Under the pieces are notes generated by a model. The model had not been told where the DNA came from. It ran no database searches and worked only from the letters and a program-made list of their open reading frames with translations. The position numbers were made by a program, and so were the translations under genes. This document shows, in pieces, positions 1 through 64,000 of a stretch of DNA of 64,000 nucleotides (its first letter is position 1; every line of letters begins with the position of its first letter). The stretch covers positions 18,264 through 82,263 of the forward strand of contig JAZQIQ010000016.1 of NCBI GenBank assembly GCA_045541195.1. The letters are read 5' to 3'. Origin of the DNA: Acetatifactor sp. (GTDB lineage: Bacteria; Bacillota; Clostridia; Lachnospirales; Lachnospiraceae).

Positions 1-150
1 TTAGGGGAGAGAAACTGGAAGATGGGTTTAGACCATGATACTGTTTTGACAGATGAACAGTTCACGAATGCCATTCGCAATCTCGCACCGGAGGTGCTTT
101 TCGCTGCTACTGTCCTGACGAGTGAACTGTTGGAATATTTTGTACAGTGA
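1..150 (+). CDS. 3' end of an upstream gene (partial, product unknown)
   Basis: Frame 1 is open from base 1 to TGA at 148-150 (LGERNWKMGLDHDTVL...LLEYFVQ*), directly before the RBS of the next gene; no family recognised. Confidence 0.45.
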   Translation, partial: LGERNWKMGLDHDTVLTDEQFTNAIRNLAPEVLFAATVLTSELLEYFVQ

Positions 151-166
151 ATTATGGAGGAATGTT

Positions 167-778
167 ATGTACAATGTGGTTAAAAGAGGAATAGATTTTC
201 TACTTTCATTACTGGGGATTATCATTTTGGCACCGGTATTTTTGGTGCTCATTATTGCCATCAAGGTGGATTCACCGGGACCGGTGCTGTTTAAGCAAAA
301 GAGAGTGGGAATTCATAAGAGTCATTTTATGATTCTGAAGTTCCGTACCATGCGTATTGATACACCAAAGGATATGCCCACACATCTCCTTCAGAATCCG
401 GAGCAGTATATTACCAAGGTTGGCAGATTCCTTAGAAAGACCAGTCTGGACGAGCTGCCCCAGATTGTAAATATTTTAAAAGGGGACATGGCGGTGGTTG
501 GACCAAGACCTGCGCTGTGGAACCAGTTTGATTTAATCGAAGAGCGTGATAAGTACGGTGCTAATGATATCCGTCCCGGCCTGACCGGATGGGCACAGAT
601 TAATGGACGTGATGAACTGGAGATTCCAGTGAAAGCAGCACTGGACGGAGAATATGTAAAGAAGATGGGACCACTGATGGACCTCAGATGCTTCTTCGGA
701 ACCTTCTTAAGCGTGCTTCGTGCAGAGGGTGTTGTGGAAGGCGGAACCGGAGCCATGAAAAAGGATGAGACAGAATGA
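167..778 (+). CDS. Bacterial sugar transferase (initiating polyprenyl-phosphate phosphoglycosyltransferase, C-terminal domain type)
   Basis: Motifs KRGIDF, DSPGPVLFKQKRVG, KFRTM, RKTSLDELPQ, VGPRP, RPGLTGWAQINGR; start moved to ATG 167 behind GGAGG. Confidence 0.92.
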   Translation: MYNVVKRGIDFLLSLLGIIILAPVFLVLIIAIKVDSPGPVLFKQKRVGIHKSHFMILKFRTMRIDTPKDMPTHLLQNPEQYITKVGRFLRKTSLDELPQIVNILKGDMAVVGPRPALWNQFDLIEERDKYGANDIRPGLTGWAQINGRDELEIPVKAALDGEYVKKMGPLMDLRCFFGTFLSVLRAEGVVEGGTGAMKKDETE

Positions 779-1683
779 AAAGAATCTTGATTACCGGTGC
801 CGGAAGCTATATCGGTACCAATGTGGAGAATTATTTTAATAAATATAATGCAGCACAGGGCAAGGAGCACTATGTGGTGGATACATTGTCTCAGTTGGAG
901 GAGAGTTGGAAGAATGTCAGCTTTGCGCCCTACGATGTAATTTTCCATGTGACGGGAATAGCTCATGCGGATACTTCCAAGGTTTCTGAGGAAACCAAAG
1001 CACTGTACTACCGGGTGAATTGCGACCTGGCGGTAGAAACGGCGAAAAAGGCGGCGTCAGAGGGTGTGAACCAGTTTATTTATATGAGCAGTATCATCGT
1101 ATATGGCGAGAGTGCGCCTGTGGGAAGTACAAGACGTATTACCATGGAGACGCAGCCAAAGCCTGCGAATTTCTACGGAGACAGTAAGTTACAGGCAGAA
1201 GTCGGACTTTCCAAGGTGGAAGGAATCAAAATGGTGATTTTAAGACCGCCTTTTATTTATGGGAAGGGTAGCAAGGGAAATTATCCATTGTTATCAAAGT
1301 TGGCAAGGAAGCTTCCCTTTTTCCCTACCATTCGGAATGAGAGAAGTATGCTTTATGTGGAAAACCTATGTGAATTTGTAAGGCTTATGATAGAGCAGGA
1401 GCGGGAAGGCACATTCTTTCCACAGAACGGGCAATATACATCAACCTCAGATATGGTGATGCAGATTGCGTCTGCTTATGGTAAGAAAATGATTGGCCTG
1501 GGGATACTGAATCCAATAGTAACATTACTTTCCAAGGTACCGGGAAAGGTGGGGCGTATTGTAAATAAAGCCTTTGGCAGTCTCAGTTATGATATGGGTA
1601 TGAGCGATATCGGTACAGATTATCAGATATATTCTCTGGAAGAGAGTATACGAAAAACGGAGGAAACATGCGAGTATCGGTAG
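775..1683 (+). CDS. NAD-dependent epimerase/dehydratase (extended SDR)
   Basis: ILITGAGSYIG, SSIIVYG, YGDSK (YxxxK), LRPPFIYG; ATGA overlap with previous stop. Confidence 0.88.
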   Translation: MKRILITGAGSYIGTNVENYFNKYNAAQGKEHYVVDTLSQLEESWKNVSFAPYDVIFHVTGIAHADTSKVSEETKALYYRVNCDLAVETAKKAASEGVNQFIYMSSIIVYGESAPVGSTRRITMETQPKPANFYGDSKLQAEVGLSKVEGIKMVILRPPFIYGKGSKGNYPLLSKLARKLPFFPTIRNERSMLYVENLCEFVRLMIEQEREGTFFPQNGQYTSTSDMVMQIASAYGKKMIGLGILNPIVTLLSKVPGKVGRIVNKAFGSLSYDMGMSDIGTDYQIYSLEESIRKTEETCEYR

Positions 1684-2405
1684 TAACTATCTGCTACAAC
1701 AGCAGTGAATGTATTGAGAGAACCATAGAGTCTGTACTGAAACAGACAGATAAGAACATAGAGTATCTGATTATTGATGGCGCCAGCAAGGACAATACGG
1801 TGGAGATTGCAGAGAGCTACCGTAGTCGTATGGAGGAGGCCGGTATTGACTATCAGATTTTTTCTGAGCCGGATAAAGGAATTTACGATGCCATGAATAA
1901 GGGGATCCGGAAGGCTACAGGAGATATCATCGGACTTTTAAACAGTGGGGATGTGTATGAGGATATTGCAGTGGAGACTGCTGCAAATACCTTTGCAGAG
2001 ACCGGCTGTGAGCTTATGTTTGCCGACATTAGGATGATAAAGACGGATGGCAGCAACTTTGTGAAGAAGGCAAGGCAGAGAAGCTTCCAGACCTCCAGGG
2101 ACTGGAATCACCCAACTACTTTTGTGAAAGCACAGGTATATAAGGAGAATCCCTTCCGCATGCTGGGAATCCATGATGACTATGGGTTTTATCTGCAGAT
2201 GCGACAGCAGGGAAGGAAGATTGTTACAGCAGATAAGGTACTGGCAAGCTTTTATATGGGTGGCGCCAGCAATCAGAAGAGCTTTAAAGCTGCGAAAAAG
2301 AGAATTATGGACCGGTACAAATATTGTTACCGGATTAACGGATATAGCAGGCTGTACATGATCGAATGTGTAGCCATTGAAGCAGCAAAAATGATTTTGG
2401 GATAG
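1668..2405 (+). CDS. GT2 glycosyltransferase (WcaE-like)
   Basis: VSVVTICYN, IIDGASKD, SEPDKGIYDAMNKG, LNSGD. Confidence 0.88.
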   Translation: MRVSVVTICYNSSECIERTIESVLKQTDKNIEYLIIDGASKDNTVEIAESYRSRMEEAGIDYQIFSEPDKGIYDAMNKGIRKATGDIIGLLNSGDVYEDIAVETAANTFAETGCELMFADIRMIKTDGSNFVKKARQRSFQTSRDWNHPTTFVKAQVYKENPFRMLGIHDDYGFYLQMRQQGRKIVTADKVLASFYMGGASNQKSFKAAKKRIMDRYKYCYRINGYSRLYMIECVAIEAAKMILG

Positions 2406-2416
2406 AGAGGATATAT

Positions 2417-4600
2417 ATGAAGAAAATTGCACTATTGCTGGCTGGCGTGCTTCTGATGGGAAGTATTGCAGCGGCGTCAAATAATTCCATAGTGACACAG
2501 GCACAGACTACAACTCGGGGAGAGGAATCGGGGGTGCTTCAAGAAGAGAATCTTTACAAGGAAGCCATGGATGCACTGGAAGAAGAACTTCAGAAAGAAT
2601 CTGTGATGGCGGTGGTGTATATGGCTGAAGAGTATCCCCTCTACAGTTTGCCGGGACAGACAGGCTGCAAGCTTGCAGATATTCCCAGCGGAACTACGGT
2701 ATATATTGAAGATGTAGCATTCGAGGATTCTAAAGAGTATTCTGCCGGATTTGAAGCATGGTATCAGGTAAGGGTGCCATTAACGGAAGGGGTGTTTGTG
2801 GGCTATGTTGACCGCTCACATCTGGCAATTTCTGACGAGGACTTTTTGCAGTGGGAAGAAAGCTACGGTACTGACCCTGCAATCTATGAAATGGATCGTT
2901 ATACGGACGGTGCAGTGACATATACAGATGTACAGCAATTTCCTGCAAGCTATCAATCTGCGTTAATGGCTTTGAAGAGTACTTATCCGAAGTGGATTTT
3001 TGTGCCGCAGAACCTTAATCTGGACTGGAATTATGTGGTTCAGGAGGAGATGAAAGGTGGTCGGAGCTTAATCAGCACCTCTAAGGGTGATTATATGTAT
3101 ACAACTGTTCACAGTCCGGGGTGGGGCTATGCTACAGAGGGGGCATTGAAATATTATATGGATCCCAGAAACGGTCTTACCCAGGACAGAGTTTTTCAGT
3201 TTGAGCAGCTTACCTATAACGGAACCTATCACACAGAGAATGCATTGAAGATTTTCCTAAATAACACATTTATGGGAAACGGAGCTTTGATGCCACAGAC
3301 TGCGTTAACTTATTCTTACGGAATCTGGGCAATCGGAGCCAATGCAGTAAATACCAGCCCGTTTCATCTGGCTTCCCGTATCTATCAGGAGCAGGGACGT
3401 GGCACCTCACCGCTTATTTCCGGTACGTATCCGGGGTATGAAGGATACTATAATTTCTTTAATGTGAAGGCTTCAGGATCTACCAACGAAGAAATTTATG
3501 TAAATGGACTTACCTATGCAAAAAATGCAGGCTGGACGGATGGGTACAAATCTATTTTGGGAGGTGCAGAGCTTCTTGCGAAAAGTTATATTGGAGTAGG
3601 TCAGGATACCTTATATCTGCAGAAATATGATATGGTGGGGACTTTGTTCACTCACCAGTACATGCAGAATATTATGGCTCCAACCAGTGAAGGTATCAGC
3701 ACATACAAAATGTATCGGGATTCTAATGCTTTGGACAATACCTTTGTATTTAAAATCCCCGTATATAACAATATGCCGGAGTCTGCTTGTCCGGAACCGA
3801 CAGCAACTCCTACGCCAACACCAACACCTATCGTAACTCCGGCACCGAGACCAACACCGGATGCAGAGACGGTGGCAAAGGTAGAAGCCTTCGTGGAGCG
3901 TATGTACACCGTGGCCTTAGGACGTGAGGCAGATGCTTCCGGAGTAGATTACTGGACGGATTTACTGGTGTCATATGTGGCAGATGGTGCCGGGATAGCA
4001 AGAGGATTCCTTTTGGGTAGTGAGTTGGTAAGTAAGAATTACAGCAATGCGGAGTATGTGGAAGTATTATATAAGACGATTATGAGCAGGGATGCTGACG
4101 ACGCAGGATTGTCATACTGGAAAGGGATTCTGGATGCCGGAACAACCAGAGAGGCTGTGCTTGCAGGTTTTGTAAATTCTAATGAGTTTGATACGTTATG
4201 TATGAATTATTCCATTTCCAGGGGCTACATGAGAGAAGATGGAAGTATATTGAATCCCGGAATCTATATGTTTGCAAGTCGTCTGTACAGCAAGATTTTA
4301 GGAAGAGTCGGCGACAAGGACGGAAAGGAATATTGGGCACTGCAAATTGTCAACAAAGAATGCCTGCCCGAGGAAGCGGCACAAAGCTTTTTTTGGTCGG
4401 CGGAATATGTAAACAAGCAAACAAGTAATGAGGAATATATCCGTGCTCTGTATGCGACCTTTATGGATAGAGATGCCGATAGTGAGGGCATAGCGTACTG
4501 GCAGCAGGTTTTAGCCGGTGGTGTGAGCCGTGATGATGTGCTGAAAAGCTTTGCCCAGTCCACAGAGTTTAGGGGAATTATGGCATCCTACGGGTTATAG
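2417..4600 (+). CDS. Secreted SH3-like + endo-beta-N-acetylglucosaminidase-like protein with PT linker and C-terminal four-repeat DUF4214-type module
   Basis: Signal peptide MKKIALLLAGVLL; SPFHLASRIYQEQG, YYNFFNVKA, GQDTLYLQK resemble LytD/Acd-type glucosaminidases; PTATPTPTPTP linker; four repeats of F/YxxxLYxxxLxRxxDxxGxxYW ending ...ASYGL. Confidence 0.75.
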   Translation: MKKIALLLAGVLLMGSIAAASNNSIVTQAQTTTRGEESGVLQEENLYKEAMDALEEELQKESVMAVVYMAEEYPLYSLPGQTGCKLADIPSGTTVYIEDVAFEDSKEYSAGFEAWYQVRVPLTEGVFVGYVDRSHLAISDEDFLQWEESYGTDPAIYEMDRYTDGAVTYTDVQQFPASYQSALMALKSTYPKWIFVPQNLNLDWNYVVQEEMKGGRSLISTSKGDYMYTTVHSPGWGYATEGALKYYMDPRNGLTQDRVFQFEQLTYNGTYHTENALKIFLNNTFMGNGALMPQTALTYSYGIWAIGANAVNTSPFHLASRIYQEQGRGTSPLISGTYPGYEGYYNFFNVKASGSTNEEIYVNGLTYAKNAGWTDGYKSILGGAELLAKSYIGVGQDTLYLQKYDMVGTLFTHQYMQNIMAPTSEGISTYKMYRDSNALDNTFVFKIPVYNNMPESACPEPTATPTPTPTPIVTPAPRPTPDAETVAKVEAFVERMYTVALGREADASGVDYWTDLLVSYVADGAGIARGFLLGSELVSKNYSNAEYVEVLYKTIMSRDADDAGLSYWKGILDAGTTREAVLAGFVNSNEFDTLCMNYSISRGYMREDGSILNPGIYMFASRLYSKILGRVGDKDGKEYWALQIVNKECLPEEAAQSFFWSAEYVNKQTSNEEYIRALYATFMDRDADSEGIAYWQQVLAGGVSRDDVLKSFAQSTEFRGIMASYGL

Positions 4601-4621
4601 GGCGCGGGGCGAGGTGAATAG

Positions 4622-5740
4622 ATGCGTATTGGAATTGATTTGTTGTGGGTACGTCCCGGGATTGTGGGAGGTACAGAATCCTTTGTCCGTAACCTGTTGG
4701 ATGGATTCGGACAATATGATAGGGAAAATGAATATGTACTTTTTACAGCAAAGGATAATGCACATACCTTCCGAAAATACGAAACGTATCCTGCCATGAA
4801 GATGCATATGTGTCCGGTGGAATGTGCCAATCAGGGTAAGCGGATTCTGTGGGAAAACCTGTACTTAGACCGCACTGCAAAAAAGGCTCACGTGGATTTG
4901 ATGTTTATACCGGTATACAGTAAGCCTTTTACTTATGGCAGCAGAATTCCATATGTCTGTGTGATTCATGATGTACAGGCACTTCATTATCCGCAGTATT
5001 TTTCCAAAGGGAAGAGATTATTTTTGCGGTATATGTGGTGGTTTGCATGTAAGAGTTCCCAGCGGATTTTGACAGATTCTAAGTTCTGTGAGCAGGATTT
5101 GAAGAAAAGATATCCTTTTGCCGCGGAAAGAATTAAAACCATGTATGTCCCTATAATCAGTCAGGAAACGACATGTGAATTTGATATAATCGGGAAGAAA
5201 TATGGTATTTGTGAAGGGGAGTATTATTATTGCGTAAGCTCCCTGCTTCCCCATAAAAATCTTGATACGTTGCTCAGAGTGATAGCGCAGCAAAAAGAAA
5301 AAGGTATTCCTATGCCGCTGGTTATCAGCGGCGTAGGTGGTGACAAGGAGAAATTTATTGCCCGGGTGAAAGCGCTCGGAATTGAAGAATATGTAATTGA
5401 TACAGGCTTTGTATCCAATGAAGAACGTGACTGTTTATACGAACATTGTGGGCTGTTCTTATTTCCCAGTGTTTTTGAGGGATTTGGAATGCCGCCGGTG
5501 GAGGCTATGCGGAAGGGAAAAATAGTAGTAACTACCCGCTTGTCCTGTTTGGAGGAAGTGACAGAGAGTAAGGCTATATACGTGGACGATGCTTATGATG
5601 TGAAGGAATGGTTGGAAAAGATAGAACTTGCGAAGCAGAAAGAGGGCAAGAAGGAAGCCTTTGAAAAATATGAGTTGGAAAACATCATCAGGCAGTATAT
5701 GGTGTGCTGGAAGGAAATGATTAAGGGAAAACAGCACTGA
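4622..5740 (+). CDS. GT4 glycosyltransferase (WbaZ/mannosyltransferase-like)
   Basis: MRIGIDL, GGTESF, IHDVQ, PHKNL, FPSVFEGFGMPPVEAM (EX7E). Confidence 0.9.
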   Translation: MRIGIDLLWVRPGIVGGTESFVRNLLDGFGQYDRENEYVLFTAKDNAHTFRKYETYPAMKMHMCPVECANQGKRILWENLYLDRTAKKAHVDLMFIPVYSKPFTYGSRIPYVCVIHDVQALHYPQYFSKGKRLFLRYMWWFACKSSQRILTDSKFCEQDLKKRYPFAAERIKTMYVPIISQETTCEFDIIGKKYGICEGEYYYCVSSLLPHKNLDTLLRVIAQQKEKGIPMPLVISGVGGDKEKFIARVKALGIEEYVIDTGFVSNEERDCLYEHCGLFLFPSVFEGFGMPPVEAMRKGKIVVTTRLSCLEEVTESKAIYVDDAYDVKEWLEKIELAKQKEGKKEAFEKYELENIIRQYMVCWKEMIKGKQH

Positions 5741-5750
5741 TTAGTGATGC

Positions 5751-5779
5751 TTGCTATCTTTTGGGTAAGCGAGTATAAT
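5751..5779 (+). promoter_or_regulatory. Internal sigma-A promoter
   Basis: TTGCTA-N17-TATAAT upstream of the 5819 gene. Confidence 0.62.
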
Positions 5780-5818
5780 ACCTTAGAGGGTTAATGATGT
5801 GAAGTAAAGGAAAAGCAT

Positions 5819-6295
5819 ATGCAAGAACCGAACATCTACGCCAGATTATATGATGTGGTGGCAGAGAATTTAGAACATGCTGGTAAGACATTCGGATATG
5901 AGAAAGACACATTCCTGTGTGATGTAGAAGGACATCCACGGGCTCTTGTTGTGTCTAAATATACGCATTTATGCAATGAGGAATTCTTTCAGGCAGTATT
6001 TGTGGGTGCATTTAAGAGGCTTCCGGAAGAAAAGGAGCTTTCTCCGTGGCTGGATAAGATGAATCTTCCTGAGAAATGTTTTCAGGAGCAGGTACTTCGG
6101 ATGATAGAAGGATCCAGTGTGACGGCCATCAATCAGATGGAGATTGTAGACAACCCTTACTTTGAACAGAAGAAAGATTTAAAGTATCACTTGTTGGGTA
6201 AATTATACGGTTTGACGGATAAGTCTTCGCTCAGAGAGTTTGGAAAACGATTACCGGAACCGATTCAGAAGATTATCAGGAAGGTATTTCTATGA
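5819..6295 (+). CDS. Small hypothetical protein with one degenerate DUF4214-like repeat; overlaps the downstream GT4 start
   Basis: EEFFQAVFVGAFKRLPEE resembles the FVxxxYxxxLxRxxD motif; basic amphipathic C-terminus REFGKRLPEPIQKIIRKVFL; ATGA overlap with 6292 gene. Confidence 0.65.
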   Translation: MQEPNIYARLYDVVAENLEHAGKTFGYEKDTFLCDVEGHPRALVVSKYTHLCNEEFFQAVFVGAFKRLPEEKELSPWLDKMNLPEKCFQEQVLRMIEGSSVTAINQMEIVDNPYFEQKKDLKYHLLGKLYGLTDKSSLREFGKRLPEPIQKIIRKVFL

Positions 6296-7422
6296 CAATT
6301 TATATTGATGTCAGTGTGTTGACTTTAGCAACATTTGTAACAGGAATACAACGCGTGACCAGAGAGATATCCTTGCGTCTTTTGGAGTCGGAAAACTTTG
6401 ATACTGTTCTGATTCATTATAATGCTGCAGAGGATACTTATTATCGGATTGATAATTCGGCATATACAGCATATTATCGGGACGGAAAAGGTATAAAAGA
6501 GCGGATGATTACAAAGAAGAAGGTTCCTTTGAGTGAAATCGGCAGGGACTGTGTTTTCTTTGATTTGGACGCGGCATGGATGTGTCGCATGAAGCGAAGC
6601 TATTTATTGCCGATTCTTAAAAAACAGGGGGCGCGTATTGTAGCTCATATTTATGATATTATTTCCATAACCCATCCCCAGTATTGTCTGGAGAGAGGCG
6701 TTTATAATTTTATGGATTTTATTGCAGCACATTTGCAGTATGCGGATCATTTTATTGTGAATGCCCATGCTACGGTGGATGAGCTTATTAGGCTGGCACA
6801 GTCTGTTGGCGCTGATTTGCCGGAGTGCAGCGTGGTTCCGCTTGGCGCCGACTTTAAGAGCAATGAAATGGTGGAGGATAATGCTGTTCGAAATGAGGTG
6901 CTGACTGCAGCAAAGGAAAAGCCCTTTGTACTTATGGTGGGAACTATTGAACCAAGAAAGAATCACAAGCTGCTTTTGGAGGCTTATGAAAAGGGGTTGA
7001 AAGAGGCAGGATATCAGATTATTATGGCCGGATACATGGGATGGAATATGGAAGAATTTCAGTCCCGGCTTCAGACACATCCGGATTATGGACAGGGCAT
7101 ATATCATTTTGAAGGCTTAAATGATAAAGAGATTGATTATCTTTACCAACATGCAAGATGCCTTGCTTTTTTGAGTTATACGGAAGGATTTGGGCTGCCG
7201 ATTATTGAAGCACTGAATCGTGGGACACCGGTAGTTGCGGCGGATATTCCGGTATCTAAAGAAGTGGGTGGCGATGCTTGTGTATGGTTTGAGCAAGGAA
7301 ATGCAGAGGCATTATGTAAGAGCGTAATGCAGGTGAAAGCAGACGGAAGTGCCATAGATAAAAAATATCAAGTGGTAACTTGGCAGGAATCTACGGAAAT
7401 GATAATAAAAGTGTTATTATAG
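6292..7422 (+). CDS. GT4 glycosyltransferase (WbdA/WbkA-like), paralog of 7958-9106
   Basis: TGIQRV, IYDIIS, MVGTIEPRKNH, SYTEGFGLPIIEAL. Confidence 0.9.
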   Translation: MTIYIDVSVLTLATFVTGIQRVTREISLRLLESENFDTVLIHYNAAEDTYYRIDNSAYTAYYRDGKGIKERMITKKKVPLSEIGRDCVFFDLDAAWMCRMKRSYLLPILKKQGARIVAHIYDIISITHPQYCLERGVYNFMDFIAAHLQYADHFIVNAHATVDELIRLAQSVGADLPECSVVPLGADFKSNEMVEDNAVRNEVLTAAKEKPFVLMVGTIEPRKNHKLLLEAYEKGLKEAGYQIIMAGYMGWNMEEFQSRLQTHPDYGQGIYHFEGLNDKEIDYLYQHARCLAFLSYTEGFGLPIIEALNRGTPVVAADIPVSKEVGGDACVWFEQGNAEALCKSVMQVKADGSAIDKKYQVVTWQESTEMIIKVLL

Positions 7423-7439
7423 CCGGAAGGTTGGAGTAA

Positions 7440-7955
7440 GTGAATATGAAGCTATATGAGAAAATTTTTGATGTGGCCGATTCCGGAATGAAGAGTGATG
7501 GACAGAAGTTTAGTTTTGGACAGGCTGCATTTTCCAGTATATTATATAAGGACCCTCATGTGATTTCAGTAGATGAATTTGAGGGAATGGAACCGGAGGA
7601 CTTTCTGAATGCAGTATATCTGAGGTGTTTAAACCGTCTTCCGGATACGCTTGCCCGTAGGCAGATTGATAATCTGACAGCAGAGTATGAGAGACTTGTC
7701 AGATACAAAATACTGATGAATGTCAGCCGCTCAGCAGAGTTTCGGTCTTTGGATAAAACGGTAACCGGATTAAAGGAAATGCGCAAAGAACTGTTAACAA
7801 ACGGTTCCTGTAAGTTAAAGATGATTATCAGAGCGGAAGAGTTGAAGTCCGGCGTCCGTTATGTGGTTAAGACCTTCTTTATCTTTCCAATCTGGAAGCG
7901 CCTGCCTATGGATACAAAAGTGAAGATTAAGGCGTTTATCGTAAGGGAGAAGTAA
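7440..7955 (+). CDS. Small hypothetical protein with one DUF4214-like repeat; precedes a GT4
   Basis: EDFLNAVYLRCLNRLPD...ILMNVSRSAEF; basic C-terminus FPIWKRLPMDTKVKIKAFI; start may be ATG 7446. Confidence 0.65.
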   Translation: MNMKLYEKIFDVADSGMKSDGQKFSFGQAAFSSILYKDPHVISVDEFEGMEPEDFLNAVYLRCLNRLPDTLARRQIDNLTAEYERLVRYKILMNVSRSAEFRSLDKTVTGLKEMRKELLTNGSCKLKMIIRAEELKSGVRYVVKTFFIFPIWKRLPMDTKVKIKAFIVREK

Positions 7956-7957
7956 TA

Positions 7958-9106
7958 TTGCGAATTTGTATAGACATTACAGAGATGTATAAAGTGGATT
8001 TTGTATCCGGAATTCAGCGAGTGGTAATTGAAGTGACCACACGTTTTATTCGGGACGGGAAGAATCTGCTGCTGCTTGTATATGATTCAGGAAAAAGTTG
8101 TTTTGTAGAAGTGGATAATAACAAATACTATGATTTCTACACGAAAAAGTCTTCTGATAAGGATTATCTTTTACCCGAGAGATGTATGAGTGTGTCGGAC
8201 TTTGGGGAAAGCGATATCTTTTTTGATATGGACAGTGTGTGGATGAATCCACTGAAGAGAAGCTATCTTTTGCCGGAGCTGAAGAAGACAGGTTGTAAGA
8301 TTGCTGCTCATATTTATGATATTATTCCGGTAACGGATGCTCAGTACTGCCATGAGTTTACTACCTTAAGCTTTTTGGAATATATCGGAGCTCAGTTGGA
8401 AAATGCGGATTTGATTATTTCCAATGCGCAGGCCACGATTGATGCCATAGTAGAACTGATTAAGGATACGGAGATATCCAAAGTAAATGGAGCGGTAGTA
8501 AAGCTGGGAAGTGATATAAAAGGTGGCAGTAAGACCGCAAATGTAAGGGAATCCGTGAAAAAAATCGCCCGGTCGGGCAAGTATGTCCTGATGGTGGGAA
8601 CCATGGAGCCCAGAAAGAATCACAGATATGTTTTAAATGCCTTTGAAAAGGTATTGTTTGATAAAGGAATTAATCTGGTTTTTGCCGGAAGAATCGGCTG
8701 GAATGTGGAGAGTTTGATTAAAGATATAAAGTCTCATGAAAAGCTGGGGACACAGCTATTTTTTGAGAATGGCCTGTCAGATAGTGAGATTACATATTTG
8801 TATGAGAACTGTATGTTGGTAGCATTCCCCAGTTTTAATGAGGGATTTGGTCTGCCGATTATCGAGGCTTTTGCAAAAGGGGCCCCGGTGCTTGCTGCGG
8901 ATATTCCGGTGTTAAGGGAAGTTGGCGGTGAATACTGCAAATATTTCTCTTTGGAGGATGTTAATACTTTTGCGGATTTAGTGAAGAATTATATTGAGAA
9001 TCCTGAGGAATATGCGAAAGATAAAGAAAGAATCAAGTCATATCAAAGATATACTTGGGATGCGTGTGCAGAAAGTATGTTTGAAGCATTAATGACGGTG
9101 AAATAA
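7958..9106 (+). CDS. GT4 glycosyltransferase, paralog of 6292-7422
   Basis: SGIQRV, IYDIIP, MVGTMEPRKNH, FPSFNEGFGLPIIEAF; TTG start behind GGGAG. Confidence 0.9.
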   Translation: MRICIDITEMYKVDFVSGIQRVVIEVTTRFIRDGKNLLLLVYDSGKSCFVEVDNNKYYDFYTKKSSDKDYLLPERCMSVSDFGESDIFFDMDSVWMNPLKRSYLLPELKKTGCKIAAHIYDIIPVTDAQYCHEFTTLSFLEYIGAQLENADLIISNAQATIDAIVELIKDTEISKVNGAVVKLGSDIKGGSKTANVRESVKKIARSGKYVLMVGTMEPRKNHRYVLNAFEKVLFDKGINLVFAGRIGWNVESLIKDIKSHEKLGTQLFFENGLSDSEITYLYENCMLVAFPSFNEGFGLPIIEAFAKGAPVLAADIPVLREVGGEYCKYFSLEDVNTFADLVKNYIENPEEYAKDKERIKSYQRYTWDACAESMFEALMTVK

Positions 9107-9155
9107 CGCGTGAAGGGTAATCGGATTTGCCATAAACGTGTATTAGGGAGAATAT

Positions 9156-9932
9156 ATGAAGTTATTGAAAGAGATTTATGATTATCGTGAAATGATATTT
9201 AGCTTGATAAAGAGGGATTTAAGAGGCAGGTACAAAGGCTCTGTGCTGGGCTTTATGTGGACTTTTCTGAATCCTCTTTTTCAGTTGATTGTGTATACCA
9301 TGGTTTTTTCGGTTATTATGCGCATGGGCTATGAGAAGTATTACCTGTTTTTGTTTGTGGCACTGATACCGTGGATATTTTTTAATGCTTCCGTGGCGGC
9401 TGGAGCAAGCTGCATATGGGCACAGAAGGATATGGTAAATAAAATATATTTCCCTCGAGAAGTATTGCCCATTGCTCATGTAACTTCCCAGCTGATTAAC
9501 ATGATTCTTTCCTTTGTGGTTGTGCTTGCTGTAATTATTGTAACAGGACATGGTGTTAATCCGGTGGCTCTTTTATATTTACCTTTGATTATGCTGGTAG
9601 AGTATTTATTAGCACTGGGAATTACCATGCTGGTATCGGCAGTCACAGTGTTCCTCAGAGATGTGGAATATGTATTGGGAATTATTATGATGGCATGGCA
9701 GTTTCTTAGTCCGGTAATCTATGGTGTTGATATGGTTCCGGAAGAAATTCTGCCTATATTCTCAATCAATCCCATGACCAGTATATTGATAGCATATAGA
9801 GATATTTTCTACTATAAACAGGTTCCCCAGGTTAGTACATTGTTACAGGCAACTATTTTGGGAATTGTCTTTTTGGTTATTGGTGTGATTGTGTTTGAGA
9901 ATCTGAAGAAACATTTTTCGGAGGAAATGTAA
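9156..9932 (+). CDS. wzm: ABC-2 type polysaccharide export permease
   Basis: RDLRGRYKGSVLGFMWTFLNPL, IYFPREVLP, FLSPVIY, INPMT; six hydrophobic segments. Confidence 0.93.
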   Translation: MKLLKEIYDYREMIFSLIKRDLRGRYKGSVLGFMWTFLNPLFQLIVYTMVFSVIMRMGYEKYYLFLFVALIPWIFFNASVAAGASCIWAQKDMVNKIYFPREVLPIAHVTSQLINMILSFVVVLAVIIVTGHGVNPVALLYLPLIMLVEYLLALGITMLVSAVTVFLRDVEYVLGIIMMAWQFLSPVIYGVDMVPEEILPIFSINPMTSILIAYRDIFYYKQVPQVSTLLQATILGIVFLVIGVIVFENLKKHFSEEM

Positions 9933-19743: not shown

Positions 19744-21123
19744 TTAGAATCTGAAATATAAGAAGGGACTAAAGCCGCTTCCAATCATATATGCGATTGC
19801 AATAATAAATAAGATAATTAAAATAATATCTACAATGACAGGATGTTTCACCTTAATCTTACTTGTCCAAGGAATTGAGAATATAATTCCGCAAAGGATA
19901 CATAAAATATATCTCTTATTCATTAATGGAATTAAATCGTTAATGGAGCTACTGTTTACGGTAAACATATTCTTTATATATATAAGTGCGCTTGTTAAGT
20001 TCTCAGCTCTGAAGAATACCCAGCCGATAATGATAACGAAAAGAGCGTAAACATGCTGTAGTATCTTAGGAATTTTTTCAAGAAGTTTTCCTAAGAATAG
20101 TCGTTCTAAAACAAGGAAAACCGCATAATACAATCCCCATACGATAAAATTCCAGCTTGCACCATGCCAGAATCCGGTAAGGAAAAAGACAATGGTGAGA
20201 TTAAGATATGCTCTGAGTGGTTTGCAGCGGCTTCCACCCAAAGGAATATATACATAATCTCTAAACCAAGTGGATAAAGAGATATGCCAGCGACGCCAGA
20301 ATTCCTTGATAGTCTTGGAAATATATGGATAATTGAAGTTGTTAACAAACTCAAAACCAAATAGCTTTCCTAAACCGACTGCCATATCAGAATATCCGCT
20401 GAAGTCAAAGAAAATCTGCAGGGAGTAGCTTATGGCTCCAATCCAGGCACTGGGAGCAGAGATACCGTTTACGGCAAAAATGGAATCACATAAGGACGCC
20501 AACTGATCCGCAATCAGTATTTTCTTGCAAAAACCAATGATAAAGAGCTTTACGCCGTCATATATTTTAGTAGCGTCAATGCTTCTGTTTTCTAACTGCT
20601 TTTCAATGTCAATATATCGTACGATAGGACCGGCGATGAGCTGTGGGAAGAGAGATATATATAGGCCCAAATTCAGTATGTTTTTCTGCACTTCCGCATC
20701 ACGTCTGTATACATCAATTACATAGGACATAGCCTGGAAGGTGAAGAAGGAAATACCAACAGGCAATGCAATATTCTTCAGTGTAAAATTCGCTCCCAAA
20801 ATCTGGTTTACATTAGTGATAATAAAGTCTAAATATTTAAAATAAATCAAACAGGCTATATTACTCACTATGGTAAGTGCCAATAAGGATTTTGTTATGC
20901 CAATGCGTCCCTTATCCAGGAAATGGTTGATTAACAATGCCAAAATATAATTCAATGAAATAGAAGCCAGCATCAGGAGTAAGTACTTCGGCTCTCCCCA
21001 GGAATAAAAGAACAGAGAGACAATGAATAACCATATATTCTTTAAACGCTTGTCGCAAATATAATACATTGCCAAAGTAACCGGCAGAAATATAAATAAA
21101 AATATAGTGGAACTAAATACCAT
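19744..21123 (-). CDS. MBOAT family O-acyltransferase (AlgI/PatA/DltB-like)
   Basis: MVFSSTIFLFIFLP, LPVGISFFTFQ, FPQLIAGPIVRY, DFSGYSDMA, EFWRRWHISLSTWFRDYVYIPLGG, TGFWHGA. Confidence 0.95.
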   Translation of the reverse strand: MVFSSTIFLFIFLPVTLAMYYICDKRLKNIWLFIVSLFFYSWGEPKYLLLMLASISLNYILALLINHFLDKGRIGITKSLLALTIVSNIACLIYFKYLDFIITNVNQILGANFTLKNIALPVGISFFTFQAMSYVIDVYRRDAEVQKNILNLGLYISLFPQLIAGPIVRYIDIEKQLENRSIDATKIYDGVKLFIIGFCKKILIADQLASLCDSIFAVNGISAPSAWIGAISYSLQIFFDFSGYSDMAVGLGKLFGFEFVNNFNYPYISKTIKEFWRRWHISLSTWFRDYVYIPLGGSRCKPLRAYLNLTIVFFLTGFWHGASWNFIVWGLYYAVFLVLERLFLGKLLEKIPKILQHVYALFVIIIGWVFFRAENLTSALIYIKNMFTVNSSSINDLIPLMNKRYILCILCGIIFSIPWTSKIKVKHPVIVDIILIILFIIAIAYMIGSGFSPFLYFRF

Positions 21124-21124
21124 A

Positions 21125-22708
21125 TTACTTTCTCTCTCCTACATAATGAATCATTAATGATAATGCGCGTGGGTCATCACCCAGTCCCAGTTCTTCCGGG
21201 ATAAAAGAAGCATCACAGAAGATTTCAATTTCATGAATGTCTGTATCTGCTGTAAAACAGTCAGAATCATAATTCAGCTTTAAGGGGCCTGCTTCGGATA
21301 CGGTTACAGTATCCAGTTTTGTCTGGTTATCATATATATTAAGGGTGATTGCGCCCTTTTCAGTCAGGTACTCATGAATGTTTAATTCAATGCTCAGTCC
21401 ATTTTTTGAAATATTAGGATTGTCCAGTGTTACACGGTTACTTTCCTGGGCCCAGGAATAATCTCCTTCAAAGTCCCAGTATCCTTTCGTGCTTTCCAGG
21501 CCTGTTTTTGCAGCTGCATCAAAGTTACTACAGTATGAGGGCTGTGAACTCTGTCCCGGAGTATAGGTATCAAGGAATTCGTCCAGATAATCAACAAAAC
21601 CGGAGGAGTATTTCACAATAGAAGCTTCCTGTAATTCAATAACAACAAAGTCTGATTCGTCCAGATAAGATCCTAAATCCAATTCTTCCCAAGCATCGAA
21701 AGATGTATATCCGGTCTCATCCAATACATAGACATCATAGTTAATGTAGGTAAGATCGTCACTCTGATACAATTCAAAGAAGTCTCTTCTAAGACCCAGG
21801 GCAAAAGAGCCACCCTGTAAAAGTACTCTTGCTTTATCATATGTCTCCGGGAACTCCCGCTCTGTTTCATATTCATAAAATGTAACCTCCGGATAAGGAG
21901 AGAATACATTTAATAAATCGTAAACATCTGTATCTCGCCAAAAAGGTTCTTTGCTTTCCTGCATGTCTGTTAAAACAATATCTCTAAAATCCTTACCGGA
22001 AATGTTTTCCAACAAACTCATTACAGCCTTGGAAGTTTCCTGCTCTAAAGGACGGGACCAGTGGATTCCGGTAGAGTAAAATGCAGGATACCCAAGCGTA
22101 GGAATCAAATCCGCGCTGTCCAGGTAGGGAATACTTGTCTGATTCAGTAGTTCGATTAAGTAGTCTTTGGCACGTAGAACCGATTCGTCCTGCTGTGCAT
22201 AGTATCGTAGCGGGATATCTTCAGAGGCATAAGAGCCTTTTGATGCGGTAAAATAAACAACAAGCTGTTTGTCATGCACTTTTAACTTGTTTTGGATATT
22301 AACCAATTTTTCTGCATATTCTGCAAGCTCTGCCTGATTCTCGGAACCGGCATAGTTAAAGTCATCCAGAGCCAAAGCATCTGCAACATAATCGTCCTCG
22401 AAAATATTGTTATTTTTTCCAACAATACGGTTACCTAAATCGAAACAGGAGAATTCAATCTGATTATATAATTTGGTCATGAAAGCACGAGGCATTAAGG
22501 TTTTGTTTAACCAATTCTCATAATCGGTCTGATACTCTCCGTTAATGTAGGACTCCATGGTTAGCTCGGGGATTTTGACTTCATCAAAGAATCCGTTGAG
22601 TGTAGTGTCCATTCTTTGCCCGGAGACAAAGGAAAGTACCGACAAAATAAAGGGACAGTATATGATGATTATAAATAAAATAATAATGATTTTTTTTGAC
22701 AATTTCAT
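21125..22708 (-). CDS. AlgJ/AlgX-like SGNH O-acetyltransferase with C-terminal beta-sandwich
   Basis: N-terminal TM anchor, YENWLN, TGIHWS, LQGGSF; cotranscribed directly upstream of the MBOAT. Confidence 0.72.
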   Translation of the reverse strand: MKLSKKIIIILFIIIIYCPFILSVLSFVSGQRMDTTLNGFFDEVKIPELTMESYINGEYQTDYENWLNKTLMPRAFMTKLYNQIEFSCFDLGNRIVGKNNNIFEDDYVADALALDDFNYAGSENQAELAEYAEKLVNIQNKLKVHDKQLVVYFTASKGSYASEDIPLRYYAQQDESVLRAKDYLIELLNQTSIPYLDSADLIPTLGYPAFYSTGIHWSRPLEQETSKAVMSLLENISGKDFRDIVLTDMQESKEPFWRDTDVYDLLNVFSPYPEVTFYEYETEREFPETYDKARVLLQGGSFALGLRRDFFELYQSDDLTYINYDVYVLDETGYTSFDAWEELDLGSYLDESDFVVIELQEASIVKYSSGFVDYLDEFLDTYTPGQSSQPSYCSNFDAAAKTGLESTKGYWDFEGDYSWAQESNRVTLDNPNISKNGLSIELNIHEYLTEKGAITLNIYDNQTKLDTVTVSEAGPLKLNYDSDCFTADTDIHEIEIFCDASFIPEELGLGDDPRALSLMIHYVGERK

Positions 22709-22756
22709 TAGATTAATGCTCCATATTTTATAAAATTACGATACAAACCATCTTAT

Positions 22757-22786
22757 ATAATGGCATAAATAGACGAGACTTGTCAA
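22757..22786 (-). promoter_or_regulatory. Promoter for the AlgX-like/MBOAT operon
   Basis: Minus strand TTGACA-N18-CATTAT with TG extension. Confidence 0.5.
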
Positions 22787-22895
22787 TGTGTTTGTCCTTT
22801 CTCTGTGGTTAAGGTTTTGGAGATTGGCTATTGTTGCGGGGAGAAGAGTATGATAGACTTTGGATATATAATAAAGTTCAGAAGGCGAGTGTGTA

Positions 22896-24017
22896 ATGCA
22901 GATACGAAAGAATGAGAATAATAAGATATATTGCATAGACGGATTAAAGGGAATCGGTGCATGTTTGATTGCATTTGTATGGCATTACCAGCATTTTGCA
23001 CCCCAGGCAGGTTCTCCGTTTTATCGTTTGTTTTCGCTTTTTTATGACCGCGGAGACCGGGTTGTAGAGCTGTTTTTCTTATTATCCGGCTTGGGGATTG
23101 CCCTGGGCTATCAGAAGAAGATTTTAGAAGGGAAGATTTCCTTCAATAAGTTTATGTTTAAGAGAGTGGAGAAGCTTTTCCCCTTAATGTGGCTTACCTT
23201 ATTGATAACCACAGTATTGCAATTCGTTCATATAGCTCTGAACGGAGCTACTTTTGTTTATCCCTATTTTGATTTGTATCATTTTGTTCTGAACGTATTT
23301 GGATTACAGAATACATTTATTGGTATGCAATGGTCCTTCAATTCGCCCTCGTGGTGTATCAGTATACTTTTGGTTTGCTATGTTCTCTATTACATGGTGG
23401 TGAATGGAAGCAGGGGGAAAGAGGAAGGGTATCTCTGGCTGAAATATGTGGGAATCAGTCTTTTGGGAGTGATGATTTACATCTCCAGACTGGATTTTAC
23501 AATTATTAATCCTATCATTGGGCGGGGCTTATCCTGTTTCTTTTTGGGAGTATTGATTGCTGGAATATATGAGCAGAGGGAGCGGTTGTTTACACAGCGC
23601 ATTGGGTATCTTTGCCTGGTATTTTTAATTGCCTGTTGGCTGCTGATTCGAAGATTTGGATATCAGGTGTCCGGTGATTTTGATTTACTGGTAATATTGG
23701 GACTGGTGCCTGCGGTGGTAATATGTGTGCTGTTTATACCGTGGCTGAATAAGTTTTTCTCTCTTGCTCCGTTTGTGTATCTGGGGAAGATATCCTTTGG
23801 CATATATTTGTGGCATTTTCCGGTACAGTGTGTGTGGAGGATTGCAGAGCTCTTACTGGGCGTTTCCGTTAATTATTCCAGCAGAGTTATCTGGTTATTA
23901 TATGCTTTGTCTGTGCTTGTGGTGGCAACGTTGTATGATGAATTGGTACAGAATGGTGTCAACAAAGTGTGGACGTTATTTTTGCGTGGAGACACCGGGG
24001 AAAAGAATGGAGAGTAG
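22896..24017 (+). CDS. Acyltransferase family 3 (OafA/OatA-like) membrane protein
   Basis: IDGLKGI, VELFFLLSG, KRVEKLFP, NSPSWCIS, LGKISFGIYLWHFP. Confidence 0.9.
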   Translation: MQIRKNENNKIYCIDGLKGIGACLIAFVWHYQHFAPQAGSPFYRLFSLFYDRGDRVVELFFLLSGLGIALGYQKKILEGKISFNKFMFKRVEKLFPLMWLTLLITTVLQFVHIALNGATFVYPYFDLYHFVLNVFGLQNTFIGMQWSFNSPSWCISILLVCYVLYYMVVNGSRGKEEGYLWLKYVGISLLGVMIYISRLDFTIINPIIGRGLSCFFLGVLIAGIYEQRERLFTQRIGYLCLVFLIACWLLIRRFGYQVSGDFDLLVILGLVPAVVICVLFIPWLNKFFSLAPFVYLGKISFGIYLWHFPVQCVWRIAELLLGVSVNYSSRVIWLLYALSVLVVATLYDELVQNGVNKVWTLFLRGDTGEKNGE

Positions 24018-24021
24018 ATGT

Positions 24022-24060
24022 AAAAAGAGCATTTACGCTAAGGCGTGAAGGCTCTTTTTT
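24022..24060 (+). terminator. Intrinsic terminator
   Basis: AAAAAGAGC-ATTTACGC-TAAG-GCGTGAAG-GCTCTTTTTT. Confidence 0.75.
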
Positions 24061-24073
24061 ATTCGGAAAAACG

Positions 24074-24102
24074 TTGCGGACAGGAAAAAGGTGCGGTATA
24101 AT
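24074..24102 (+). promoter_or_regulatory. sigma-A promoter of the GLUG/DUF4214 gene
   Basis: TTGCGG-N17-TATAAT, RBS GGAGG at 24124-24128. Confidence 0.62.
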
Positions 24103-24133
24103 CATGAGGAAAAAGTACTATATGGAGGCACGT

Positions 24134-26872
24134 ATGAAAGTTTTAAAGAAATGTGTAGTAGCTCTTCTGATTTGTGTGATGTTAGTGATGGATAGAATTC
24201 CCACAAATGCCGGGGCAATAATATACATATCATCAGAGAGTGAGTTAAGGCAGATTGCAGATAAACCCAAAGGGAATTATGTGCTTACGAATGACATTGT
24301 GCTCAGTGACGGTCAGTGGCAGCATTTGGGATTTTTCAGCGGAACACTTGATGGAGCCGGTTATACGATTTCTAATTTGAATTCGGTGGATTATGGATTG
24401 TTTTGGGGACTGGAAGAAGGGGCTGTAGTACAGAATCTGACGATTTCCGGTACGATTAACGGAGAACCATCGTCTACCGGACTTCTGGCAGATAGTTCAG
24501 CCGGTACAATTCTAAATTGTACTTCTAAGGGAAGTATTCAATTGTGGAATGCAGCAACCGGAGGCGGACTGGTAGGATTTAACTATGGGCATATGGAGAA
24601 TTGTACCAATGAAGCGGATATTACTAACGGAGAAGGTGGTGTTGCCGGAAATAATATCGGTAGCATGGTGAATTGTGTAAATAAAGGAGATATTGTTTCC
24701 GACAGTATGCATCCCGGAGGCGTTGCCGGAATAAACAATCGCCTGATGGTTGGATGTGAGAATTATGGAAGTATCACAACTACTTTAGCAAATGAAGGAT
24801 GGGGACTTGCAGCGGGTGGTATTACCGGAAGCAACTGTGGTCTGATTTACCAATGTATCAATTCTGGAACGGTTGAACAGCCTGTAATTCGAGGCGCGGC
24901 GATTGGTGGTATTACTGGAAATATGACACACTATGCGCAGGTTATCGAGTGTGAGAATACAGGGGAATTATCTGGTATAGGCGACGTGGCTGGTATCTGT
25001 GGAGAAGCATCTTTAGATTTAGGACACTTTGATGAAAATGGCGTATTTGTAACGCACCCAGGAGAACAAATTATTGCAAATTGTAAGAATAGCGGGGCGC
25101 TTACTGCAATTAGTAAGAACTACTATTCTGCATGTGGCGCTGGTATTGTAGCTGATATTACAGTTGTAGGAGGAAAGGTCCAGATACTAAATTGTGAGAA
25201 TATTGGAAATATTACCGGTACCGGTATTGATCTGGGCGCAGACTGCGGTGGCGCAGTAGGTACGGTGCGTATGAGTGAAAACGGAGCGTTGAAGCTTCAG
25301 GGGCTGTATAATAGCGGAGCCATAACAGCGGAGGAATCATCTGCATCAGGCATTATACACTACATGCAGAACGATACAGAAGCAGATATTGAAATGAGTT
25401 TTTGCCAAAATACCGGGAATATTGTGGCGAAAGATGCGAATGGTATTGGTAGTCTATCGAATCATTGTTTGGTAGAATATTGTAGTAATCTCGGAAATGT
25501 CACAGGTGTATATAATGCCAATGGTATAACAGCGCTCACCCGTACTGGGATGAAGATTTTCAATTGTTACAATTTAGGTATTCTCACTGGTCAATGGGTT
25601 GTGGGCTTGAGTAATGGTGGTGTAGAATCGCCGTTAATGCGTAATTGTTATGTCTACGGAGAATTACAGGGCACGAATAGCGAGTATATCAGTGAGCAAA
25701 GTGGGAATCTGATTATGGAGAATTGCTACTATATGCAGCAGGAATTCTTAAATGACCAGGAAATGGGAACTGCACTTTCCGCAGAAGATATGGAGAAGCA
25801 GAGCTCTTATGTGGGGTTTGATTTTGATAATGTATGGGAGATGAGGGAGCAGAATGGTAAGATGCTTCCGGCACTGAAAATAACTCCTGAGAAAGAACCG
25901 GCGAAACTTCAAACGAATGAGCTTGCAATCCGAAAGGGTGAGTTTTTCACTGCACCTGCCACAGAAGGTACTGTGATTGAGGTTTACTCTGATAATGAAA
26001 CTGTGTTATCTGATGATAAAGATGGTAATTTGGAGGCAGTGGAATTAGGTAAGTGTACAGTGTACTGCGTATTCTCGGATGGACAGGTAATCCCTTGTAC
26101 AGTATATGTTTCCAATACAGGAAATATCCCTATAGAGCCTTCGGAAGAGATAATTGCATTTGTGGAAAGAATGTATACCGTTGTACTTGGACGTGAGGCA
26201 GAAAAGGATGGTTTGGAATTCTGGTCGGCTGCATTGGCAAATTATGAAATTGATGGTGCAGGACTTTCAGGAAAATTTGTATTAGGTTGGGAATTTATTG
26301 CAAAGGATTTGAGCGATGATGCTTTCTTGGATGTTATGTATCAGACTTTCTTTGGTAGAACCGGAGATGAGAGCGGGAAGTCGTATTGGATGAGTGCATT
26401 GTCCCAGGGAACCGAACGCCCGGCGGTTCTGGCGAGCTTTGTAAATTCAGAAGAATTCAGTGCTATCTGTGACAGATATAAGATAGCAAGAGGAACCATG
26501 CAGCCGGATGGAAGGGTAGAGTATAATAAGGGCGTTAGAGATTTTGTGCTTCGAATGTATGAAAAGGTACTTGAGCGAGATGGTGAGACAATGGGTGTTG
26601 AGTATTGGACCAACGAAATCCTGCAGGACCGTGCAACACCGGAATTCGTGGCAAAAGAGTATTTCCACTGTGAGGAATATCTGAATAAGAATACGACGAA
26701 CGCACAATATGTGGAAACACTCTATCAGGCCTTTATGGATAGAACATCCGAAGGTGACGGTAAAGAGTACTGGGTCGGTCTGTTGGAGAGTGGAGTGAGC
26801 AGAGATACGGTATTGGAAGGTTTTGCATACTCTGAGGAATTTAAAAATATCATGGCGCAATATGGACTGTAA
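24134..26872 (+). CDS. Secreted GLUG-repeat/beta-helix protein with Ig-like domain and C-terminal four-repeat DUF4214-type module
   Basis: Signal peptide MKVLKKCVVALLIC; YVLTNDIVL, FSGTLDGAGYTISNL; repeated GGxxGxNxGxxxNCxNxGxI; ends ...AQYGL; true start ATG 24134. Confidence 0.78.
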   Translation: MKVLKKCVVALLICVMLVMDRIPTNAGAIIYISSESELRQIADKPKGNYVLTNDIVLSDGQWQHLGFFSGTLDGAGYTISNLNSVDYGLFWGLEEGAVVQNLTISGTINGEPSSTGLLADSSAGTILNCTSKGSIQLWNAATGGGLVGFNYGHMENCTNEADITNGEGGVAGNNIGSMVNCVNKGDIVSDSMHPGGVAGINNRLMVGCENYGSITTTLANEGWGLAAGGITGSNCGLIYQCINSGTVEQPVIRGAAIGGITGNMTHYAQVIECENTGELSGIGDVAGICGEASLDLGHFDENGVFVTHPGEQIIANCKNSGALTAISKNYYSACGAGIVADITVVGGKVQILNCENIGNITGTGIDLGADCGGAVGTVRMSENGALKLQGLYNSGAITAEESSASGIIHYMQNDTEADIEMSFCQNTGNIVAKDANGIGSLSNHCLVEYCSNLGNVTGVYNANGITALTRTGMKIFNCYNLGILTGQWVVGLSNGGVESPLMRNCYVYGELQGTNSEYISEQSGNLIMENCYYMQQEFLNDQEMGTALSAEDMEKQSSYVGFDFDNVWEMREQNGKMLPALKITPEKEPAKLQTNELAIRKGEFFTAPATEGTVIEVYSDNETVLSDDKDGNLEAVELGKCTVYCVFSDGQVIPCTVYVSNTGNIPIEPSEEIIAFVERMYTVVLGREAEKDGLEFWSAALANYEIDGAGLSGKFVLGWEFIAKDLSDDAFLDVMYQTFFGRTGDESGKSYWMSALSQGTERPAVLASFVNSEEFSAICDRYKIARGTMQPDGRVEYNKGVRDFVLRMYEKVLERDGETMGVEYWTNEILQDRATPEFVAKEYFHCEEYLNKNTTNAQYVETLYQAFMDRTSEGDGKEYWVGLLESGVSRDTVLEGFAYSEEFKNIMAQYGL

Positions 26873-26892
26873 TTAGTTTTTGGTGGCTATCG

Positions 26893-26930
26893 AAAAAGAA
26901 GTCTCTTCCTTTTGGGAGAGACTTCTTTTT
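26893..26930. terminator. Bidirectional terminator
   Basis: AAAAAGAAGTCTCT-TCCTTTTGGG-AGAGACTTCTTTTT between convergent genes. Confidence 0.85.
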
Positions 26931-26948
26931 GTAGTGCGGTAGATTTTT

Positions 26949-29300
26949 CTATAAACCGTACGTAGCCTTAATCTGCTGGAATTCCGCACAAGCTGCAAAA
27001 CTGTTCATTACGGTCTTTCGGTCTACACCGCCTTCTAATGCAGCTTTCCATGCATCGATTCCGGCCGGATCAGCTTCACGATCCATAAAGGTCTTGTACA
27101 GAGCATTTATAAATTCTTTATCGGAAGTGTTCTTTGCTAAATATTCTCCTGACCAGAAGAAGTTTTCTGCGGCTACTTCCGGAGTACATCCGCCGCTTGC
27201 AATTGCTGTTGTCCAGCTTTCAATACCAGCTTCATCACCTTCACGTTCTAAAATTGTAGAATAAAGTCTTTCTGCAAATCGATAAATACCGGGAGTTACA
27301 GCGTTTCCATCCTCATACAGGTAGCCACGGGAGATTCCATACTCTCTACATAAGTTAAAGAACTCCGGTGAATTTACAAATCCGGCTAAAACCGCTTCTC
27401 TGCTAGCACCGCTTTCTAATACACTGCTCCAGAATGATTCTCCGGCTTCGTCAAGTTCTCTGTTGAAGTAGGTATGATATAAAATCTCAATAAATTCGCT
27501 GTTGCTATAGTTATATCCGATAAACTCAGAACCTAAAATGAATCCCTTGGAAATACTAGCTCCATCATCTACATAACTGTAAAGATTGTTCACCCAAAAT
27601 TCAACACCGCTTGGATCTGCATCACGACCAAGTGCTACGGTATACATACGCTCCACAAATGCCTTGAGCTGAGCTTCTGCAGGGTCCACAGGAGACTCTG
27701 TGGGGCTGGTGGTCGGAGCAGGAGTAGAAGTTGGGGCTGGGCTCGGAGTTGGGCTCGGAGTTGGGCTCGGAGTTGGGCTCGGAGTTGGGCTCGGAGTCGG
27801 ACTCGGAGTTGGAGTCGGGCTTGGAGTCGGAGTTGGGCTCGGAGTTGGGCTCGGAGTTGGGCTCGGAGTTGGGCTCGGAGTCGGACTCGGAGTCGGAGTT
27901 GGGCTCGGAGTTGGAGTCGGGCTTGGAGTCGGAGTTGGGCTCGGAGTTGGACTCGGAGTCGGAGTTGGGCTCGGAGTTGGGCTCGGAGTTGGAGTCGGGC
28001 TTGGAGTCGGAGTTGGGCTCGGAGTCGGACTCGGAGTTGGAGTCGGGCTTGGAGTCGGAGTTGGACTCGCCGTTGGAGCCGGAGTACTCTCGACACCACC
28101 ATTTATAACAATATATGTAACATCTTCGTACGTGACGGTTGCAGGTGGATTATCTCCTTCAATGGCGGTAACTAATAAATCACCTAAAGAAGAATTCACA
28201 TTTACTTTGAAGTATGTATGCCCATCTACTGTGAAGTAAGGAGAAGTATAGTACTGACCATTAAGCATATCGTACTTTGTATCAACTTCCATACCCTCGA
28301 AATACTTATGGATTAAATGGGAACTGCTCTGGTCCTGCGCTAAAAATGTAGTGCGGCTCTTGTTATACATTTTGTAATAATAACCATCCGGATAGTAGGT
28401 GTGATATTCTTCTTTAAGATCATTCCAGGTGGGGTCAGTTTCATACCAGGTGTCATGGAGCTTTACATAATTCCAGGCATGATTACTGCTGATTACTACA
28501 ACAGAGTCAACTCCGACTGCATTGGCGAGTATGGTTAATGCCTTGGCATAACCTGCACATACGGTACGTCCCATACAGACCATACTATAGGCGGACTGGT
28601 CGTATAGATTGCTGTTTTCATCTTCTAAATCATCGTAATCGTAGACTGTGTTTGTACACACGATGGAATGAGCAAGATGTAACTTATCTTCCGGTCGCTC
28701 TTTTGTATTAATCTGTGATACCCACTTATCTATCTGAGAGGTGAACTCTTCTGTATAGGTGGCACGGTCTGCGCCGGTCTGAAATGCATCGTATAAATAT
28801 AATGCGCCGCCTACGGCGTTTCCGTTTCCATCATGGTAGTAAGAAATTCTATTCTCCAAAAAATAATATTGAGGATTGCTGTATTGGAAGAGGAACATGA
28901 TCGTAGTAAGTCTATCTATTGAAACGGAAGTCGGAATAGAAAGCATTGGAGACTTACTGTAATCAACGTCTGAGGTAGCGCATGTCAGGCAGAATTCCTC
29001 CATATTCTTCCAGAATGCCTTCTCGTTATCATCTAAAAAATTGTAGTAATAATCACCACCGAAGCTTGTCCAGTAAGCCCTATCTTCTTCAGATATAGAA
29101 GAAGTATCATCCATCAGAGACGGTGTACTTACAAGGTCATCGATGGAAAGCTCTGTAACGGTAATGGGTTTTAAACCGGTTGGATACTGAAACTCAGGGA
29201 GTTCTTTTGTGGAAGCATAGGACGGTAAGGGAACCGAAGTCAGTAAAAGCCCTGCTACCAAAGAAAGGGTAATAGCTAGTTTTTGGAATCTCTTAAACAT
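26949..29300 (-). CDS. Secreted transglutaminase-like (Cys-His-Asp) protein with long PS/PT linker and DUF4214-type module
   Basis: Signal peptide; TVCAGYAK...NHAWNYV...WYETD; more than 110 aa of PTPS repeats; ends ...ATYGL; start ATG 29300. Confidence 0.85.
27729..28068 (-). repeat. Intragenic tandem repeat encoding (PTPS/PTPT)n linker
   Basis: 6/12-nt units (GGGCTCGGAGTT on +) plus four copies of a 30-nt unit GGAGTTGGAGTCGGGCTTGGAGTCGGAGTT at 27805, 27907, 27985, 28033. Confidence 0.95.
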
Positions 29301-29318
29301 ATACATTTCTCCTTTTTG

Positions 29319-29344
29319 ATTAATAGGAAATTTTTCCTATTAAT
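29319..29344. promoter_or_regulatory. Perfect 12-bp inverted repeat between -10 and RBS (candidate operator or leader hairpin)
   Basis: ATTAATAGGAAA-TT-TTTCCTATTAAT. Confidence 0.55.
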
Positions 29345-29373
29345 TGTATACCAAGTGTGTATGAAACATCAAG
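29343..29373 (-). promoter_or_regulatory. Promoter of the 26949-29300 gene
   Basis: CTTGA-N18-TATACAAT on minus strand; same motif and spacing upstream of the next paralog. Confidence 0.6.
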
Positions 29374-29397
29374 AATTTTTAGAAAATAAGTAAAAAA

Positions 29398-29421
29398 ACA
29401 CAGTGGCATGCGCCACTGTGT
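29398..29421 (-). terminator. Intrinsic terminator of the 29435-31369 gene
   Basis: ACACAGTGGC-ATGC-GCCACTGTGT, T-run follows on the minus strand. Confidence 0.8.
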
Positions 29422-29434
29422 CTTGTATTAAATC

Positions 29435-31369
29435 TTATAAACCATACTGTGCCATGATTGCTTTGAACTCACCGGACTGAGCAAAGCTGCTAAGTACGGT
29501 CTGGCGGGTGGTGCCGGAACACATAGAATTCTTCCATGCGATAAGTCCGTCTGCATCCGCTTCACGTCCCATGAAGGTTCTGTAGAGAGCCATGATGTAT
29601 TTTTCATCATTGGTCTGTTTTGCTAAATATTCATCTCCATTGAAGAAGCTCATAGCAGCTGCTTCCGGAGTGCATCCACGGGTGTAAAGTGTTAAGGTCC
29701 AGTATTCAATACCGTCTTTGTCTCCGGGTCTTTCAAGAATCTTGCTGTAAAGTCTCTCAGAGAACTGATAAATACCGGTGTTGATGGTGTTACCGTCTGC
29801 AAGCATATATCCTCTGGAGATTCCGTAGTTTCCACATAAATTGAAGAACTCTGCAGAATTTACAAAGCCTGCGAGTACAGCAGCTCTGCTGTTACCGGCA
29901 TTGATAACGCTCTTCCAGTAAGCTAAGCCGTCTGCGTCAGCAGTTCTGCTGAAGAAGGTGTTGTATAATACTTTGATATAATCGTCATCGCTGTAATTTT
30001 TCGCAGTGAATTCTCCACCTAAGAGGAATTCCTTTGCAAGGGAGGCACCATCTGCGGTCTTTGCAACTAAAAGGTTGGTCCAGAAATCAACTCCGGAAGC
30101 ATCTGCAGTACGTCCAAGTGCAACAGTGTACATACGCTCCACGAATGCTTTTACCTGAGCTACAGCTTCAGCACTTGTTCCACTTGCAGAAGCGTCGCTT
30201 CCACCGATAACAGAGTATACGGAATTGTTGTAATTCACAGTGAGTGGCAGCGCAGCAGTTATTTCAAGCGGTCTTACCATAACCTCACCAAGAGCGGAAT
30301 TTGCGTTTAAAACGAAATAGATATTTCCGCCGTTTCCAAAATAAGGACTTACATAGTCATATCCAAGCATGGTGTCATATGGTGTAGCAGGAACCGTACT
30401 TGCGTAGTGTGCTTCAAGAACATGGGATTCGCCCATATATGTATTTACAAAGGTAGAACGGCTCTTGTTGTAATAGTCATAATAAAGGTAGCTGCTGTCC
30501 GGATCATCCCATGTAATATCCAGCTCATACCACATACCGTGGAGATTAACATAGTTCCAAGCATGGTCAGAACTGGTAACAGCAAATGCTTCAATGCCGG
30601 CAGCCTTACATAAGATAGAAGCTGACTTCGCATATCCGGCACATACAGTCTTGCCAAGGCAAATCATACTGTAAGCAGACTGATCGTGATCATTATATTC
30701 ATATATGGTGTTAAGGGCGATGATATCGTGAATCATCTTAACCTTTTCTTCCGGTCTGGTACACTTGTTTACTTCTGCTGTCCATGCGTTGATAGTAGCA
30801 CAGAACTGCTCGCTTGCAGCTGCTCTTGCAGCACCATTTAAGAACTCATCATAGAAAATGAGGCAGAATGCACTACCGTCTGTGTAGTATCCAACACGGG
30901 AATCCAGGAAATAGTACTGAGGGTTGCTATACTGGAACATAAATAAAACATCCAGAACTCGATACATATCAATCTGAGTACTGTTCTGAATCCAAGGAAG
31001 GATACCGATATTGCTTTGAGCATATGCAGGATAATCTGCAGTAGTTGTAGCGTAAGTGAGACAGATCTGCTCAGCAGTATCCCAGATAAGTTTCTCAGCA
31101 GCAGAAAGCTGATTGTAGAAATAATCACTGCTGAACTGGCTCCAGTATGCAGCATCAGCCTCTTTTACAACATAAGTTTCGCTAAAATGCTTCTGTGATG
31201 GTGCACTTGGTGCCAAAGAAGCATCCATAGGAAGAGCGGTGAGCTGTTCGGTACCTCTCTTGTCCTCAAGATTTCTACCTGATGCTGCTGCCTGAATTGG
31301 TACAAACTGAAGCAATAATGTGGCAACCAGCACAAAGGTAAGTGATAGTTTTTTAATGCGTTTAAACAT
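29435..31369 (-). CDS. Secreted transglutaminase-like protein with DUF4214-type module (paralog 2)
   Basis: TVCAGYAK...DHAWNYV...WYELD; ends ...AQYGL. Confidence 0.85.
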   Translation of the reverse strand: MFKRIKKLSLTFVLVATLLLQFVPIQAAASGRNLEDKRGTEQLTALPMDASLAPSAPSQKHFSETYVVKEADAAYWSQFSSDYFYNQLSAAEKLIWDTAEQICLTYATTTADYPAYAQSNIGILPWIQNSTQIDMYRVLDVLFMFQYSNPQYYFLDSRVGYYTDGSAFCLIFYDEFLNGAARAAASEQFCATINAWTAEVNKCTRPEEKVKMIHDIIALNTIYEYNDHDQSAYSMICLGKTVCAGYAKSASILCKAAGIEAFAVTSSDHAWNYVNLHGMWYELDITWDDPDSSYLYYDYYNKSRSTFVNTYMGESHVLEAHYASTVPATPYDTMLGYDYVSPYFGNGGNIYFVLNANSALGEVMVRPLEITAALPLTVNYNNSVYSVIGGSDASASGTSAEAVAQVKAFVERMYTVALGRTADASGVDFWTNLLVAKTADGASLAKEFLLGGEFTAKNYSDDDYIKVLYNTFFSRTADADGLAYWKSVINAGNSRAAVLAGFVNSAEFFNLCGNYGISRGYMLADGNTINTGIYQFSERLYSKILERPGDKDGIEYWTLTLYTRGCTPEAAAMSFFNGDEYLAKQTNDEKYIMALYRTFMGREADADGLIAWKNSMCSGTTRQTVLSSFAQSGEFKAIMAQYGL

Positions 31370-31408
31370 GAAAAAAACTCCTTTCTATATAGTAAATTTA
31401 TCTTGTAC

Positions 31409-31439
31409 ATTGTATACCCAATATATGAGAAAGTTCAAG
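31409..31439 (-). promoter_or_regulatory. Promoter of the 29435-31369 gene
   Basis: CTTGA-N18-TATACAAT on minus strand. Confidence 0.6.
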
Positions 31440-31486
31440 GATTTTTTATATAAATTAAAATGAGCGATAAATCCTTGTCAACGGGG

Positions 31487-33403
31487 CTATAAACCATACT
31501 GTGTCATGATAGCTTTAAACTCAGCAGATTGTGCAAAACTGCTGAGGATGGTCTGGCGGTTGGTGCCGGAACCTATAGAATTTTTCCAGGCGATAAGACC
31601 GTCTGCATCTGCTTCTCGCCCCATGAAAGTTCGATAAAGAGCCATGATATATTGCTCGTCATTGGTCTGTTTGTTTAAATACTCATCTCCATTGAAGAAA
31701 CTTATAGCCGCAATTTCAGGAGTACATTCGCGGGTATAAAGTGCTAAGGTCCAGTGTTCGATACCATCCTTGTCACCGCCACGTTCCAGAATCTTGCTGT
31801 AAAGTCTCTCAGCAAACTGATAAATTCCGGAATTGATTGTGTTGCCATCCGGAAGGAGATATCCTCTGGTAATTCCATACTCTCCACACAACGAGAAGAA
31901 CTCGGCGGAATTTACAAATCCTGCGAGTACAGCTTCTCTGCTGTTGCCGGCGTCGATAATGCTTTTCCAATATGCTAAGCCATCTGCATCAGCTGTTCTG
32001 TTGAAGAAGGTATTATACAATACTTTAATGAATTCATCATCGTTATAGTTCTTGGCGGTAAATTCCTGACCAAGGAGGAATTCTTTGGAGAGAGAAGCTC
32101 CGTCAGCTGTTTTGGTTACCAGAAGATTGGTCCAAAAATCAACGCCGGAAGCATCTGCGTCACGCTCCAGTGCAACGGTGTACATACGCTCCACAAAGGC
32201 TTTTACCCGGGCAACAGCTTCGTCGCTTGTGCCGCCGGTAGAATTGTCAGAGCCGCCAATTACGGTATAAACCATGTCATTGTAAGTGACAGAGGCCGGT
32301 AAAACGCTGCTTCCGCCTAAGCATCGTACTATTGGTTCGCCCAAGTCAGGATTGGCATTTACTATAAAGTAGGTATTACTATCAGAGGTAAAGCATGGAT
32401 TCGTATAGTACATAGAAAAAACCATCATGTCATAAGGGCAATAAGCCTTCATACCCTGCAACATTTCTACTGTAACATGAGATTCCAAAGCATCGTTTGC
32501 TAACATGGTAGAGCGGCTTTTGTTGTAATAATCGTAGTAAATCTCTGAATCGTAATCCGTGTCTGCCCAGGTGGCATCTGTCTGATACCACACACCATAA
32601 AGATTTACAATATTCCAGGCATGGTTTGAACTGGTTTCAAAGCAGGTCTCTACACCAACCGCATTACCTAATATGGAAAGTGCCTTGGTATAACCGGCGC
32701 ATACAGTTTGTTCCAGACAGACCATGCTGTATGCGGACTGGTCATATAGATTTTCCCCATATTCAGTATGCAGACACACAATATCATGTGCGCGTTTGAA
32801 TCGTTGCTCCGGTGTGTTTTCCTTCATGATTTCGGTAACCCAAGCATCGATTTTGGAAGTAAATTCTTCTGTATAGGTTGCTCTGGTTGCCCCGTCCTCG
32901 AAGAAATTGTACATTGTGAGGGAGGCTTTGTTGCTGCCATCCGTGTAAAACATGATATTTGCATCCAGAAAATAATACTGCGGATTACTATAAATGAAAG
33001 TAAACATAATGTCCTTCATGCGCTTCTCCGAAATGGAAGGTGCATAAGAAACCCACTGAAAATCAGGATATGTAGCTGTGGTGGTAGCATAGGTAAGACA
33101 TACATTTTCCAAAGCATCCCAGAAATTCTTTTCTGCGGTGTTCAGTTGGTTATAGTAGAAATCGTTGCTGAATTTTGTCCAGTACTCCCTATCTTCCTGT
33201 TTGATATTGTCGTTTATATGGAAGTACTTGTCTTTTGAGGCAGAAGCAGAATCTACCGGGATAGCCACAAAGGGCTTGAGACCGTTCTTATCCGAAAGGT
33301 TTCTGCCGGTCTGTGCTGCAGATACCTGAACGGGAACCGCCGGAAGCAGTAGTCCTGACATAAGTATGGAAGTAACTAATAATAATTTAATTCGTTTAAA
33401 CAT
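31487..33403 (-). CDS. Secreted transglutaminase-like protein with DUF4214-type module (paralog 3)
   Basis: TVCAGYTK...NHAWNIV...WYQTD; ends ...TQYGL; start ATG 33403 behind AAGGAG. Confidence 0.85.
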   Translation of the reverse strand: MFKRIKLLLVTSILMSGLLLPAVPVQVSAAQTGRNLSDKNGLKPFVAIPVDSASASKDKYFHINDNIKQEDREYWTKFSNDFYYNQLNTAEKNFWDALENVCLTYATTTATYPDFQWVSYAPSISEKRMKDIMFTFIYSNPQYYFLDANIMFYTDGSNKASLTMYNFFEDGATRATYTEEFTSKIDAWVTEIMKENTPEQRFKRAHDIVCLHTEYGENLYDQSAYSMVCLEQTVCAGYTKALSILGNAVGVETCFETSSNHAWNIVNLYGVWYQTDATWADTDYDSEIYYDYYNKSRSTMLANDALESHVTVEMLQGMKAYCPYDMMVFSMYYTNPCFTSDSNTYFIVNANPDLGEPIVRCLGGSSVLPASVTYNDMVYTVIGGSDNSTGGTSDEAVARVKAFVERMYTVALERDADASGVDFWTNLLVTKTADGASLSKEFLLGQEFTAKNYNDDEFIKVLYNTFFNRTADADGLAYWKSIIDAGNSREAVLAGFVNSAEFFSLCGEYGITRGYLLPDGNTINSGIYQFAERLYSKILERGGDKDGIEHWTLALYTRECTPEIAAISFFNGDEYLNKQTNDEQYIMALYRTFMGREADADGLIAWKNSIGSGTNRQTILSSFAQSAEFKAIMTQYGL

Positions 33404-33438
33404 TTTATACTCCTTCCTTTTCAAAAATTTACCCTTTA

Positions 33439-33466
33439 ATTATAACAAATCAGGTGAATTTCGCAA
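33439..33466 (-). promoter_or_regulatory. Promoter of paralog 3
   Basis: TTGCGA-N16-TATAAT with TG extension on minus strand. Confidence 0.55.
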
Positions 33467-33486
33467 TGTAAATTGCCATAAAATAA

Positions 33487-33525
33487 AGTACGGACTGTAA
33501 TGCGTTACGCATTACAGTCCGTACT
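33487..33525 (-). terminator. 18-bp perfect hairpin overlapping the stop of paralog 4
   Basis: AGTACGGACTGTAATGCG-TTA-CGCATTACAGTCCGTACT; T-rich tail on minus strand. Confidence 0.75.
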
Positions 33526-35419
33526 CGCTTTTGATTCCCTGAAATTCTGTAGATTGTGCGAATACGTCTAAAAGTGTTTCACGGCTGATTCCGTTTTGCA
33601 GGTAACTCTTCCAGAAGGAAAGTCCTTCCACATCAGCTTCCCGGGCTACAAAGGTACGGTATAATGTTATGATATACTTTTCGTCAGAGGTCTGTTTGTT
33701 TATGTATTCCGGGGAGTGGAAAAAGTTTTGTGCAGCACCTTTCGGGGTATAAGTGCCGGAAGAAATAAGGATTGTCCAATAATCGATTCCGTCCCGGTCA
33801 CCGTCTCTTTCAAGGATGGTAGTGTAGAGTCTGGTTGCAAAGCGGTAGATTCCGGCATTGACTGCAACACCGTTGGTTTTCATCAGACCGCGGGAAATAC
33901 CATATTCTTTACATAGGTCAAAAAACTCGGAAGAATTGACAAAGCCAGCCAACACATCTTCTCTGGAAGCATTGTTTTGCAGTAGACTGTTCCAATAAGA
34001 AAGACCGGCGGCGTCTGCTTCCCGGTTAAAGAAGGTACTGTATAATATTTGAATATATTTGGTATTGTCACAGCTTTGGGCAGTAAATTCCGGGCTTAAG
34101 ATAAAGCTTTGCGCAAGACCGGCGCCATCCTGTCTTCCGGAGACTAACAGCTCGGCCCAGAAGCTGACTCCGCTGGCATCCGCAGTCCGTCCCAGTGCGA
34201 TTGTGTACATGCGTTCCACAAAACTATATATCTTTGTCAGAGCTTCTTTGTCCGGCGTTTTCGTAGTGAAGGGGGATGCTGCCCCTACGACCGTATAGAT
34301 TGCCCCCTGATAGGTAATGGTTTCGGGTAAGGTGTCTGTTCCGTAAAGTCCTGTCACCAGCAAATCACCCAGGGAGGAATTCCGGTTAACAATGTAATAC
34401 GTGTTGTTACCGTAGATGAAATACGGGGAAATGTAATTGGTACCGGAGATGAGGTCGTAGGGGGTGGCTGGGATCATTCCCTGATAAATATTGGCTATAT
34501 TATGATCCATATATTTGTCTGCTAAAAGGGTAATACGGCTTTTGCAGTAAAAGTCATAGTAGCAGTTGCTTGAGTAACCGTCATCGCAGGCCGCGTCCAG
34601 TTCATACCATACACCATGGAGCTTTACGATATTCCATGCGTGGTTACTTCCGGATATGATTGCGGATTCAATCCCTACGGCATTACTTAGCATAGAGAAT
34701 ACTTTCGCGTAACCGGTACATGTAGTCTTTCCCAGACAGGCCATGCTGTATGCGGATTGATCGTATTCGTTATAGGTATAGCTTGTATTTTTACATACAA
34801 TATCATGCGCCAATTTCACTTTCTCCTCCGGCTTGGAAGAGGTGTTAAAACGTGCAACCCAAGTATCGATTATTGAAGTGAATGCATCGGTGTAAGAAGC
34901 TCTGGTTTCACCATCACGGAACTTGGAATAGAGTGACAGGGAACCGCCACCTGGGGAATAGGTGATATACGGCTCCAGAAAATAGTACTGTGGATTACTG
35001 TAAATAAACAAAGTCATTATGGTACGAATCCGGGATGTGGGAATGGAGTCTGCGCAGGAAATCCAGGAGATTCCGGAAAAATCGATGTCCGTAGTTGCCA
35101 GCGTAATGCAAAAGGACTCCATGGAATCCCAGAATTCTTTTTCGCTTACGGATAAATAGTTGTAATAATAATCGCTGCTGAATTTGGTCCAGTAGGCGCG
35201 GTCAGCGTCTGTATATTTATGTATGTCAATATTGTATTGGGGGGAAGAATATTTGTAGGATGAGGATTCATCCAATAAAACGGCGGTAACAGGCTCAAAA
35301 CCGGCACGTTCACTGCAAGAGTGCACTCCCTCAGGTGCAGCAGAGACAGAGAGCGGTTGTGACAGAAGATTTATTATGAGAATCGTAGTTAATATTACTT
35401 TTTTGATACCTTTCAACAT
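33512..35419 (-). CDS. Secreted transglutaminase-like protein with DUF4214-type module (paralog 4)
   Basis: TTCTGYAK...NHAWNIV...WYELD; ends ...SEYGL; start ATG 35419. Confidence 0.85.
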   Translation of the reverse strand: MLKGIKKVILTTILIINLLSQPLSVSAAPEGVHSCSERAGFEPVTAVLLDESSSYKYSSPQYNIDIHKYTDADRAYWTKFSSDYYYNYLSVSEKEFWDSMESFCITLATTDIDFSGISWISCADSIPTSRIRTIMTLFIYSNPQYYFLEPYITYSPGGGSLSLYSKFRDGETRASYTDAFTSIIDTWVARFNTSSKPEEKVKLAHDIVCKNTSYTYNEYDQSAYSMACLGKTTCTGYAKVFSMLSNAVGIESAIISGSNHAWNIVKLHGVWYELDAACDDGYSSNCYYDFYCKSRITLLADKYMDHNIANIYQGMIPATPYDLISGTNYISPYFIYGNNTYYIVNRNSSLGDLLVTGLYGTDTLPETITYQGAIYTVVGAASPFTTKTPDKEALTKIYSFVERMYTIALGRTADASGVSFWAELLVSGRQDGAGLAQSFILSPEFTAQSCDNTKYIQILYSTFFNREADAAGLSYWNSLLQNNASREDVLAGFVNSSEFFDLCKEYGISRGLMKTNGVAVNAGIYRFATRLYTTILERDGDRDGIDYWTILISSGTYTPKGAAQNFFHSPEYINKQTSDEKYIITLYRTFVAREADVEGLSFWKSYLQNGISRETLLDVFAQSTEFQGIKSEYGL

Positions 35420-35472
35420 TTTATTCCTTTCCTTATTCATAAACTATATTTCTTGTCAGATTATTCTAAAAT

Positions 35473-35500
35473 ATTATAGCAAAAATTGTCTGATATACAA
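35473..35500 (-). promoter_or_regulatory. Promoter of paralog 4
   Basis: TTGTAT-N16-TATAAT with TG extension on minus strand. Confidence 0.5.
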
Positions 35501-35585
35501 TCATACAATAATACCAGGGGGGAAGGATGCAAGAGAAAATGGTTATTTCTGCGGAAAATCTTATTGGTATTAGGGCGGCTTAAGG

Positions 35586-35614
35586 TTGCATATATTAGCT
35601 TCTTGTGATAGAAT
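35586..35614 (+). promoter_or_regulatory. sigma-A promoter of gmd
   Basis: TTGCAT-N17-TAGAAT with TG extension. Confidence 0.62.
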
Positions 35615-35683
35615 GAGAGCAATTAAGATAAAATGTAATATTGGAAAATTATGTTTATTATTAAGAAAGAAGAGGATATTAAA

Positions 35684-36718
35684 ATGAAAAATGCTTTAAT
35701 TACCGGTATTAATGGTCAGGACGGTTCTTATTTAGCAGAACTTTTATTGGAGAAGGGCTATAATGTATATGGCATTATGAGAAGAAAGGCTGTTGTTGAC
35801 TACGGCAATGCAGAGCACTTAAAGGACAAGGTTCACTTTATCTATGCAGATATGACTGACGTTGTTTCTTTGATTAACGCTATGAGAATCTCTGATGCAG
35901 ATGAAGTGTACAACCTTGCAGCACAGTCATTCGTAGCTACCTCATGGGAACAGCCTCTTGCAACAGCTCAGATTGACGCTGTTGGTGTAACCAATATGTT
36001 GGAAGCTATCAGAACCGTAAAGCCTTCTTGCCGTTTCTATCAGGCATCTACTTCAGAGATGTTTGGTTTAGTGCAGGAGATTCCACAGAAGGAGACTACT
36101 CCTTTCTACCCAAGAAGTCCTTATGGTGTAGCTAAGTTATACGGTCATTGGATTACCAAGAACTATAGAGAGAGTTATGACATGTATGCTTGTTCCGGTA
36201 TCTTATTCAATCACGAAAGTGAGAGAAGAGGTAAGGAATTCGTTACCCGTAAGATTACCGATGCAGTTGCACGTATCAAATTAGGTGTACAGGATCATTT
36301 AGAGTTAGGTAACATGGATTCTAAGCGTGACTGGGGTCACTCTAAGGATTATGTTTACGCTATGTGGTTAATGCTTCAGCAGGAAACTCCGGATGATTAT
36401 GTGGTAGCTACCAACGAGACCAGAACTGTTCGTGAGTTCGTAGAAACTGCATTTGCAAAGGCAGGCATCACTGTAGAGTGGTCAGGAACAGGTGTAGATG
36501 AGGTTGGTAAGGATGCAGCTACCGGTAAGGTAATCGTTAAGGTGAATAAAGACTTCTTCAGACCTGCAGAGGTAGATATCTTAATCGGTGATCCTTCAAA
36601 GGCTGAGAAGAACCTTGGTTGGGTTCGTCAGATTCCGTTCGACGAATTAGTAGAGCGTATGGTTAAGAACGATTTAGAATTAGTTCGTAAGGAAATCGCT
36701 TATAAGAATATTCAGTAA
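35684..36718 (+). CDS. gmd: GDP-mannose 4,6-dehydratase
   Basis: ALITGINGQDGSYLAELLLEKGY, NLAAQSFV, YQASTSEMFG, PFYPRSPYGVAK, LFNHES, KRDWGH; start ATG 35684. Confidence 0.96.
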   Translation: MKNALITGINGQDGSYLAELLLEKGYNVYGIMRRKAVVDYGNAEHLKDKVHFIYADMTDVVSLINAMRISDADEVYNLAAQSFVATSWEQPLATAQIDAVGVTNMLEAIRTVKPSCRFYQASTSEMFGLVQEIPQKETTPFYPRSPYGVAKLYGHWITKNYRESYDMYACSGILFNHESERRGKEFVTRKITDAVARIKLGVQDHLELGNMDSKRDWGHSKDYVYAMWLMLQQETPDDYVVATNETRTVREFVETAFAKAGITVEWSGTGVDEVGKDAATGKVIVKVNKDFFRPAEVDILIGDPSKAEKNLGWVRQIPFDELVERMVKNDLELVRKEIAYKNIQ

Positions 36719-36723
36719 TGTGC

Positions 36724-36757
36724 GAAAAGGAATTCTGAAAAGAATTCCTTTTCTTTT
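36724..36757 (+). terminator. Intra-operon terminator-like hairpin between gmd and rmd
   Basis: GAAAAGGAATTCT-GAAA-AGAATTCCTTTTC followed by TTTT. Confidence 0.7.
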
Positions 36758-36771
36758 GAAGGGAAAAGAAT

Positions 36772-37710
36772 ATGAAAAAAGGGTTGGTTATTGGTGCAGC
36801 AGGCTTTGTTGGTAAGTATCTTTTAGAGGAAATGCATGCTTCCGGAATGGAATGTTATGCAACAAAGCTGGCGCATGAGAAACTGGAAATATCGTATACA
36901 ACCGTGTATGATCTGGATATTATGAGCAAGGAGGATATTTTATCACTCCTTTTTGAGGTGCGTCCGGACTATATTTTCCATCTGGCTGCCCAGAGTTCTG
37001 TGGGGCTTGCGTGGAAGAATCCGGGACTTACGGTAGACATTAATATTAAAGGCAGTCTGAATGTGATGGATGCCATTCGTGAACTGGATTATAAGCCTCG
37101 TGTGCTTCTGATTGGTTCCGGTGAGGAATATGGTCATATCAGACCGGGAGAGACTCCCATTACGGAAAATAATCTTCTTCGACCGGGTAATATTTATGCG
37201 GCAACCAAGGCTTGTCAGAATATGATTGGTAATATTTATTCCAAAGCATATGATATGGAGCTGATGATGGTCCGTGCGTTTAATCATATCGGACCGGGAC
37301 AGGCACCCATGTTTGTAGTATCTGACTTCTGTAAGCAGGTGGCTGAGATTGAAAAGGGACTCCGGGAACCGGTGATGAAGGTTGGAAATCTCGCCGCAAA
37401 GCGTGATTTTACAGATGTTCGTGATGTGGTAAAGTCCTATGTGAAGCTGGTGGCAGCAGGACGGGCCGGTGAGACCTATAACGTTGGTAGCGGTAATGCG
37501 AAGGCGATTCAGGAGATTCTGGATATGATTGTATCTATGTCTACTGCTACGATTAATGTGGAAATCGATCCTGCTAAGCTTAGGCCTGTGGATGTACCGA
37601 TTATTGAGGCTGATATTGCCAAGATTAAGGAGCTTACCGGATGGGAACCGAAGATTCCGTTAGAGCAGACAATTCAGGAGACTCTGGACTATTGGCGTGC
37701 TAACTTATAG
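36772..37710 (+). CDS. rmd: GDP-4-dehydro-6-deoxy-D-mannose reductase-like SDR
   Basis: VIGAAGFVG, HLAAQSSV, GSGEEYG, YAATK, RAFNHIGPGQ, RDFTDVRDVV; follows gmd; no Fcl-like gene in window. Confidence 0.78.
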   Translation: MKKGLVIGAAGFVGKYLLEEMHASGMECYATKLAHEKLEISYTTVYDLDIMSKEDILSLLFEVRPDYIFHLAAQSSVGLAWKNPGLTVDINIKGSLNVMDAIRELDYKPRVLLIGSGEEYGHIRPGETPITENNLLRPGNIYAATKACQNMIGNIYSKAYDMELMMVRAFNHIGPGQAPMFVVSDFCKQVAEIEKGLREPVMKVGNLAAKRDFTDVRDVVKSYVKLVAAGRAGETYNVGSGNAKAIQEILDMIVSMSTATINVEIDPAKLRPVDVPIIEADIAKIKELTGWEPKIPLEQTIQETLDYWRANL

Positions 37711-37720
37711 GAGGTGTTTT

Positions 37721-38605
37721 ATGAGAAGTGACGGATTATTTCAAACCAATGATGTAACGAAGTCGGACAGATATCTTCATACGCCCAGCAGTTTTGCAAG
37801 ACAGAATCTTTTATATGTGCAGGAAGTGGGCAGACTTACCAGTTTAAATCAGCATAGATGTATTCGTGAAGGTCTGGATTCCCTGCTTTTGATGGTTGTA
37901 TTAAAAGGAAAGGGCGTTCTTACAATAAAGGATAAGGAATATAATATGTCAGCGGGGAATATTGCGTTGATAGATTGTAGAGAGCACTATGAGCATATTA
38001 GTGATGTGGAGGATGCATGGACATTATGCTGGGTGCATTTTAACGGTGTTTCTGCAAGAAATTATTATGAGCTCTTTTTAAAGTATAGCAAGGGTGTAAA
38101 TGTATTTTCTGTAGAGGATACGTTTGTCTGGGAGAATACAATCGATTCTTTGATGGGAAAGCAGCAGAATAAGAGTGTCATTGCTGAAATGCAATGCGGA
38201 GAGTTGCTTTTAAAACTTCTAAGTGATACAATCAGTCATGTTGCTGATGCATCCATTCTTCGAGATGAAGAGAACCGAAAGCTGGTTCAGGATGTGAGAG
38301 AATATCTTCATGAGAATTATGCAGAGACAGATGTGGTTCAGAAGGCAGGAGAGATGCATTCTTTTTCCTGTGAGGCATTGAATCATTTGTTCCGAGAATA
38401 CTTTGGCATGACTATGGAAGAATATGTGAGCAATAGACGGTTCTTAGTTGCAAAAGAGTTACTTCGATTCTCCATTAAGTCTGTGGCTGAGGTGGCACAG
38501 GAATCCGGTATTCGTGATGTGATTGCCATGCAACAGATGTTTTACGATAAAGAGAATATGACCGCTGATGAATACCGTAGCAGATGGGCACAGTGGATCA
38601 GATAA
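37721..38605 (+). CDS. AraC family regulator (cupin-type sensor + divergent HTH)
   Basis: N-terminal LLMVVLKGKG...CWVHFNG; C-terminal LFREYFGMT...AKELLRFS...AEVAQESG; start ATG 37721 behind GAGGTG. Confidence 0.8.
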   Translation: MRSDGLFQTNDVTKSDRYLHTPSSFARQNLLYVQEVGRLTSLNQHRCIREGLDSLLLMVVLKGKGVLTIKDKEYNMSAGNIALIDCREHYEHISDVEDAWTLCWVHFNGVSARNYYELFLKYSKGVNVFSVEDTFVWENTIDSLMGKQQNKSVIAEMQCGELLLKLLSDTISHVADASILRDEENRKLVQDVREYLHENYAETDVVQKAGEMHSFSCEALNHLFREYFGMTMEEYVSNRRFLVAKELLRFSIKSVAEVAQESGIRDVIAMQQMFYDKENMTADEYRSRWAQWIR

Positions 38606-38622
38606 TTGAGGAAGGCAGAAGA

Positions 38623-39933
38623 ATGAATATTGTTTTATTATCCGGTGGTTCCGGCAAAAGACTTTGGCCCTTGTCCAATGACATTCGATCAAAGCAATTT
38701 ATTAAGATCTTCAAGAAAGAGAATGATGAGTATGAATCCATGGTGCAGAGAGTGTATCATCAGATTCAGGAAGTGGATAAGGATGCAACCGTCACCATTG
38801 CTACTTCTAAGACCCAGGTTTCAGCAATTCGTAATCAGTTGGGTGAGCAGGTGGGTATCTGTGTGGAGCCTTGCAGAAGAGATACTTTCCCTGCAATTGC
38901 TCTGGCAACAGCATACTTACATGATGTACAGGGAATTTCAGAGGATGACTCCGTGGTAGTATGTCCTGTGGATCCTTATGTAAATACGGATTATTTTGAG
39001 GCGTTGAAGGAGCTGGGAAGACTTGCACAGGAGGGGGATGCCAATCTTGTGCTGATGGGTATTGAACCTACCTATCCAAGTGAGAAATACGGATATATCA
39101 TTCCTACCGATAAAGAGCAGGTAAGTAAGGTAGATACCTTTAAGGAGAAGCCGGATGCAAAGACCGCAGAAGAGTATATCTCTCAGGGGGCACTTTGGAA
39201 CGGTGGTGTTTTTGCATACAAGTTAAAGTATGTTCTTGAGAAGGCGCATGAGTTGATTGATTTTGTGGATTATCAGGATTTGTTTAACAAGTATGATACA
39301 CTGACCAAAATCAGCTTTGACTATGCAGTAGTTGAGAAAGAAGATAATATTCAGGTGCTCAGATTTGGCGGTGAATGGAAGGATTTGGGAACCTGGAATA
39401 CCTTAACCGAAGCTATGTCGGAGAACACTATCGGTAAGGTAATGTACAACGACAAGTGTGAGGACATTCATGTTATCAATGAATTGGATGTGCCGGTGCT
39501 TTGTATGGGTGTAAAGGATGTAATCGTATGTGCCAGTGCAGAAGGTATCCTGGTATCGGACAAGGAGCAGTCTGCGGCAATTAAGCCATATGTAGATCAG
39601 ATTGACCAGCAGATTATGTTTGCAGAAAAGTCGTGGGGAAGCTTCCAGGTTATGGATGTAGAGAATGGTAATATGACCATTAAGGTTACCTTAAATCCGG
39701 GGAACTCCATGAATTACCATAGTCATGAAATGCGTGAAGAGGTATGGACAGTTCTCAGTGGTAAGGGCTATGTGGTTCTGGACGGTGAGAAGAAGGCTGT
39801 TCAGACCGGAGATGTAGTAACCATGCCTATCGGCTGTAAGCATACCATTGTTGCGGAGACAGAGCTTAAGGTAATGGAAGTACAGATTGGTTCTGAAATC
39901 AGTGTTCACGATAAGATTAAGTGGGACTTATAA
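38623..39933 (+). CDS. manC: Mannose-1-phosphate guanylyltransferase with C-terminal cupin
   Basis: LLSGGSGKRLWPLS, EPCRRDTFPAI, FKEKP, ISFDYAVVEK, WKDLGTW, EKSWGSF, HSHEMREEVW. Confidence 0.9.
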   Translation: MNIVLLSGGSGKRLWPLSNDIRSKQFIKIFKKENDEYESMVQRVYHQIQEVDKDATVTIATSKTQVSAIRNQLGEQVGICVEPCRRDTFPAIALATAYLHDVQGISEDDSVVVCPVDPYVNTDYFEALKELGRLAQEGDANLVLMGIEPTYPSEKYGYIIPTDKEQVSKVDTFKEKPDAKTAEEYISQGALWNGGVFAYKLKYVLEKAHELIDFVDYQDLFNKYDTLTKISFDYAVVEKEDNIQVLRFGGEWKDLGTWNTLTEAMSENTIGKVMYNDKCEDIHVINELDVPVLCMGVKDVIVCASAEGILVSDKEQSAAIKPYVDQIDQQIMFAEKSWGSFQVMDVENGNMTIKVTLNPGNSMNYHSHEMREEVWTVLSGKGYVVLDGEKKAVQTGDVVTMPIGCKHTIVAETELKVMEVQIGSEISVHDKIKWDL

Positions 39934-39942
39934 AAAGTATTT

Positions 39943-39974
39943 AAAAGCGCTCAGCCAAACGGCTGGGCGCTTTT
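39943..39974. terminator. Bidirectional terminator
   Basis: AAAAGCGCTCAGCC-AAAC-GGCTGGGCGCTTTT. Confidence 0.82.
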
Positions 39975-39980
39975 TGATGA

Positions 39981-42338
39981 TTATCTCACTGCGATAATTC
40001 CGTATTCGGCACATAAGTTATTAAACTCGTTGGAATAGATGAATCCATTTAAGATATCTTTGCGAGGTGTTCCCAAAGCCATGGCTTTCAACCAGGCTGC
40101 CATGCCACCGGTATCTGCCTCGCGGTTGAAGAAAGAACTGTACAGTATCTGGATATATTTGCTATCGGTTGTGTTTCTTGCTTCGAACTCCCCGGAGTTT
40201 ATGAAATGATTTCCTACATCCGTACCAACCAGACTGCCGTTAAGCAAAGCGGTAGACCAGTAATCTAAACCGCTTTCGTCCGCAGAACGGCTTAAGGCAA
40301 CGGTGTACATTCGCTCGATAAATTTACGGACAAGACCTTCCTGATTTTTGATGGCAAGGATTCCGTAACTGTTACAGAGAGCATTGAATTCCTGGGAAGA
40401 GATGAATCCATTTAGCAGAGCTTGTCTGGTATATCCCTGCGCAAAAAGTTCTAACCAATAAGAACGCCCACTATCATCAGCCTCTCGATTGAGAATTGCA
40501 CGATATAAGGTGTCAATATAGTCGCTGTCACTTAGGTTTCTTCCGATAAACTCTGTACCATTGATGAAGTCGCTGGCAACGGAGGCTCCATCAGAGCGAA
40601 GTGCAATAAGTTCGGCAGTCCAGAAATTTAATCCACCCTCTTCGGCAGAGCGGTTCAGAACGATGGTATACATGCGTTCTACGAAGTTTCTTACATTCTG
40701 TTCCTGCACGCTGGGTGCTTCTCCGGAAGTAGGGAGTGAAACGGTAATAACACAAACTGCCGCTTTCGTGTTGTCCGTAGTCTTTACAATAACACCTGCC
40801 ATGCCATTGCCCACAGCAGTTACGAAACCGTTACTGTCCACGGTAATAACGGAAGTGTCGGAGCTACTCCAGGTGATTTCTGCGTTATCTGCATCTGCCG
40901 GAGTTACGGTAGCGGCCAGTTGCAAGGTCTGACCTTGTGCAGTAAGGATTGCACTTTCGGCATTCAGAGTAATGTCAGTAACCAGAGACACTGCAGAAGG
41001 GTCATAATCTGTGGCAGAAATCTTACTTAAAACGCCGGACTGGAATTTTTCAGTAGTATAACGTTCCTGCAATTCGGCAGCTGCAAAGGTGTTAGATCCT
41101 CGAAAAGCAATGTTGTTACTTGCATCGCAATAGTAGTATTTGCCGTTTAATAAAACGATATTGTAGGTGTGGGCACCGGCATCAAGTCCCATCAGAATAC
41201 GATTCTCGATACCCAGCTCACGAAGCATTCGGTAGAAGAGGAGAGCATAGCCCTGACATGTTGCTTTTCCGTTACATAATGCTGAGTAGGCGGTATGATA
41301 AATTTCTTCGACTGTACCGATATAGCTCACATTATTATGGATGTAATTCATACAGGCAGTAACTTTATCATGCGGACTGGCCGTCTTAGCGTATGCAAGA
41401 GGTCCACCGCTTGCAAAGAGGGAGGAAAGCTTGGCTTCAAAAGCAGCCTCCTGCTCGGGGGTGGTGATATATAAGGTGCCGGAAGTGTCCAAGGTAATTG
41501 CAGAAAGTATTTCTCCACGATAATTGTTGTCCTCATAATTGGTAGAAGTGGCTCTGGAACCCAAAAAGCTTTGCTCCAGATAATCCCCTTCCGTAGCAGG
41601 AATACTTCCCTGGCTTGAATAGAAATCGAAAATATTGTAGGGGTCAAACACATATTGATTGTAGAGCGTAGAGGCATAATCATCCCGCACGGAATCCGCA
41701 ACTGCATGCGATGTGTAGAAAACATATTCGCCGTTTTGTTTATTTAAAAAAACCTTTCTCATGGCGGAAAGAAGCTCGTCCGTGGTCAGGTATAAATCGC
41801 TTGGTTTTGTAGCACCGAAATCCGTATAGTTTGCGCCTGCTTCAGCCGGGATTACCGTGATAGGGATGGAAGCGAATACACGGTAGCCTTTGTTTTCTGA
41901 ATAACGGAACAGGGTCAGATAGTAATTGTCACCGGCATCAGTGGCTTTTAATCCCTTGATGCACACCTTGTGTGGGGTATCTACAGACGGGGACCAGACG
42001 ATTGCGTGCTCATTGTTGTAGATAAGAGCGTTTTCGTCCAGAGTAGTACCTACGGTAATTGTCCAAGTATGGTGGATGGAGTAATAGTTGGAAAGCTCTT
42101 CAGGTCTGATGATGCCCTCATCCGGGTCTATATAAGCATAGGTCAGGGAAAGTGTCTCACCCTCATGGACCGTAATACTCTGAAAGGTCTCGTTATTGTC
42201 ATTAATGATTCCGCCGTACCAGTAGTAAAAATATGGAGTTCTTGTTAGTTCCTCCGCATGTGAGGTAGTGCCTGTTGTCATTATTATGCACAAGGCAAGA
42301 ATCAGATAGAATTTTAAAAGATGCCATTTTCTTTGCAT
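39981..42338 (-). CDS. Secreted transglutaminase-like + Big_2 Ig-like + DUF4214-type module protein
   Basis: Signal peptide; ATCQGYALL...AHTYNIV...YYCD; TLQLAATVTPADADNAEITWSSSDTSVITVDSNG (Big_2-like); two AB repeat pairs ending ...AEYGIIAVR. Confidence 0.82.
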   Translation of the reverse strand: MQRKWHLLKFYLILALCIIMTTGTTSHAEELTRTPYFYYWYGGIINDNNETFQSITVHEGETLSLTYAYIDPDEGIIRPEELSNYYSIHHTWTITVGTTLDENALIYNNEHAIVWSPSVDTPHKVCIKGLKATDAGDNYYLTLFRYSENKGYRVFASIPITVIPAEAGANYTDFGATKPSDLYLTTDELLSAMRKVFLNKQNGEYVFYTSHAVADSVRDDYASTLYNQYVFDPYNIFDFYSSQGSIPATEGDYLEQSFLGSRATSTNYEDNNYRGEILSAITLDTSGTLYITTPEQEAAFEAKLSSLFASGGPLAYAKTASPHDKVTACMNYIHNNVSYIGTVEEIYHTAYSALCNGKATCQGYALLFYRMLRELGIENRILMGLDAGAHTYNIVLLNGKYYYCDASNNIAFRGSNTFAAAELQERYTTEKFQSGVLSKISATDYDPSAVSLVTDITLNAESAILTAQGQTLQLAATVTPADADNAEITWSSSDTSVITVDSNGFVTAVGNGMAGVIVKTTDNTKAAVCVITVSLPTSGEAPSVQEQNVRNFVERMYTIVLNRSAEEGGLNFWTAELIALRSDGASVASDFINGTEFIGRNLSDSDYIDTLYRAILNREADDSGRSYWLELFAQGYTRQALLNGFISSQEFNALCNSYGILAIKNQEGLVRKFIERMYTVALSRSADESGLDYWSTALLNGSLVGTDVGNHFINSGEFEARNTTDSKYIQILYSSFFNREADTGGMAAWLKAMALGTPRKDILNGFIYSNEFNNLCAEYGIIAVR

Positions 42339-42451
42339 AACGAAATCTCCCTTCTCGTTGATAGGAATATTGTACCATACAAAAAGAAGGTTTGGTACTT
42401 ATTTCTTACTAGCGCTGACTTATAGTTCTATGGGCGCTGCTACTGTTTTGC

Positions 42452-42480
42452 ATGACATTGCCCATGAAATATAGTATACT
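42452..42480 (+). promoter_or_regulatory. Promoter of the flippase operon
   Basis: ATGACA-N17-TATACT. Confidence 0.5.
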
Positions 42481-42501
42481 AAAGAGAAAAAGGTTTTAGT
42501 A

Positions 42502-43917
42502 GTGAAAAGGACAAAGGGCGTAGGTTTTGTAAAAAATGTAATATATGCATTGGGTGCGCAGGGCGTATCCATTATGCTCAGTGTATTTCTGGCATTGATG
42601 TTTCCCAAGCTTCTTGGTGTGCAACAATACAGTTTTTGGCGTCTTTTTTCTTTATACATTGCATATGCATATGTGGCCCATCTGGGATTGCATGACGGTG
42701 TTTATCTCCGGCTTGGCGGAAAGGACTATCATGAACTGGATTTTTCCGTACTGAAAACAAATCTGGTGTTTACCACCATTTGGCAGTTTGTGTTAGGTGC
42801 TCTGATTCTGTGGACTACCATCGGTTTTTTTGAGTTAGAGGAGCAACGTGTATTTGTTATTGCATGTACGGCGATATATATTTTTTTGACCAATGTAATA
42901 GGTTTCTTGCATTGTTTGCTACAGGCTACCAATCGCATTAAGGAGTATTCAGGAACCATTCTTGTGGAAAAAGGATGTTTTCTCTGTGTGGTGATTGTTG
43001 GTCTGCTTGTGAGGTGTAGTTCTCTGGAAGTGTATGTACTTGCCTTTATTCTGGCAAGAGTGATTTCGCTGGTATGCACCCTGTGGATATGTAAGAATAT
43101 TGTAAGGTGTAAAGTAGCACCTTGGGTTATCGGTATTCAGGAGGTTATTGCTAATATCAGTACCGGCGTGAGTCTGATGATTTCCAACTTTACCAATATG
43201 CTTCTGCTGGGTGTAGCACAGTTTATGATTGATGGACATTGGGGAGTGGAAACCTTTGGGATGTTTTCGTTGGCACTGGCGCTGTCGGAATTTTTTGTGA
43301 CATTTATCAGCCAGGTGAGTGTGGCGCTTTTTCCGGAATTCCGTCGCATGGAGAAGGAGGCTCTTTCCAATTCATATCGCGCGCTTAGAACCGGAGTGGG
43401 AGCTCTTCTTTTACTGGCATTCTTGGGGTACCTGCCTATGTATATGCTTGTGGAACTTTGGATGCCCCAGTATGGAGAATGCCTGAAATATTTGATTTTA
43501 CTATTTCCCATCTGTATATTTGACGGTAAGATGGGAATGTTGTGTAATACTTACTTTAAGGCCTTGAGAAAGGAAAGAGACTTGTTGATTATCAATGTCC
43601 TTGCATTGGTGGTTGGAACGCTGATATACGCATTGGCAACCTTTGTTCTGGATAACATTTTGCTGGTGGGTATCGGGATGATGGTAATCATTGGAATCCG
43701 GAGTATTGCAGCAGAGTGGTATCTGTCCGTTTTGTTTCAAAAGGATACATCGCGCATGCGTATTTGGGAACTGGTTCTTGTGACAGTGTTTGTGCTTTCA
43801 ACCTGGTTTTTGGGACCGTTCTGGGGATTTTTGTTGTATATTATCGCTTATGTAGTATTTGGCATATCCTATAAAACGCAGCTTGTATGGTTGTTAAAGT
43901 ATGGACGATTAAAATAG
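42502..43917 (+). CDS. Wzx-like oligosaccharide flippase
   Basis: About 12 TM segments; FPKLLGVQQYSFWRLF, HLGLHDGVYLR, VALFPEFRR. Confidence 0.8.
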   Translation: MKRTKGVGFVKNVIYALGAQGVSIMLSVFLALMFPKLLGVQQYSFWRLFSLYIAYAYVAHLGLHDGVYLRLGGKDYHELDFSVLKTNLVFTTIWQFVLGALILWTTIGFFELEEQRVFVIACTAIYIFLTNVIGFLHCLLQATNRIKEYSGTILVEKGCFLCVVIVGLLVRCSSLEVYVLAFILARVISLVCTLWICKNIVRCKVAPWVIGIQEVIANISTGVSLMISNFTNMLLLGVAQFMIDGHWGVETFGMFSLALALSEFFVTFISQVSVALFPEFRRMEKEALSNSYRALRTGVGALLLLAFLGYLPMYMLVELWMPQYGECLKYLILLFPICIFDGKMGMLCNTYFKALRKERDLLIINVLALVVGTLIYALATFVLDNILLVGIGMMVIIGIRSIAAEWYLSVLFQKDTSRMRIWELVLVTVFVLSTWFLGPFWGFLLYIIAYVVFGISYKTQLVWLLKYGRLK

Positions 43918-43935
43918 TAGGGAGACAAGGTTGCT

Positions 43936-45420
43936 ATGAAAAAGGAAACCGTTTTGAAATGGCTGGAAGTGTGTGTGGTTCTGGGCATAGGTTTTATTCT
44001 TATTATAGGAATTCTGTATAAATCCGGCGTAATAAGGTCCGGATATCATTTTGTGGATGATCATGAAGTTCTGCGGATGGAGATGATTTTTGAAAATGGA
44101 GAGAGTACACTGGGGGAGCAGATTGGCGCCTGGCTTCAGAATGACCTGAGCTGGAGGTTTCGCCCGTTTTACTGGGTAGAACGTGTGCTGGGGAGCTATT
44201 TATTCGGAGCAGACATGCTTCTGTGGAACATTTACACTGCTATAAAGGGGGTTCTTTCTTTTGCATTACTATATTATGTGGCAAGGTATTTGGGACATAA
44301 TCCTATTATCAGTACCTTGTTTCCGTCCATTATTATGCTGGGAGAGCAGTTTACTCCCTGGTACCGTAGTGCAAATCAGGAGAATACCGGGCTTTTGTTT
44401 ATGGCGATGGTGCTTTATCTGATAGCGGGACAATATGCAAAACGGAAGTTTACATGTCCGGTGTACAATGTTCTGATTGTGTTGTTTACCATTTTGTGCG
44501 GACTGGTGAAGGAGAGTTTCGCCATGTGCATTCCGGCATTTATGGCATTCAAGTTCTGGCTGGAGTATTGTGATGCCGGTAAAGAGCCGTATTACCGTGA
44601 TGTTTCTTATCTGTCTGTGTTTAAGAATAATATGTGGACATATATAGCTCTTTTGGTTGTGGGGCTGGGGGATTTGTATGGTATTCTTTTTGTTTCCGGT
44701 GTGGACAATGTGGACTATGCCGGTTTTCAGGAAAATACCACACTTATGACATATATTAACGGAATCTGTAATAGTCTGACGGTATATTTGAAATGGTATA
44801 CCCTTTTTGGGGCGATGCTCATTTTTATTGCTATTATGTGCTGTCACTTGTTCCAAAAGAAGTTTTGGAAGCAGTATTTGGGCTTTGGGCTGATTGGTTT
44901 TTATATTATTGTAGTGCAGCTTGCGGCACATGCCAAAAGTCTGATGTGGGAGCGGTATATTATTCCGTGTATTGTAGGATATGCATTTGTATTTGTGCTT
45001 CTGGGCTATGAGCTTTTCAGCAAGCATGTGTTTCAACGAAGAGTATATACCGGGATTTTGGTGCTCCTGCTGCTTTTGGAGATTCCGTTGGCTTATAAAA
45101 AGGCCGTGGCATGGGCATATGATGGACAGATGATTGCGCAGTATTTTCAGTGCATACTGGATAATTCTGCAGCAGAGGATGTGATTCTTTGCAGTTTTAG
45201 TGACGAAGAGCTGAATTTATCGTCGGATTATTGGTTGGATGCTCATGAAAGACCTAATGTGGAGTTTTATCAGGGCGGAGCCATTGCTGGGGAAACATAT
45301 GCAGTCGTGACCTGCTATAATAATCAGGTGGCCGGAATGGTTGCTGTGTTGGAAGCTGCGGGAGAGGATTCTTACAGCGTGTGTGAGTATATGAATTATT
45401 CGGTGATTTTGCTTAAGTAG
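43936..45420 (+). CDS. Polytopic membrane protein, probable GT-C glycosyltransferase
   Basis: GYHFVDDHE acidic loop motif, RFRPFY, many TMs, C-terminal soluble tail. Confidence 0.6.
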   Translation: MKKETVLKWLEVCVVLGIGFILIIGILYKSGVIRSGYHFVDDHEVLRMEMIFENGESTLGEQIGAWLQNDLSWRFRPFYWVERVLGSYLFGADMLLWNIYTAIKGVLSFALLYYVARYLGHNPIISTLFPSIIMLGEQFTPWYRSANQENTGLLFMAMVLYLIAGQYAKRKFTCPVYNVLIVLFTILCGLVKESFAMCIPAFMAFKFWLEYCDAGKEPYYRDVSYLSVFKNNMWTYIALLVVGLGDLYGILFVSGVDNVDYAGFQENTTLMTYINGICNSLTVYLKWYTLFGAMLIFIAIMCCHLFQKKFWKQYLGFGLIGFYIIVVQLAAHAKSLMWERYIIPCIVGYAFVFVLLGYELFSKHVFQRRVYTGILVLLLLLEIPLAYKKAVAWAYDGQMIAQYFQCILDNSAAEDVILCSFSDEELNLSSDYWLDAHERPNVEFYQGGAIAGETYAVVTCYNNQVAGMVAVLEAAGEDSYSVCEYMNYSVILLK

Positions 45421-45488
45421 AAGGCTTTATAGTTGCAGGCGCCTGTGCAGTAATAGGAGATAGCGTAAGGAAGATTGGGATAGTATTA

Positions 45489-46940
45489 ATGAAAAAAGGG
45501 AAAGTTTTAGCATTGGTAATAGGGATACTCTGTGTGGCGGGAGCTGTGACAGCCTTTCTGTTATTATATAAGCCGAAGGAATTGCGTCAGGACTTGGAGC
45601 GTCTGGAAAAAGATGTTTATAATGGAATTTTTGTTTCTGCATTTGCCACGGATTATTATGAGGAGGACGTATTTCAGACTTATCGTGGCGTTTCTGTGCT
45701 AATTGCGGATTATGAAATGAAAAAGGCCGAAACCTATGCGGATTATTTTAATGCAGCATGGGCATCTGATAATCAGATTACTAATGTTTATATGGGAGTG
45801 GATCCTTATTTACTTTGGGAAGAGGCTGATGGCAAAAAGGAAAAATGGGAGGAACTGATTGACTTTTATTTCATTCGGTATGTGAAGGCACATCCGGATG
45901 TGACATTTGAGATCTTGCTTCCCTATGATAGTCTTTCTAAATGGCTTACATTGGATGATGAGGAAGTGCAGCAACGTTATGAGTGTTACTTTGCGTTTGT
46001 GGACCTTATGGATGATTATACCAATGTGATGCAGTATTATGTGGGCGGTCAGGAGTGGCTGATTGCCAATCCGGGGAATTACGAAGAAGGACAGGCCGGT
46101 GAAGATATCGCGAAGAAGCTGCAGCTTTTGTGTTTCTGCGACCATGAATATGTGATAGCTTCGGGGAATGCCCGGACTTTGCTGGACGGACTTAAGGCTC
46201 TTTTAGAGCAAGAGAGAGCAAATTCGTATGTTTATGCGGATTTATCGGAGTATGCTTTTGTATTCTTTGGGGATAGTATTATTGCTAATGCCAGAGGAAG
46301 CCATTCCATTCCGGGGGTTGTCAGTGGTCTTACCGGTGCACAAAGCTTTAGTCTGGCGGTGGGGGGGATTGCTGCCACTGTGGATCCGAAGTCAGATTTT
46401 TCTTTGCCCTATATGGTGGAGACTTTTATTGCCGGTGGAGATGAAGCGGTGAAACTGGAGAGTGATTATCAGCTTGGTTTAAATGAGTACCTGGCTGCAA
46501 ATGTGGATAAAAAGCATGTGTTTGTGCTAAATTTCGGTTTAAATGATTATTTTGGCGGACATCCGGTATCTTCGGAGGATGCGGAGGATTTGGGAACTTA
46601 TGTCGGGGCTCTTAGGGCAGGGATTTCTGCATTGAAGGAGGCCGATCCGGAGGCACAGATTATCGTACAGGTTCCCACTTATACTAATTTCTTTTCAGAG
46701 GGAACAGATATCTTGTGCGAAGATGGTACGGGACGGGTTCTGAAGGATTATGCAGAAGCTGCCATTATGGTAGCAGAGGAGATGAACGTGCTTTGTCTCG
46801 ACAATTACTACGGATTTGAGATGAATGGAAGTAACTATGAAAAATATCTGGCAGATGGGTGTCATCCAAATGATTACGGACGTTATGTTCTTGGAAAGAG
46901 ATTAGCCCAGTTTGCCGGGGAGAATTTAAAGGATGAGTAA
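45489..46940 (+). CDS. Membrane-anchored SGNH/GDSL hydrolase or acyltransferase with uncharacterised N-terminal domain
   Basis: N-terminal TM; FFGDSI, LNFGLND, DGCHPN catalytic blocks. Confidence 0.8.
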   Translation: MKKGKVLALVIGILCVAGAVTAFLLLYKPKELRQDLERLEKDVYNGIFVSAFATDYYEEDVFQTYRGVSVLIADYEMKKAETYADYFNAAWASDNQITNVYMGVDPYLLWEEADGKKEKWEELIDFYFIRYVKAHPDVTFEILLPYDSLSKWLTLDDEEVQQRYECYFAFVDLMDDYTNVMQYYVGGQEWLIANPGNYEEGQAGEDIAKKLQLLCFCDHEYVIASGNARTLLDGLKALLEQERANSYVYADLSEYAFVFFGDSIIANARGSHSIPGVVSGLTGAQSFSLAVGGIAATVDPKSDFSLPYMVETFIAGGDEAVKLESDYQLGLNEYLAANVDKKHVFVLNFGLNDYFGGHPVSSEDAEDLGTYVGALRAGISALKEADPEAQIIVQVPTYTNFFSEGTDILCEDGTGRVLKDYAEAAIMVAEEMNVLCLDNYYGFEMNGSNYEKYLADGCHPNDYGRYVLGKRLAQFAGENLKDE

Positions 46941-48105
46941 CTTGAAGTTTGATAAAAACAAAATGATTGCAGGTGTGTTGCTTGCTACCGTGCTGGGAAT
47001 GCTCCTGCGCTGGACGGGGATCCGATTTGAAGGTGTGGATTATATAAAGAGCCTGCATCCATGGTATCAGGGGCTGGCGGAAAATGGCACGCTGAAAGGC
47101 TTGGCAGAGTATAATGGAGATTACAATATTCCTTATGTGACACTGCTTTACTTTCTTACAAAGATCCCCTTAGAACCTTTGGTGAGTATCAAGCTCTCTT
47201 CCATTGTATTTGATATCATGGAAGCTCTTTTGGTACTTATTATTGTGCGAGAAATCGTAGGGGAAGGAAAGCGGGACTTTTATGGTTTCCTGGCCTATGG
47301 CCTGGTATTTTGTAACCCGGTGGCAGTAGTGAACAGCGGATATTTGGCCCAATGTGAAAGTGTCTGGGTGGCGTTGACGCTACTGTGCTTTTTGTGTCTT
47401 TGGAAAAATCATCCGGTGTGGGGAATTTTGGCCTTTGGTGCAGCGTTTGCCATGAAACCTCAGGGCATTTTTATCTTGCCCATTATTATTTTGTTGTATT
47501 ATAAGCAGAAGAATTTCTCGTTGCTTCATTTCGTTTGGTTTCCGGTTGCAATACAAGTGTTGTGCATTCCGGCAATTATGGGTGGTTGCAGCTTTGATAT
47601 CTTTATTAAGAATTTGAAGATGATGATGGGGCACTATCCTTATGTGTATTATTATTATCCTAACATCTGGACCTACATTCAGAATGCACCCTATTATGTG
47701 TTCGGAAAAGTGGGGATTTTTAGCGCATTTGCGGTTCTCTTGGCGTTTATGCTGATTTTTGCATGGAGCAAAAAGAGTGTGAAGTTAGAGGCTTATTTTG
47801 AGTATATCATTTTTACCACCATGACTTGTGTCATGATACTTCCCTGTATGCACGAGCGCTATAATTATATGGCAGAAGTGCTTCTTCCGGTGATGGCCGT
47901 TTGGAAGAAAAAGTACCGAGTGCCTGCGCTGGTTCTGGTGATTTGTTCCATGATGTGTAACGGACAGAGTTACCTTGGCTGGCCCTGGGTATCTCATGAG
48001 TTGTTAGCAGCATGTAATGTTGCTGTATATATCTATCTTGCGGCGGAATGTGTGAAGGGTATTGGTTTTAAGTTTCTTCCCGGAAAGGAGGAACACTTAT
48101 GCTAA
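46933..48105 (+). CDS. GT-C glycosyltransferase (ALG6/GT87-like)
   Basis: VDY, GDYNIPY, NPVAVVNSGYLAQCES, MKPQ, HERY. Confidence 0.7.
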   Translation: MSNLKFDKNKMIAGVLLATVLGMLLRWTGIRFEGVDYIKSLHPWYQGLAENGTLKGLAEYNGDYNIPYVTLLYFLTKIPLEPLVSIKLSSIVFDIMEALLVLIIVREIVGEGKRDFYGFLAYGLVFCNPVAVVNSGYLAQCESVWVALTLLCFLCLWKNHPVWGILAFGAAFAMKPQGIFILPIIILLYYKQKNFSLLHFVWFPVAIQVLCIPAIMGGCSFDIFIKNLKMMMGHYPYVYYYYPNIWTYIQNAPYYVFGKVGIFSAFAVLLAFMLIFAWSKKSVKLEAYFEYIIFTTMTCVMILPCMHERYNYMAEVLLPVMAVWKKKYRVPALVLVICSMMCNGQSYLGWPWVSHELLAACNVAVYIYLAAECVKGIGFKFLPGKEEHLC

Positions 48106-48962
48106 AAATCGAAAAGAAGATTTTTGATTGGATTGATAAGAATCGCTTGATTCTGTCCTTTTTGTTGATTACTGTACTGACTCTGTATTTGCGGAAAATC
48201 GGGGTGTGGTGGAATTACTCTGATGTGGCAACTGCATTTGATATGCATCCCAACTATATAGAGAGCAGTCTGTATCACTTGATTGTGAGATTGGCACAGT
48301 GCATACCCATTTTACCCCTTCACAGTATCAAATGGCTGGCGGGACTTTGTGATTATGTGCTGGTGTTCCTGTGTGTCTATAGTGTGGAGGCGTCCGTAAA
48401 AAAGTGGCAGGAACGGGAAATTATTACGTATATAATATTGATTTTGTCACCGGTGCTTTATATCCGTGGTATTATCTGGGGACAGATTGACAGTGTTGCC
48501 ATGGTGTTTTTGATTCTGGCGTATCTGTTATGGGAGAAGAAACGGATTCTGCCGGCTTTTGTTTCTGCTACTGTGGCATGTGCATTATATCCCTGTCTGC
48601 TTCTGATTGTGGTCATATATTTTTGCTATGTGGATAAGGATAGGTGTTTCTACTATACCGTGTGGATTCTTACGGACACAGCAGTGCTGTTGGGACTTTG
48701 CTCCTTAGTAATGGGAAATGGCTTTTTAGAAGGTGTGGAAACCATGTTTCGGTGGGGAACTTACAATATGCTGTATGGAACGTTGTTCACCTTTGGCACG
48801 GATTGGCTTAGGCAGCTAATGGTATTGTATGGTTTGCCGGCATCGGTATTGATGATCCTGGGAACATTACGGGGAAAGGTGTCTTATAAGTGGACTGTTT
48901 TGGTGCATGTTCTGGTGACAATCTGGTATGGGAGCATAATTTTCTGGGAAAAACTGTATTAA
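48099..48962 (+). CDS. Shorter GT-C-like paralog of the upstream gene
   Basis: SPVLYIRGIIWGQIDSV matches NPVAVVNSGYLAQCESV; 287 aa, hydrophobic. Confidence 0.55.
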   Translation: MLKIEKKIFDWIDKNRLILSFLLITVLTLYLRKIGVWWNYSDVATAFDMHPNYIESSLYHLIVRLAQCIPILPLHSIKWLAGLCDYVLVFLCVYSVEASVKKWQEREIITYIILILSPVLYIRGIIWGQIDSVAMVFLILAYLLWEKKRILPAFVSATVACALYPCLLLIVVIYFCYVDKDRCFYYTVWILTDTAVLLGLCSLVMGNGFLEGVETMFRWGTYNMLYGTLFTFGTDWLRQLMVLYGLPASVLMILGTLRGKVSYKWTVLVHVLVTIWYGSIIFWEKLY

Positions 48963-48983
48963 TCGAAGGATGAAAAGGAAAGC

Positions 48984-50459
48984 ATGAAGATAATTGAGAA
49001 GATAAATTATAGGAAGATTGTGGCTCTGGGAAGTCTGTTCTTTTTCATACTGTCATTGCTTCCGCTTTTATATGTGGGTATGTATAATCATCCTACCGGG
49101 GATGATATCTATTATGGACTTCAAGCGCATCTTGCATGGGAGGAGACCGGTTCCCTTTGGCAGGCATTGGTGGCTGCCATTAAGAGCGTGGGAGAATATT
49201 ATTACAAGTGGCAGGGAACATTTTCTGCAATGCTTGTTATGCATTTGCAGCCTACGGTTTTTGCAGAAGGGGCGTATTTTCTAACTCCGTATATTGTATT
49301 AGGCAGTCTTCTGAGCGGAAGCGCATATCTTTGGCGTCAGCTTACACGATTTATTCTTCCGGTGGAAAAGCTTGAGGCAGTGGGAATATGGTCTGTTGTA
49401 ATGTTTGTGGCAATTCAGTGGGCGTTCAGTATAGGGGAAGCCTTCTACTGGTTTAACGGAGCTGTGTATTATTCCGGGTTTTACGGAATTATGTTGTGGA
49501 TGTTTGGACTGATTTGCAAGTATTTATATGTGGGCGGAAAGCACCGGATTATTCTGGCATATGTTTTGGCAGTGCTACTGGGTGGCAGTAATTATATTAC
49601 GTTACTGTTTTCCATGATTGTACTTATGCTTATCAGTGATTATCTGTTCTGGAAGAAGAATTCTAAGAAGTGGCCGGTACTAGGAGTGTTTGCGGTAATG
49701 GGAATCTGTCTGATTATCAGTGCGGCAGCACCGGGAAACCGTGTCCGTGGGGCCATGGCTGCATCCTTACCGGCTTATAAGGCAATTCTTTTAAGTCTGT
49801 GGAAAGGGGTAGGCTTTACTGATTTATGGTTGGATGCATGGTGGTTTATCGGAGCGCTGCTTCTTTTGCCCTTTTTTGTTTCCATTATTCGGAGAACTCA
49901 TTGGAAGTACTCTTACCCGTTGCCGGTGGTTGGGTTTTTATACGGAATGTTTTGTTCGATGATTTGTCCGACCTTGTATGCACAGTCTACAGCGGGACCG
50001 GGAAGGGCAGTGAATCTGTATCGTTACGGCTTTGTTCTGTTGTCTTATATTGCTTTGTTCTATGTGGTCGGATGGTGTGTCCGTAAGTTGGAAGAACATG
50101 TGGAAGATGTGGAGAGGCTGCTTAGAAGCTTTAAGGGTTTTGGGATCCTGGCTATGAGTTGTATCATAGTGCTTCAGCTTGGAATCAGCTATAATAACGG
50201 AAGTTACAGGGAGATTTCTGTAGTAAAGGCTGTTTCTGATATTGTAAGCGGCACGGGAGCTGCTTACGATGCAGAGTATGAAAAGCGTCTGGAGATGCTA
50301 CGGGCTGACCATAATGGGGATGTGGTGTTTACACCTTTTGTGAACCGCCCCCAGACGGTATATGTGGGAGATTTGGGGCAGGATGCCTCTTTTGGGGCGA
50401 ACCAGGCTATGGCTAAGTGGTATCATAAAAGCAGTGTAATCGTTGATTGGGGAATGTAG
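48984..50459 (+). CDS. DUF6056-like membrane protein, probable GT-C
   Basis: YNHPTGDD, WQGTFS, FYWFNG, GGSNY, APGNRVR; paralog of 51635-53116. Confidence 0.62.
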   Translation: MKIIEKINYRKIVALGSLFFFILSLLPLLYVGMYNHPTGDDIYYGLQAHLAWEETGSLWQALVAAIKSVGEYYYKWQGTFSAMLVMHLQPTVFAEGAYFLTPYIVLGSLLSGSAYLWRQLTRFILPVEKLEAVGIWSVVMFVAIQWAFSIGEAFYWFNGAVYYSGFYGIMLWMFGLICKYLYVGGKHRIILAYVLAVLLGGSNYITLLFSMIVLMLISDYLFWKKNSKKWPVLGVFAVMGICLIISAAAPGNRVRGAMAASLPAYKAILLSLWKGVGFTDLWLDAWWFIGALLLLPFFVSIIRRTHWKYSYPLPVVGFLYGMFCSMICPTLYAQSTAGPGRAVNLYRYGFVLLSYIALFYVVGWCVRKLEEHVEDVERLLRSFKGFGILAMSCIIVLQLGISYNNGSYREISVVKAVSDIVSGTGAAYDAEYEKRLEMLRADHNGDVVFTPFVNRPQTVYVGDLGQDASFGANQAMAKWYHKSSVIVDWGM

Positions 50460-50470
50460 TACAAAAGCTA

Positions 50471-50499
50471 TGGTAAATATCATGCGGATGTGCTATAAT
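50471..50499 (+). promoter_or_regulatory. Extended -10 promoter of pseB
   Basis: TGCTATAAT at 50491-50499, weak -35 TGGTAA 17 bp upstream of TATAAT. Confidence 0.5.
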
Positions 50500-50584
50500 C
50501 TTTGCGAGCAAGTAGTCTGCGTGGCAGATAACAAAGCGTGGAGTGCAGATTTGCGAGTAGAAAATGCAATGAAAGAGGTTAAGT

Positions 50585-51580
50585 ATGTTAAATAATAAAT
50601 CGATTTTAATTACCGGTGGTACCGGAAGCTTTGGTAAAGCATTTACCAAGTATGTTTTAGAGCATTATGAACCGAAGAAGATTATCATTTATTCCAGAGA
50701 TGAGTTCAAGCAGTTTATCATGCAGAACGAGTTTAAGCAGTATGCGGACAAGCTTCGTTTCTTTATCGGTGATGTAAGGGATAAAGAAAGACTTATGAGA
50801 GCTTTCGAAGGTGTGGATTATGTAATCCATGCAGCTGCAATGAAGCAGGTTCCAGCATGTGAGTACAATCCTGCTGAAGCAATCAAGACTAATATCAATG
50901 GTGCGCAGAATATTATTGATGCGGCACTGGATATGGGTGTGAAGAAGGTAGTGGCATTATCCACAGACAAGGCTGTAAATCCGGTAAATCTTTATGGTGG
51001 TACAAAGCTTGTTTCAGATAAGCTTTTTATTGCTGCAAATGCATATGCAGGTAATAAGGATATCAACTTCTCTATTGTAAGATATGGTAATGTGGCAGGC
51101 AGCCGCGGAAGTGTTATTCCATTTTTCAATAATATCATCAAAAATGGAGGAAAAGAGCTTCCGATTACCGATTATCGCATGACCCGTTTCTGGATTAGCT
51201 TGCAGCAGGGTGTGGAGCTGGTGGTTAAGGCGCTTGAGGAGGCAAAGGGCGGTGAGACCTTTATTTCTAAGATTCCTTCCTTCAAGATTACCGATCTTGC
51301 GCAGGCGATGATGCCGGGCTGTGAGATGCCGGAAGTAGGTATTCGTGAGGGCGAGAAGCTTCATGAAATCATGGTAACTGTAGAGGACTCCATGACTACT
51401 TACGAGTATGACAAGCATTTTATCGTATATCCGCAGATGACTTGGAGCGATTCTCATAAAGCCGTTCCTACCGGTAAGAAGGTTCCGGAGGGCTTCTCAT
51501 ACAGCTCAGGTAACAATGACTGGTGGCTTTCTGTGGAAGAGATTAAAGAACTTCTTAAGACTGTAGATTTAGAAAAATAA
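50585..51580 (+). CDS. pseB: UDP-N-acetylglucosamine 4,6-dehydratase (inverting)
   Basis: LITGGTGSFG, IGDVRDKERL, HAAAMKQVPACEYNP, STDKAVNPVNLYGGTK, RYGNVAGSRGSV, MTRFWI, IREGEKLHE. Confidence 0.92.
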   Translation: MLNNKSILITGGTGSFGKAFTKYVLEHYEPKKIIIYSRDEFKQFIMQNEFKQYADKLRFFIGDVRDKERLMRAFEGVDYVIHAAAMKQVPACEYNPAEAIKTNINGAQNIIDAALDMGVKKVVALSTDKAVNPVNLYGGTKLVSDKLFIAANAYAGNKDINFSIVRYGNVAGSRGSVIPFFNNIIKNGGKELPITDYRMTRFWISLQQGVELVVKALEEAKGGETFISKIPSFKITDLAQAMMPGCEMPEVGIREGEKLHEIMVTVEDSMTTYEYDKHFIVYPQMTWSDSHKAVPTGKKVPEGFSYSSGNNDWWLSVEEIKELLKTVDLEK

Positions 51581-51590
51581 TTTGATGAAC

Positions 51591-51620
51591 AATCCTGGGC
51601 TTAGGTCTGGGATTTGTTTT
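51591..51620 (+). terminator. Probable terminator after pseB
   Basis: AATCCTGGGC-TTA-GGTCTGGGATT stem with G-U pairs, then TGTTTTT. Confidence 0.5.
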
Positions 51621-51634
51621 TATAAGGGGATAGA

Positions 51635-53116
51635 ATGTTACAGAGGATTTCGGAAAAAGTACAGGAGCGGTGTATTGCTACTGTTTTGTTGGCTGGATTG
51701 GTAGTGATTTTAATCCCGCTTTTGGCAATTGCAAAATATAATCTTCCTTCGGTGGATGATTATGCATTTGCTACTATGGCGGGATACAGTTTCGGGGAAG
51801 AATTTAGTTTCTTTGAGATTCTTCTTGTGGAGATTAAGAATGCATATATTCAGTGGAGAGATTGGCAGGGATTGTATTTTTCTAATTGGGTGTCGCTGAC
51901 AATCAATGCGCTGTGTATGAGAGAGTATTACTACCTGACACCACTGTTTTCCTTGGGATTTCTGGTGGTGGCAGAGCTGGTTGCCGGATGCAGTGTTATG
52001 AAAGTGGGCTTTGGTTCTTCGAGAGCTTTGGCCATGATATTCGTAATACCTTGCGTTGCGCTTCAGGTGTTACTGATTCCAAGTCCGGTAGAAGGCTTTT
52101 ATTGGATGTGCGGTTCCACGATTTATACTATGATGCTGGCCATAACATTTTTGTATTTGGCAGCAGAGACGTGCCTTTTGTGCGATGGAGGTACCCAGAC
52201 TCGTCTATGGAAGATTTTGGTAGTACTGGGCACTGTTGCGGTAGGTGGAAGTAATTATATTTGTATGATGCTGGTTATCGGGATTGATGCCTGCATGTTA
52301 TTATATGCTTTTTGGAAAAAGAATCCCCACAGACGTTTTTGGGTTTTTAAATATGTGTTGCTGATTGGGTGCGTACTGTTGTGTGTGCTCAGTCCGGGAA
52401 GTGCTAAGAGACAAGCCGGTGCAGGAGAGCATCTCCCTGCAATGGAGGCGATATTACGTTCATTTACAGAGTCCTATACATACATTAAGACCTGGTCTAT
52501 TTTGCCGGTAATTTTATTGGTGATATTCATGCTTCCGGTTGCGTGGAAGATAGTTTCTGTCCGTAAATACAGATATCCGTTGCCTGTTCTCTTTACGCTG
52601 GGAACCTATTGCATTTTTTCCATGTTATTTACACCGAATTTATATGCATTAGGAATTATTGGTGCGTATCGTATCCAGAACATATATCGCATCTCTATGT
52701 ATATTATGTATTTTGCTAATTTGTTGTATTGGACGGGATATCTTCAAAGAATTTTGGCACGGACAAGTATTCCGGATAAGATAAACGGGAGTAGAAGGCC
52801 CTTGCTTGGTTTTGGATATTTTGCTGTGGCTGGCAGTGTGACCATGCTATTAATTCTATATTATGGTGGTTCGACAGTGACCTCATTAAGTGCCTTTCGC
52901 AGTTTACGAAATGGGACAGCGGAGGAATATTATTCTACATATGAGCAGCGTCTGAATATTCTTGAGGATGAAACTGTTACAGATGTGATACTGCCTGCTT
53001 ATGTAGACGCGCCATACGTTCTCTTTTTCGGAGATGTGAAAACAGAGGCCGATGCATGGGAAAATCAGGCATTAGCTACATATTATCATAAAAACAGCGT
53101 TGTTCTTGAACCTTAA
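51635..53116 (+). CDS. DUF6056-like membrane protein, probable GT-C
   Basis: YNLPSVDD, WQGLYFS, FYWMCG, GGSNY, SPGSAKR; paralog of 48984-50459. Confidence 0.62.
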   Translation: MLQRISEKVQERCIATVLLAGLVVILIPLLAIAKYNLPSVDDYAFATMAGYSFGEEFSFFEILLVEIKNAYIQWRDWQGLYFSNWVSLTINALCMREYYYLTPLFSLGFLVVAELVAGCSVMKVGFGSSRALAMIFVIPCVALQVLLIPSPVEGFYWMCGSTIYTMMLAITFLYLAAETCLLCDGGTQTRLWKILVVLGTVAVGGSNYICMMLVIGIDACMLLYAFWKKNPHRRFWVFKYVLLIGCVLLCVLSPGSAKRQAGAGEHLPAMEAILRSFTESYTYIKTWSILPVILLVIFMLPVAWKIVSVRKYRYPLPVLFTLGTYCIFSMLFTPNLYALGIIGAYRIQNIYRISMYIMYFANLLYWTGYLQRILARTSIPDKINGSRRPLLGFGYFAVAGSVTMLLILYYGGSTVTSLSAFRSLRNGTAEEYYSTYEQRLNILEDETVTDVILPAYVDAPYVLFFGDVKTEADAWENQALATYYHKNSVVLEP

Positions 53117-53141
53117 CGGGACAAGAACAACGCTGTTTTTA
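53089..53141. terminator. 20-bp perfect inverted repeat spanning both stops of a convergent pair
   Basis: TAAAAACAGCGTTGTTCTTG-N13-CAAGAACAACGCTGTTTTTA. Confidence 0.75.
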
Positions 53142-54764
53142 GTTTTGGGGAATGGCCACGTACCAATCACAGAACTTTGTTAAGTTGAAATCGCTGAAAT
53201 AGTCCACTTCCGTGTAGTAAAGAAGGTATATTTCATCTTGGTTAATATTATTAAAATTGATTCCCATATAAAATGTTACGCCGTCACAGTCAAATCTGGA
53301 TGGTGCAGGAAGATTTTCACTGTAGACCAAAGTTTCCAGATACTCTTTTGCACCGGTTTCGGTAGCCAGCAGCACGTTTGGATACTTTAAACCGGCATTT
53401 ACGTATACGGAACTGTTGACCTGGCGGGCCTGTTCCAGGGCGAAGCGCACCGCATCGTCTGCGCCTTCCTGAAAATGTGCAGAAGCAAGGTCTTTGTACG
53501 AGGTATAGTATTTTATCTGGAATCCGGTGAGATTTACCAGATAGATGCCCAAGATGATAAGAATGATAAAATGTTTGACCTTGGTGGCTACGCCGGTATT
53601 CCAAATGCGTACGATGCCTTTGGACAGTAGTTCCAGAGTAAAAAGGATGCCTATAGCTTCGCAAAGAATTAATGGAAGGTATAAACAGTTAATCTGGGTC
53701 ATGGTAACTGTGACAAGGCAACCTACGATTCCGGCTCCGATCAGCTGGGTAAAAATAAAGAAATCATAAGAGAATTCTTTATGGGCAAAAGATTGCAAGG
53801 TTCTAGCAAGGATTACAAGTACTCCGATGCAGATAAAGATTCTGCCGATATCGTAGAAAAAGCCATAAGGCATTATGACATCATAGGGGCGTCCGATATC
53901 CTGCTTTACAAGCAAACGTAACACATTGCGGATATTGGATAGAATTTCGGACAAAGATGTGGCCAACTCTCCGGAGCGGAAAGAAGTCATCTTGTAGATA
54001 GAAAAACATCCAATCTTTATTGTGGGGAGTAGCTCCATATTGACAAGTAAAAATAATACAAGAGGAAGTCCCAGGGCAACAAGAATCAGACCAAAGCTGA
54101 AAAACCAGCGGTTACATTTAAGCTTACCGGTTACAAAGCTATATACTATCTGAAGAAGAATCATAACCGGAACAATGGGCCAGATTGTGGCGTAGCAGTA
54201 TAAACTGAGTCCGTAACAGAGAGCTGAAAGTGGTAAAAACCTGGGATTGTCCAGCCCTTTTATCCAGAAAAAGAGTCCTAAAATTAAGAATCCGGGGGCG
54301 AGATTGGATTCCAGTCCCCAGCGGGACATCATTACATGCCATGGACAGATTGCGGCTAAGAATAGCGCCCAAAGAGCAGCCGGCTGTGAATACATCCTCT
54401 TCATCATGGAGTATATGGCAAGGAGTGATGCTATGGACACTATCACCTGCGGAAGTCTCACGACTAAGGGAGTGATGTGTCCGCCGGAGAGAAAAATCAA
54501 AGGAAGCATTAAATAAGAGTTAAGGGCATTTTGACCATGAGCCCACGCCTCGAAATATACAGGATAGCTATATCCGGCAGAGTCAATGCCATCCTTGTAT
54601 AGGGATAAGGCATTCCAGGCACCATAGGCTTCGTCGCGGTGATAACCGCCCGGAATTTCTCCTAAGCGGAATACTCTCAAAAAAATCCCTGCCGATAAAA
54701 TAAGAAATAATAAGCACCAATCTTTATGTTTTTTCAGAAAATCAATTATTTGTCTCATAATCAT
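53139..54764 (-). CDS. ArnT/PMT-family (GT39/GT83-like) GT-C glycosyltransferase
   Basis: GYHRDEAY (DE motif), RLPQ, PWHVMMSRWGLESN, many TMs. Confidence 0.78.
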   Translation of the reverse strand: MIMRQIIDFLKKHKDWCLLFLILSAGIFLRVFRLGEIPGGYHRDEAYGAWNALSLYKDGIDSAGYSYPVYFEAWAHGQNALNSYLMLPLIFLSGGHITPLVVRLPQVIVSIASLLAIYSMMKRMYSQPAALWALFLAAICPWHVMMSRWGLESNLAPGFLILGLFFWIKGLDNPRFLPLSALCYGLSLYCYATIWPIVPVMILLQIVYSFVTGKLKCNRWFFSFGLILVALGLPLVLFLLVNMELLPTIKIGCFSIYKMTSFRSGELATSLSEILSNIRNVLRLLVKQDIGRPYDVIMPYGFFYDIGRIFICIGVLVILARTLQSFAHKEFSYDFFIFTQLIGAGIVGCLVTVTMTQINCLYLPLILCEAIGILFTLELLSKGIVRIWNTGVATKVKHFIILIILGIYLVNLTGFQIKYYTSYKDLASAHFQEGADDAVRFALEQARQVNSSVYVNAGLKYPNVLLATETGAKEYLETLVYSENLPAPSRFDCDGVTFYMGINFNNINQDEIYLLYYTEVDYFSDFNLTKFCDWYVAIPQN

Positions 54765-56310
54765 TTTGTTCTCGATTCACTTTCTTTTTTGCACATGGGC
54801 AGACTGTTGCCATTGCAGCATAAGGTATCATCAATAAAAAATAGGCAAGAATGTATCTGGAATTTGCTTCCCAAATCAGGTGAAAGAGAAAGCCGCCAAG
54901 GATTCCGATGATGCCAATATATAGTGGCAGATTTCTGCTGGTTCTGTTGCGAATCAGAAATACCAGTACCCCTATATAAATCAGACATTGATATATATTG
55001 CAATATTCAGTAAATGCTTTTCCCAGAGCGCCGTCAAAGAGGCTGGCAAACATACCGGTCCGATTATGGAACGCGCTGACAATTGCCTGTCTGCAGGCAT
55101 AACTGCCGTCGGTCCATTGGGACAGAAGCTTGTCCCGATAGAAAGAAAAGGCATATCCGGGATTACGGGAAAAGTTCTCCAAACGCATCTGAATCCTTTC
55201 TTTACTGATGGCATCCGTTAATTCGTTATCCAGTCCGGTCTCCATGTAAGTGTTGAAATTAAAGCCGTTGTACCAACCGTTTCCTCTGGGAGATTCCTGC
55301 ATACCCATGGCAAAGTAGCTATATGCGGATACTCCGGGAAGAAGATAATTGTCAGCGCGAAGCTCATAAATCTTTTGCACTGACGGAAGTACACTCACTG
55401 TCAAAACTGCTAAAATAACGCCATAGACAGCCAATCTGTGTTCTTGGGTTTTCATCCAGTGAAAGAAAATTGCAAGTAAAACGGCGATGATTAAAATCAA
55501 AGTGTTCTTCCGCAACATTACGCTAAGGGTAAAAGAAAAAATACTTACTACCAGCTTTTTCGTTTTTGCTTCCTGAAAAATATGGGACAGTAAAAAGTAG
55601 AGTCCCATGGAAAAGAATCCAAAAGAAGGAATTTCTCCATATACAAAGGATGTGTAGAACATCAAAGGTAGATTACCCATTGCCAATAGCAGGTAGGTGA
55701 CCTTGGCCTTTTCCGATGACGTTATTACGGATACGCTGCGATACTGAAAATAAACAATCCCCCATGCCAGAAGTATGTTCAGCAGTTTGATTACATGATA
55801 TGCCGGTGCACCGAGAGGGAGTAAGTTCCAAAGGCGAATCACCAGCTCGTAGTACGCAATCAGGCCAATTTGCTGAGGATAAAAGGACAGGTAAGTATTG
55901 CCGGAAGGCTGAATCGCTGCCAGGTTTCCTTCTGCAAAGGACTCGCCAATGGCATAAACGCTGTAGGAATCCGCCGCAGGAATAAGACGTCCGAAAATCA
56001 ACAAGATTCCGCCACCGCAAAGAAGCGCACCAAAGACGGTAGGCAGGAGAATCCTGCGGAGTTTTTTTAGGCAGGTCTCCTCCAGTTTTTGGATAAATAG
56101 GATACCTGCGAAAAGAATGGCGATTACCGGAAGGTGAAACCACAATGGGTCAAAATGAGAGTGCATGATTTGTGACTCCATTTCCTCTGCGTAAAAGCTT
56201 ATAAAAAGCGTGGAAACAGAGAGCACGGAGAATAGTCCCATACTCAGAATCACTACCGTCTGAAAAGCCAGATTATGCAATTTTTGACACAGTTGATTGG
56301 CTGTTTTCAT
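54742..56310 (-). CDS. Polytopic membrane protein, probable GT-C glycosyltransferase
   Basis: PAADS, YLSFYPQQIGL, FVYGEIP, LRKN, YFAMGMQE, WEANSRY; start 56310 or 56325. Confidence 0.65.
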   Translation of the reverse strand: MKTANQLCQKLHNLAFQTVVILSMGLFSVLSVSTLFISFYAEEMESQIMHSHFDPLWFHLPVIAILFAGILFIQKLEETCLKKLRRILLPTVFGALLCGGGILLIFGRLIPAADSYSVYAIGESFAEGNLAAIQPSGNTYLSFYPQQIGLIAYYELVIRLWNLLPLGAPAYHVIKLLNILLAWGIVYFQYRSVSVITSSEKAKVTYLLLAMGNLPLMFYTSFVYGEIPSFGFFSMGLYFLLSHIFQEAKTKKLVVSIFSFTLSVMLRKNTLILIIAVLLAIFFHWMKTQEHRLAVYGVILAVLTVSVLPSVQKIYELRADNYLLPGVSAYSYFAMGMQESPRGNGWYNGFNFNTYMETGLDNELTDAISKERIQMRLENFSRNPGYAFSFYRDKLLSQWTDGSYACRQAIVSAFHNRTGMFASLFDGALGKAFTEYCNIYQCLIYIGVLVFLIRNRTSRNLPLYIGIIGILGGFLFHLIWEANSRYILAYFLLMIPYAAMATVCPCAKKKVNREQNDYETNN

Positions 56311-57967
56311 CTTCTTTGCTGACAATTCCTTTATTTTTGGTGGAATCCCGGGATACTAAAAAACTGATAAATACCGGGAAAGCGTAGAATAGTATTAAGT
56401 AGTAACGAACCAGTGAAATCGGCCCTAAGAAGTTGGTCAAGCAGTATGCCAGAACCAAAATCAGGGGCATGGTGATTTCAGGGCGTTTTCTGCAGATTCC
56501 GTATGCGAGGGTAAACAGTGCAATCCAAAGCATGGCACCCACGGAGAACAGAAGGCGCACTACCGGAATCTTTTGATAGTAGTAGTCGCCTGAAATCTTA
56601 TCGTAAAAAAGAATTAAATCCAGATTCCTGGTTTCCCTTTCCACATGTCCGCTCATTTCCAGAGAGAAGTAAAATGTCCTCTCTGCGCCCGGTCTGTCAT
56701 AGATGGAGGTGCCGGGATACCATGCCTGATAAGTATTCTCCAGGAAGGAGCGGATATACGCCATGGGGTGCTCAATGCCGGCTTTTATCCAAAGCTTCGT
56801 CAAACCACCAATATTTGCAAAAAGCGTATCATTATCAATGTGGTTTTTTACGTTATCCGAAGAAAAAGGATTGTAAGACATCAAGGTATCGTGGGAAACA
56901 ATAGTATATAAAAATTCAAGCTCTTCTTCTGTGAATATTTCGGGGCCATGGTCCTTATATGCTCTTGCAAGCTGTTGCAGAGGTACGGACAGCATTTCTA
57001 TTTTGCCACCTTTTTCAGCCTGCAAGCCGATTTCCAAACCCTTGGAACAACCGGTGTAGAGAAGGAACAGGGATGCGGTCAAAATAACCAGCTTAAACCG
57101 ATATTTCTTCTGCCATAAGATGGCGCATATTCCAAAGATAAGAATGGCATAAATGCCGTTATTGCGAAGCAGACATGCCAGTATGGAAAAGAGAACAAAG
57201 CGGATAATCTTCCATTTGTTCCCGAAAAAGGCATCCATATCCAGATTCATTTCGTAAATGCACAGCATTACCAGATGGAAGAACAAGGAAAACAACACAT
57301 CTTTGGTGGTGCTCATGGCAAAAAGAACAATGGTAGGGAAGAATGCATAGTAAAGAAAGGAAATCCCCACAACAAGTTTTCTTTTGCAGATTTTGAGCAT
57401 GCTGTATAAAGAGTAGGTCAAAATCACGGAACAGACAAGCATCTGGAAAATACAGTATACCAGAATTCCAAGGTTAAGTTCCCCGCCGGTGATATCCAGG
57501 GTCCACTTGATTATTTTACCCATAATCAGTGTATGTAATAAGGGATGATGGGTAGAATAGGGGACGGTATCGTACATTGCCTGCGGAATCTGACCGATGG
57601 CGTCGTAATTATAACATCCCGGGTAGCATGCAAGCAGTGCCGGAATCCAGCATATGAACAGTAAGGCGGTAATCCCAACCCAAATAAGAGGATGCAGGAA
57701 TTTGTTGGATACTGCTTCTTTGGAATGCTCCGACAACTTGTCCAAAAGGCGGAAAAGAAATGTCAAAATGATAAACCATAAGGCAAATTCCATAATTCCC
57801 AGAATCAGGCATTGTGGGAGGGAGAGTACTCCTATATTCTGAAACAAGGCAGAGCGGTGTACAGTGGTGCTGTAAAGCATGCTTAACTGATAGCCGATGA
57901 TTTGCATTAAAGTAAATGAAAGAGAAAGTGCTGAAATACTGAGAATAGTTCTTTTTTCTGGTTTCAT
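56273..57967 (-). CDS. DUF6020-like membrane protein, probable GT-C
   Basis: YPGCYNYD, HHPLLHT, KDVLFS, LRNNG, EMLSVPLQQLAR, LVRYY; paralog of 59092-60750. Confidence 0.65.
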   Translation of the reverse strand: MKPEKRTILSISALSLSFTLMQIIGYQLSMLYSTTVHRSALFQNIGVLSLPQCLILGIMEFALWFIILTFLFRLLDKLSEHSKEAVSNKFLHPLIWVGITALLFICWIPALLACYPGCYNYDAIGQIPQAMYDTVPYSTHHPLLHTLIMGKIIKWTLDITGGELNLGILVYCIFQMLVCSVILTYSLYSMLKICKRKLVVGISFLYYAFFPTIVLFAMSTTKDVLFSLFFHLVMLCIYEMNLDMDAFFGNKWKIIRFVLFSILACLLRNNGIYAILIFGICAILWQKKYRFKLVILTASLFLLYTGCSKGLEIGLQAEKGGKIEMLSVPLQQLARAYKDHGPEIFTEEELEFLYTIVSHDTLMSYNPFSSDNVKNHIDNDTLFANIGGLTKLWIKAGIEHPMAYIRSFLENTYQAWYPGTSIYDRPGAERTFYFSLEMSGHVERETRNLDLILFYDKISGDYYYQKIPVVRLLFSVGAMLWIALFTLAYGICRKRPEITMPLILVLAYCLTNFLGPISLVRYYLILFYAFPVFISFLVSRDSTKNKGIVSKEDENSQSTVSKIA

Positions 57968-58048
57968 AATTTGTCTTCCGTTTTTATTTTATATTTACAT
58001 TTTAATATAGCACAAAACAGTGGGATAATGCTATAATTATGTTGCATT

Positions 58049-58078
58049 TTGCATTTGAGCCGTACATGCTGGTATAAT
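58049..58078 (+). promoter_or_regulatory. Promoter of the right-hand operon
   Basis: TTGCAT-N18-TATAAT with TG extension; further TGnTATAAT-like motifs nearby. Confidence 0.5.
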
Positions 58079-58131
58079 GCCAAAAAATGTGGTAAAATGA
58101 AATATCATTCATTAAATAAAGGGGTACGCCA

Positions 58132-59070
58132 ATGGATAAAATAGCAGTATTGATTCCTTGCTATAATGAGGAGAAGACAATCGGTAAAGTTGTCAGGGAT
58201 GTTAAGGAAGCACTGCCGGAAGCAACCGTGTATGTATATGATAATAATTCAAAGGATCGTACTGTAGAGCTTGCCACGGAGGCAGGCGCTATTGTGCGCT
58301 ATGAGCATAAACAGGGCAAGGGAAACGTTATTCGTCGTATGTTTCGGGAAATAGATGCACTTTGTTATCTGATGATTGACGGAGATGATACTTACCCTCT
58401 GGATTGTGCCGGAGAGTTGGTGGACAAGGTGCTGAATTATGGTGCTGATATGGTGGTTGGAGACCGTCTTTCCTCCACATATTTTACGGAGAATAAGAGA
58501 CCGTTTCATAATTTTGGAAACAGTCTGATGCGTTTTTGTATCAATCGTTTGTTCCGTTCTGATATTCAGGATATTATGACGGGATACAGAGCATTTTCTT
58601 ATGAGTTTGTAAAGACTTTCCCTGTGATATCCAAGGGCTTTGAGATTGAGACGGAGATGAGTATTCATGCGGTAAATTACCACATGCAGGTAGAAAATGT
58701 GGTGGTACAGTATCGTGACCGTCCGGAGGGAAGCGAGTCAAAGCTGAATACCTATAGCGACGGTATGAAGGTTATTATGAAGATGCTGCAGCTTTACAAG
58801 AATTATAAGCCACTGATGTTCTTTAGCTGGATTGCACTGTTTTTGGTGGTGGTTGCGGCGATTTTATTTGCTCCTATTGTGGGAACCTATTTTGATACCG
58901 GGCTGGTGCCCAGATTCCCGACGCTGATTGTGTGTGGCTTTATTGTACTTGCGGCAATCCAGTCTTTCTTTACCGGAATGATGCTGGATGTGACGGTTGC
59001 CAAGGATCGCAGGGATTTTGAATATCGTCTGAATCGTGTGAATTCAGAAAAGAAAGCAAAGATGAATTAA
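58132..59070 (+). CDS. GT2 polyprenol-phosphate glycosyltransferase (DPM1/GtrB-like)
   Basis: VLIPCYNEE, YDNNSKD, QGKG, IDGDDTY, DIMTGYRAF, GFEIETE; two C-terminal TMs. Confidence 0.9.
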   Translation: MDKIAVLIPCYNEEKTIGKVVRDVKEALPEATVYVYDNNSKDRTVELATEAGAIVRYEHKQGKGNVIRRMFREIDALCYLMIDGDDTYPLDCAGELVDKVLNYGADMVVGDRLSSTYFTENKRPFHNFGNSLMRFCINRLFRSDIQDIMTGYRAFSYEFVKTFPVISKGFEIETEMSIHAVNYHMQVENVVVQYRDRPEGSESKLNTYSDGMKVIMKMLQLYKNYKPLMFFSWIALFLVVVAAILFAPIVGTYFDTGLVPRFPTLIVCGFIVLAAIQSFFTGMMLDVTVAKDRRDFEYRLNRVNSEKKAKMN

Positions 59071-59091
59071 ATTAGTAAAGGAGAAAACGTA

Positions 59092-60750
59092 ATGAGTAAG
59101 AAAAGTGGTTATGTGATATTTTCGGGCATTATGGTTTTCTTCTTTTTCTTTTGTTTTACCGGAGCTCATCTGGCAAAGGAAGGAAATATTCTGTGGAGTG
59201 GCAGTTATGTGGCGGTGCTTGTGGGATTATGCCTGGTCTGCGGACTAATATCCGGTGTGGCACTTACCCATGTGTTGGGACTGTTAAAGGATGAACTGCA
59301 CCTGAAAGCACGGAAGGATGCATGGAAAATCGGGCTGGTGTCATGGCTGCTGATTTTTCTTTCCTATTTTCCGGCGTATTTGGCTTACTATCCGGGAATC
59401 TGCTCTTATGACATTACCATACAGTTAGAGCAGGTGGCTTCCGGGCACTACATTGATCATCATCCTTTGGCTCACACCTTATTGGTGGAGGCATTTCTTG
59501 ATTTAGGAACCATGGTTGGGAACACGAATCTGGGAATGGGATTGTACTCGTTGCTTCAGATGATTTGCTTATCCGGTGTGATGGCGCTTGGTGTGGGAAT
59601 GTTGTATGGAAGAGGTGTGGCCTTGGGATATTTGATTCCGGTTCAGCTTCTGGGGATGTTCCTTCCGGTAAACTGGTATATGGGGATTAGCGTAACGAAG
59701 GATATTTTCTTTACGGTTTTTGTTCTTCTGATGATGTTTTCTCTTTATGCACTTCTTTCCGGTGCAGGTGCAGGGAATACTTGGAGAATCGGCAGATGGG
59801 ATCTTTTGTTTGCGGTGTCTTTGGTTGGTTTGCTTTTGTTCCGTAACAATGGAAAGTATGCGTATCTGGTGGTTCTGGTGTTTGGTGCACTGACTTGTGT
59901 ATTTGCGAAGAAGAATAAAAGACTTTTTCGAAGAGTGTGGCTCATTGGACTGACAGGATTTCTGGTGGGAAACCTATGTCTGAGCATGCTTTTTCGTGCG
60001 ACGGATGCCACTTCGGGAGATAAGAGAGAGATGCTGAGCATACCGATTCAGCAGATGGCACGTACCTATGTTTATCATGGAGGAATCGGCGTGGCAGAAG
60101 AGGACGACAATACTCTGGACGAAGCATCCAAGGAGCTTATGAATGCATTCTTTGCAAATGAAGCCTATAAAGATTATCGTCCGGATATTGCAGATCCGGT
60201 AAAGAAGCATACCCAGACTTCCGTGGCACTGCAGCGTGCGAGGGAATGGATTGGCACTTATTTAAGACTTTTAGTGAAGTATCCGGGGGATTATATCAAT
60301 GCGGTACTGGCAGTGGATGCCGGCTTTTTGTACCCGTTTGATGTAAGTCACGGAGATATTAATTATAACGGCAGAGACAGAGGACTGGGGTATATTCAGA
60401 CCCGCTGGGTGGAGAATGAGTTAAATCCCATGGGAATTTACAAGGATTCCAAGTGGGAAGGTCTGCATGAACTTTTAGAGGACTTTGCTGATACCAATGC
60501 ATATCAGGATATTCCGGTTATAAAGTATTTAATGATGCCAGGCTGTTATTTGTGGTTTTATCTGTTGTTTGCCGGATATTTGCTTTGGAAGAAGAAGTAT
60601 CGCCTGCTTTTGCCTTTAAGTTTTGTGCTGGGGTATTATATTACCTCATTGCTGGGACCTACGGTGCAGTTGCGTTACTTGTATCCGGTAATGGTATTTT
60701 TGCCTTATGCCTTACTTTTTTCTACAGGAGAACGGATTAGTGAAGAATAA
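59092..60750 (+). CDS. DUF6020-like membrane protein, probable GT-C
   Basis: YPGICSYD, HHPLAHT, KDIFF, FRNNG, EMLSIPIQQMAR, QLRYLYP. Confidence 0.65.
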   Translation: MSKKSGYVIFSGIMVFFFFFCFTGAHLAKEGNILWSGSYVAVLVGLCLVCGLISGVALTHVLGLLKDELHLKARKDAWKIGLVSWLLIFLSYFPAYLAYYPGICSYDITIQLEQVASGHYIDHHPLAHTLLVEAFLDLGTMVGNTNLGMGLYSLLQMICLSGVMALGVGMLYGRGVALGYLIPVQLLGMFLPVNWYMGISVTKDIFFTVFVLLMMFSLYALLSGAGAGNTWRIGRWDLLFAVSLVGLLLFRNNGKYAYLVVLVFGALTCVFAKKNKRLFRRVWLIGLTGFLVGNLCLSMLFRATDATSGDKREMLSIPIQQMARTYVYHGGIGVAEEDDNTLDEASKELMNAFFANEAYKDYRPDIADPVKKHTQTSVALQRAREWIGTYLRLLVKYPGDYINAVLAVDAGFLYPFDVSHGDINYNGRDRGLGYIQTRWVENELNPMGIYKDSKWEGLHELLEDFADTNAYQDIPVIKYLMMPGCYLWFYLLFAGYLLWKKKYRLLLPLSFVLGYYITSLLGPTVQLRYLYPVMVFLPYALLFSTGERISEE

Positions 60751-62410
60751 GAAGTGGTTGTATACCTTATTATTTGCATGGATATTTGTCATCGACTGGC
60801 TGTATGCTACCCAGAATGGTTATTACAGGATGGTATTTGCCAATTCGCTGGGAATTGTTATGGGCATTCTGACATTGAAGCATTATCCGTATGACAGGAC
60901 AAAATATAAAAAGCCGGACATTTTGTGGCTTGGGCTGTGGATCATAGGCAGCATTGTCGGAAGTTTTATCTGGATTCAGGTAAAAGGACCAATTAATGCT
61001 CTGCAATATCTGACTGCTGCAGTAGCGGTGGGAATTTTGGGATTTACTGTAATCCGGGTGATACTTTCAGGAGTTTGGAGACAGATTTCCCGGAAAAGAG
61101 ATGGTCTTATCGCCGTGATTTTTGGTGGAATGAGTCTGTGGATGGTGCTGTCCAGATATTATGAAATCTGGCAGTTATGGTTCTTTGGAATGTTTCTGTG
61201 CTTTTATCTTACGGATATTGCATGGGAAGAAGAGCGTGTTATGTGGGACTGTCTTTCTATCGGCTTGATTGCAGCCTTTTTCGGAATTCAGATTTGGGCA
61301 TATGGTTTCCGGCCCTATGATGAAGTCCGTTATTTGGGACCGTATAGCAATACAAATATGACGGCACTTTTTTATTTGGTGACTTATACGATGGTACTTT
61401 ATCGTATACATGTATTGCATTTTAAGATAAAGAATGGAATCGCTTCTGAGAAGAAGTGGGTGAATCGATTATGGAAAGTATTCTATTATGTGCTTGCAGG
61501 AGGCTTGGTAAGCTTTATATTCTTTACCATCTGCCGTACTGCACTTTTGGTACTGATGGGACTGACTTTCTTATTCGGATTGATTTCCAATCTGTGGTTG
61601 CTGAAGGAAAAGTGGTATCGCTTACTGATGCGTTGGGTGGCATTGGTACTATGCGCAGTAGTTACATTTCCTTGCGTGTATGGTACCATACGTTATTTGC
61701 CCTGTATTCTGCACAGACCGGTTTGGTTTGGGTCGGAATACCGCATTGAGAAGGTGCATTCTTTTGATGAGTGGGATTCCTGGAAATATGTTTCCCTGGA
61801 AGAGTTTTTGGAAACGGCTGTAGGAAGAATTAATTATGGCGGCATTTTTGATGAAGAGCCGGTGGAAGCTGAGATTTCAGCAGCTGTGATGCCGGAGGAG
61901 GTTTCTGTTGTGGCAGAGGAAGTATCAGCAGCAGTGGTGCAAGAAGTACCGGAGGTTTTGCTGGAACGGGAAGGTACAGAAACTGCTGTGGTGCAGGAGG
62001 ATGACGGGCTCCTTAGGGGAGATGACGCTTTGGACTCCGGTAAAATCCGGCTTAAGATTTGGAAGCATTATCTGGAAGATTTAAATATGATGGGGCATAC
62101 CGTTTCCGAAGGATATTACCAGATTACAGAGGACTTCCATGCATGGCATGCACAGAATATCTTTATTCAGATGCTTTATACTTATGGTATTCCGGCAGGG
62201 GTGATGTTTATTGTTCTGATGGTGTGGTACGGAATAAAGAGTCTGGGACTTCTTTGGAAAGCGGAGGAGCCTACGGTACTGCTTCCCGGAATGGTATATG
62301 TGGTGTTTATGGGCTTTGGCCTTTTGGAGTGTGTGTGGTATTCGGGACAGGCAATACTGATACTGATGTATCTGGTGGCCAGAAGATTGCTTAAAAAAGT
62401 GGAGAAGTAA
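60740..62410 (+). CDS. O-antigen ligase/polymerase-like (WaaL/Wzy) membrane protein
   Basis: GPYSNTN, TICRTA, SGKIRLKIW, HAQNIFIQMLYTYGIPAG; GTG start at 60740 behind AGGAG. Confidence 0.75.
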   Translation: MKNKKWLYTLLFAWIFVIDWLYATQNGYYRMVFANSLGIVMGILTLKHYPYDRTKYKKPDILWLGLWIIGSIVGSFIWIQVKGPINALQYLTAAVAVGILGFTVIRVILSGVWRQISRKRDGLIAVIFGGMSLWMVLSRYYEIWQLWFFGMFLCFYLTDIAWEEERVMWDCLSIGLIAAFFGIQIWAYGFRPYDEVRYLGPYSNTNMTALFYLVTYTMVLYRIHVLHFKIKNGIASEKKWVNRLWKVFYYVLAGGLVSFIFFTICRTALLVLMGLTFLFGLISNLWLLKEKWYRLLMRWVALVLCAVVTFPCVYGTIRYLPCILHRPVWFGSEYRIEKVHSFDEWDSWKYVSLEEFLETAVGRINYGGIFDEEPVEAEISAAVMPEEVSVVAEEVSAAVVQEVPEVLLEREGTETAVVQEDDGLLRGDDALDSGKIRLKIWKHYLEDLNMMGHTVSEGYYQITEDFHAWHAQNIFIQMLYTYGIPAGVMFIVLMVWYGIKSLGLLWKAEEPTVLLPGMVYVVFMGFGLLECVWYSGQAILILMYLVARRLLKKVEK

Positions 62411-62413
62411 GTA

Positions 62414-63649
62414 GTGAAGCTTGACAGTAAGAAAAGTAAGTTAATAGATTATGGATTTATGGTGCTGTTTCTTGGCATTGCAGTGTTTTTTACCGGACGT
62501 CTGTTTGTGCAGCAGGCTATCCACTCCATGCAGGACTCCCCTATGTATCACAATGATATGAAGGCATATATCCTGGAGATGCAGGGATTGGACAGTGGCT
62601 ACAGTTTTCCCTATCCCATATATTTTTGGACGGGTAAAGCATTCCATTTGTTTCTAAATCCGGAAGTTTCCATGGCGATGGCACTTCTGTTGTTAAATAC
62701 CTTAAGCATGATTGTAACAGTGTTCTCGTTACGCCGGATGGCGCTGAAGTCATTACAGGAGCGATTTGGAAAGTGCCCTTATATGGCGGGGCTGCTGCTT
62801 ACGGCAGTGGCGGTGACACTTCATTTTGTATCCATGGTATTTCCACCGGAGGGAATTTATCTGCCCGGAATCAAATTCCGTTATTTGGGTGTGTTTACGC
62901 CGAATCCTTTTCATAATGCAACCTATATGGCAGCAAGGCCCTTTGCAATACTGGCATTTTTGTGGTATGTGAAGCTTCTTCCGGTTTATGAAACGGAGAA
63001 GGTGGCAGTAAAGGATTATGTACTGTTTGCGCTGTTTTTACTTTTGGCTACAATGACCAAGCCCAGCTTTACCATTGTACTGGTGGGAGCTGCAGGGCTA
63101 ATTATGTTGTATCGTATGATTCGCAGCAGATTCCGAAATTTCCGGGCTACTATTTTGCTTGGGCTTTGCTTTGTTCCTACGTTTATTGATCTGTTGTATC
63201 AGTACAGCGGAGTGTTTGTGCCTGATGAAGGAGTGGAAGGTGGAATAGGTTTTGGATTCGGAGAAATCTGGGGACTATATTGTGATAATATTCCGTTGGC
63301 ACTTGGTCTGGCAGCAGGCTTTCCGATTCTGGTGCTGTTATTGAACCTGAAGGAAATCAAAGAAAATGTGCTGTTTCGGTTTTCGTGGCAGGTCTATGGA
63401 ATGAGTCTTGCTATGGCACTGCTTATATTTGAGAAAGGTTTTCGTAAGCCGGATTTCAATTTCTCTTGGGGTTATATGTATGGTGTGTTCTTTGCTTTTT
63501 GGGGAGCACTTGTAATACTGCTTAAGACAACGGCAGACAAGAAGAGTAAATGGTGGAAAATTGCACTGCAGTGGCTGGCATATTTGTGGCATGTAGTATG
63601 TGGAATATATTATTTTTGGGGCATTGCTAACGGAGCAATGTACTATTAG
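62414..63649 (+). CDS. Uncharacterised polytopic membrane protein (possible GT-C)
   Basis: YHNDMKAY, PNPFHNATY, TKPSF, about 10 TM segments. Confidence 0.55.
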   Translation: MKLDSKKSKLIDYGFMVLFLGIAVFFTGRLFVQQAIHSMQDSPMYHNDMKAYILEMQGLDSGYSFPYPIYFWTGKAFHLFLNPEVSMAMALLLLNTLSMIVTVFSLRRMALKSLQERFGKCPYMAGLLLTAVAVTLHFVSMVFPPEGIYLPGIKFRYLGVFTPNPFHNATYMAARPFAILAFLWYVKLLPVYETEKVAVKDYVLFALFLLLATMTKPSFTIVLVGAAGLIMLYRMIRSRFRNFRATILLGLCFVPTFIDLLYQYSGVFVPDEGVEGGIGFGFGEIWGLYCDNIPLALGLAAGFPILVLLLNLKEIKENVLFRFSWQVYGMSLAMALLIFEKGFRKPDFNFSWGYMYGVFFAFWGALVILLKTTADKKSKWWKIALQWLAYLWHVVCGIYYFWGIANGAMYY

Positions 63650-63657
63650 AGGTTGGA

Positions 63658-64000
63658 ATGAAGAAATATATAGATGAAGTGGCGGGTATCTATCTGCGTC
63701 CCATAACTTATGAGGATACGGAGAATATTGTTGCGTGGAGAAATTCTGATGCTGTAAGAAAGAATTTCATTTATCAGGCACTTTTTACCAAAGAAGGGCA
63801 TGAAAACTGGATGAGGACCATGGTGGAGACCGGGAAGGTTGTGCAGATGATGATTTGCGAAATAAATGGTGACCGTCCGGTGGGCTCGGTATTTGTACGT
63901 GACATCGATAAGGTGCACAATAAGGGTGAGTACGGAATTTTTATCGGTGCTGACGGCTGTAGAGGAAGAGGCCTGGGAACTGCTGCTGCGAAGCTGATGA
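63658..64000 (+). CDS. pseH: GNAT N-acetyltransferase, PseH-like (5' part; runs off window)
   Basis: Not in the ORF track; my translation MKKYIDEVAGIYLRPITYEDTENIVAWRNSDAVRKNF...HENWM...GEYGIFIG...RGRGLGT. Confidence 0.68.
   Translation, partial: MKKYIDEVAGIYLRPITYEDTENIVAWRNSDAVRKNFIYQALFTKEGHENWMRTMVETGKVVQMMICEINGDRPVGSVFVRDIDKVHNKGEYGIFIGADGCRGRGLGTAAAKLM

Follow-up and report, generated by a model that had tools for sequence, protein, structure and literature searches.

The last ~240 residues of seven secreted proteins, encoded in a 64,000-nucleotide stretch of DNA from the gut bacterium Acetatifactor sp. (the window, below), form a common tail that probably holds these proteins on the cell surface. 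On balance we lean towards a non-covalent retention module; the best candidate for its ligand is a deoxyhexose-containing polymer specified by the same locus, an assignment for which the support is genomic. The tail is a single recurring module with a predicted all-helical fold; it is used throughout the genome, and across genera it both co-occurs and is syntenic with one glycan pathway.

All seven ORFs listed in an initial annotation of this DNA are present, with coordinates in agreement. P0001 (727 aa; 2417..4600, plus strand) carries a signal peptide, a GH73-like N-acetylglucosaminidase passenger that matches the Atl glucosaminidase (PDB 6fxo, E 5e-11) and a SagB-like enzyme (E 2e-9), a Pro/Thr linker and the C-terminal DUF4214 double-domain module (residues 484-727, about nt 3866-4597; PF13946 E 3.2e-52). 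P0002 (24134..26872, plus strand; 912 aa with the Met codon at 24134 as start, in an ORF that opens at 23969) has a GLUG-like, Gly/Asn-rich passenger (Glug E 0.0024, below the cut-off) ahead of its module (about nt 26138-26869; PF13946 E 1.1e-45). The other five genes are on the minus strand. P0003 (785 aa; 26949..29306) combines a transglutaminase-like core (Transglut_core E 1.7e-6) and a Pro-Thr/Pro-Ser stalk of ~140 residues with the module (about nt 26952-27683; PF13946 E 4.3e-49). Transglut_core was also matched in P0004 (644 aa; 29435..31369, module about nt 29438-30169), P0006 (635-642 aa; 33512..35419/35440, module about nt 33515-34246) and P0007 (785 aa; 39981..42338, module about nt 39996-40721), the last of which also contains Big_2. 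P0005 (638-645 aa; 31487..33403/33424, module about nt 31490-32221) is a close paralogue of P0004, the two tails being 86% identical. The three passenger types proposed earlier are present, with the GLUG match sub-threshold. Signal peptides, called with a Kyte-Doolittle heuristic, were likewise found on all seven, i.e., a basic n-region and a hydrophobic h-region within the first 40 residues. The PF13946 profile matched every protein at 148-176 bits (gathering threshold 23.2 bits; whole-protein E 1e-44 to 1e-52), with three to four stretches at each C-terminus.

The seven tails align without large gaps, and the motif F-x-E-R-x-Y-x3-L-x-R-x2-D-x2-G-x3-W occurs four times in the common tail. Six of the seven end in YGL-stop, as had been noted, and P0007 ends in YGIIAVR. 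The tail had been described as four repeats; this holds for the motif copies, but the AlphaFold2 model (pLDDT 96.1), from an alignment with the P0004 module as its first row, shows two tandem eight-helix domains with a phycobilisome (PBS)-linker fold. In Foldseek searches of the PDB, each half superposed on one PBS linker domain over ~112 residues (TM 0.56-0.60, target-normalised; rmsd 3.3-3.9 Å; probability 1.00; identity 9-17%). PBS-linker chains made up 49 of the best 50 of 244 hits; RsaA, to whose N-terminal domain a likeness had been suggested, contributed no chain to those 50. The relation to PF00427 (PBS linker) is at the superfamily level only: no match to that profile was reported in the seven proteins, and precomputed PF00427 assignments exist on two distant homologues. 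With a pI of 4.1-5.0 the modules are acidic, and 14% of their residues are aromatic, a composition that speaks against a purely electrostatic attachment to anionic polymers of the wall.

Seven proved to be an undercount of the proteins that carry this tail. Nine module genes lie on the 85-kb contig, two of them just upstream of the window, and the genome contains at least 32; a module HMM matched 38 ORFs, of which ~32 are full-size, and almost all of these have a signal peptide, end with the module and finish in YGL-stop. Their passengers include GH73, CHAP, M23, GH10, pectate lyase, LRR, CAP and C1 peptidase domains, families typical of wall-anchored or surface proteins. The earlier statement that the seven lack LPxTG, SLH and C-terminal transmembrane anchors was borne out: SLH (PF00395) and CWB2 (CW_binding_2, PF04122) had no match in these proteins or in the whole genome, Gram_pos_anchor had none in the seven, and their C-termini showed no sortase-type tail (LPXTG-like motif, hydrophobic segment, basic end). 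The genome encodes four sortases, yet a regex scan found only about two plausible LPXTG-like substrates, located elsewhere. This genome-wide survey of anchoring systems covered SLH, CWB2 and sortase/LPXTG anchors. As far as surface retention is concerned, the anchoring role proposed earlier is supported indirectly, by the position of the module on secreted proteins, the surface-type passengers and the absence of SLH and CWB2.

The glycan locus around these genes includes a plus-strand operon (122..9106) that encodes an initiating transferase (Bac_transf, 122-778), an epimerase, one GT2 and three GT4 enzymes, together with a pair of small ORFs (5819-6295 and 7440-7955). The P0001 gene is embedded in this operon, flanked by the GT2 gene and the first GT4 gene. 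Downstream on the same strand are wzm (9156-9932; ABC2_membrane) and wzt (9932-11260; ABC_tran plus a Wzt_C cap-binding domain), the latter of a subtype that co-occurs with DUF4214 expansions. From 13325 to 24017 there are further GT4 genes, a polytopic 689-aa protein, a GT2 with GtrA, Acyl_transf_3 and, on the minus strand, an MBOAT and AlgX-like pair; these genes probably act in elongating the glycan, adding its side chains and O-acylating it. A plus-strand cassette of gmd (35651-36718; TIGR01472, 473.9 bits, above the cut-off), an rmd-like GDP-4-keto-6-deoxymannose reductase gene (36772-37710), an AraC regulator (37697-38605) and manC (38584-39933) sits among the module genes at 35651..39933. 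The presence of 9 of 32 module genes on this single contig departs from an even spread (binomial p = 4e-8), and no full-size module gene was found on either contig (C9, C48) that carries the genome's two other Wzt_C-type loci.

Directly after wzm and wzt lies an eighth DUF4214 protein of the window, which the initial annotation had left out. This protein, P0008 (673 aa; 11295..13316, plus strand), has no signal peptide and is cytoplasmic. A single DUF4214 (PBS-linker-like) domain (residues ~71-194, nt 11505-11876; PF13946 E 1.9e-19, 69.9 bits), whose fold match to PBS linkers is weaker than that of the secreted module, is followed by a basic amphipathic stretch, a ~230-residue coiled coil with SMC-like matches and a C-terminal SAM methyltransferase (Methyltransf_23). 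It is likely to be the chain-capping or terminating enzyme of the ABC-transporter pathway. DUF4214 is also fused to a cytoplasmic pathway enzyme in genome G033 and probably to a glycosyltransferase in G091. Its presence on a cytoplasmic terminator hints that, inside the cell as well as outside, the fold binds either the polymer or some component of the machinery that assembles it.

These observations are consistent with a scheme in which the surrounding glycosyltransferases would assemble a deoxyhexose-containing polymer on undecaprenyl phosphate, P0008 would cap it and the Wzm/Wzt pair of the window would export it. Module proteins would leave the cell by Sec via their N-terminal signal peptides, and the C-terminal tail would then bind the polymer and keep its passenger (an autolysin, transglutaminase-like enzyme, GLUG/LRR protein or others) at the wall. 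Several findings count against a glycan as the ligand. The nearest solved fold is a protein-binding domain rather than a lectin, P0008 lacks two Trp residues conserved in the secreted modules, and in several DUF4214-rich genomes the terminator orthologues have no DUF4214 domain.

The first of these findings bears on the main rival reading, which we consider rather unlikely: that the locus is a pathway like those of S-layer glycosylation (slg), whose capped polymer is moved by an O-antigen-ligase-type enzyme onto these secreted proteins (e.g., onto their Pro/Thr/Ser linkers), with the DUF4214 tail serving in protein-protein assembly or docking, as in PBS linkers. The Bac_transf initiator, the wzm/wzt pair with Wzt_C and the methyltransferase terminator do match slg clusters (reviewed in PMC2943079), Pro-Thr/Ser linkers are present in P0001 and P0003, a gene outside the window, 3.5 kb upstream of it, encodes a Wzy_C-like membrane protein (E 8.8e-5), and the region from 42 to 63 kb is filled with PMT_2-like and family-less membrane proteins that may be GT-C-like. 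However, the linkers are short in most of the paralogues, and the Wzy_C match scored 22.8 bits, under the Pfam cut-off of 31.7. No dominant or adjacent S-layer structural gene was recognised, the DUF4214 domains on cytoplasmic pathway enzymes would be left unexplained, and the 32 or more module proteins would still need another anchoring device. Glycosylation of the secreted proteins and binding of their tails to the glycan are not mutually exclusive.

Retention through the locus glycan draws support from comparisons among genera, where the coupling to the wzm/wzt/gmd/rmd pathway was seen in both co-occurrence and synteny. DUF4214 has a near all-or-none distribution: it was present in 12 of 301 genera and not in a genome of the same genus (G213), and expansions were found in 8 of 300 sister genera besides the source genome. 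Of the 8 expanded genomes, 7 have a full-length orthologue of the window wzt, compared with 10 of the other 292 (p = 3.7e-9); the figures were similar for an orthologue of rmd (7/8 versus 18/292, p = 9e-8) and for the two together (7/8 versus 5/292, p = 1.5e-10). According to an RpoB tree, the expanded genomes fall in at least five separate lineages. The exception, G091, is expanded but has no rmd, and its wzt lacks the C-terminal domain. The Acetatifactor locus L013 has the same operon order, including a P0001 orthologue; module genes adjoin gmd-rmd-AraC-manC in Acetatifactor, Frisingicoccus and others, and adjoin wzm-wzt in three further genomes. The sugar pathways vary among genomes, with L-rhamnose genes beside the cassette in G008, and so do not define the conserved feature of the ligand.

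It is unlikely, in the light of these data, that the tail anchors proteins to peptidoglycan or another ubiquitous wall component, with the glycan neighbourhood a by-product of envelope-gene clustering. Such a ligand would suit the passengers that are peptidoglycan hydrolases (GH73, CHAP, M23). It would also suit both the 23 of 32 module genes that are scattered away from glycan genes and the five genomes that have wzt and rmd orthologues with no expansion, two findings that we counted against the locus glycan. It does not, however, predict the patchy distribution of the module or its link to one wzt-plus-rmd type in at least five lineages, and the acidic pI makes teichoic acid a less likely ligand.

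A point in favour of retention is that the tail itself can be exchanged. In a DUF4214-free sister species, the GH73 orthologue has a different C-terminus of 240 residues (a domain swap), and in another genus a cadherin-like domain and a dockerin replace the DUF4214 tail. That the tail is no anchor at all, but instead a C-terminal element for sorting, folding or solubility, or a domain through which proteins released to the medium oligomerise, is highly improbable: the strikingly conserved YGL-stop does recall some sorting signals, and DUF4214 occurs in cytoplasmic enzymes and Gram-negative RTX proteins, but a well-packed double domain of 240 residues (pLDDT 96) far exceeds known sorting signals in size, the dockerin that takes its position is a known attachment module, and in relatives the module is sometimes non-terminal or present in several copies per protein.

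The system had been put forward as new, which the literature does not support. The secreted "Cluster.1/Cluster.3" proteins of segmented filamentous bacteria (SFB) have a DUF4214 C-terminus with four conserved regions matching PF13946 (Pamp et al., 2012; PMC3371716), and that tail has been named a likely surface anchor (PMC12780176; bioRxiv 10.64898/2026.04.29.720676). In both cases a single Clostridia genome encodes numerous secreted proteins with the four C-terminal regions and a predicted helical, PBS-linker-like fold (2KY4), classical wall-binding motifs are missing from the genome, and an anchoring role has been proposed. For SFB, neither a ligand nor a linkage to a glycan pathway was reported. 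The present case differs in its host family (Lachnospiraceae) and passengers, in the quantitative association that couples the module to a single pathway (wzm/wzt with gmd/rmd), and in the additional presence of the domain on a cytoplasmic pathway enzyme.

SLH domains bind pyruvylated SCWP, and CWB2 domains bind PSII in C. difficile, in both cases non-covalently. Like them, the DUF4214 module is non-catalytic and repeated, occurs at one end of dozens of secreted proteins and has polymer genes linked to it, but it has no kinship to them in sequence or fold, is all-alpha and acidic, and has a putative ligand proposed from genomic context. PBS linkers (PDB 3nph, 3osj, 3pru, 2ky4), each corresponding to one module half, bind inside phycobiliprotein rings, whereas the source organism has no phycobiliproteins. 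In Pseudomonas putida KT2440, the RTX-DUF4214 protein Psh is also exported, encoded beside O-antigen capping and biosynthesis genes and proposed, in a 2026 preprint, to sit on a surface glycan, its suggested O-antigen binding resting on modelling (bioRxiv 10.64898/2026.09.02.748959); unlike the present proteins, it is a single protein of a Gram-negative host, leaves by a T1SS and shields the cell from phage. The pathway itself resembles WbdD-type and slg systems (E. coli O9a; Geobacillus stearothermophilus WsaE), in which Wzt recognises a methyl cap (PMC2943079), in its Wzt_C-containing wzm/wzt, coiled-coil methyltransferase and Bac_transf initiator. It differs in that P0008 has an N-terminal DUF4214 domain rather than kinase or glycosyltransferase domains, and in that the nucleotide-sugar genes are those of the GDP-deoxyhexose (gmd/rmd) route.

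All seven ORFs singled out in the initial annotation (P0001-P0007, starting at 2417, 24134, 26949, 29435, 31487, 33512 and 39981) were found intact in the window. Each also matched PF13946 (DUF4214), as had been proposed, with three to four C-terminal stretches per protein and whole-protein E values of 1e-44 to 1e-52 against Pfam. The last ~240 residues of the seven proteins (the module, or tail) aligned almost without gaps and contained four copies of the motif F-x-E-R-x-Y-x3-L-x-R-x2-D-x2-G-x3-W; six proteins ended in YGL-stop and the seventh in YGIIAVR. All seven N-termini had a basic n-region followed by a hydrophobic stretch, as in Sec signal peptides, so that a hydropathy heuristic, used both here and for the genome-wide set, agreed with the claimed secretion in 7/7 cases. 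SLH, CWB2, an LPXTG-type feature and a hydrophobic C-terminus were looked for in P0001-P0007 and found in none of them, bearing out the reported absence of a conventional anchor. The three types of passenger, i.e., the remainder of each secreted protein, were likewise as described: a GH73-like glucosaminidase in P0001 (PDB 6fxo Atl, E 5e-11, with AtlE and Acp also matched), a sub-threshold GLUG match in P0002, and transglutaminase-like passengers in the other five (P0003-P0007). P0005, a close paralogue of P0004, had no passenger Pfam match of its own at E <= 0.01. A Pro-Thr/Pro-Ser stalk (roughly 140 residues, window 27700-28085), a possible O-glycosylation or spacer region, sets P0003 apart from the other three tandem transglutaminase-like paralogues.

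In alignment A1, the 23 paralogous modules of this genome had a mean column identity of 63%. All were acidic, with a pI of 4.1-5.0 and a net charge between -4 and -26, and aromatic residues made up 14%. An AlphaFold2 model of the module (mean pLDDT 96.1, pTM 0.89) contained 16 helices, laid out as 4+4, a short linker, and 4+4. When this model was compared with the PDB using Foldseek, phycobilisome (PBS) linker chains made up 49 of the best 50 matches listed, with TM scores of 0.56-0.60 (target-normalised), rmsd values of 3.3-3.9 Å and a probability of 1.00. One isolated linker domain (3nph, 3osj, 3pru, 2ky4) spans ~112 residues, i.e., half a module, and the "four repeats" are therefore predicted to form two eight-helix domains in tandem, with two DUF4214 sub-repeats per domain. 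The description of a four-repeat module thus stands for the motif, which is present four times, and not for the fold. A comparison with the N-terminal domain of RsaA had been suggested; no RsaA chain was among the best 50 Foldseek PDB matches. A search of PDB sequences with the module profile gave no match at E <= 1.

The assembly containing the window (C16:18264-82263) comprises 3.59 Mb in 52 contigs, and a Pfam scan of the whole genome found 128 DUF4214 stretches. A module HMM detected 38 ORFs, of which about 32 were full-size (640-2400 aa), nearly all of these having a signal peptide, the module at the extreme C-terminus and the YGL ending. Because several contigs end inside DUF4214 modules (C11:1-3564, C15:28074-32231, C17, C33 and C38), this repeat is collapsed in the assembly, and ~32 is a minimum count. 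Contig C16 represents 2.4% of the genome, yet carries 9/32 module genes (binomial p = 4e-8), two of them upstream of the window; the other 23 are scattered, with no adjoining glycan genes. In a genome-wide survey that covered SLH, CWB2 and sortases with their LPXTG substrates, no SLH or CWB2 domain was found, and a motif scan gave only about two credible LPXTG-type substrates for the four sortases.

The module had been put forward as a candidate new anchor, and this idea is not new, since it had already been raised for segmented filamentous bacteria (SFB). Nineteen secreted SFB proteins have four conserved C-terminal regions that match PF13946, with a predicted fold like that of PBS linkers (Pamp et al., 2012; PMC3371716), and later SFB papers describe DUF4214 as a likely surface-anchoring domain in a genome without SLH and other typical motifs (PMC12780176; bioRxiv 10.64898/2026.04.29.720676). 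A 2026 preprint proposed, with modelled binding, that the RTX-DUF4214 protein Psh of P. putida binds O-antigen, and noted that DUF4214 is frequently adjacent to O-antigen genes (10.64898/2026.09.02.748959). What is new here is the scale in one genome, the two-domain architecture, the evidence from domain swaps, and a quantitative, multi-lineage link of DUF4214 to one export and sugar pathway.

The passengers of module homologues include transglutaminase-like, CHAP, M23, GH10 with CBM, pectate lyase, LRR, CAP, C1 peptidase, ricin-type lectin and Big_2 domains, a repertoire typical of displayed proteins. In G213, a second genome from the genus of the window, the P0001 GH73 passenger has a 53%-identical orthologue whose last ~240 residues are an unrelated domain; this substitute is single-copy and was therefore ruled out as a rival anchor family. 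In a homologue from a further genome (G020), the tail position is occupied by a cadherin-like domain and a type I dockerin. Since the latter is a known attachment module, its presence in place of the tail supports a targeting or retention role, as judged from domain architecture. On balance, we favour the reading that the tail retains Sec-exported proteins on a polymer that is capped by P0008, a cytoplasmic DUF4214 protein, and exported by the Wzm/Wzt pair of the window. After export by Sec, the acidic, aromatic-rich double domain would hold the proteins on a neutral deoxyhexose polymer, itself capped by P0008 and exported by Wzm/Wzt; the DUF4214 domain of P0008 may recognise the same polymer or an assembly-line partner.

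The P0008 gene (11295-13316, +), which was absent from the initial annotation, lies directly 3' of wzt. Its product has no signal peptide and consists of an N-terminal DUF4214 domain (two stretches, E 1.9e-19), a coiled coil of ~230 residues and a C-terminal SAM methyltransferase, with a basic amphipathic stretch (aa ~208-235) between the DUF4214 domain and the coiled coil. The N-terminal domain aligned in register with a half-module (20-28% identity, eleven invariant positions in common), and lacked the two Trp residues conserved in modules. Its model (pLDDT 85) had the same helix pattern, and PBS linkers were again the first Foldseek matches, with weaker superposition than for the module. 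When close relatives of this domain were sought in a 5.8-billion-protein index, only P0008 itself was returned. By analogy, P0008 looks like a WbdD-like chain terminator or molecular ruler, although the domain order is opposite to that of WbdD. In orthologues from other genera, the DUF4214 part is often absent. A separate 623-aa protein (locus L010, G091:C17, 14072-15943), also without a signal peptide, has a DUF4214 pair at its end, and its N-terminus matches an unannotated ORF of ~355-380 aa that is found repeatedly in the wzm-wzt cassettes of other genera and may encode a glycosyltransferase. Together with P0008, it would give the pathway two kinds of fusion between a cytoplasmic enzyme and DUF4214.

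By its gene content, the window is one large cell-envelope glycan region. It encodes a Bac_transf initiator, an epimerase, a GT2 and many GT4 enzymes; wzm (9156-9932) and wzt (9932-11260), the latter with a Wzt_C cap-binding domain; GT2 with GtrA, and large polytopic proteins; Acyl_transf_3; gmd (35651-36718, TIGR01472 above cut-off), an rmd-like reductase (36772-37710), an AraC regulator (37697-38605) and manC (38584-39933); and a long run of membrane proteins, either assigned to DUF6056, DUF6020 or PMT_2 or left unassigned. On the opposite strand (19744-22708, -), an MBOAT protein is paired with a 527-aa AlgX/SGNH-like protein, likely an extracytoplasmic O-acylation system for the polymer; in the Acetatifactor locus L012 this pair is kept (73% and 53% identity) beside a module gene and gmd-rmd. 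The ~12 large polytopic membrane proteins at 42502-63649 (DUF6056 x2, DUF6020 x2, PMT_2 x2 and several without a family match), among which lies a single GT2, look like a battery of putative GT-C-like extracytoplasmic transferases. Two small ORFs without signal peptides (5819-6295 and 7440-7955, +) each lie just upstream of a GT4 paralogue; they were considered as degenerate DUF4214 proteins, which was not established (one sub-repeat-like stretch each, hhalign E ~0.03, probability <2%). The first is kept in Acetatifactor at the same position, with 63% identity. Just upstream of the window (C16:9048-18301) are an AraC regulator, an fcl-like GDP-fucose synthase, two large membrane proteins, a CapD-like dehydratase and a 537-aa membrane protein with a sub-threshold Wzy_C (O-antigen ligase) match, which bears on whether the polymer acceptor is protein, lipid or wall. 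This weak Wzy_C-like protein, and a parts list that resembles slg clusters (PMC2943079), would suit the main rival explanation, i.e., that the neighbourhood carries out S-layer-type protein glycosylation while the tail docks protein to protein, like PBS linkers. We consider that explanation unlikely as a whole; it is compatible with retention on the polymer.

The distribution of DUF4214 was compared across 301 genomes representing 300 genera, i.e., the window's own and 300 of the same family. DUF4214 occurred in only 12/301, and was expanded in eight besides the window's own; G213 had none. Presence of Wzt_C was uninformative as a marker because it occurred in 179/301, and only a test at the level of orthologues discriminated. 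A full-length orthologue of the window wzt (50-69% identity, C-terminal domain included) was found in 7/8 expanded genomes and 10/292 others (Fisher p 3.7e-9), an orthologue of rmd (>= 55% identity) in 7/8 and 18/292 (p 9e-8), and both together in 7/8 and 5/292 (p 1.5e-10), statistics that treat genera as independent. The proposed linkage to such glycan genes therefore held within the family. G213 had neither orthologue. In an RpoB tree built from 26 members of this set, the expanded genomes fell in at least five separate lineages, with the window's genome sister to the DUF4214-free G213, which argues that shared ancestry alone would not explain the association. There were exceptions to the favoured reading: G091 is expanded, but lacks rmd and has a truncated wzt; five genomes have both orthologues without expansion; in several genomes the terminator has no DUF4214 domain; and the sugar genes vary between genomes. 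Binding of the tail to peptidoglycan or another ubiquitous polymer fits poorly with this patchy distribution and with the wzt/rmd association, and seems to us improbable; that the tail has no anchoring function is the least likely explanation, and can be given very little credence.

More tentatively, DUF4214 might represent a new all-α fold for recognising carbohydrate, at work both inside and outside the membrane. Its cytoplasmic copy would place the coiled-coil capping enzyme on the polymer as it grows, and the extracellular tandem pair would fasten >30 surface proteins to the polymer once exported and linked to the wall. Together, anchor and ligand would make up one transferable package of surface architecture, gained and lost together in gut Clostridia, including SFB.

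To our knowledge, many abundant gut Clostridia, including Lachnospiraceae and SFB, lack SLH, CWB2 and large sortase repertoires; SFB are also immunologically important. The question addressed is by what means such organisms keep autolysins, adhesin-like proteins and T-cell antigens at the cell surface. The long-standing remark that DUF4214 may be an anchor becomes a concrete, testable hypothesis that names a pathway for the candidate ligand (gmd/rmd together with one type of wzm/wzt), with a natural negative control in a same-genus species that has neither component. If it is correct, the tail would be a new wall-binding module, usable for surface display in gut commensals, and would help to interpret roughly 38,000 protein clusters with DUF4214.

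A scan of GTDB species genomes found the module in Acetatifactor spp., Clostridium sp. CAG:632, Christensenellaceae, Saccharofermentans and others, and in a cultured carrier, Frisingicoccus caecimuris DSM 28559. At E <= 1e-3 the family comprises 37,830 clusters (50% identity), of which 5,010 still match at E <= 1e-30; some proteins have several modules. Among the loci fetched, 12/75 had either wzm or both gmd and rmd no more than 10 kb away, against a roughly estimated chance expectation of 2-3%. In Acetatifactor, the P0001 orthologue occupies the same place within the same operon. The wzm-wzt cassette is flanked by module genes in G090, G145, G076 and G091; module genes adjoin gmd-rmd-AraC-manC in five genomes, and in another three they adjoin wzm-wzt.

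Occurrence of the module on phage lysins would have strongly supported wall binding; a tblastn search of 50,697 phage records found none, and in BFVD the domain occurred only in uncharacterised "DUF4214" proteins. The one good IMG/VR match, contig L117, with a module-rmd-AraC arrangement beside a prophage end, was rejected as a phage module: it is host DNA, and the lysin of the adjoining prophage uses CW_7 and LysM. At 1169-5212 of this contig, the prophage end adjoins three host module genes and rmd-AraC. It carries the GH25 + CW_7 + LysM lysin and a reverse transcriptase next to a DUF4376 protein, the last two possibly representing a diversity-generating retroelement.

Follow-up and report, generated by a model that had tools for sequence, protein, structure and literature searches.

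The choline-binding proteins of pneumococci, the Cwp proteins of Clostridioides difficile, with their three CWB2 repeats, and the SLH proteins follow the same plan, in which one non-covalent anchor is joined to many different heads. The ligand of these anchors is a wall glycopolymer. DUF4214, a domain with a proposed part in retention, occurs in secreted proteins of the cell surface whose genes adjoin those for surface glycans. For segmented filamentous bacteria a role of the domain in surface anchoring was proposed (PMC12780176), and the RTX-DUF4214 protein Psh of Pseudomonas putida KT2440 was proposed to sit on the O-antigen, an assignment based on genetics, gene neighborhood and modeling (bioRxiv 10.64898/2026.09.02.748959). 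The window analyzed here, a stretch of 64,000 nucleotides of Acetatifactor sp. DNA, includes an array of genes for proteins with transglutaminase-like heads and DUF4214 tails. The array anchor differs from the choline-binding, CWB2 and SLH modules in being built from four helical repeats whose fold resembles that of phycobilisome linkers, and its ligand is one that we infer. Psh, in turn, is type-I-secreted, Gram-negative and has no enzyme head.

The solved structure closest to the heads is that of Streptococcus pyogenes TglA, a "transglutaminase-like domain-containing protein" (PDB 9CRN, released 2024), for which a literature search found no paper or published function. Both the helical N-domain and the core are homologous (hmmsearch E 1e-8, profile positions 12-211, 200 positions; Foldseek E 4.9e-11, 258 columns, 23% identity), and TglA and the array heads share YY..QLS..E, NP.FY and C.GYA / HAWN / Y.VD.TW.D. 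Nonetheless, the TMq was only 0.48, TglA lacks DUF4214 and is not known to occur in arrays. The S. suis transglutaminase (PDB 4XZ7) is also a secreted or surface Gram-positive protein with a transglutaminase core and a Cys-His-Asp triad, but the fold match was weak (E 1e-4, TMq 0.28) and its set of domains is different. It is reported as a transglutaminase with a host-directed (antiphagocytic) role (Yu et al. 2015, cited in PMC7567436).

Organization of the array and its genomic setting

Four minus-strand paralogs, TG1-TG4, were confirmed by an ORF check between positions 26949 and 35419, as was the more distant fifth member that the earlier note had placed at 39981, TG5 (Table 1). The ORF starts are ATG codons with a ribosome-binding site 5′ of them, and they agree with database entries of 635 and 638 amino acids. 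All five proteins have a Sec signal peptide. It is followed by a head of ~340 amino acids, in which the transglutaminase core is accompanied by a helical N-domain and a small beta domain, and by a C-terminal DUF4214 module of 245 amino acids. The spacer between head and tail is short in TG2-TG4 and is replaced by a long stalk in TG1. The TG5 core shares 27-33% identity with those of TG1-TG4 and lacks YSNPQYYFL.

Table 1. Features of the array and of the adjoining genes (positions are those of the window)
Feature	Position	Strand	Description
MBOAT, AlgX/SGNH-like protein, Acyl_transf_3	19744-24017		Glycan O-acylation genes, other flank
967-aa secreted protein	23969-26872	+	Same C-terminal DUF4214 module; neighbor, convergent to TG1
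Bidirectional terminator	26893-26930		Lies between the convergent TG1 and 967-aa DUF4214 genes; dG -21.6 kcal/mol, z -6.1
TG1	26949-29300	-	783 aa: signal peptide, catalytic head, 130-aa Pro-Thr/Pro-Ser stalk, DUF4214 module
TG1 stalk	27699-28088	-	aa 405-534
Terminator after TG2	29395-29424	-	Intrinsic; 13-bp stem, then T run; dG -20.5 kcal/mol, z -6.0
TG2	29435-31369	-	644 aa: signal peptide, catalytic head, short Gly/Ser spacer, DUF4214 module
TG2 anchor-coding part	29438-30181	-	Apparently homogenized with TG3 part 31490-32230; break near aa 390, head/anchor junction
TG3	31487-33403	-	638 aa; architecture as TG2; ortholog of P0009 in locus L021
Terminator after TG4	33486-33526	-	Intrinsic; 19-bp stem, then T run; dG -31.7 kcal/mol, z -9.1
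TG4	33512-35419	-	635 aa; architecture as TG2; ortholog of P0007 and P0008
GDP-mannose dehydratase, GDP-fucose-synthase-like epimerase, AraC regulator, mannose-1-P guanylyltransferase	35651-39933	+	
TG5	39981-42338	-	785 aa: extra N-terminal region, Transglut_core, Big_2, DUF4214 module

Strong terminators were identified after TG4, TG2 and TG1, the number that had been described, and the same analysis found none 3′ of TG3. Each gene had also been credited with its own promoter. A promoter-like hexamer pair is indeed present 5′ of each gene, the best one being TTGCGA-16-TATAAT with a TG (33466-33439), but 40 such sites were detected in the region, compared to 36.5 +/- 5.9 in shuffled sequences, and the proposed promoters do not stand out from what chance would give. 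Therefore, individual promoters are plausible candidates at most, and they are so because the genes are separated by spacers of 108-134 nt.

The array is embedded in an ABC-transporter-type glycan locus that also encodes GDSL proteins. Two-copy arrays at the matching position were found in two other organisms; they lie between Acyl_transf_3 and a gmd/fcl/AraC/manC block, inside Wzm/Wzt_C loci (L021/L022 and L023) with the same gene content as the locus in the window. The gmd/fcl/AraC/manC block flanks the array alike in L021 and L023. Related tandem genes were found within two further glycan loci, L025 and L026, and one related pair, L024, is outside any glycan locus. The source genome encodes three LCP ligases. 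Judging from the sources of its relatives, the organism is gut-associated.

Catalytic heads and the DUF4214 module

All motifs quoted in the earlier note are present in TG1-TG4: a MFKRIKK-type signal peptide, YWxxFSxDYYYN, YSNPQYYFL, TxCxGYxK, NHAWN and WYExD. The Cys-His-Asp triads, which had been considered intact, are invariant in the alignment of TG1-TG5, where the three residues occur in that order on core elements. In a set of 92 homologs, which extends to 22% identity, these residues and one Trp are the only invariant columns. Comparison with PF01841 (Transglut_core, cut-off 23 bits) gave 28.7, 35.0, 40.0 and 42.5 bits for TG1, TG2, TG4 and TG5, respectively. No match to this family was reported for TG3 at E<=0.01, although all motifs still align, and at that threshold a Pfam-A scan found no family other than PF01841 in the heads. 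Structure prediction, one of the checks that the earlier note suggested, was run on the TG4 head. The AF2 model (pLDDT 95.7, pTM 0.94) has a papain-like alpha+beta core, and the best Foldseek match was 9CRN, with 4XZ7 second and then 3ISR, a putative cysteine protease; 3KD4 and the transglutaminase-like domain of menin were also matched. In the TG4-type heads the family-wide D-x-T-W-x-D is replaced by D-x-[A/F]-C-D-D, and lineage-specific changes adjoin the catalytic Asp and Cys. The head family comprises 1207 clusters (50% identity) at E<=1e-10, and in other organisms homologous heads carry choline-binding repeats, SLH, ChW, Flg_new or Fn3_assoc/CHB_HEX_C. A literature search found no biochemically characterized close relative. 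The heads are an uncharacterized member of the known transglutaminase-like superfamily, and TG1-TG4 are predicted to be cysteine enzymes that are exported, adopt the transglutaminase/papain fold and have diverged in their catalytic heads. Assignment to the MAG6410 family of transglutaminase-related mycoplasma lipoproteins (NF045980) was rejected: the scores were 44-60 bits versus a cut-off of 450, there is no lipobox, and the similarity is only local, over about 100 core residues.

The tails of the array proteins matched PF13946 (DUF4214) with 148-176 bits (cut-off 23.2) in three to four stretches per protein. In the structure model (pLDDT 97.1 for the TG4 anchor), the four repeats of the sequence make up two helical domains that resemble phycobilisome linkers. 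The genome has 35 DUF4214 ORFs, 33 of them with the module at the extreme C-terminus, and those with an assembled N-terminus have signal-peptide-like starts. SLH and CW_binding_2 were not found in the source genome. DUF4214 is the species' standard tail for secreted proteins; at E<=1e-8 it was detected in none of 25 genomes of the same genus. In other organisms its partner domains are GH25 lysozyme, M23, YkuD, PgdA-type deacetylase, CAP and subtilase. DUF4214 fits the anchor class in being common to many secreted proteins of one genome, terminal, and attached to wall-enzyme heads. Most likely, it retains the proteins, non-covalently, on the surface glycan that the surrounding locus produces. 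Here as in the literature, gene neighborhood and modeling are what points to glycan binding. The nearest fold, that of the phycobilisome linker, is a binder of protein and not of sugar, which counts against retention on a glycan.

Histories of the heads and anchors

It had been suggested that the anchors are more conserved than the catalytic parts, and that identity and dN/dS should be compared by domain. The comparison supported the suggestion within the genome, mainly for TG2 and TG3, in which the anchors are 86% identical and the heads 51%; in the other pairs the values were 55-59% for the anchors versus 45-52% for the heads. Between orthologs of different genomes, the relation was reversed (anchors 56-58%, heads 66-70%), i.e., the head is better conserved. 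Orthologs of TG3 and TG4 are kept in another organism. The head trees follow orthology across genomes, whereas the anchors group by genome, and AU tests of this mosaic history, in which the groups were defined only after inspection of the trees, gave p values of 4e-4, 6e-6 and 1e-5. At the head/anchor junction the nucleotide identity between TG2 and TG3 rises sharply, from about 0.50 to 0.80. Since the step includes third codon positions, where identity goes from about 0.35 to 0.62, the sequences point to gene conversion that affected only the half coding for the anchor, both in TG2/TG3 and, independently, in the pair of a second genome. The high similarity of the anchors within the genome would then be due to gene conversion and not to stronger constraint. 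Gene conversion limited to the anchor is consistent with a shared ligand.

The dS values were saturated, with dN of 0.19-0.5 and omega of 0.07-0.3 where computable. Selection on the array genes is purifying. The paralogs are probably old duplicates kept by selection, with heads that diverged, probably towards different substrates. The idea of a diversified set of surface enzymes was retained in the form of a transglutaminase-fold set, in agreement with the triad, the signal peptides, purifying selection, the orthologs and the TG4-type changes. The earlier reading had missed the DUF4214 identity of the anchor, the glycan-locus setting and the source of the anchor similarity in gene conversion. 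New here are that identity, the glycan-locus synteny, the apparent anchor-only gene conversion, the better conservation of the head between orthologs and TglA as the closest structure.

Possible activities of the array proteins

Established in this analysis are the architecture and fold of the proteins, the invariance of the triad, the synteny of the array, its mosaic history and the purifying selection on its genes. We propose, with a probability of about 45%, a joint reading in which the array proteins are exported thiol enzymes that act on envelope peptides and are held by DUF4214 on the glycan of the locus, with diverged heads and homogenized anchors; what we infer is that the glycan retains the proteins at the surface, which reaction they catalyze and what their substrates are. 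Each protein would be exported by Sec and its tail would hold it non-covalently on the glycan of the surrounding ABC-transporter-type locus. The Cys of the head would attack an amide bond of a cell-envelope peptide, forming a thioester that could be resolved by water, in an endopeptidase or amidase reaction, which we favor, or by an amine, resulting in cross-linking. The heads would have diverged, probably to different substrates, while gene conversion would have kept the anchors alike.

If the amine route prevailed, the array proteins would be true transglutaminases that form Gln-Lys-type isopeptide links among surface proteins, or between proteins and peptidoglycan stem peptides, and build or stiffen a surface layer of DUF4214 proteins. 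Membership in the PF01841 superfamily with a full triad favors this role, as do about 30 co-anchored proteins that are possible substrates, but we consider it rather unlikely. Bacterial transglutaminase-fold proteins of known function are mostly hydrolases, such as LapG-type proteases, lasso-peptide B proteins and pseudomurein endoisopeptidases. The presence among the fold matches of the S. suis enzyme, which is reported as an active transglutaminase (cited in PMC7567436), would favor cross-linking over hydrolysis, but this match is the weak one mentioned above, and the two reactions are not separable by sequence. That the proteins bind without catalysis, as pseudo-enzymes or adhesins, is very improbable. 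The fold does have inactive scaffolds, menin being one of the matches, but Cys, His and Asp did not vary in the five copies or in the distant homologs.

The glycan-locus position is kept in at least four organisms, repeatedly beside Acyl_transf_3 genes, and the fold also includes N-glycanases and N-acetyltransferases (PMC10318531), the latter being seen in weak NAT matches. The heads could thus act on the locus glycan or its linkage, as PNGase-like glycoamidases, in the removal or transfer of amide-linked amino acids or acyl groups, or in polymer attachment. This role is quite doubtful: acylation is already covered by the MBOAT and AlgX-like, Acyl_transf_3 and GDSL proteins of the locus, and the genome has its three LCP ligases. 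Moreover, in organisms whose polymers are different, heads of the same family are joined to choline-binding, SLH and ChW anchors, and the L024 heads are outside any glycan locus. Just as hard to sustain is an outward role, as proteases against host or dietary proteins or competitors' walls, with the paralogs broadening the substrate range and the TG1 stalk extending the reach. A gut-associated organism and surface display of variable heads, one on a long stalk, would suit such proteases, but the heads did not resemble any known host-directed protease or phage lysin, and their tight and conserved linkage to envelope-glycan genes favors an envelope role. There is also a small chance that the heads are not general peptidases but dedicated enzymes of the DUF4214 system, each paralog trimming, cross-linking or covalently fixing a subset of the ~30 DUF4214 proteins, or acting on an amide-linked glycan decoration. 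If so, the glycan, the anchor and the transglutaminase-fold enzymes would be one transferable surface-building kit, present in the source species and not found in its congeners.

Secreted proteins of the transglutaminase fold abound in gut Firmicutes, with more than 1200 sequence clusters for the array head alone. The locus is a compact test set for them, with four diverged heads, one anchor and adjoining genes for the likely ligand, and it could give a function for the head family as well as the first DUF4214 ligand. The heads that follow orthology and the anchors that are homogenized by genome are a clear natural example of what appears to be domain-limited gene conversion, and the contrast between them is in line with an anchor that has to match a surface polymer specific to the species.

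Separate histories of heads and tails

Each of the paralogs TG1-TG4 joins a catalytic head of about 340 aa to a 245-aa C-terminal DUF4214 module, the tail or anchor. The amino acid sequences of the TG2 and TG3 heads are 51% identical and those of their tails 86%, while in all other pairs within the array the heads share 45-52% and the tails 55-59% identity. The earlier note described the anchors as more conserved than the catalytic parts, which holds inside this genome only. Between orthologs from different genomes the relation is reversed, the heads being 70% and 66% identical and the tails 56% and 58%.

Phylogenetic trees of the two parts showed different groupings. The head tree placed TG4 with P0007 and P0008, two proteins of relatives (support 100/100), and TG3 with P0009, from the related locus L021 (100/99); TG1 falls with the TG4 clade and TG2 with the TG3 clade. 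The head tree thus follows orthology, which indicates that the four types are older than the split from the organism carrying L021. The tail tree groups by genome, with TG2 beside TG3 (100/99) and the two copies of L023, a locus in another organism, beside each other (100/100). AU tests, for which the groups were chosen after the trees had been seen, rejected TG2 with TG3 (p 4e-4) and the L023 pair (p 6e-6) on the head data, and TG3 with P0009 on the tail data (p 1e-5); displacement of the TG4 tail was not significant (p 0.10).

In sliding windows, identity changes in a step located exactly at the junction of head and tail. For TG2 and TG3, nucleotide identity rises from about 0.50 to 0.80 and third-position identity from about 0.35 to 0.62; for the L023 pair the values go from about 0.65 to 0.92-0.97 and from about 0.5 to 0.9, respectively. 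Since the jump includes silent sites, it reflects recombination and not merely stronger constraint. These results indicated that in two genomes, independently, gene conversion has acted on the anchor alone. Synonymous sites were saturated in nearly all comparisons and the by-domain dN/dS consists of bounds and a few values; where omega could be computed it was 0.07-0.3, and therefore no TG copy is drifting neutrally.

Gene structure and the catalytic head

The coordinates of the genes and of neighboring features are listed in the table. The start codons chosen agree with database proteins 635 and 638 aa long, and every motif quoted in the earlier note was found in the TG1-TG4 translations. Their N-termini have the basic start, hydrophobic core and Ala-rich end of a Sec-type signal peptide, and no lipobox. 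In Pfam, the DUF4214 match (PF13946) scored 148-176 bits in all four proteins, and Transglut_core (PF01841) exceeded the cut-off in TG1, TG2 and TG4; no core match at E<=0.01 was reported for TG3, yet it keeps all the motifs. TG5 shares the core and the DUF4214 tail and is indeed the fifth, more distant member that had been proposed. The segment after the signal peptide, 10-39% identical among TG1-TG4, keeps a short strand resembling G-x-x-P-x-T-A-x-P-x-D, modeled in TG4 with a pLDDT of 81-94, and could act either as a pro-segment or as a docking strand for the head.

Features of the window and of related sequences (window positions unless a contig or locus is named; C2, C18, C40 and C43 are contigs of the same genome)
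Feature	Coordinates	Strand	Remarks
TG1-TG4	26949-35419	minus	Four ORFs in the interval
Likely starts of TG1-TG4	29300, 31369, 33403, 35419		ATGs with upstream ribosome-binding site
Stalk joining head to tail	27699-28088		TG1 only; 130 aa, Pro-Thr/Pro-Ser
Post-signal-peptide segment of TG4	35182-35302		aa 40-79; counterparts in TG1-TG3
TG5	39981-42338		Longer N-terminus, transglutaminase core, Big_2, DUF4214 tail (Pfam scan)
Other DUF4214 sites in window	2417-4600; 23969-26872		
MBOAT gene, then 527-aa protein	19744-22708		Weak AlgX/SGNH-like match of the 527-aa protein (E 1.6e-4, below cut-off)
AraC-family regulator	37697-38605		Between GDP-fucose-pathway genes and manC
AraC-family regulator, L021	6816-7703		Same position
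AraC-family regulator, L023	14039-14926		Same position
AraC-family regulator, L026	15347-16207		Immediately upstream of gmd
Three long ORFs in glycan locus	42502-45420 and 16227-18296		471, 494 and 689 aa; no Pfam match at E<=1e-3
ORFs on small contigs	C18:3777-4145; C43:2192-2560		First 35 residues identical between the two and closely similar to the final DUF4214 repeats of TG1
Distant transglutaminase-core ORFs	C40:449093-450370; C40:462575-464305; C2:22190-23266		No recognisable anchor; type shared with congeners

Terminators had been reported after three of the genes, and a strong hairpin followed by a T run was found downstream of TG4, TG2 and TG1 (dG -31.7, -20.5 and -21.6 kcal/mol, respectively; none of 200 shuffles folded as well), with nothing comparable on the 3′ side of TG3. 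The individual promoters fared less well. Promoter-like hexamers are present in each intergenic spacer of 108-134 nt, but a consensus scan of the region gave 40 sites and shuffled sequence 36.5 +/- 5.9, and they therefore carry no weight alone.

The Cys-His-Asp triad, said to be intact in the array, is invariant in all five proteins, TG1-TG5. In an alignment of 92 homologs with identities down to 22%, no column is invariant except those of the triad and of a Trp two positions past the His, a pattern that chance cannot explain. At E<=1e-10 the head family numbers 1207 clusters (50% identity). The head of TG4 (aa 40-382) was modeled with AlphaFold2 from the 92 homologs; the model had a pLDDT of 95.7 and a pTM of 0.94 and consists, from N- to C-terminus, of a helical part, to which the YW..FS.DYYYN and YSNPQYYFL motifs map, an alpha+beta core and a small beta domain. 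Its structural matches were S. pyogenes TglA (9CRN; E 4.9e-11, 258 columns, 23% identity, TMq 0.48), a S. suis transglutaminase (4XZ7; E ~1e-4, TMq 0.28), a putative cysteine protease (3ISR; E ~1e-3) and the menin transglutaminase-like domain (E ~1e-3). 9CRN was also recovered by a profile built from the sequences of the four heads (E 1e-8), with a match spanning N-domain and core; a single-protein sequence search of the PDB gave one chance match only (4EHT, E 0.067). No paper on S. pyogenes TglA as a transglutaminase was found in the literature. A phage-lysin origin of the heads is unsupported, as searches of the viral structure library and of PHROGs were uninformative.

Within the family, the TG4 type (TG4, P0007 and P0008) has D-x-[A/F]-C-D-D after the catalytic Asp instead of the family-wide D-x-T-W-x-D, and [T/S]-[T/S]-C-[T/V]-G-Y in place of T-V-C-A-G-Y. 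Both changes are kept in three genomes and, together with the TG1 stalk, are the best in silico hints of a differing substrate or reach.

The DUF4214 tail and the glycan locus

The tail model (aa 385-635; pLDDT 97.1) consists of two all-helical domains of ~120 aa, each with two sequence repeats, and its sole structural relatives in the search were phycobilisome-linker domains. The genome has 128 DUF4214 matches in 35 ORFs on 13 contigs. The 245-aa module stops no more than 4 residues before the stop codon in 33 of the 35, and those with an assembled N-terminus start with a signal-peptide-like sequence; the tail is the standard ending of secreted proteins in this species. The assembly, 92% complete, encodes four sortases and three LCP ligases, and neither SLH nor CW_binding_2 turned up in it. 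DUF4214 was absent at E<=1e-8 from all 25 same-genus genomes searched, which, against the 35 ORFs here, points to a species-level change of the surface-anchor system, seen genome-wide and, in the window, at the sites listed and in the TG genes. Close relatives of the heads were not found among 18 same-genus genomes, and the transglutaminase-core genes common to congeners and this genome have no recognisable anchor. The ORFs on the two small contigs may be an additional copy or a repeat collapsed in assembly. Elsewhere, DUF4214 tails are found on GH25 lysozyme, M23 peptidase, YkuD transpeptidase, PgdA-type deacetylase, CAP, subtilase and papain domains, and TG-family heads on choline-binding repeats, SLH, ChW, Flg_new, Fn3_assoc/CHB_HEX_C and fn3. 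Such swaps of partner are typical of enzymes associated with the wall, among which lineages exchange the anchor.

The window is a locus for glycan assembly and includes an initiating sugar transferase, GT2 and GT4 enzymes, Wzm, Wzt with a Wzt_C domain, a methyltransferase that also carries DUF4214, an MBOAT with an AlgX-like protein, Acyl_transf_3, a GDSL protein, GDP-mannose dehydratase, a GDP-fucose-synthase-like enzyme, an AraC regulator, ManC and a PMT_2-type membrane protein. Two other organisms have two-copy arrays of the same type at the corresponding position (L021/L022, one of them from a fallow-deer sample, and L023), flanked by Acyl_transf_3 and the gmd/fcl/AraC/manC block within a Wzm/Wzt_C locus. 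More distant relatives, tandem or single, also lie within glycan loci (L025 and L026), those of L025 with a choline-binding anchor common to neighboring genes too; a pair of relatives in Acetatifactor (L024) lies outside glycan loci. The MBOAT gene and the 527-aa protein look like an O-acetylation pair of the PatA/PatB or AlgI/AlgX type, beside the separate Acyl_transf_3 gene. The AraC-family regulator may control the supply of sugar nucleotides for the glycan. A horizontal-transfer island was not supported, as composition gives no such signal (genes 43-46% GC, genome 41.7%) and genes with DUF4214 occur on 13 different contigs.

Proposed action on the envelope

The TG proteins are modular thiol enzymes that the cell exports; they have the transglutaminase/papain fold, are maintained by selection and are linked to a glycan locus, and recombination connects the histories of their tails. 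The tail would retain them on the polymer that the locus makes, a proposal with indirect support in the literature (PMC12780176 and the Psh preprint), and the Cys would attack an amide bond in a peptide of the envelope. We favor resolution of the acyl-enzyme by water, with a probability of roughly 0.45; its resolution by an amine seems unlikely. It is more doubtful still that the target is the glycan itself, and about equally so that it is material outside the cell. A non-catalytic role is unlikely because the triad is invariant. Two other roles were downgraded: that of acyl-transfer partner of the neighboring Acyl_transf_3, the locus already having AlgX-like and GDSL/SGNH proteins, and that of glycan-to-wall ligase, three LCP genes being present.

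The earlier note had viewed the array as a diversified set of wall-remodelling or cross-linking enzymes; the observation is real and the interpretation reasonable but unspecific. The set adds new uncharacterised members to a known superfamily, carried on an anchor with a putative ligand, and the most useful new facts are concerted evolution restricted to one domain and the conserved position within a glycan locus.
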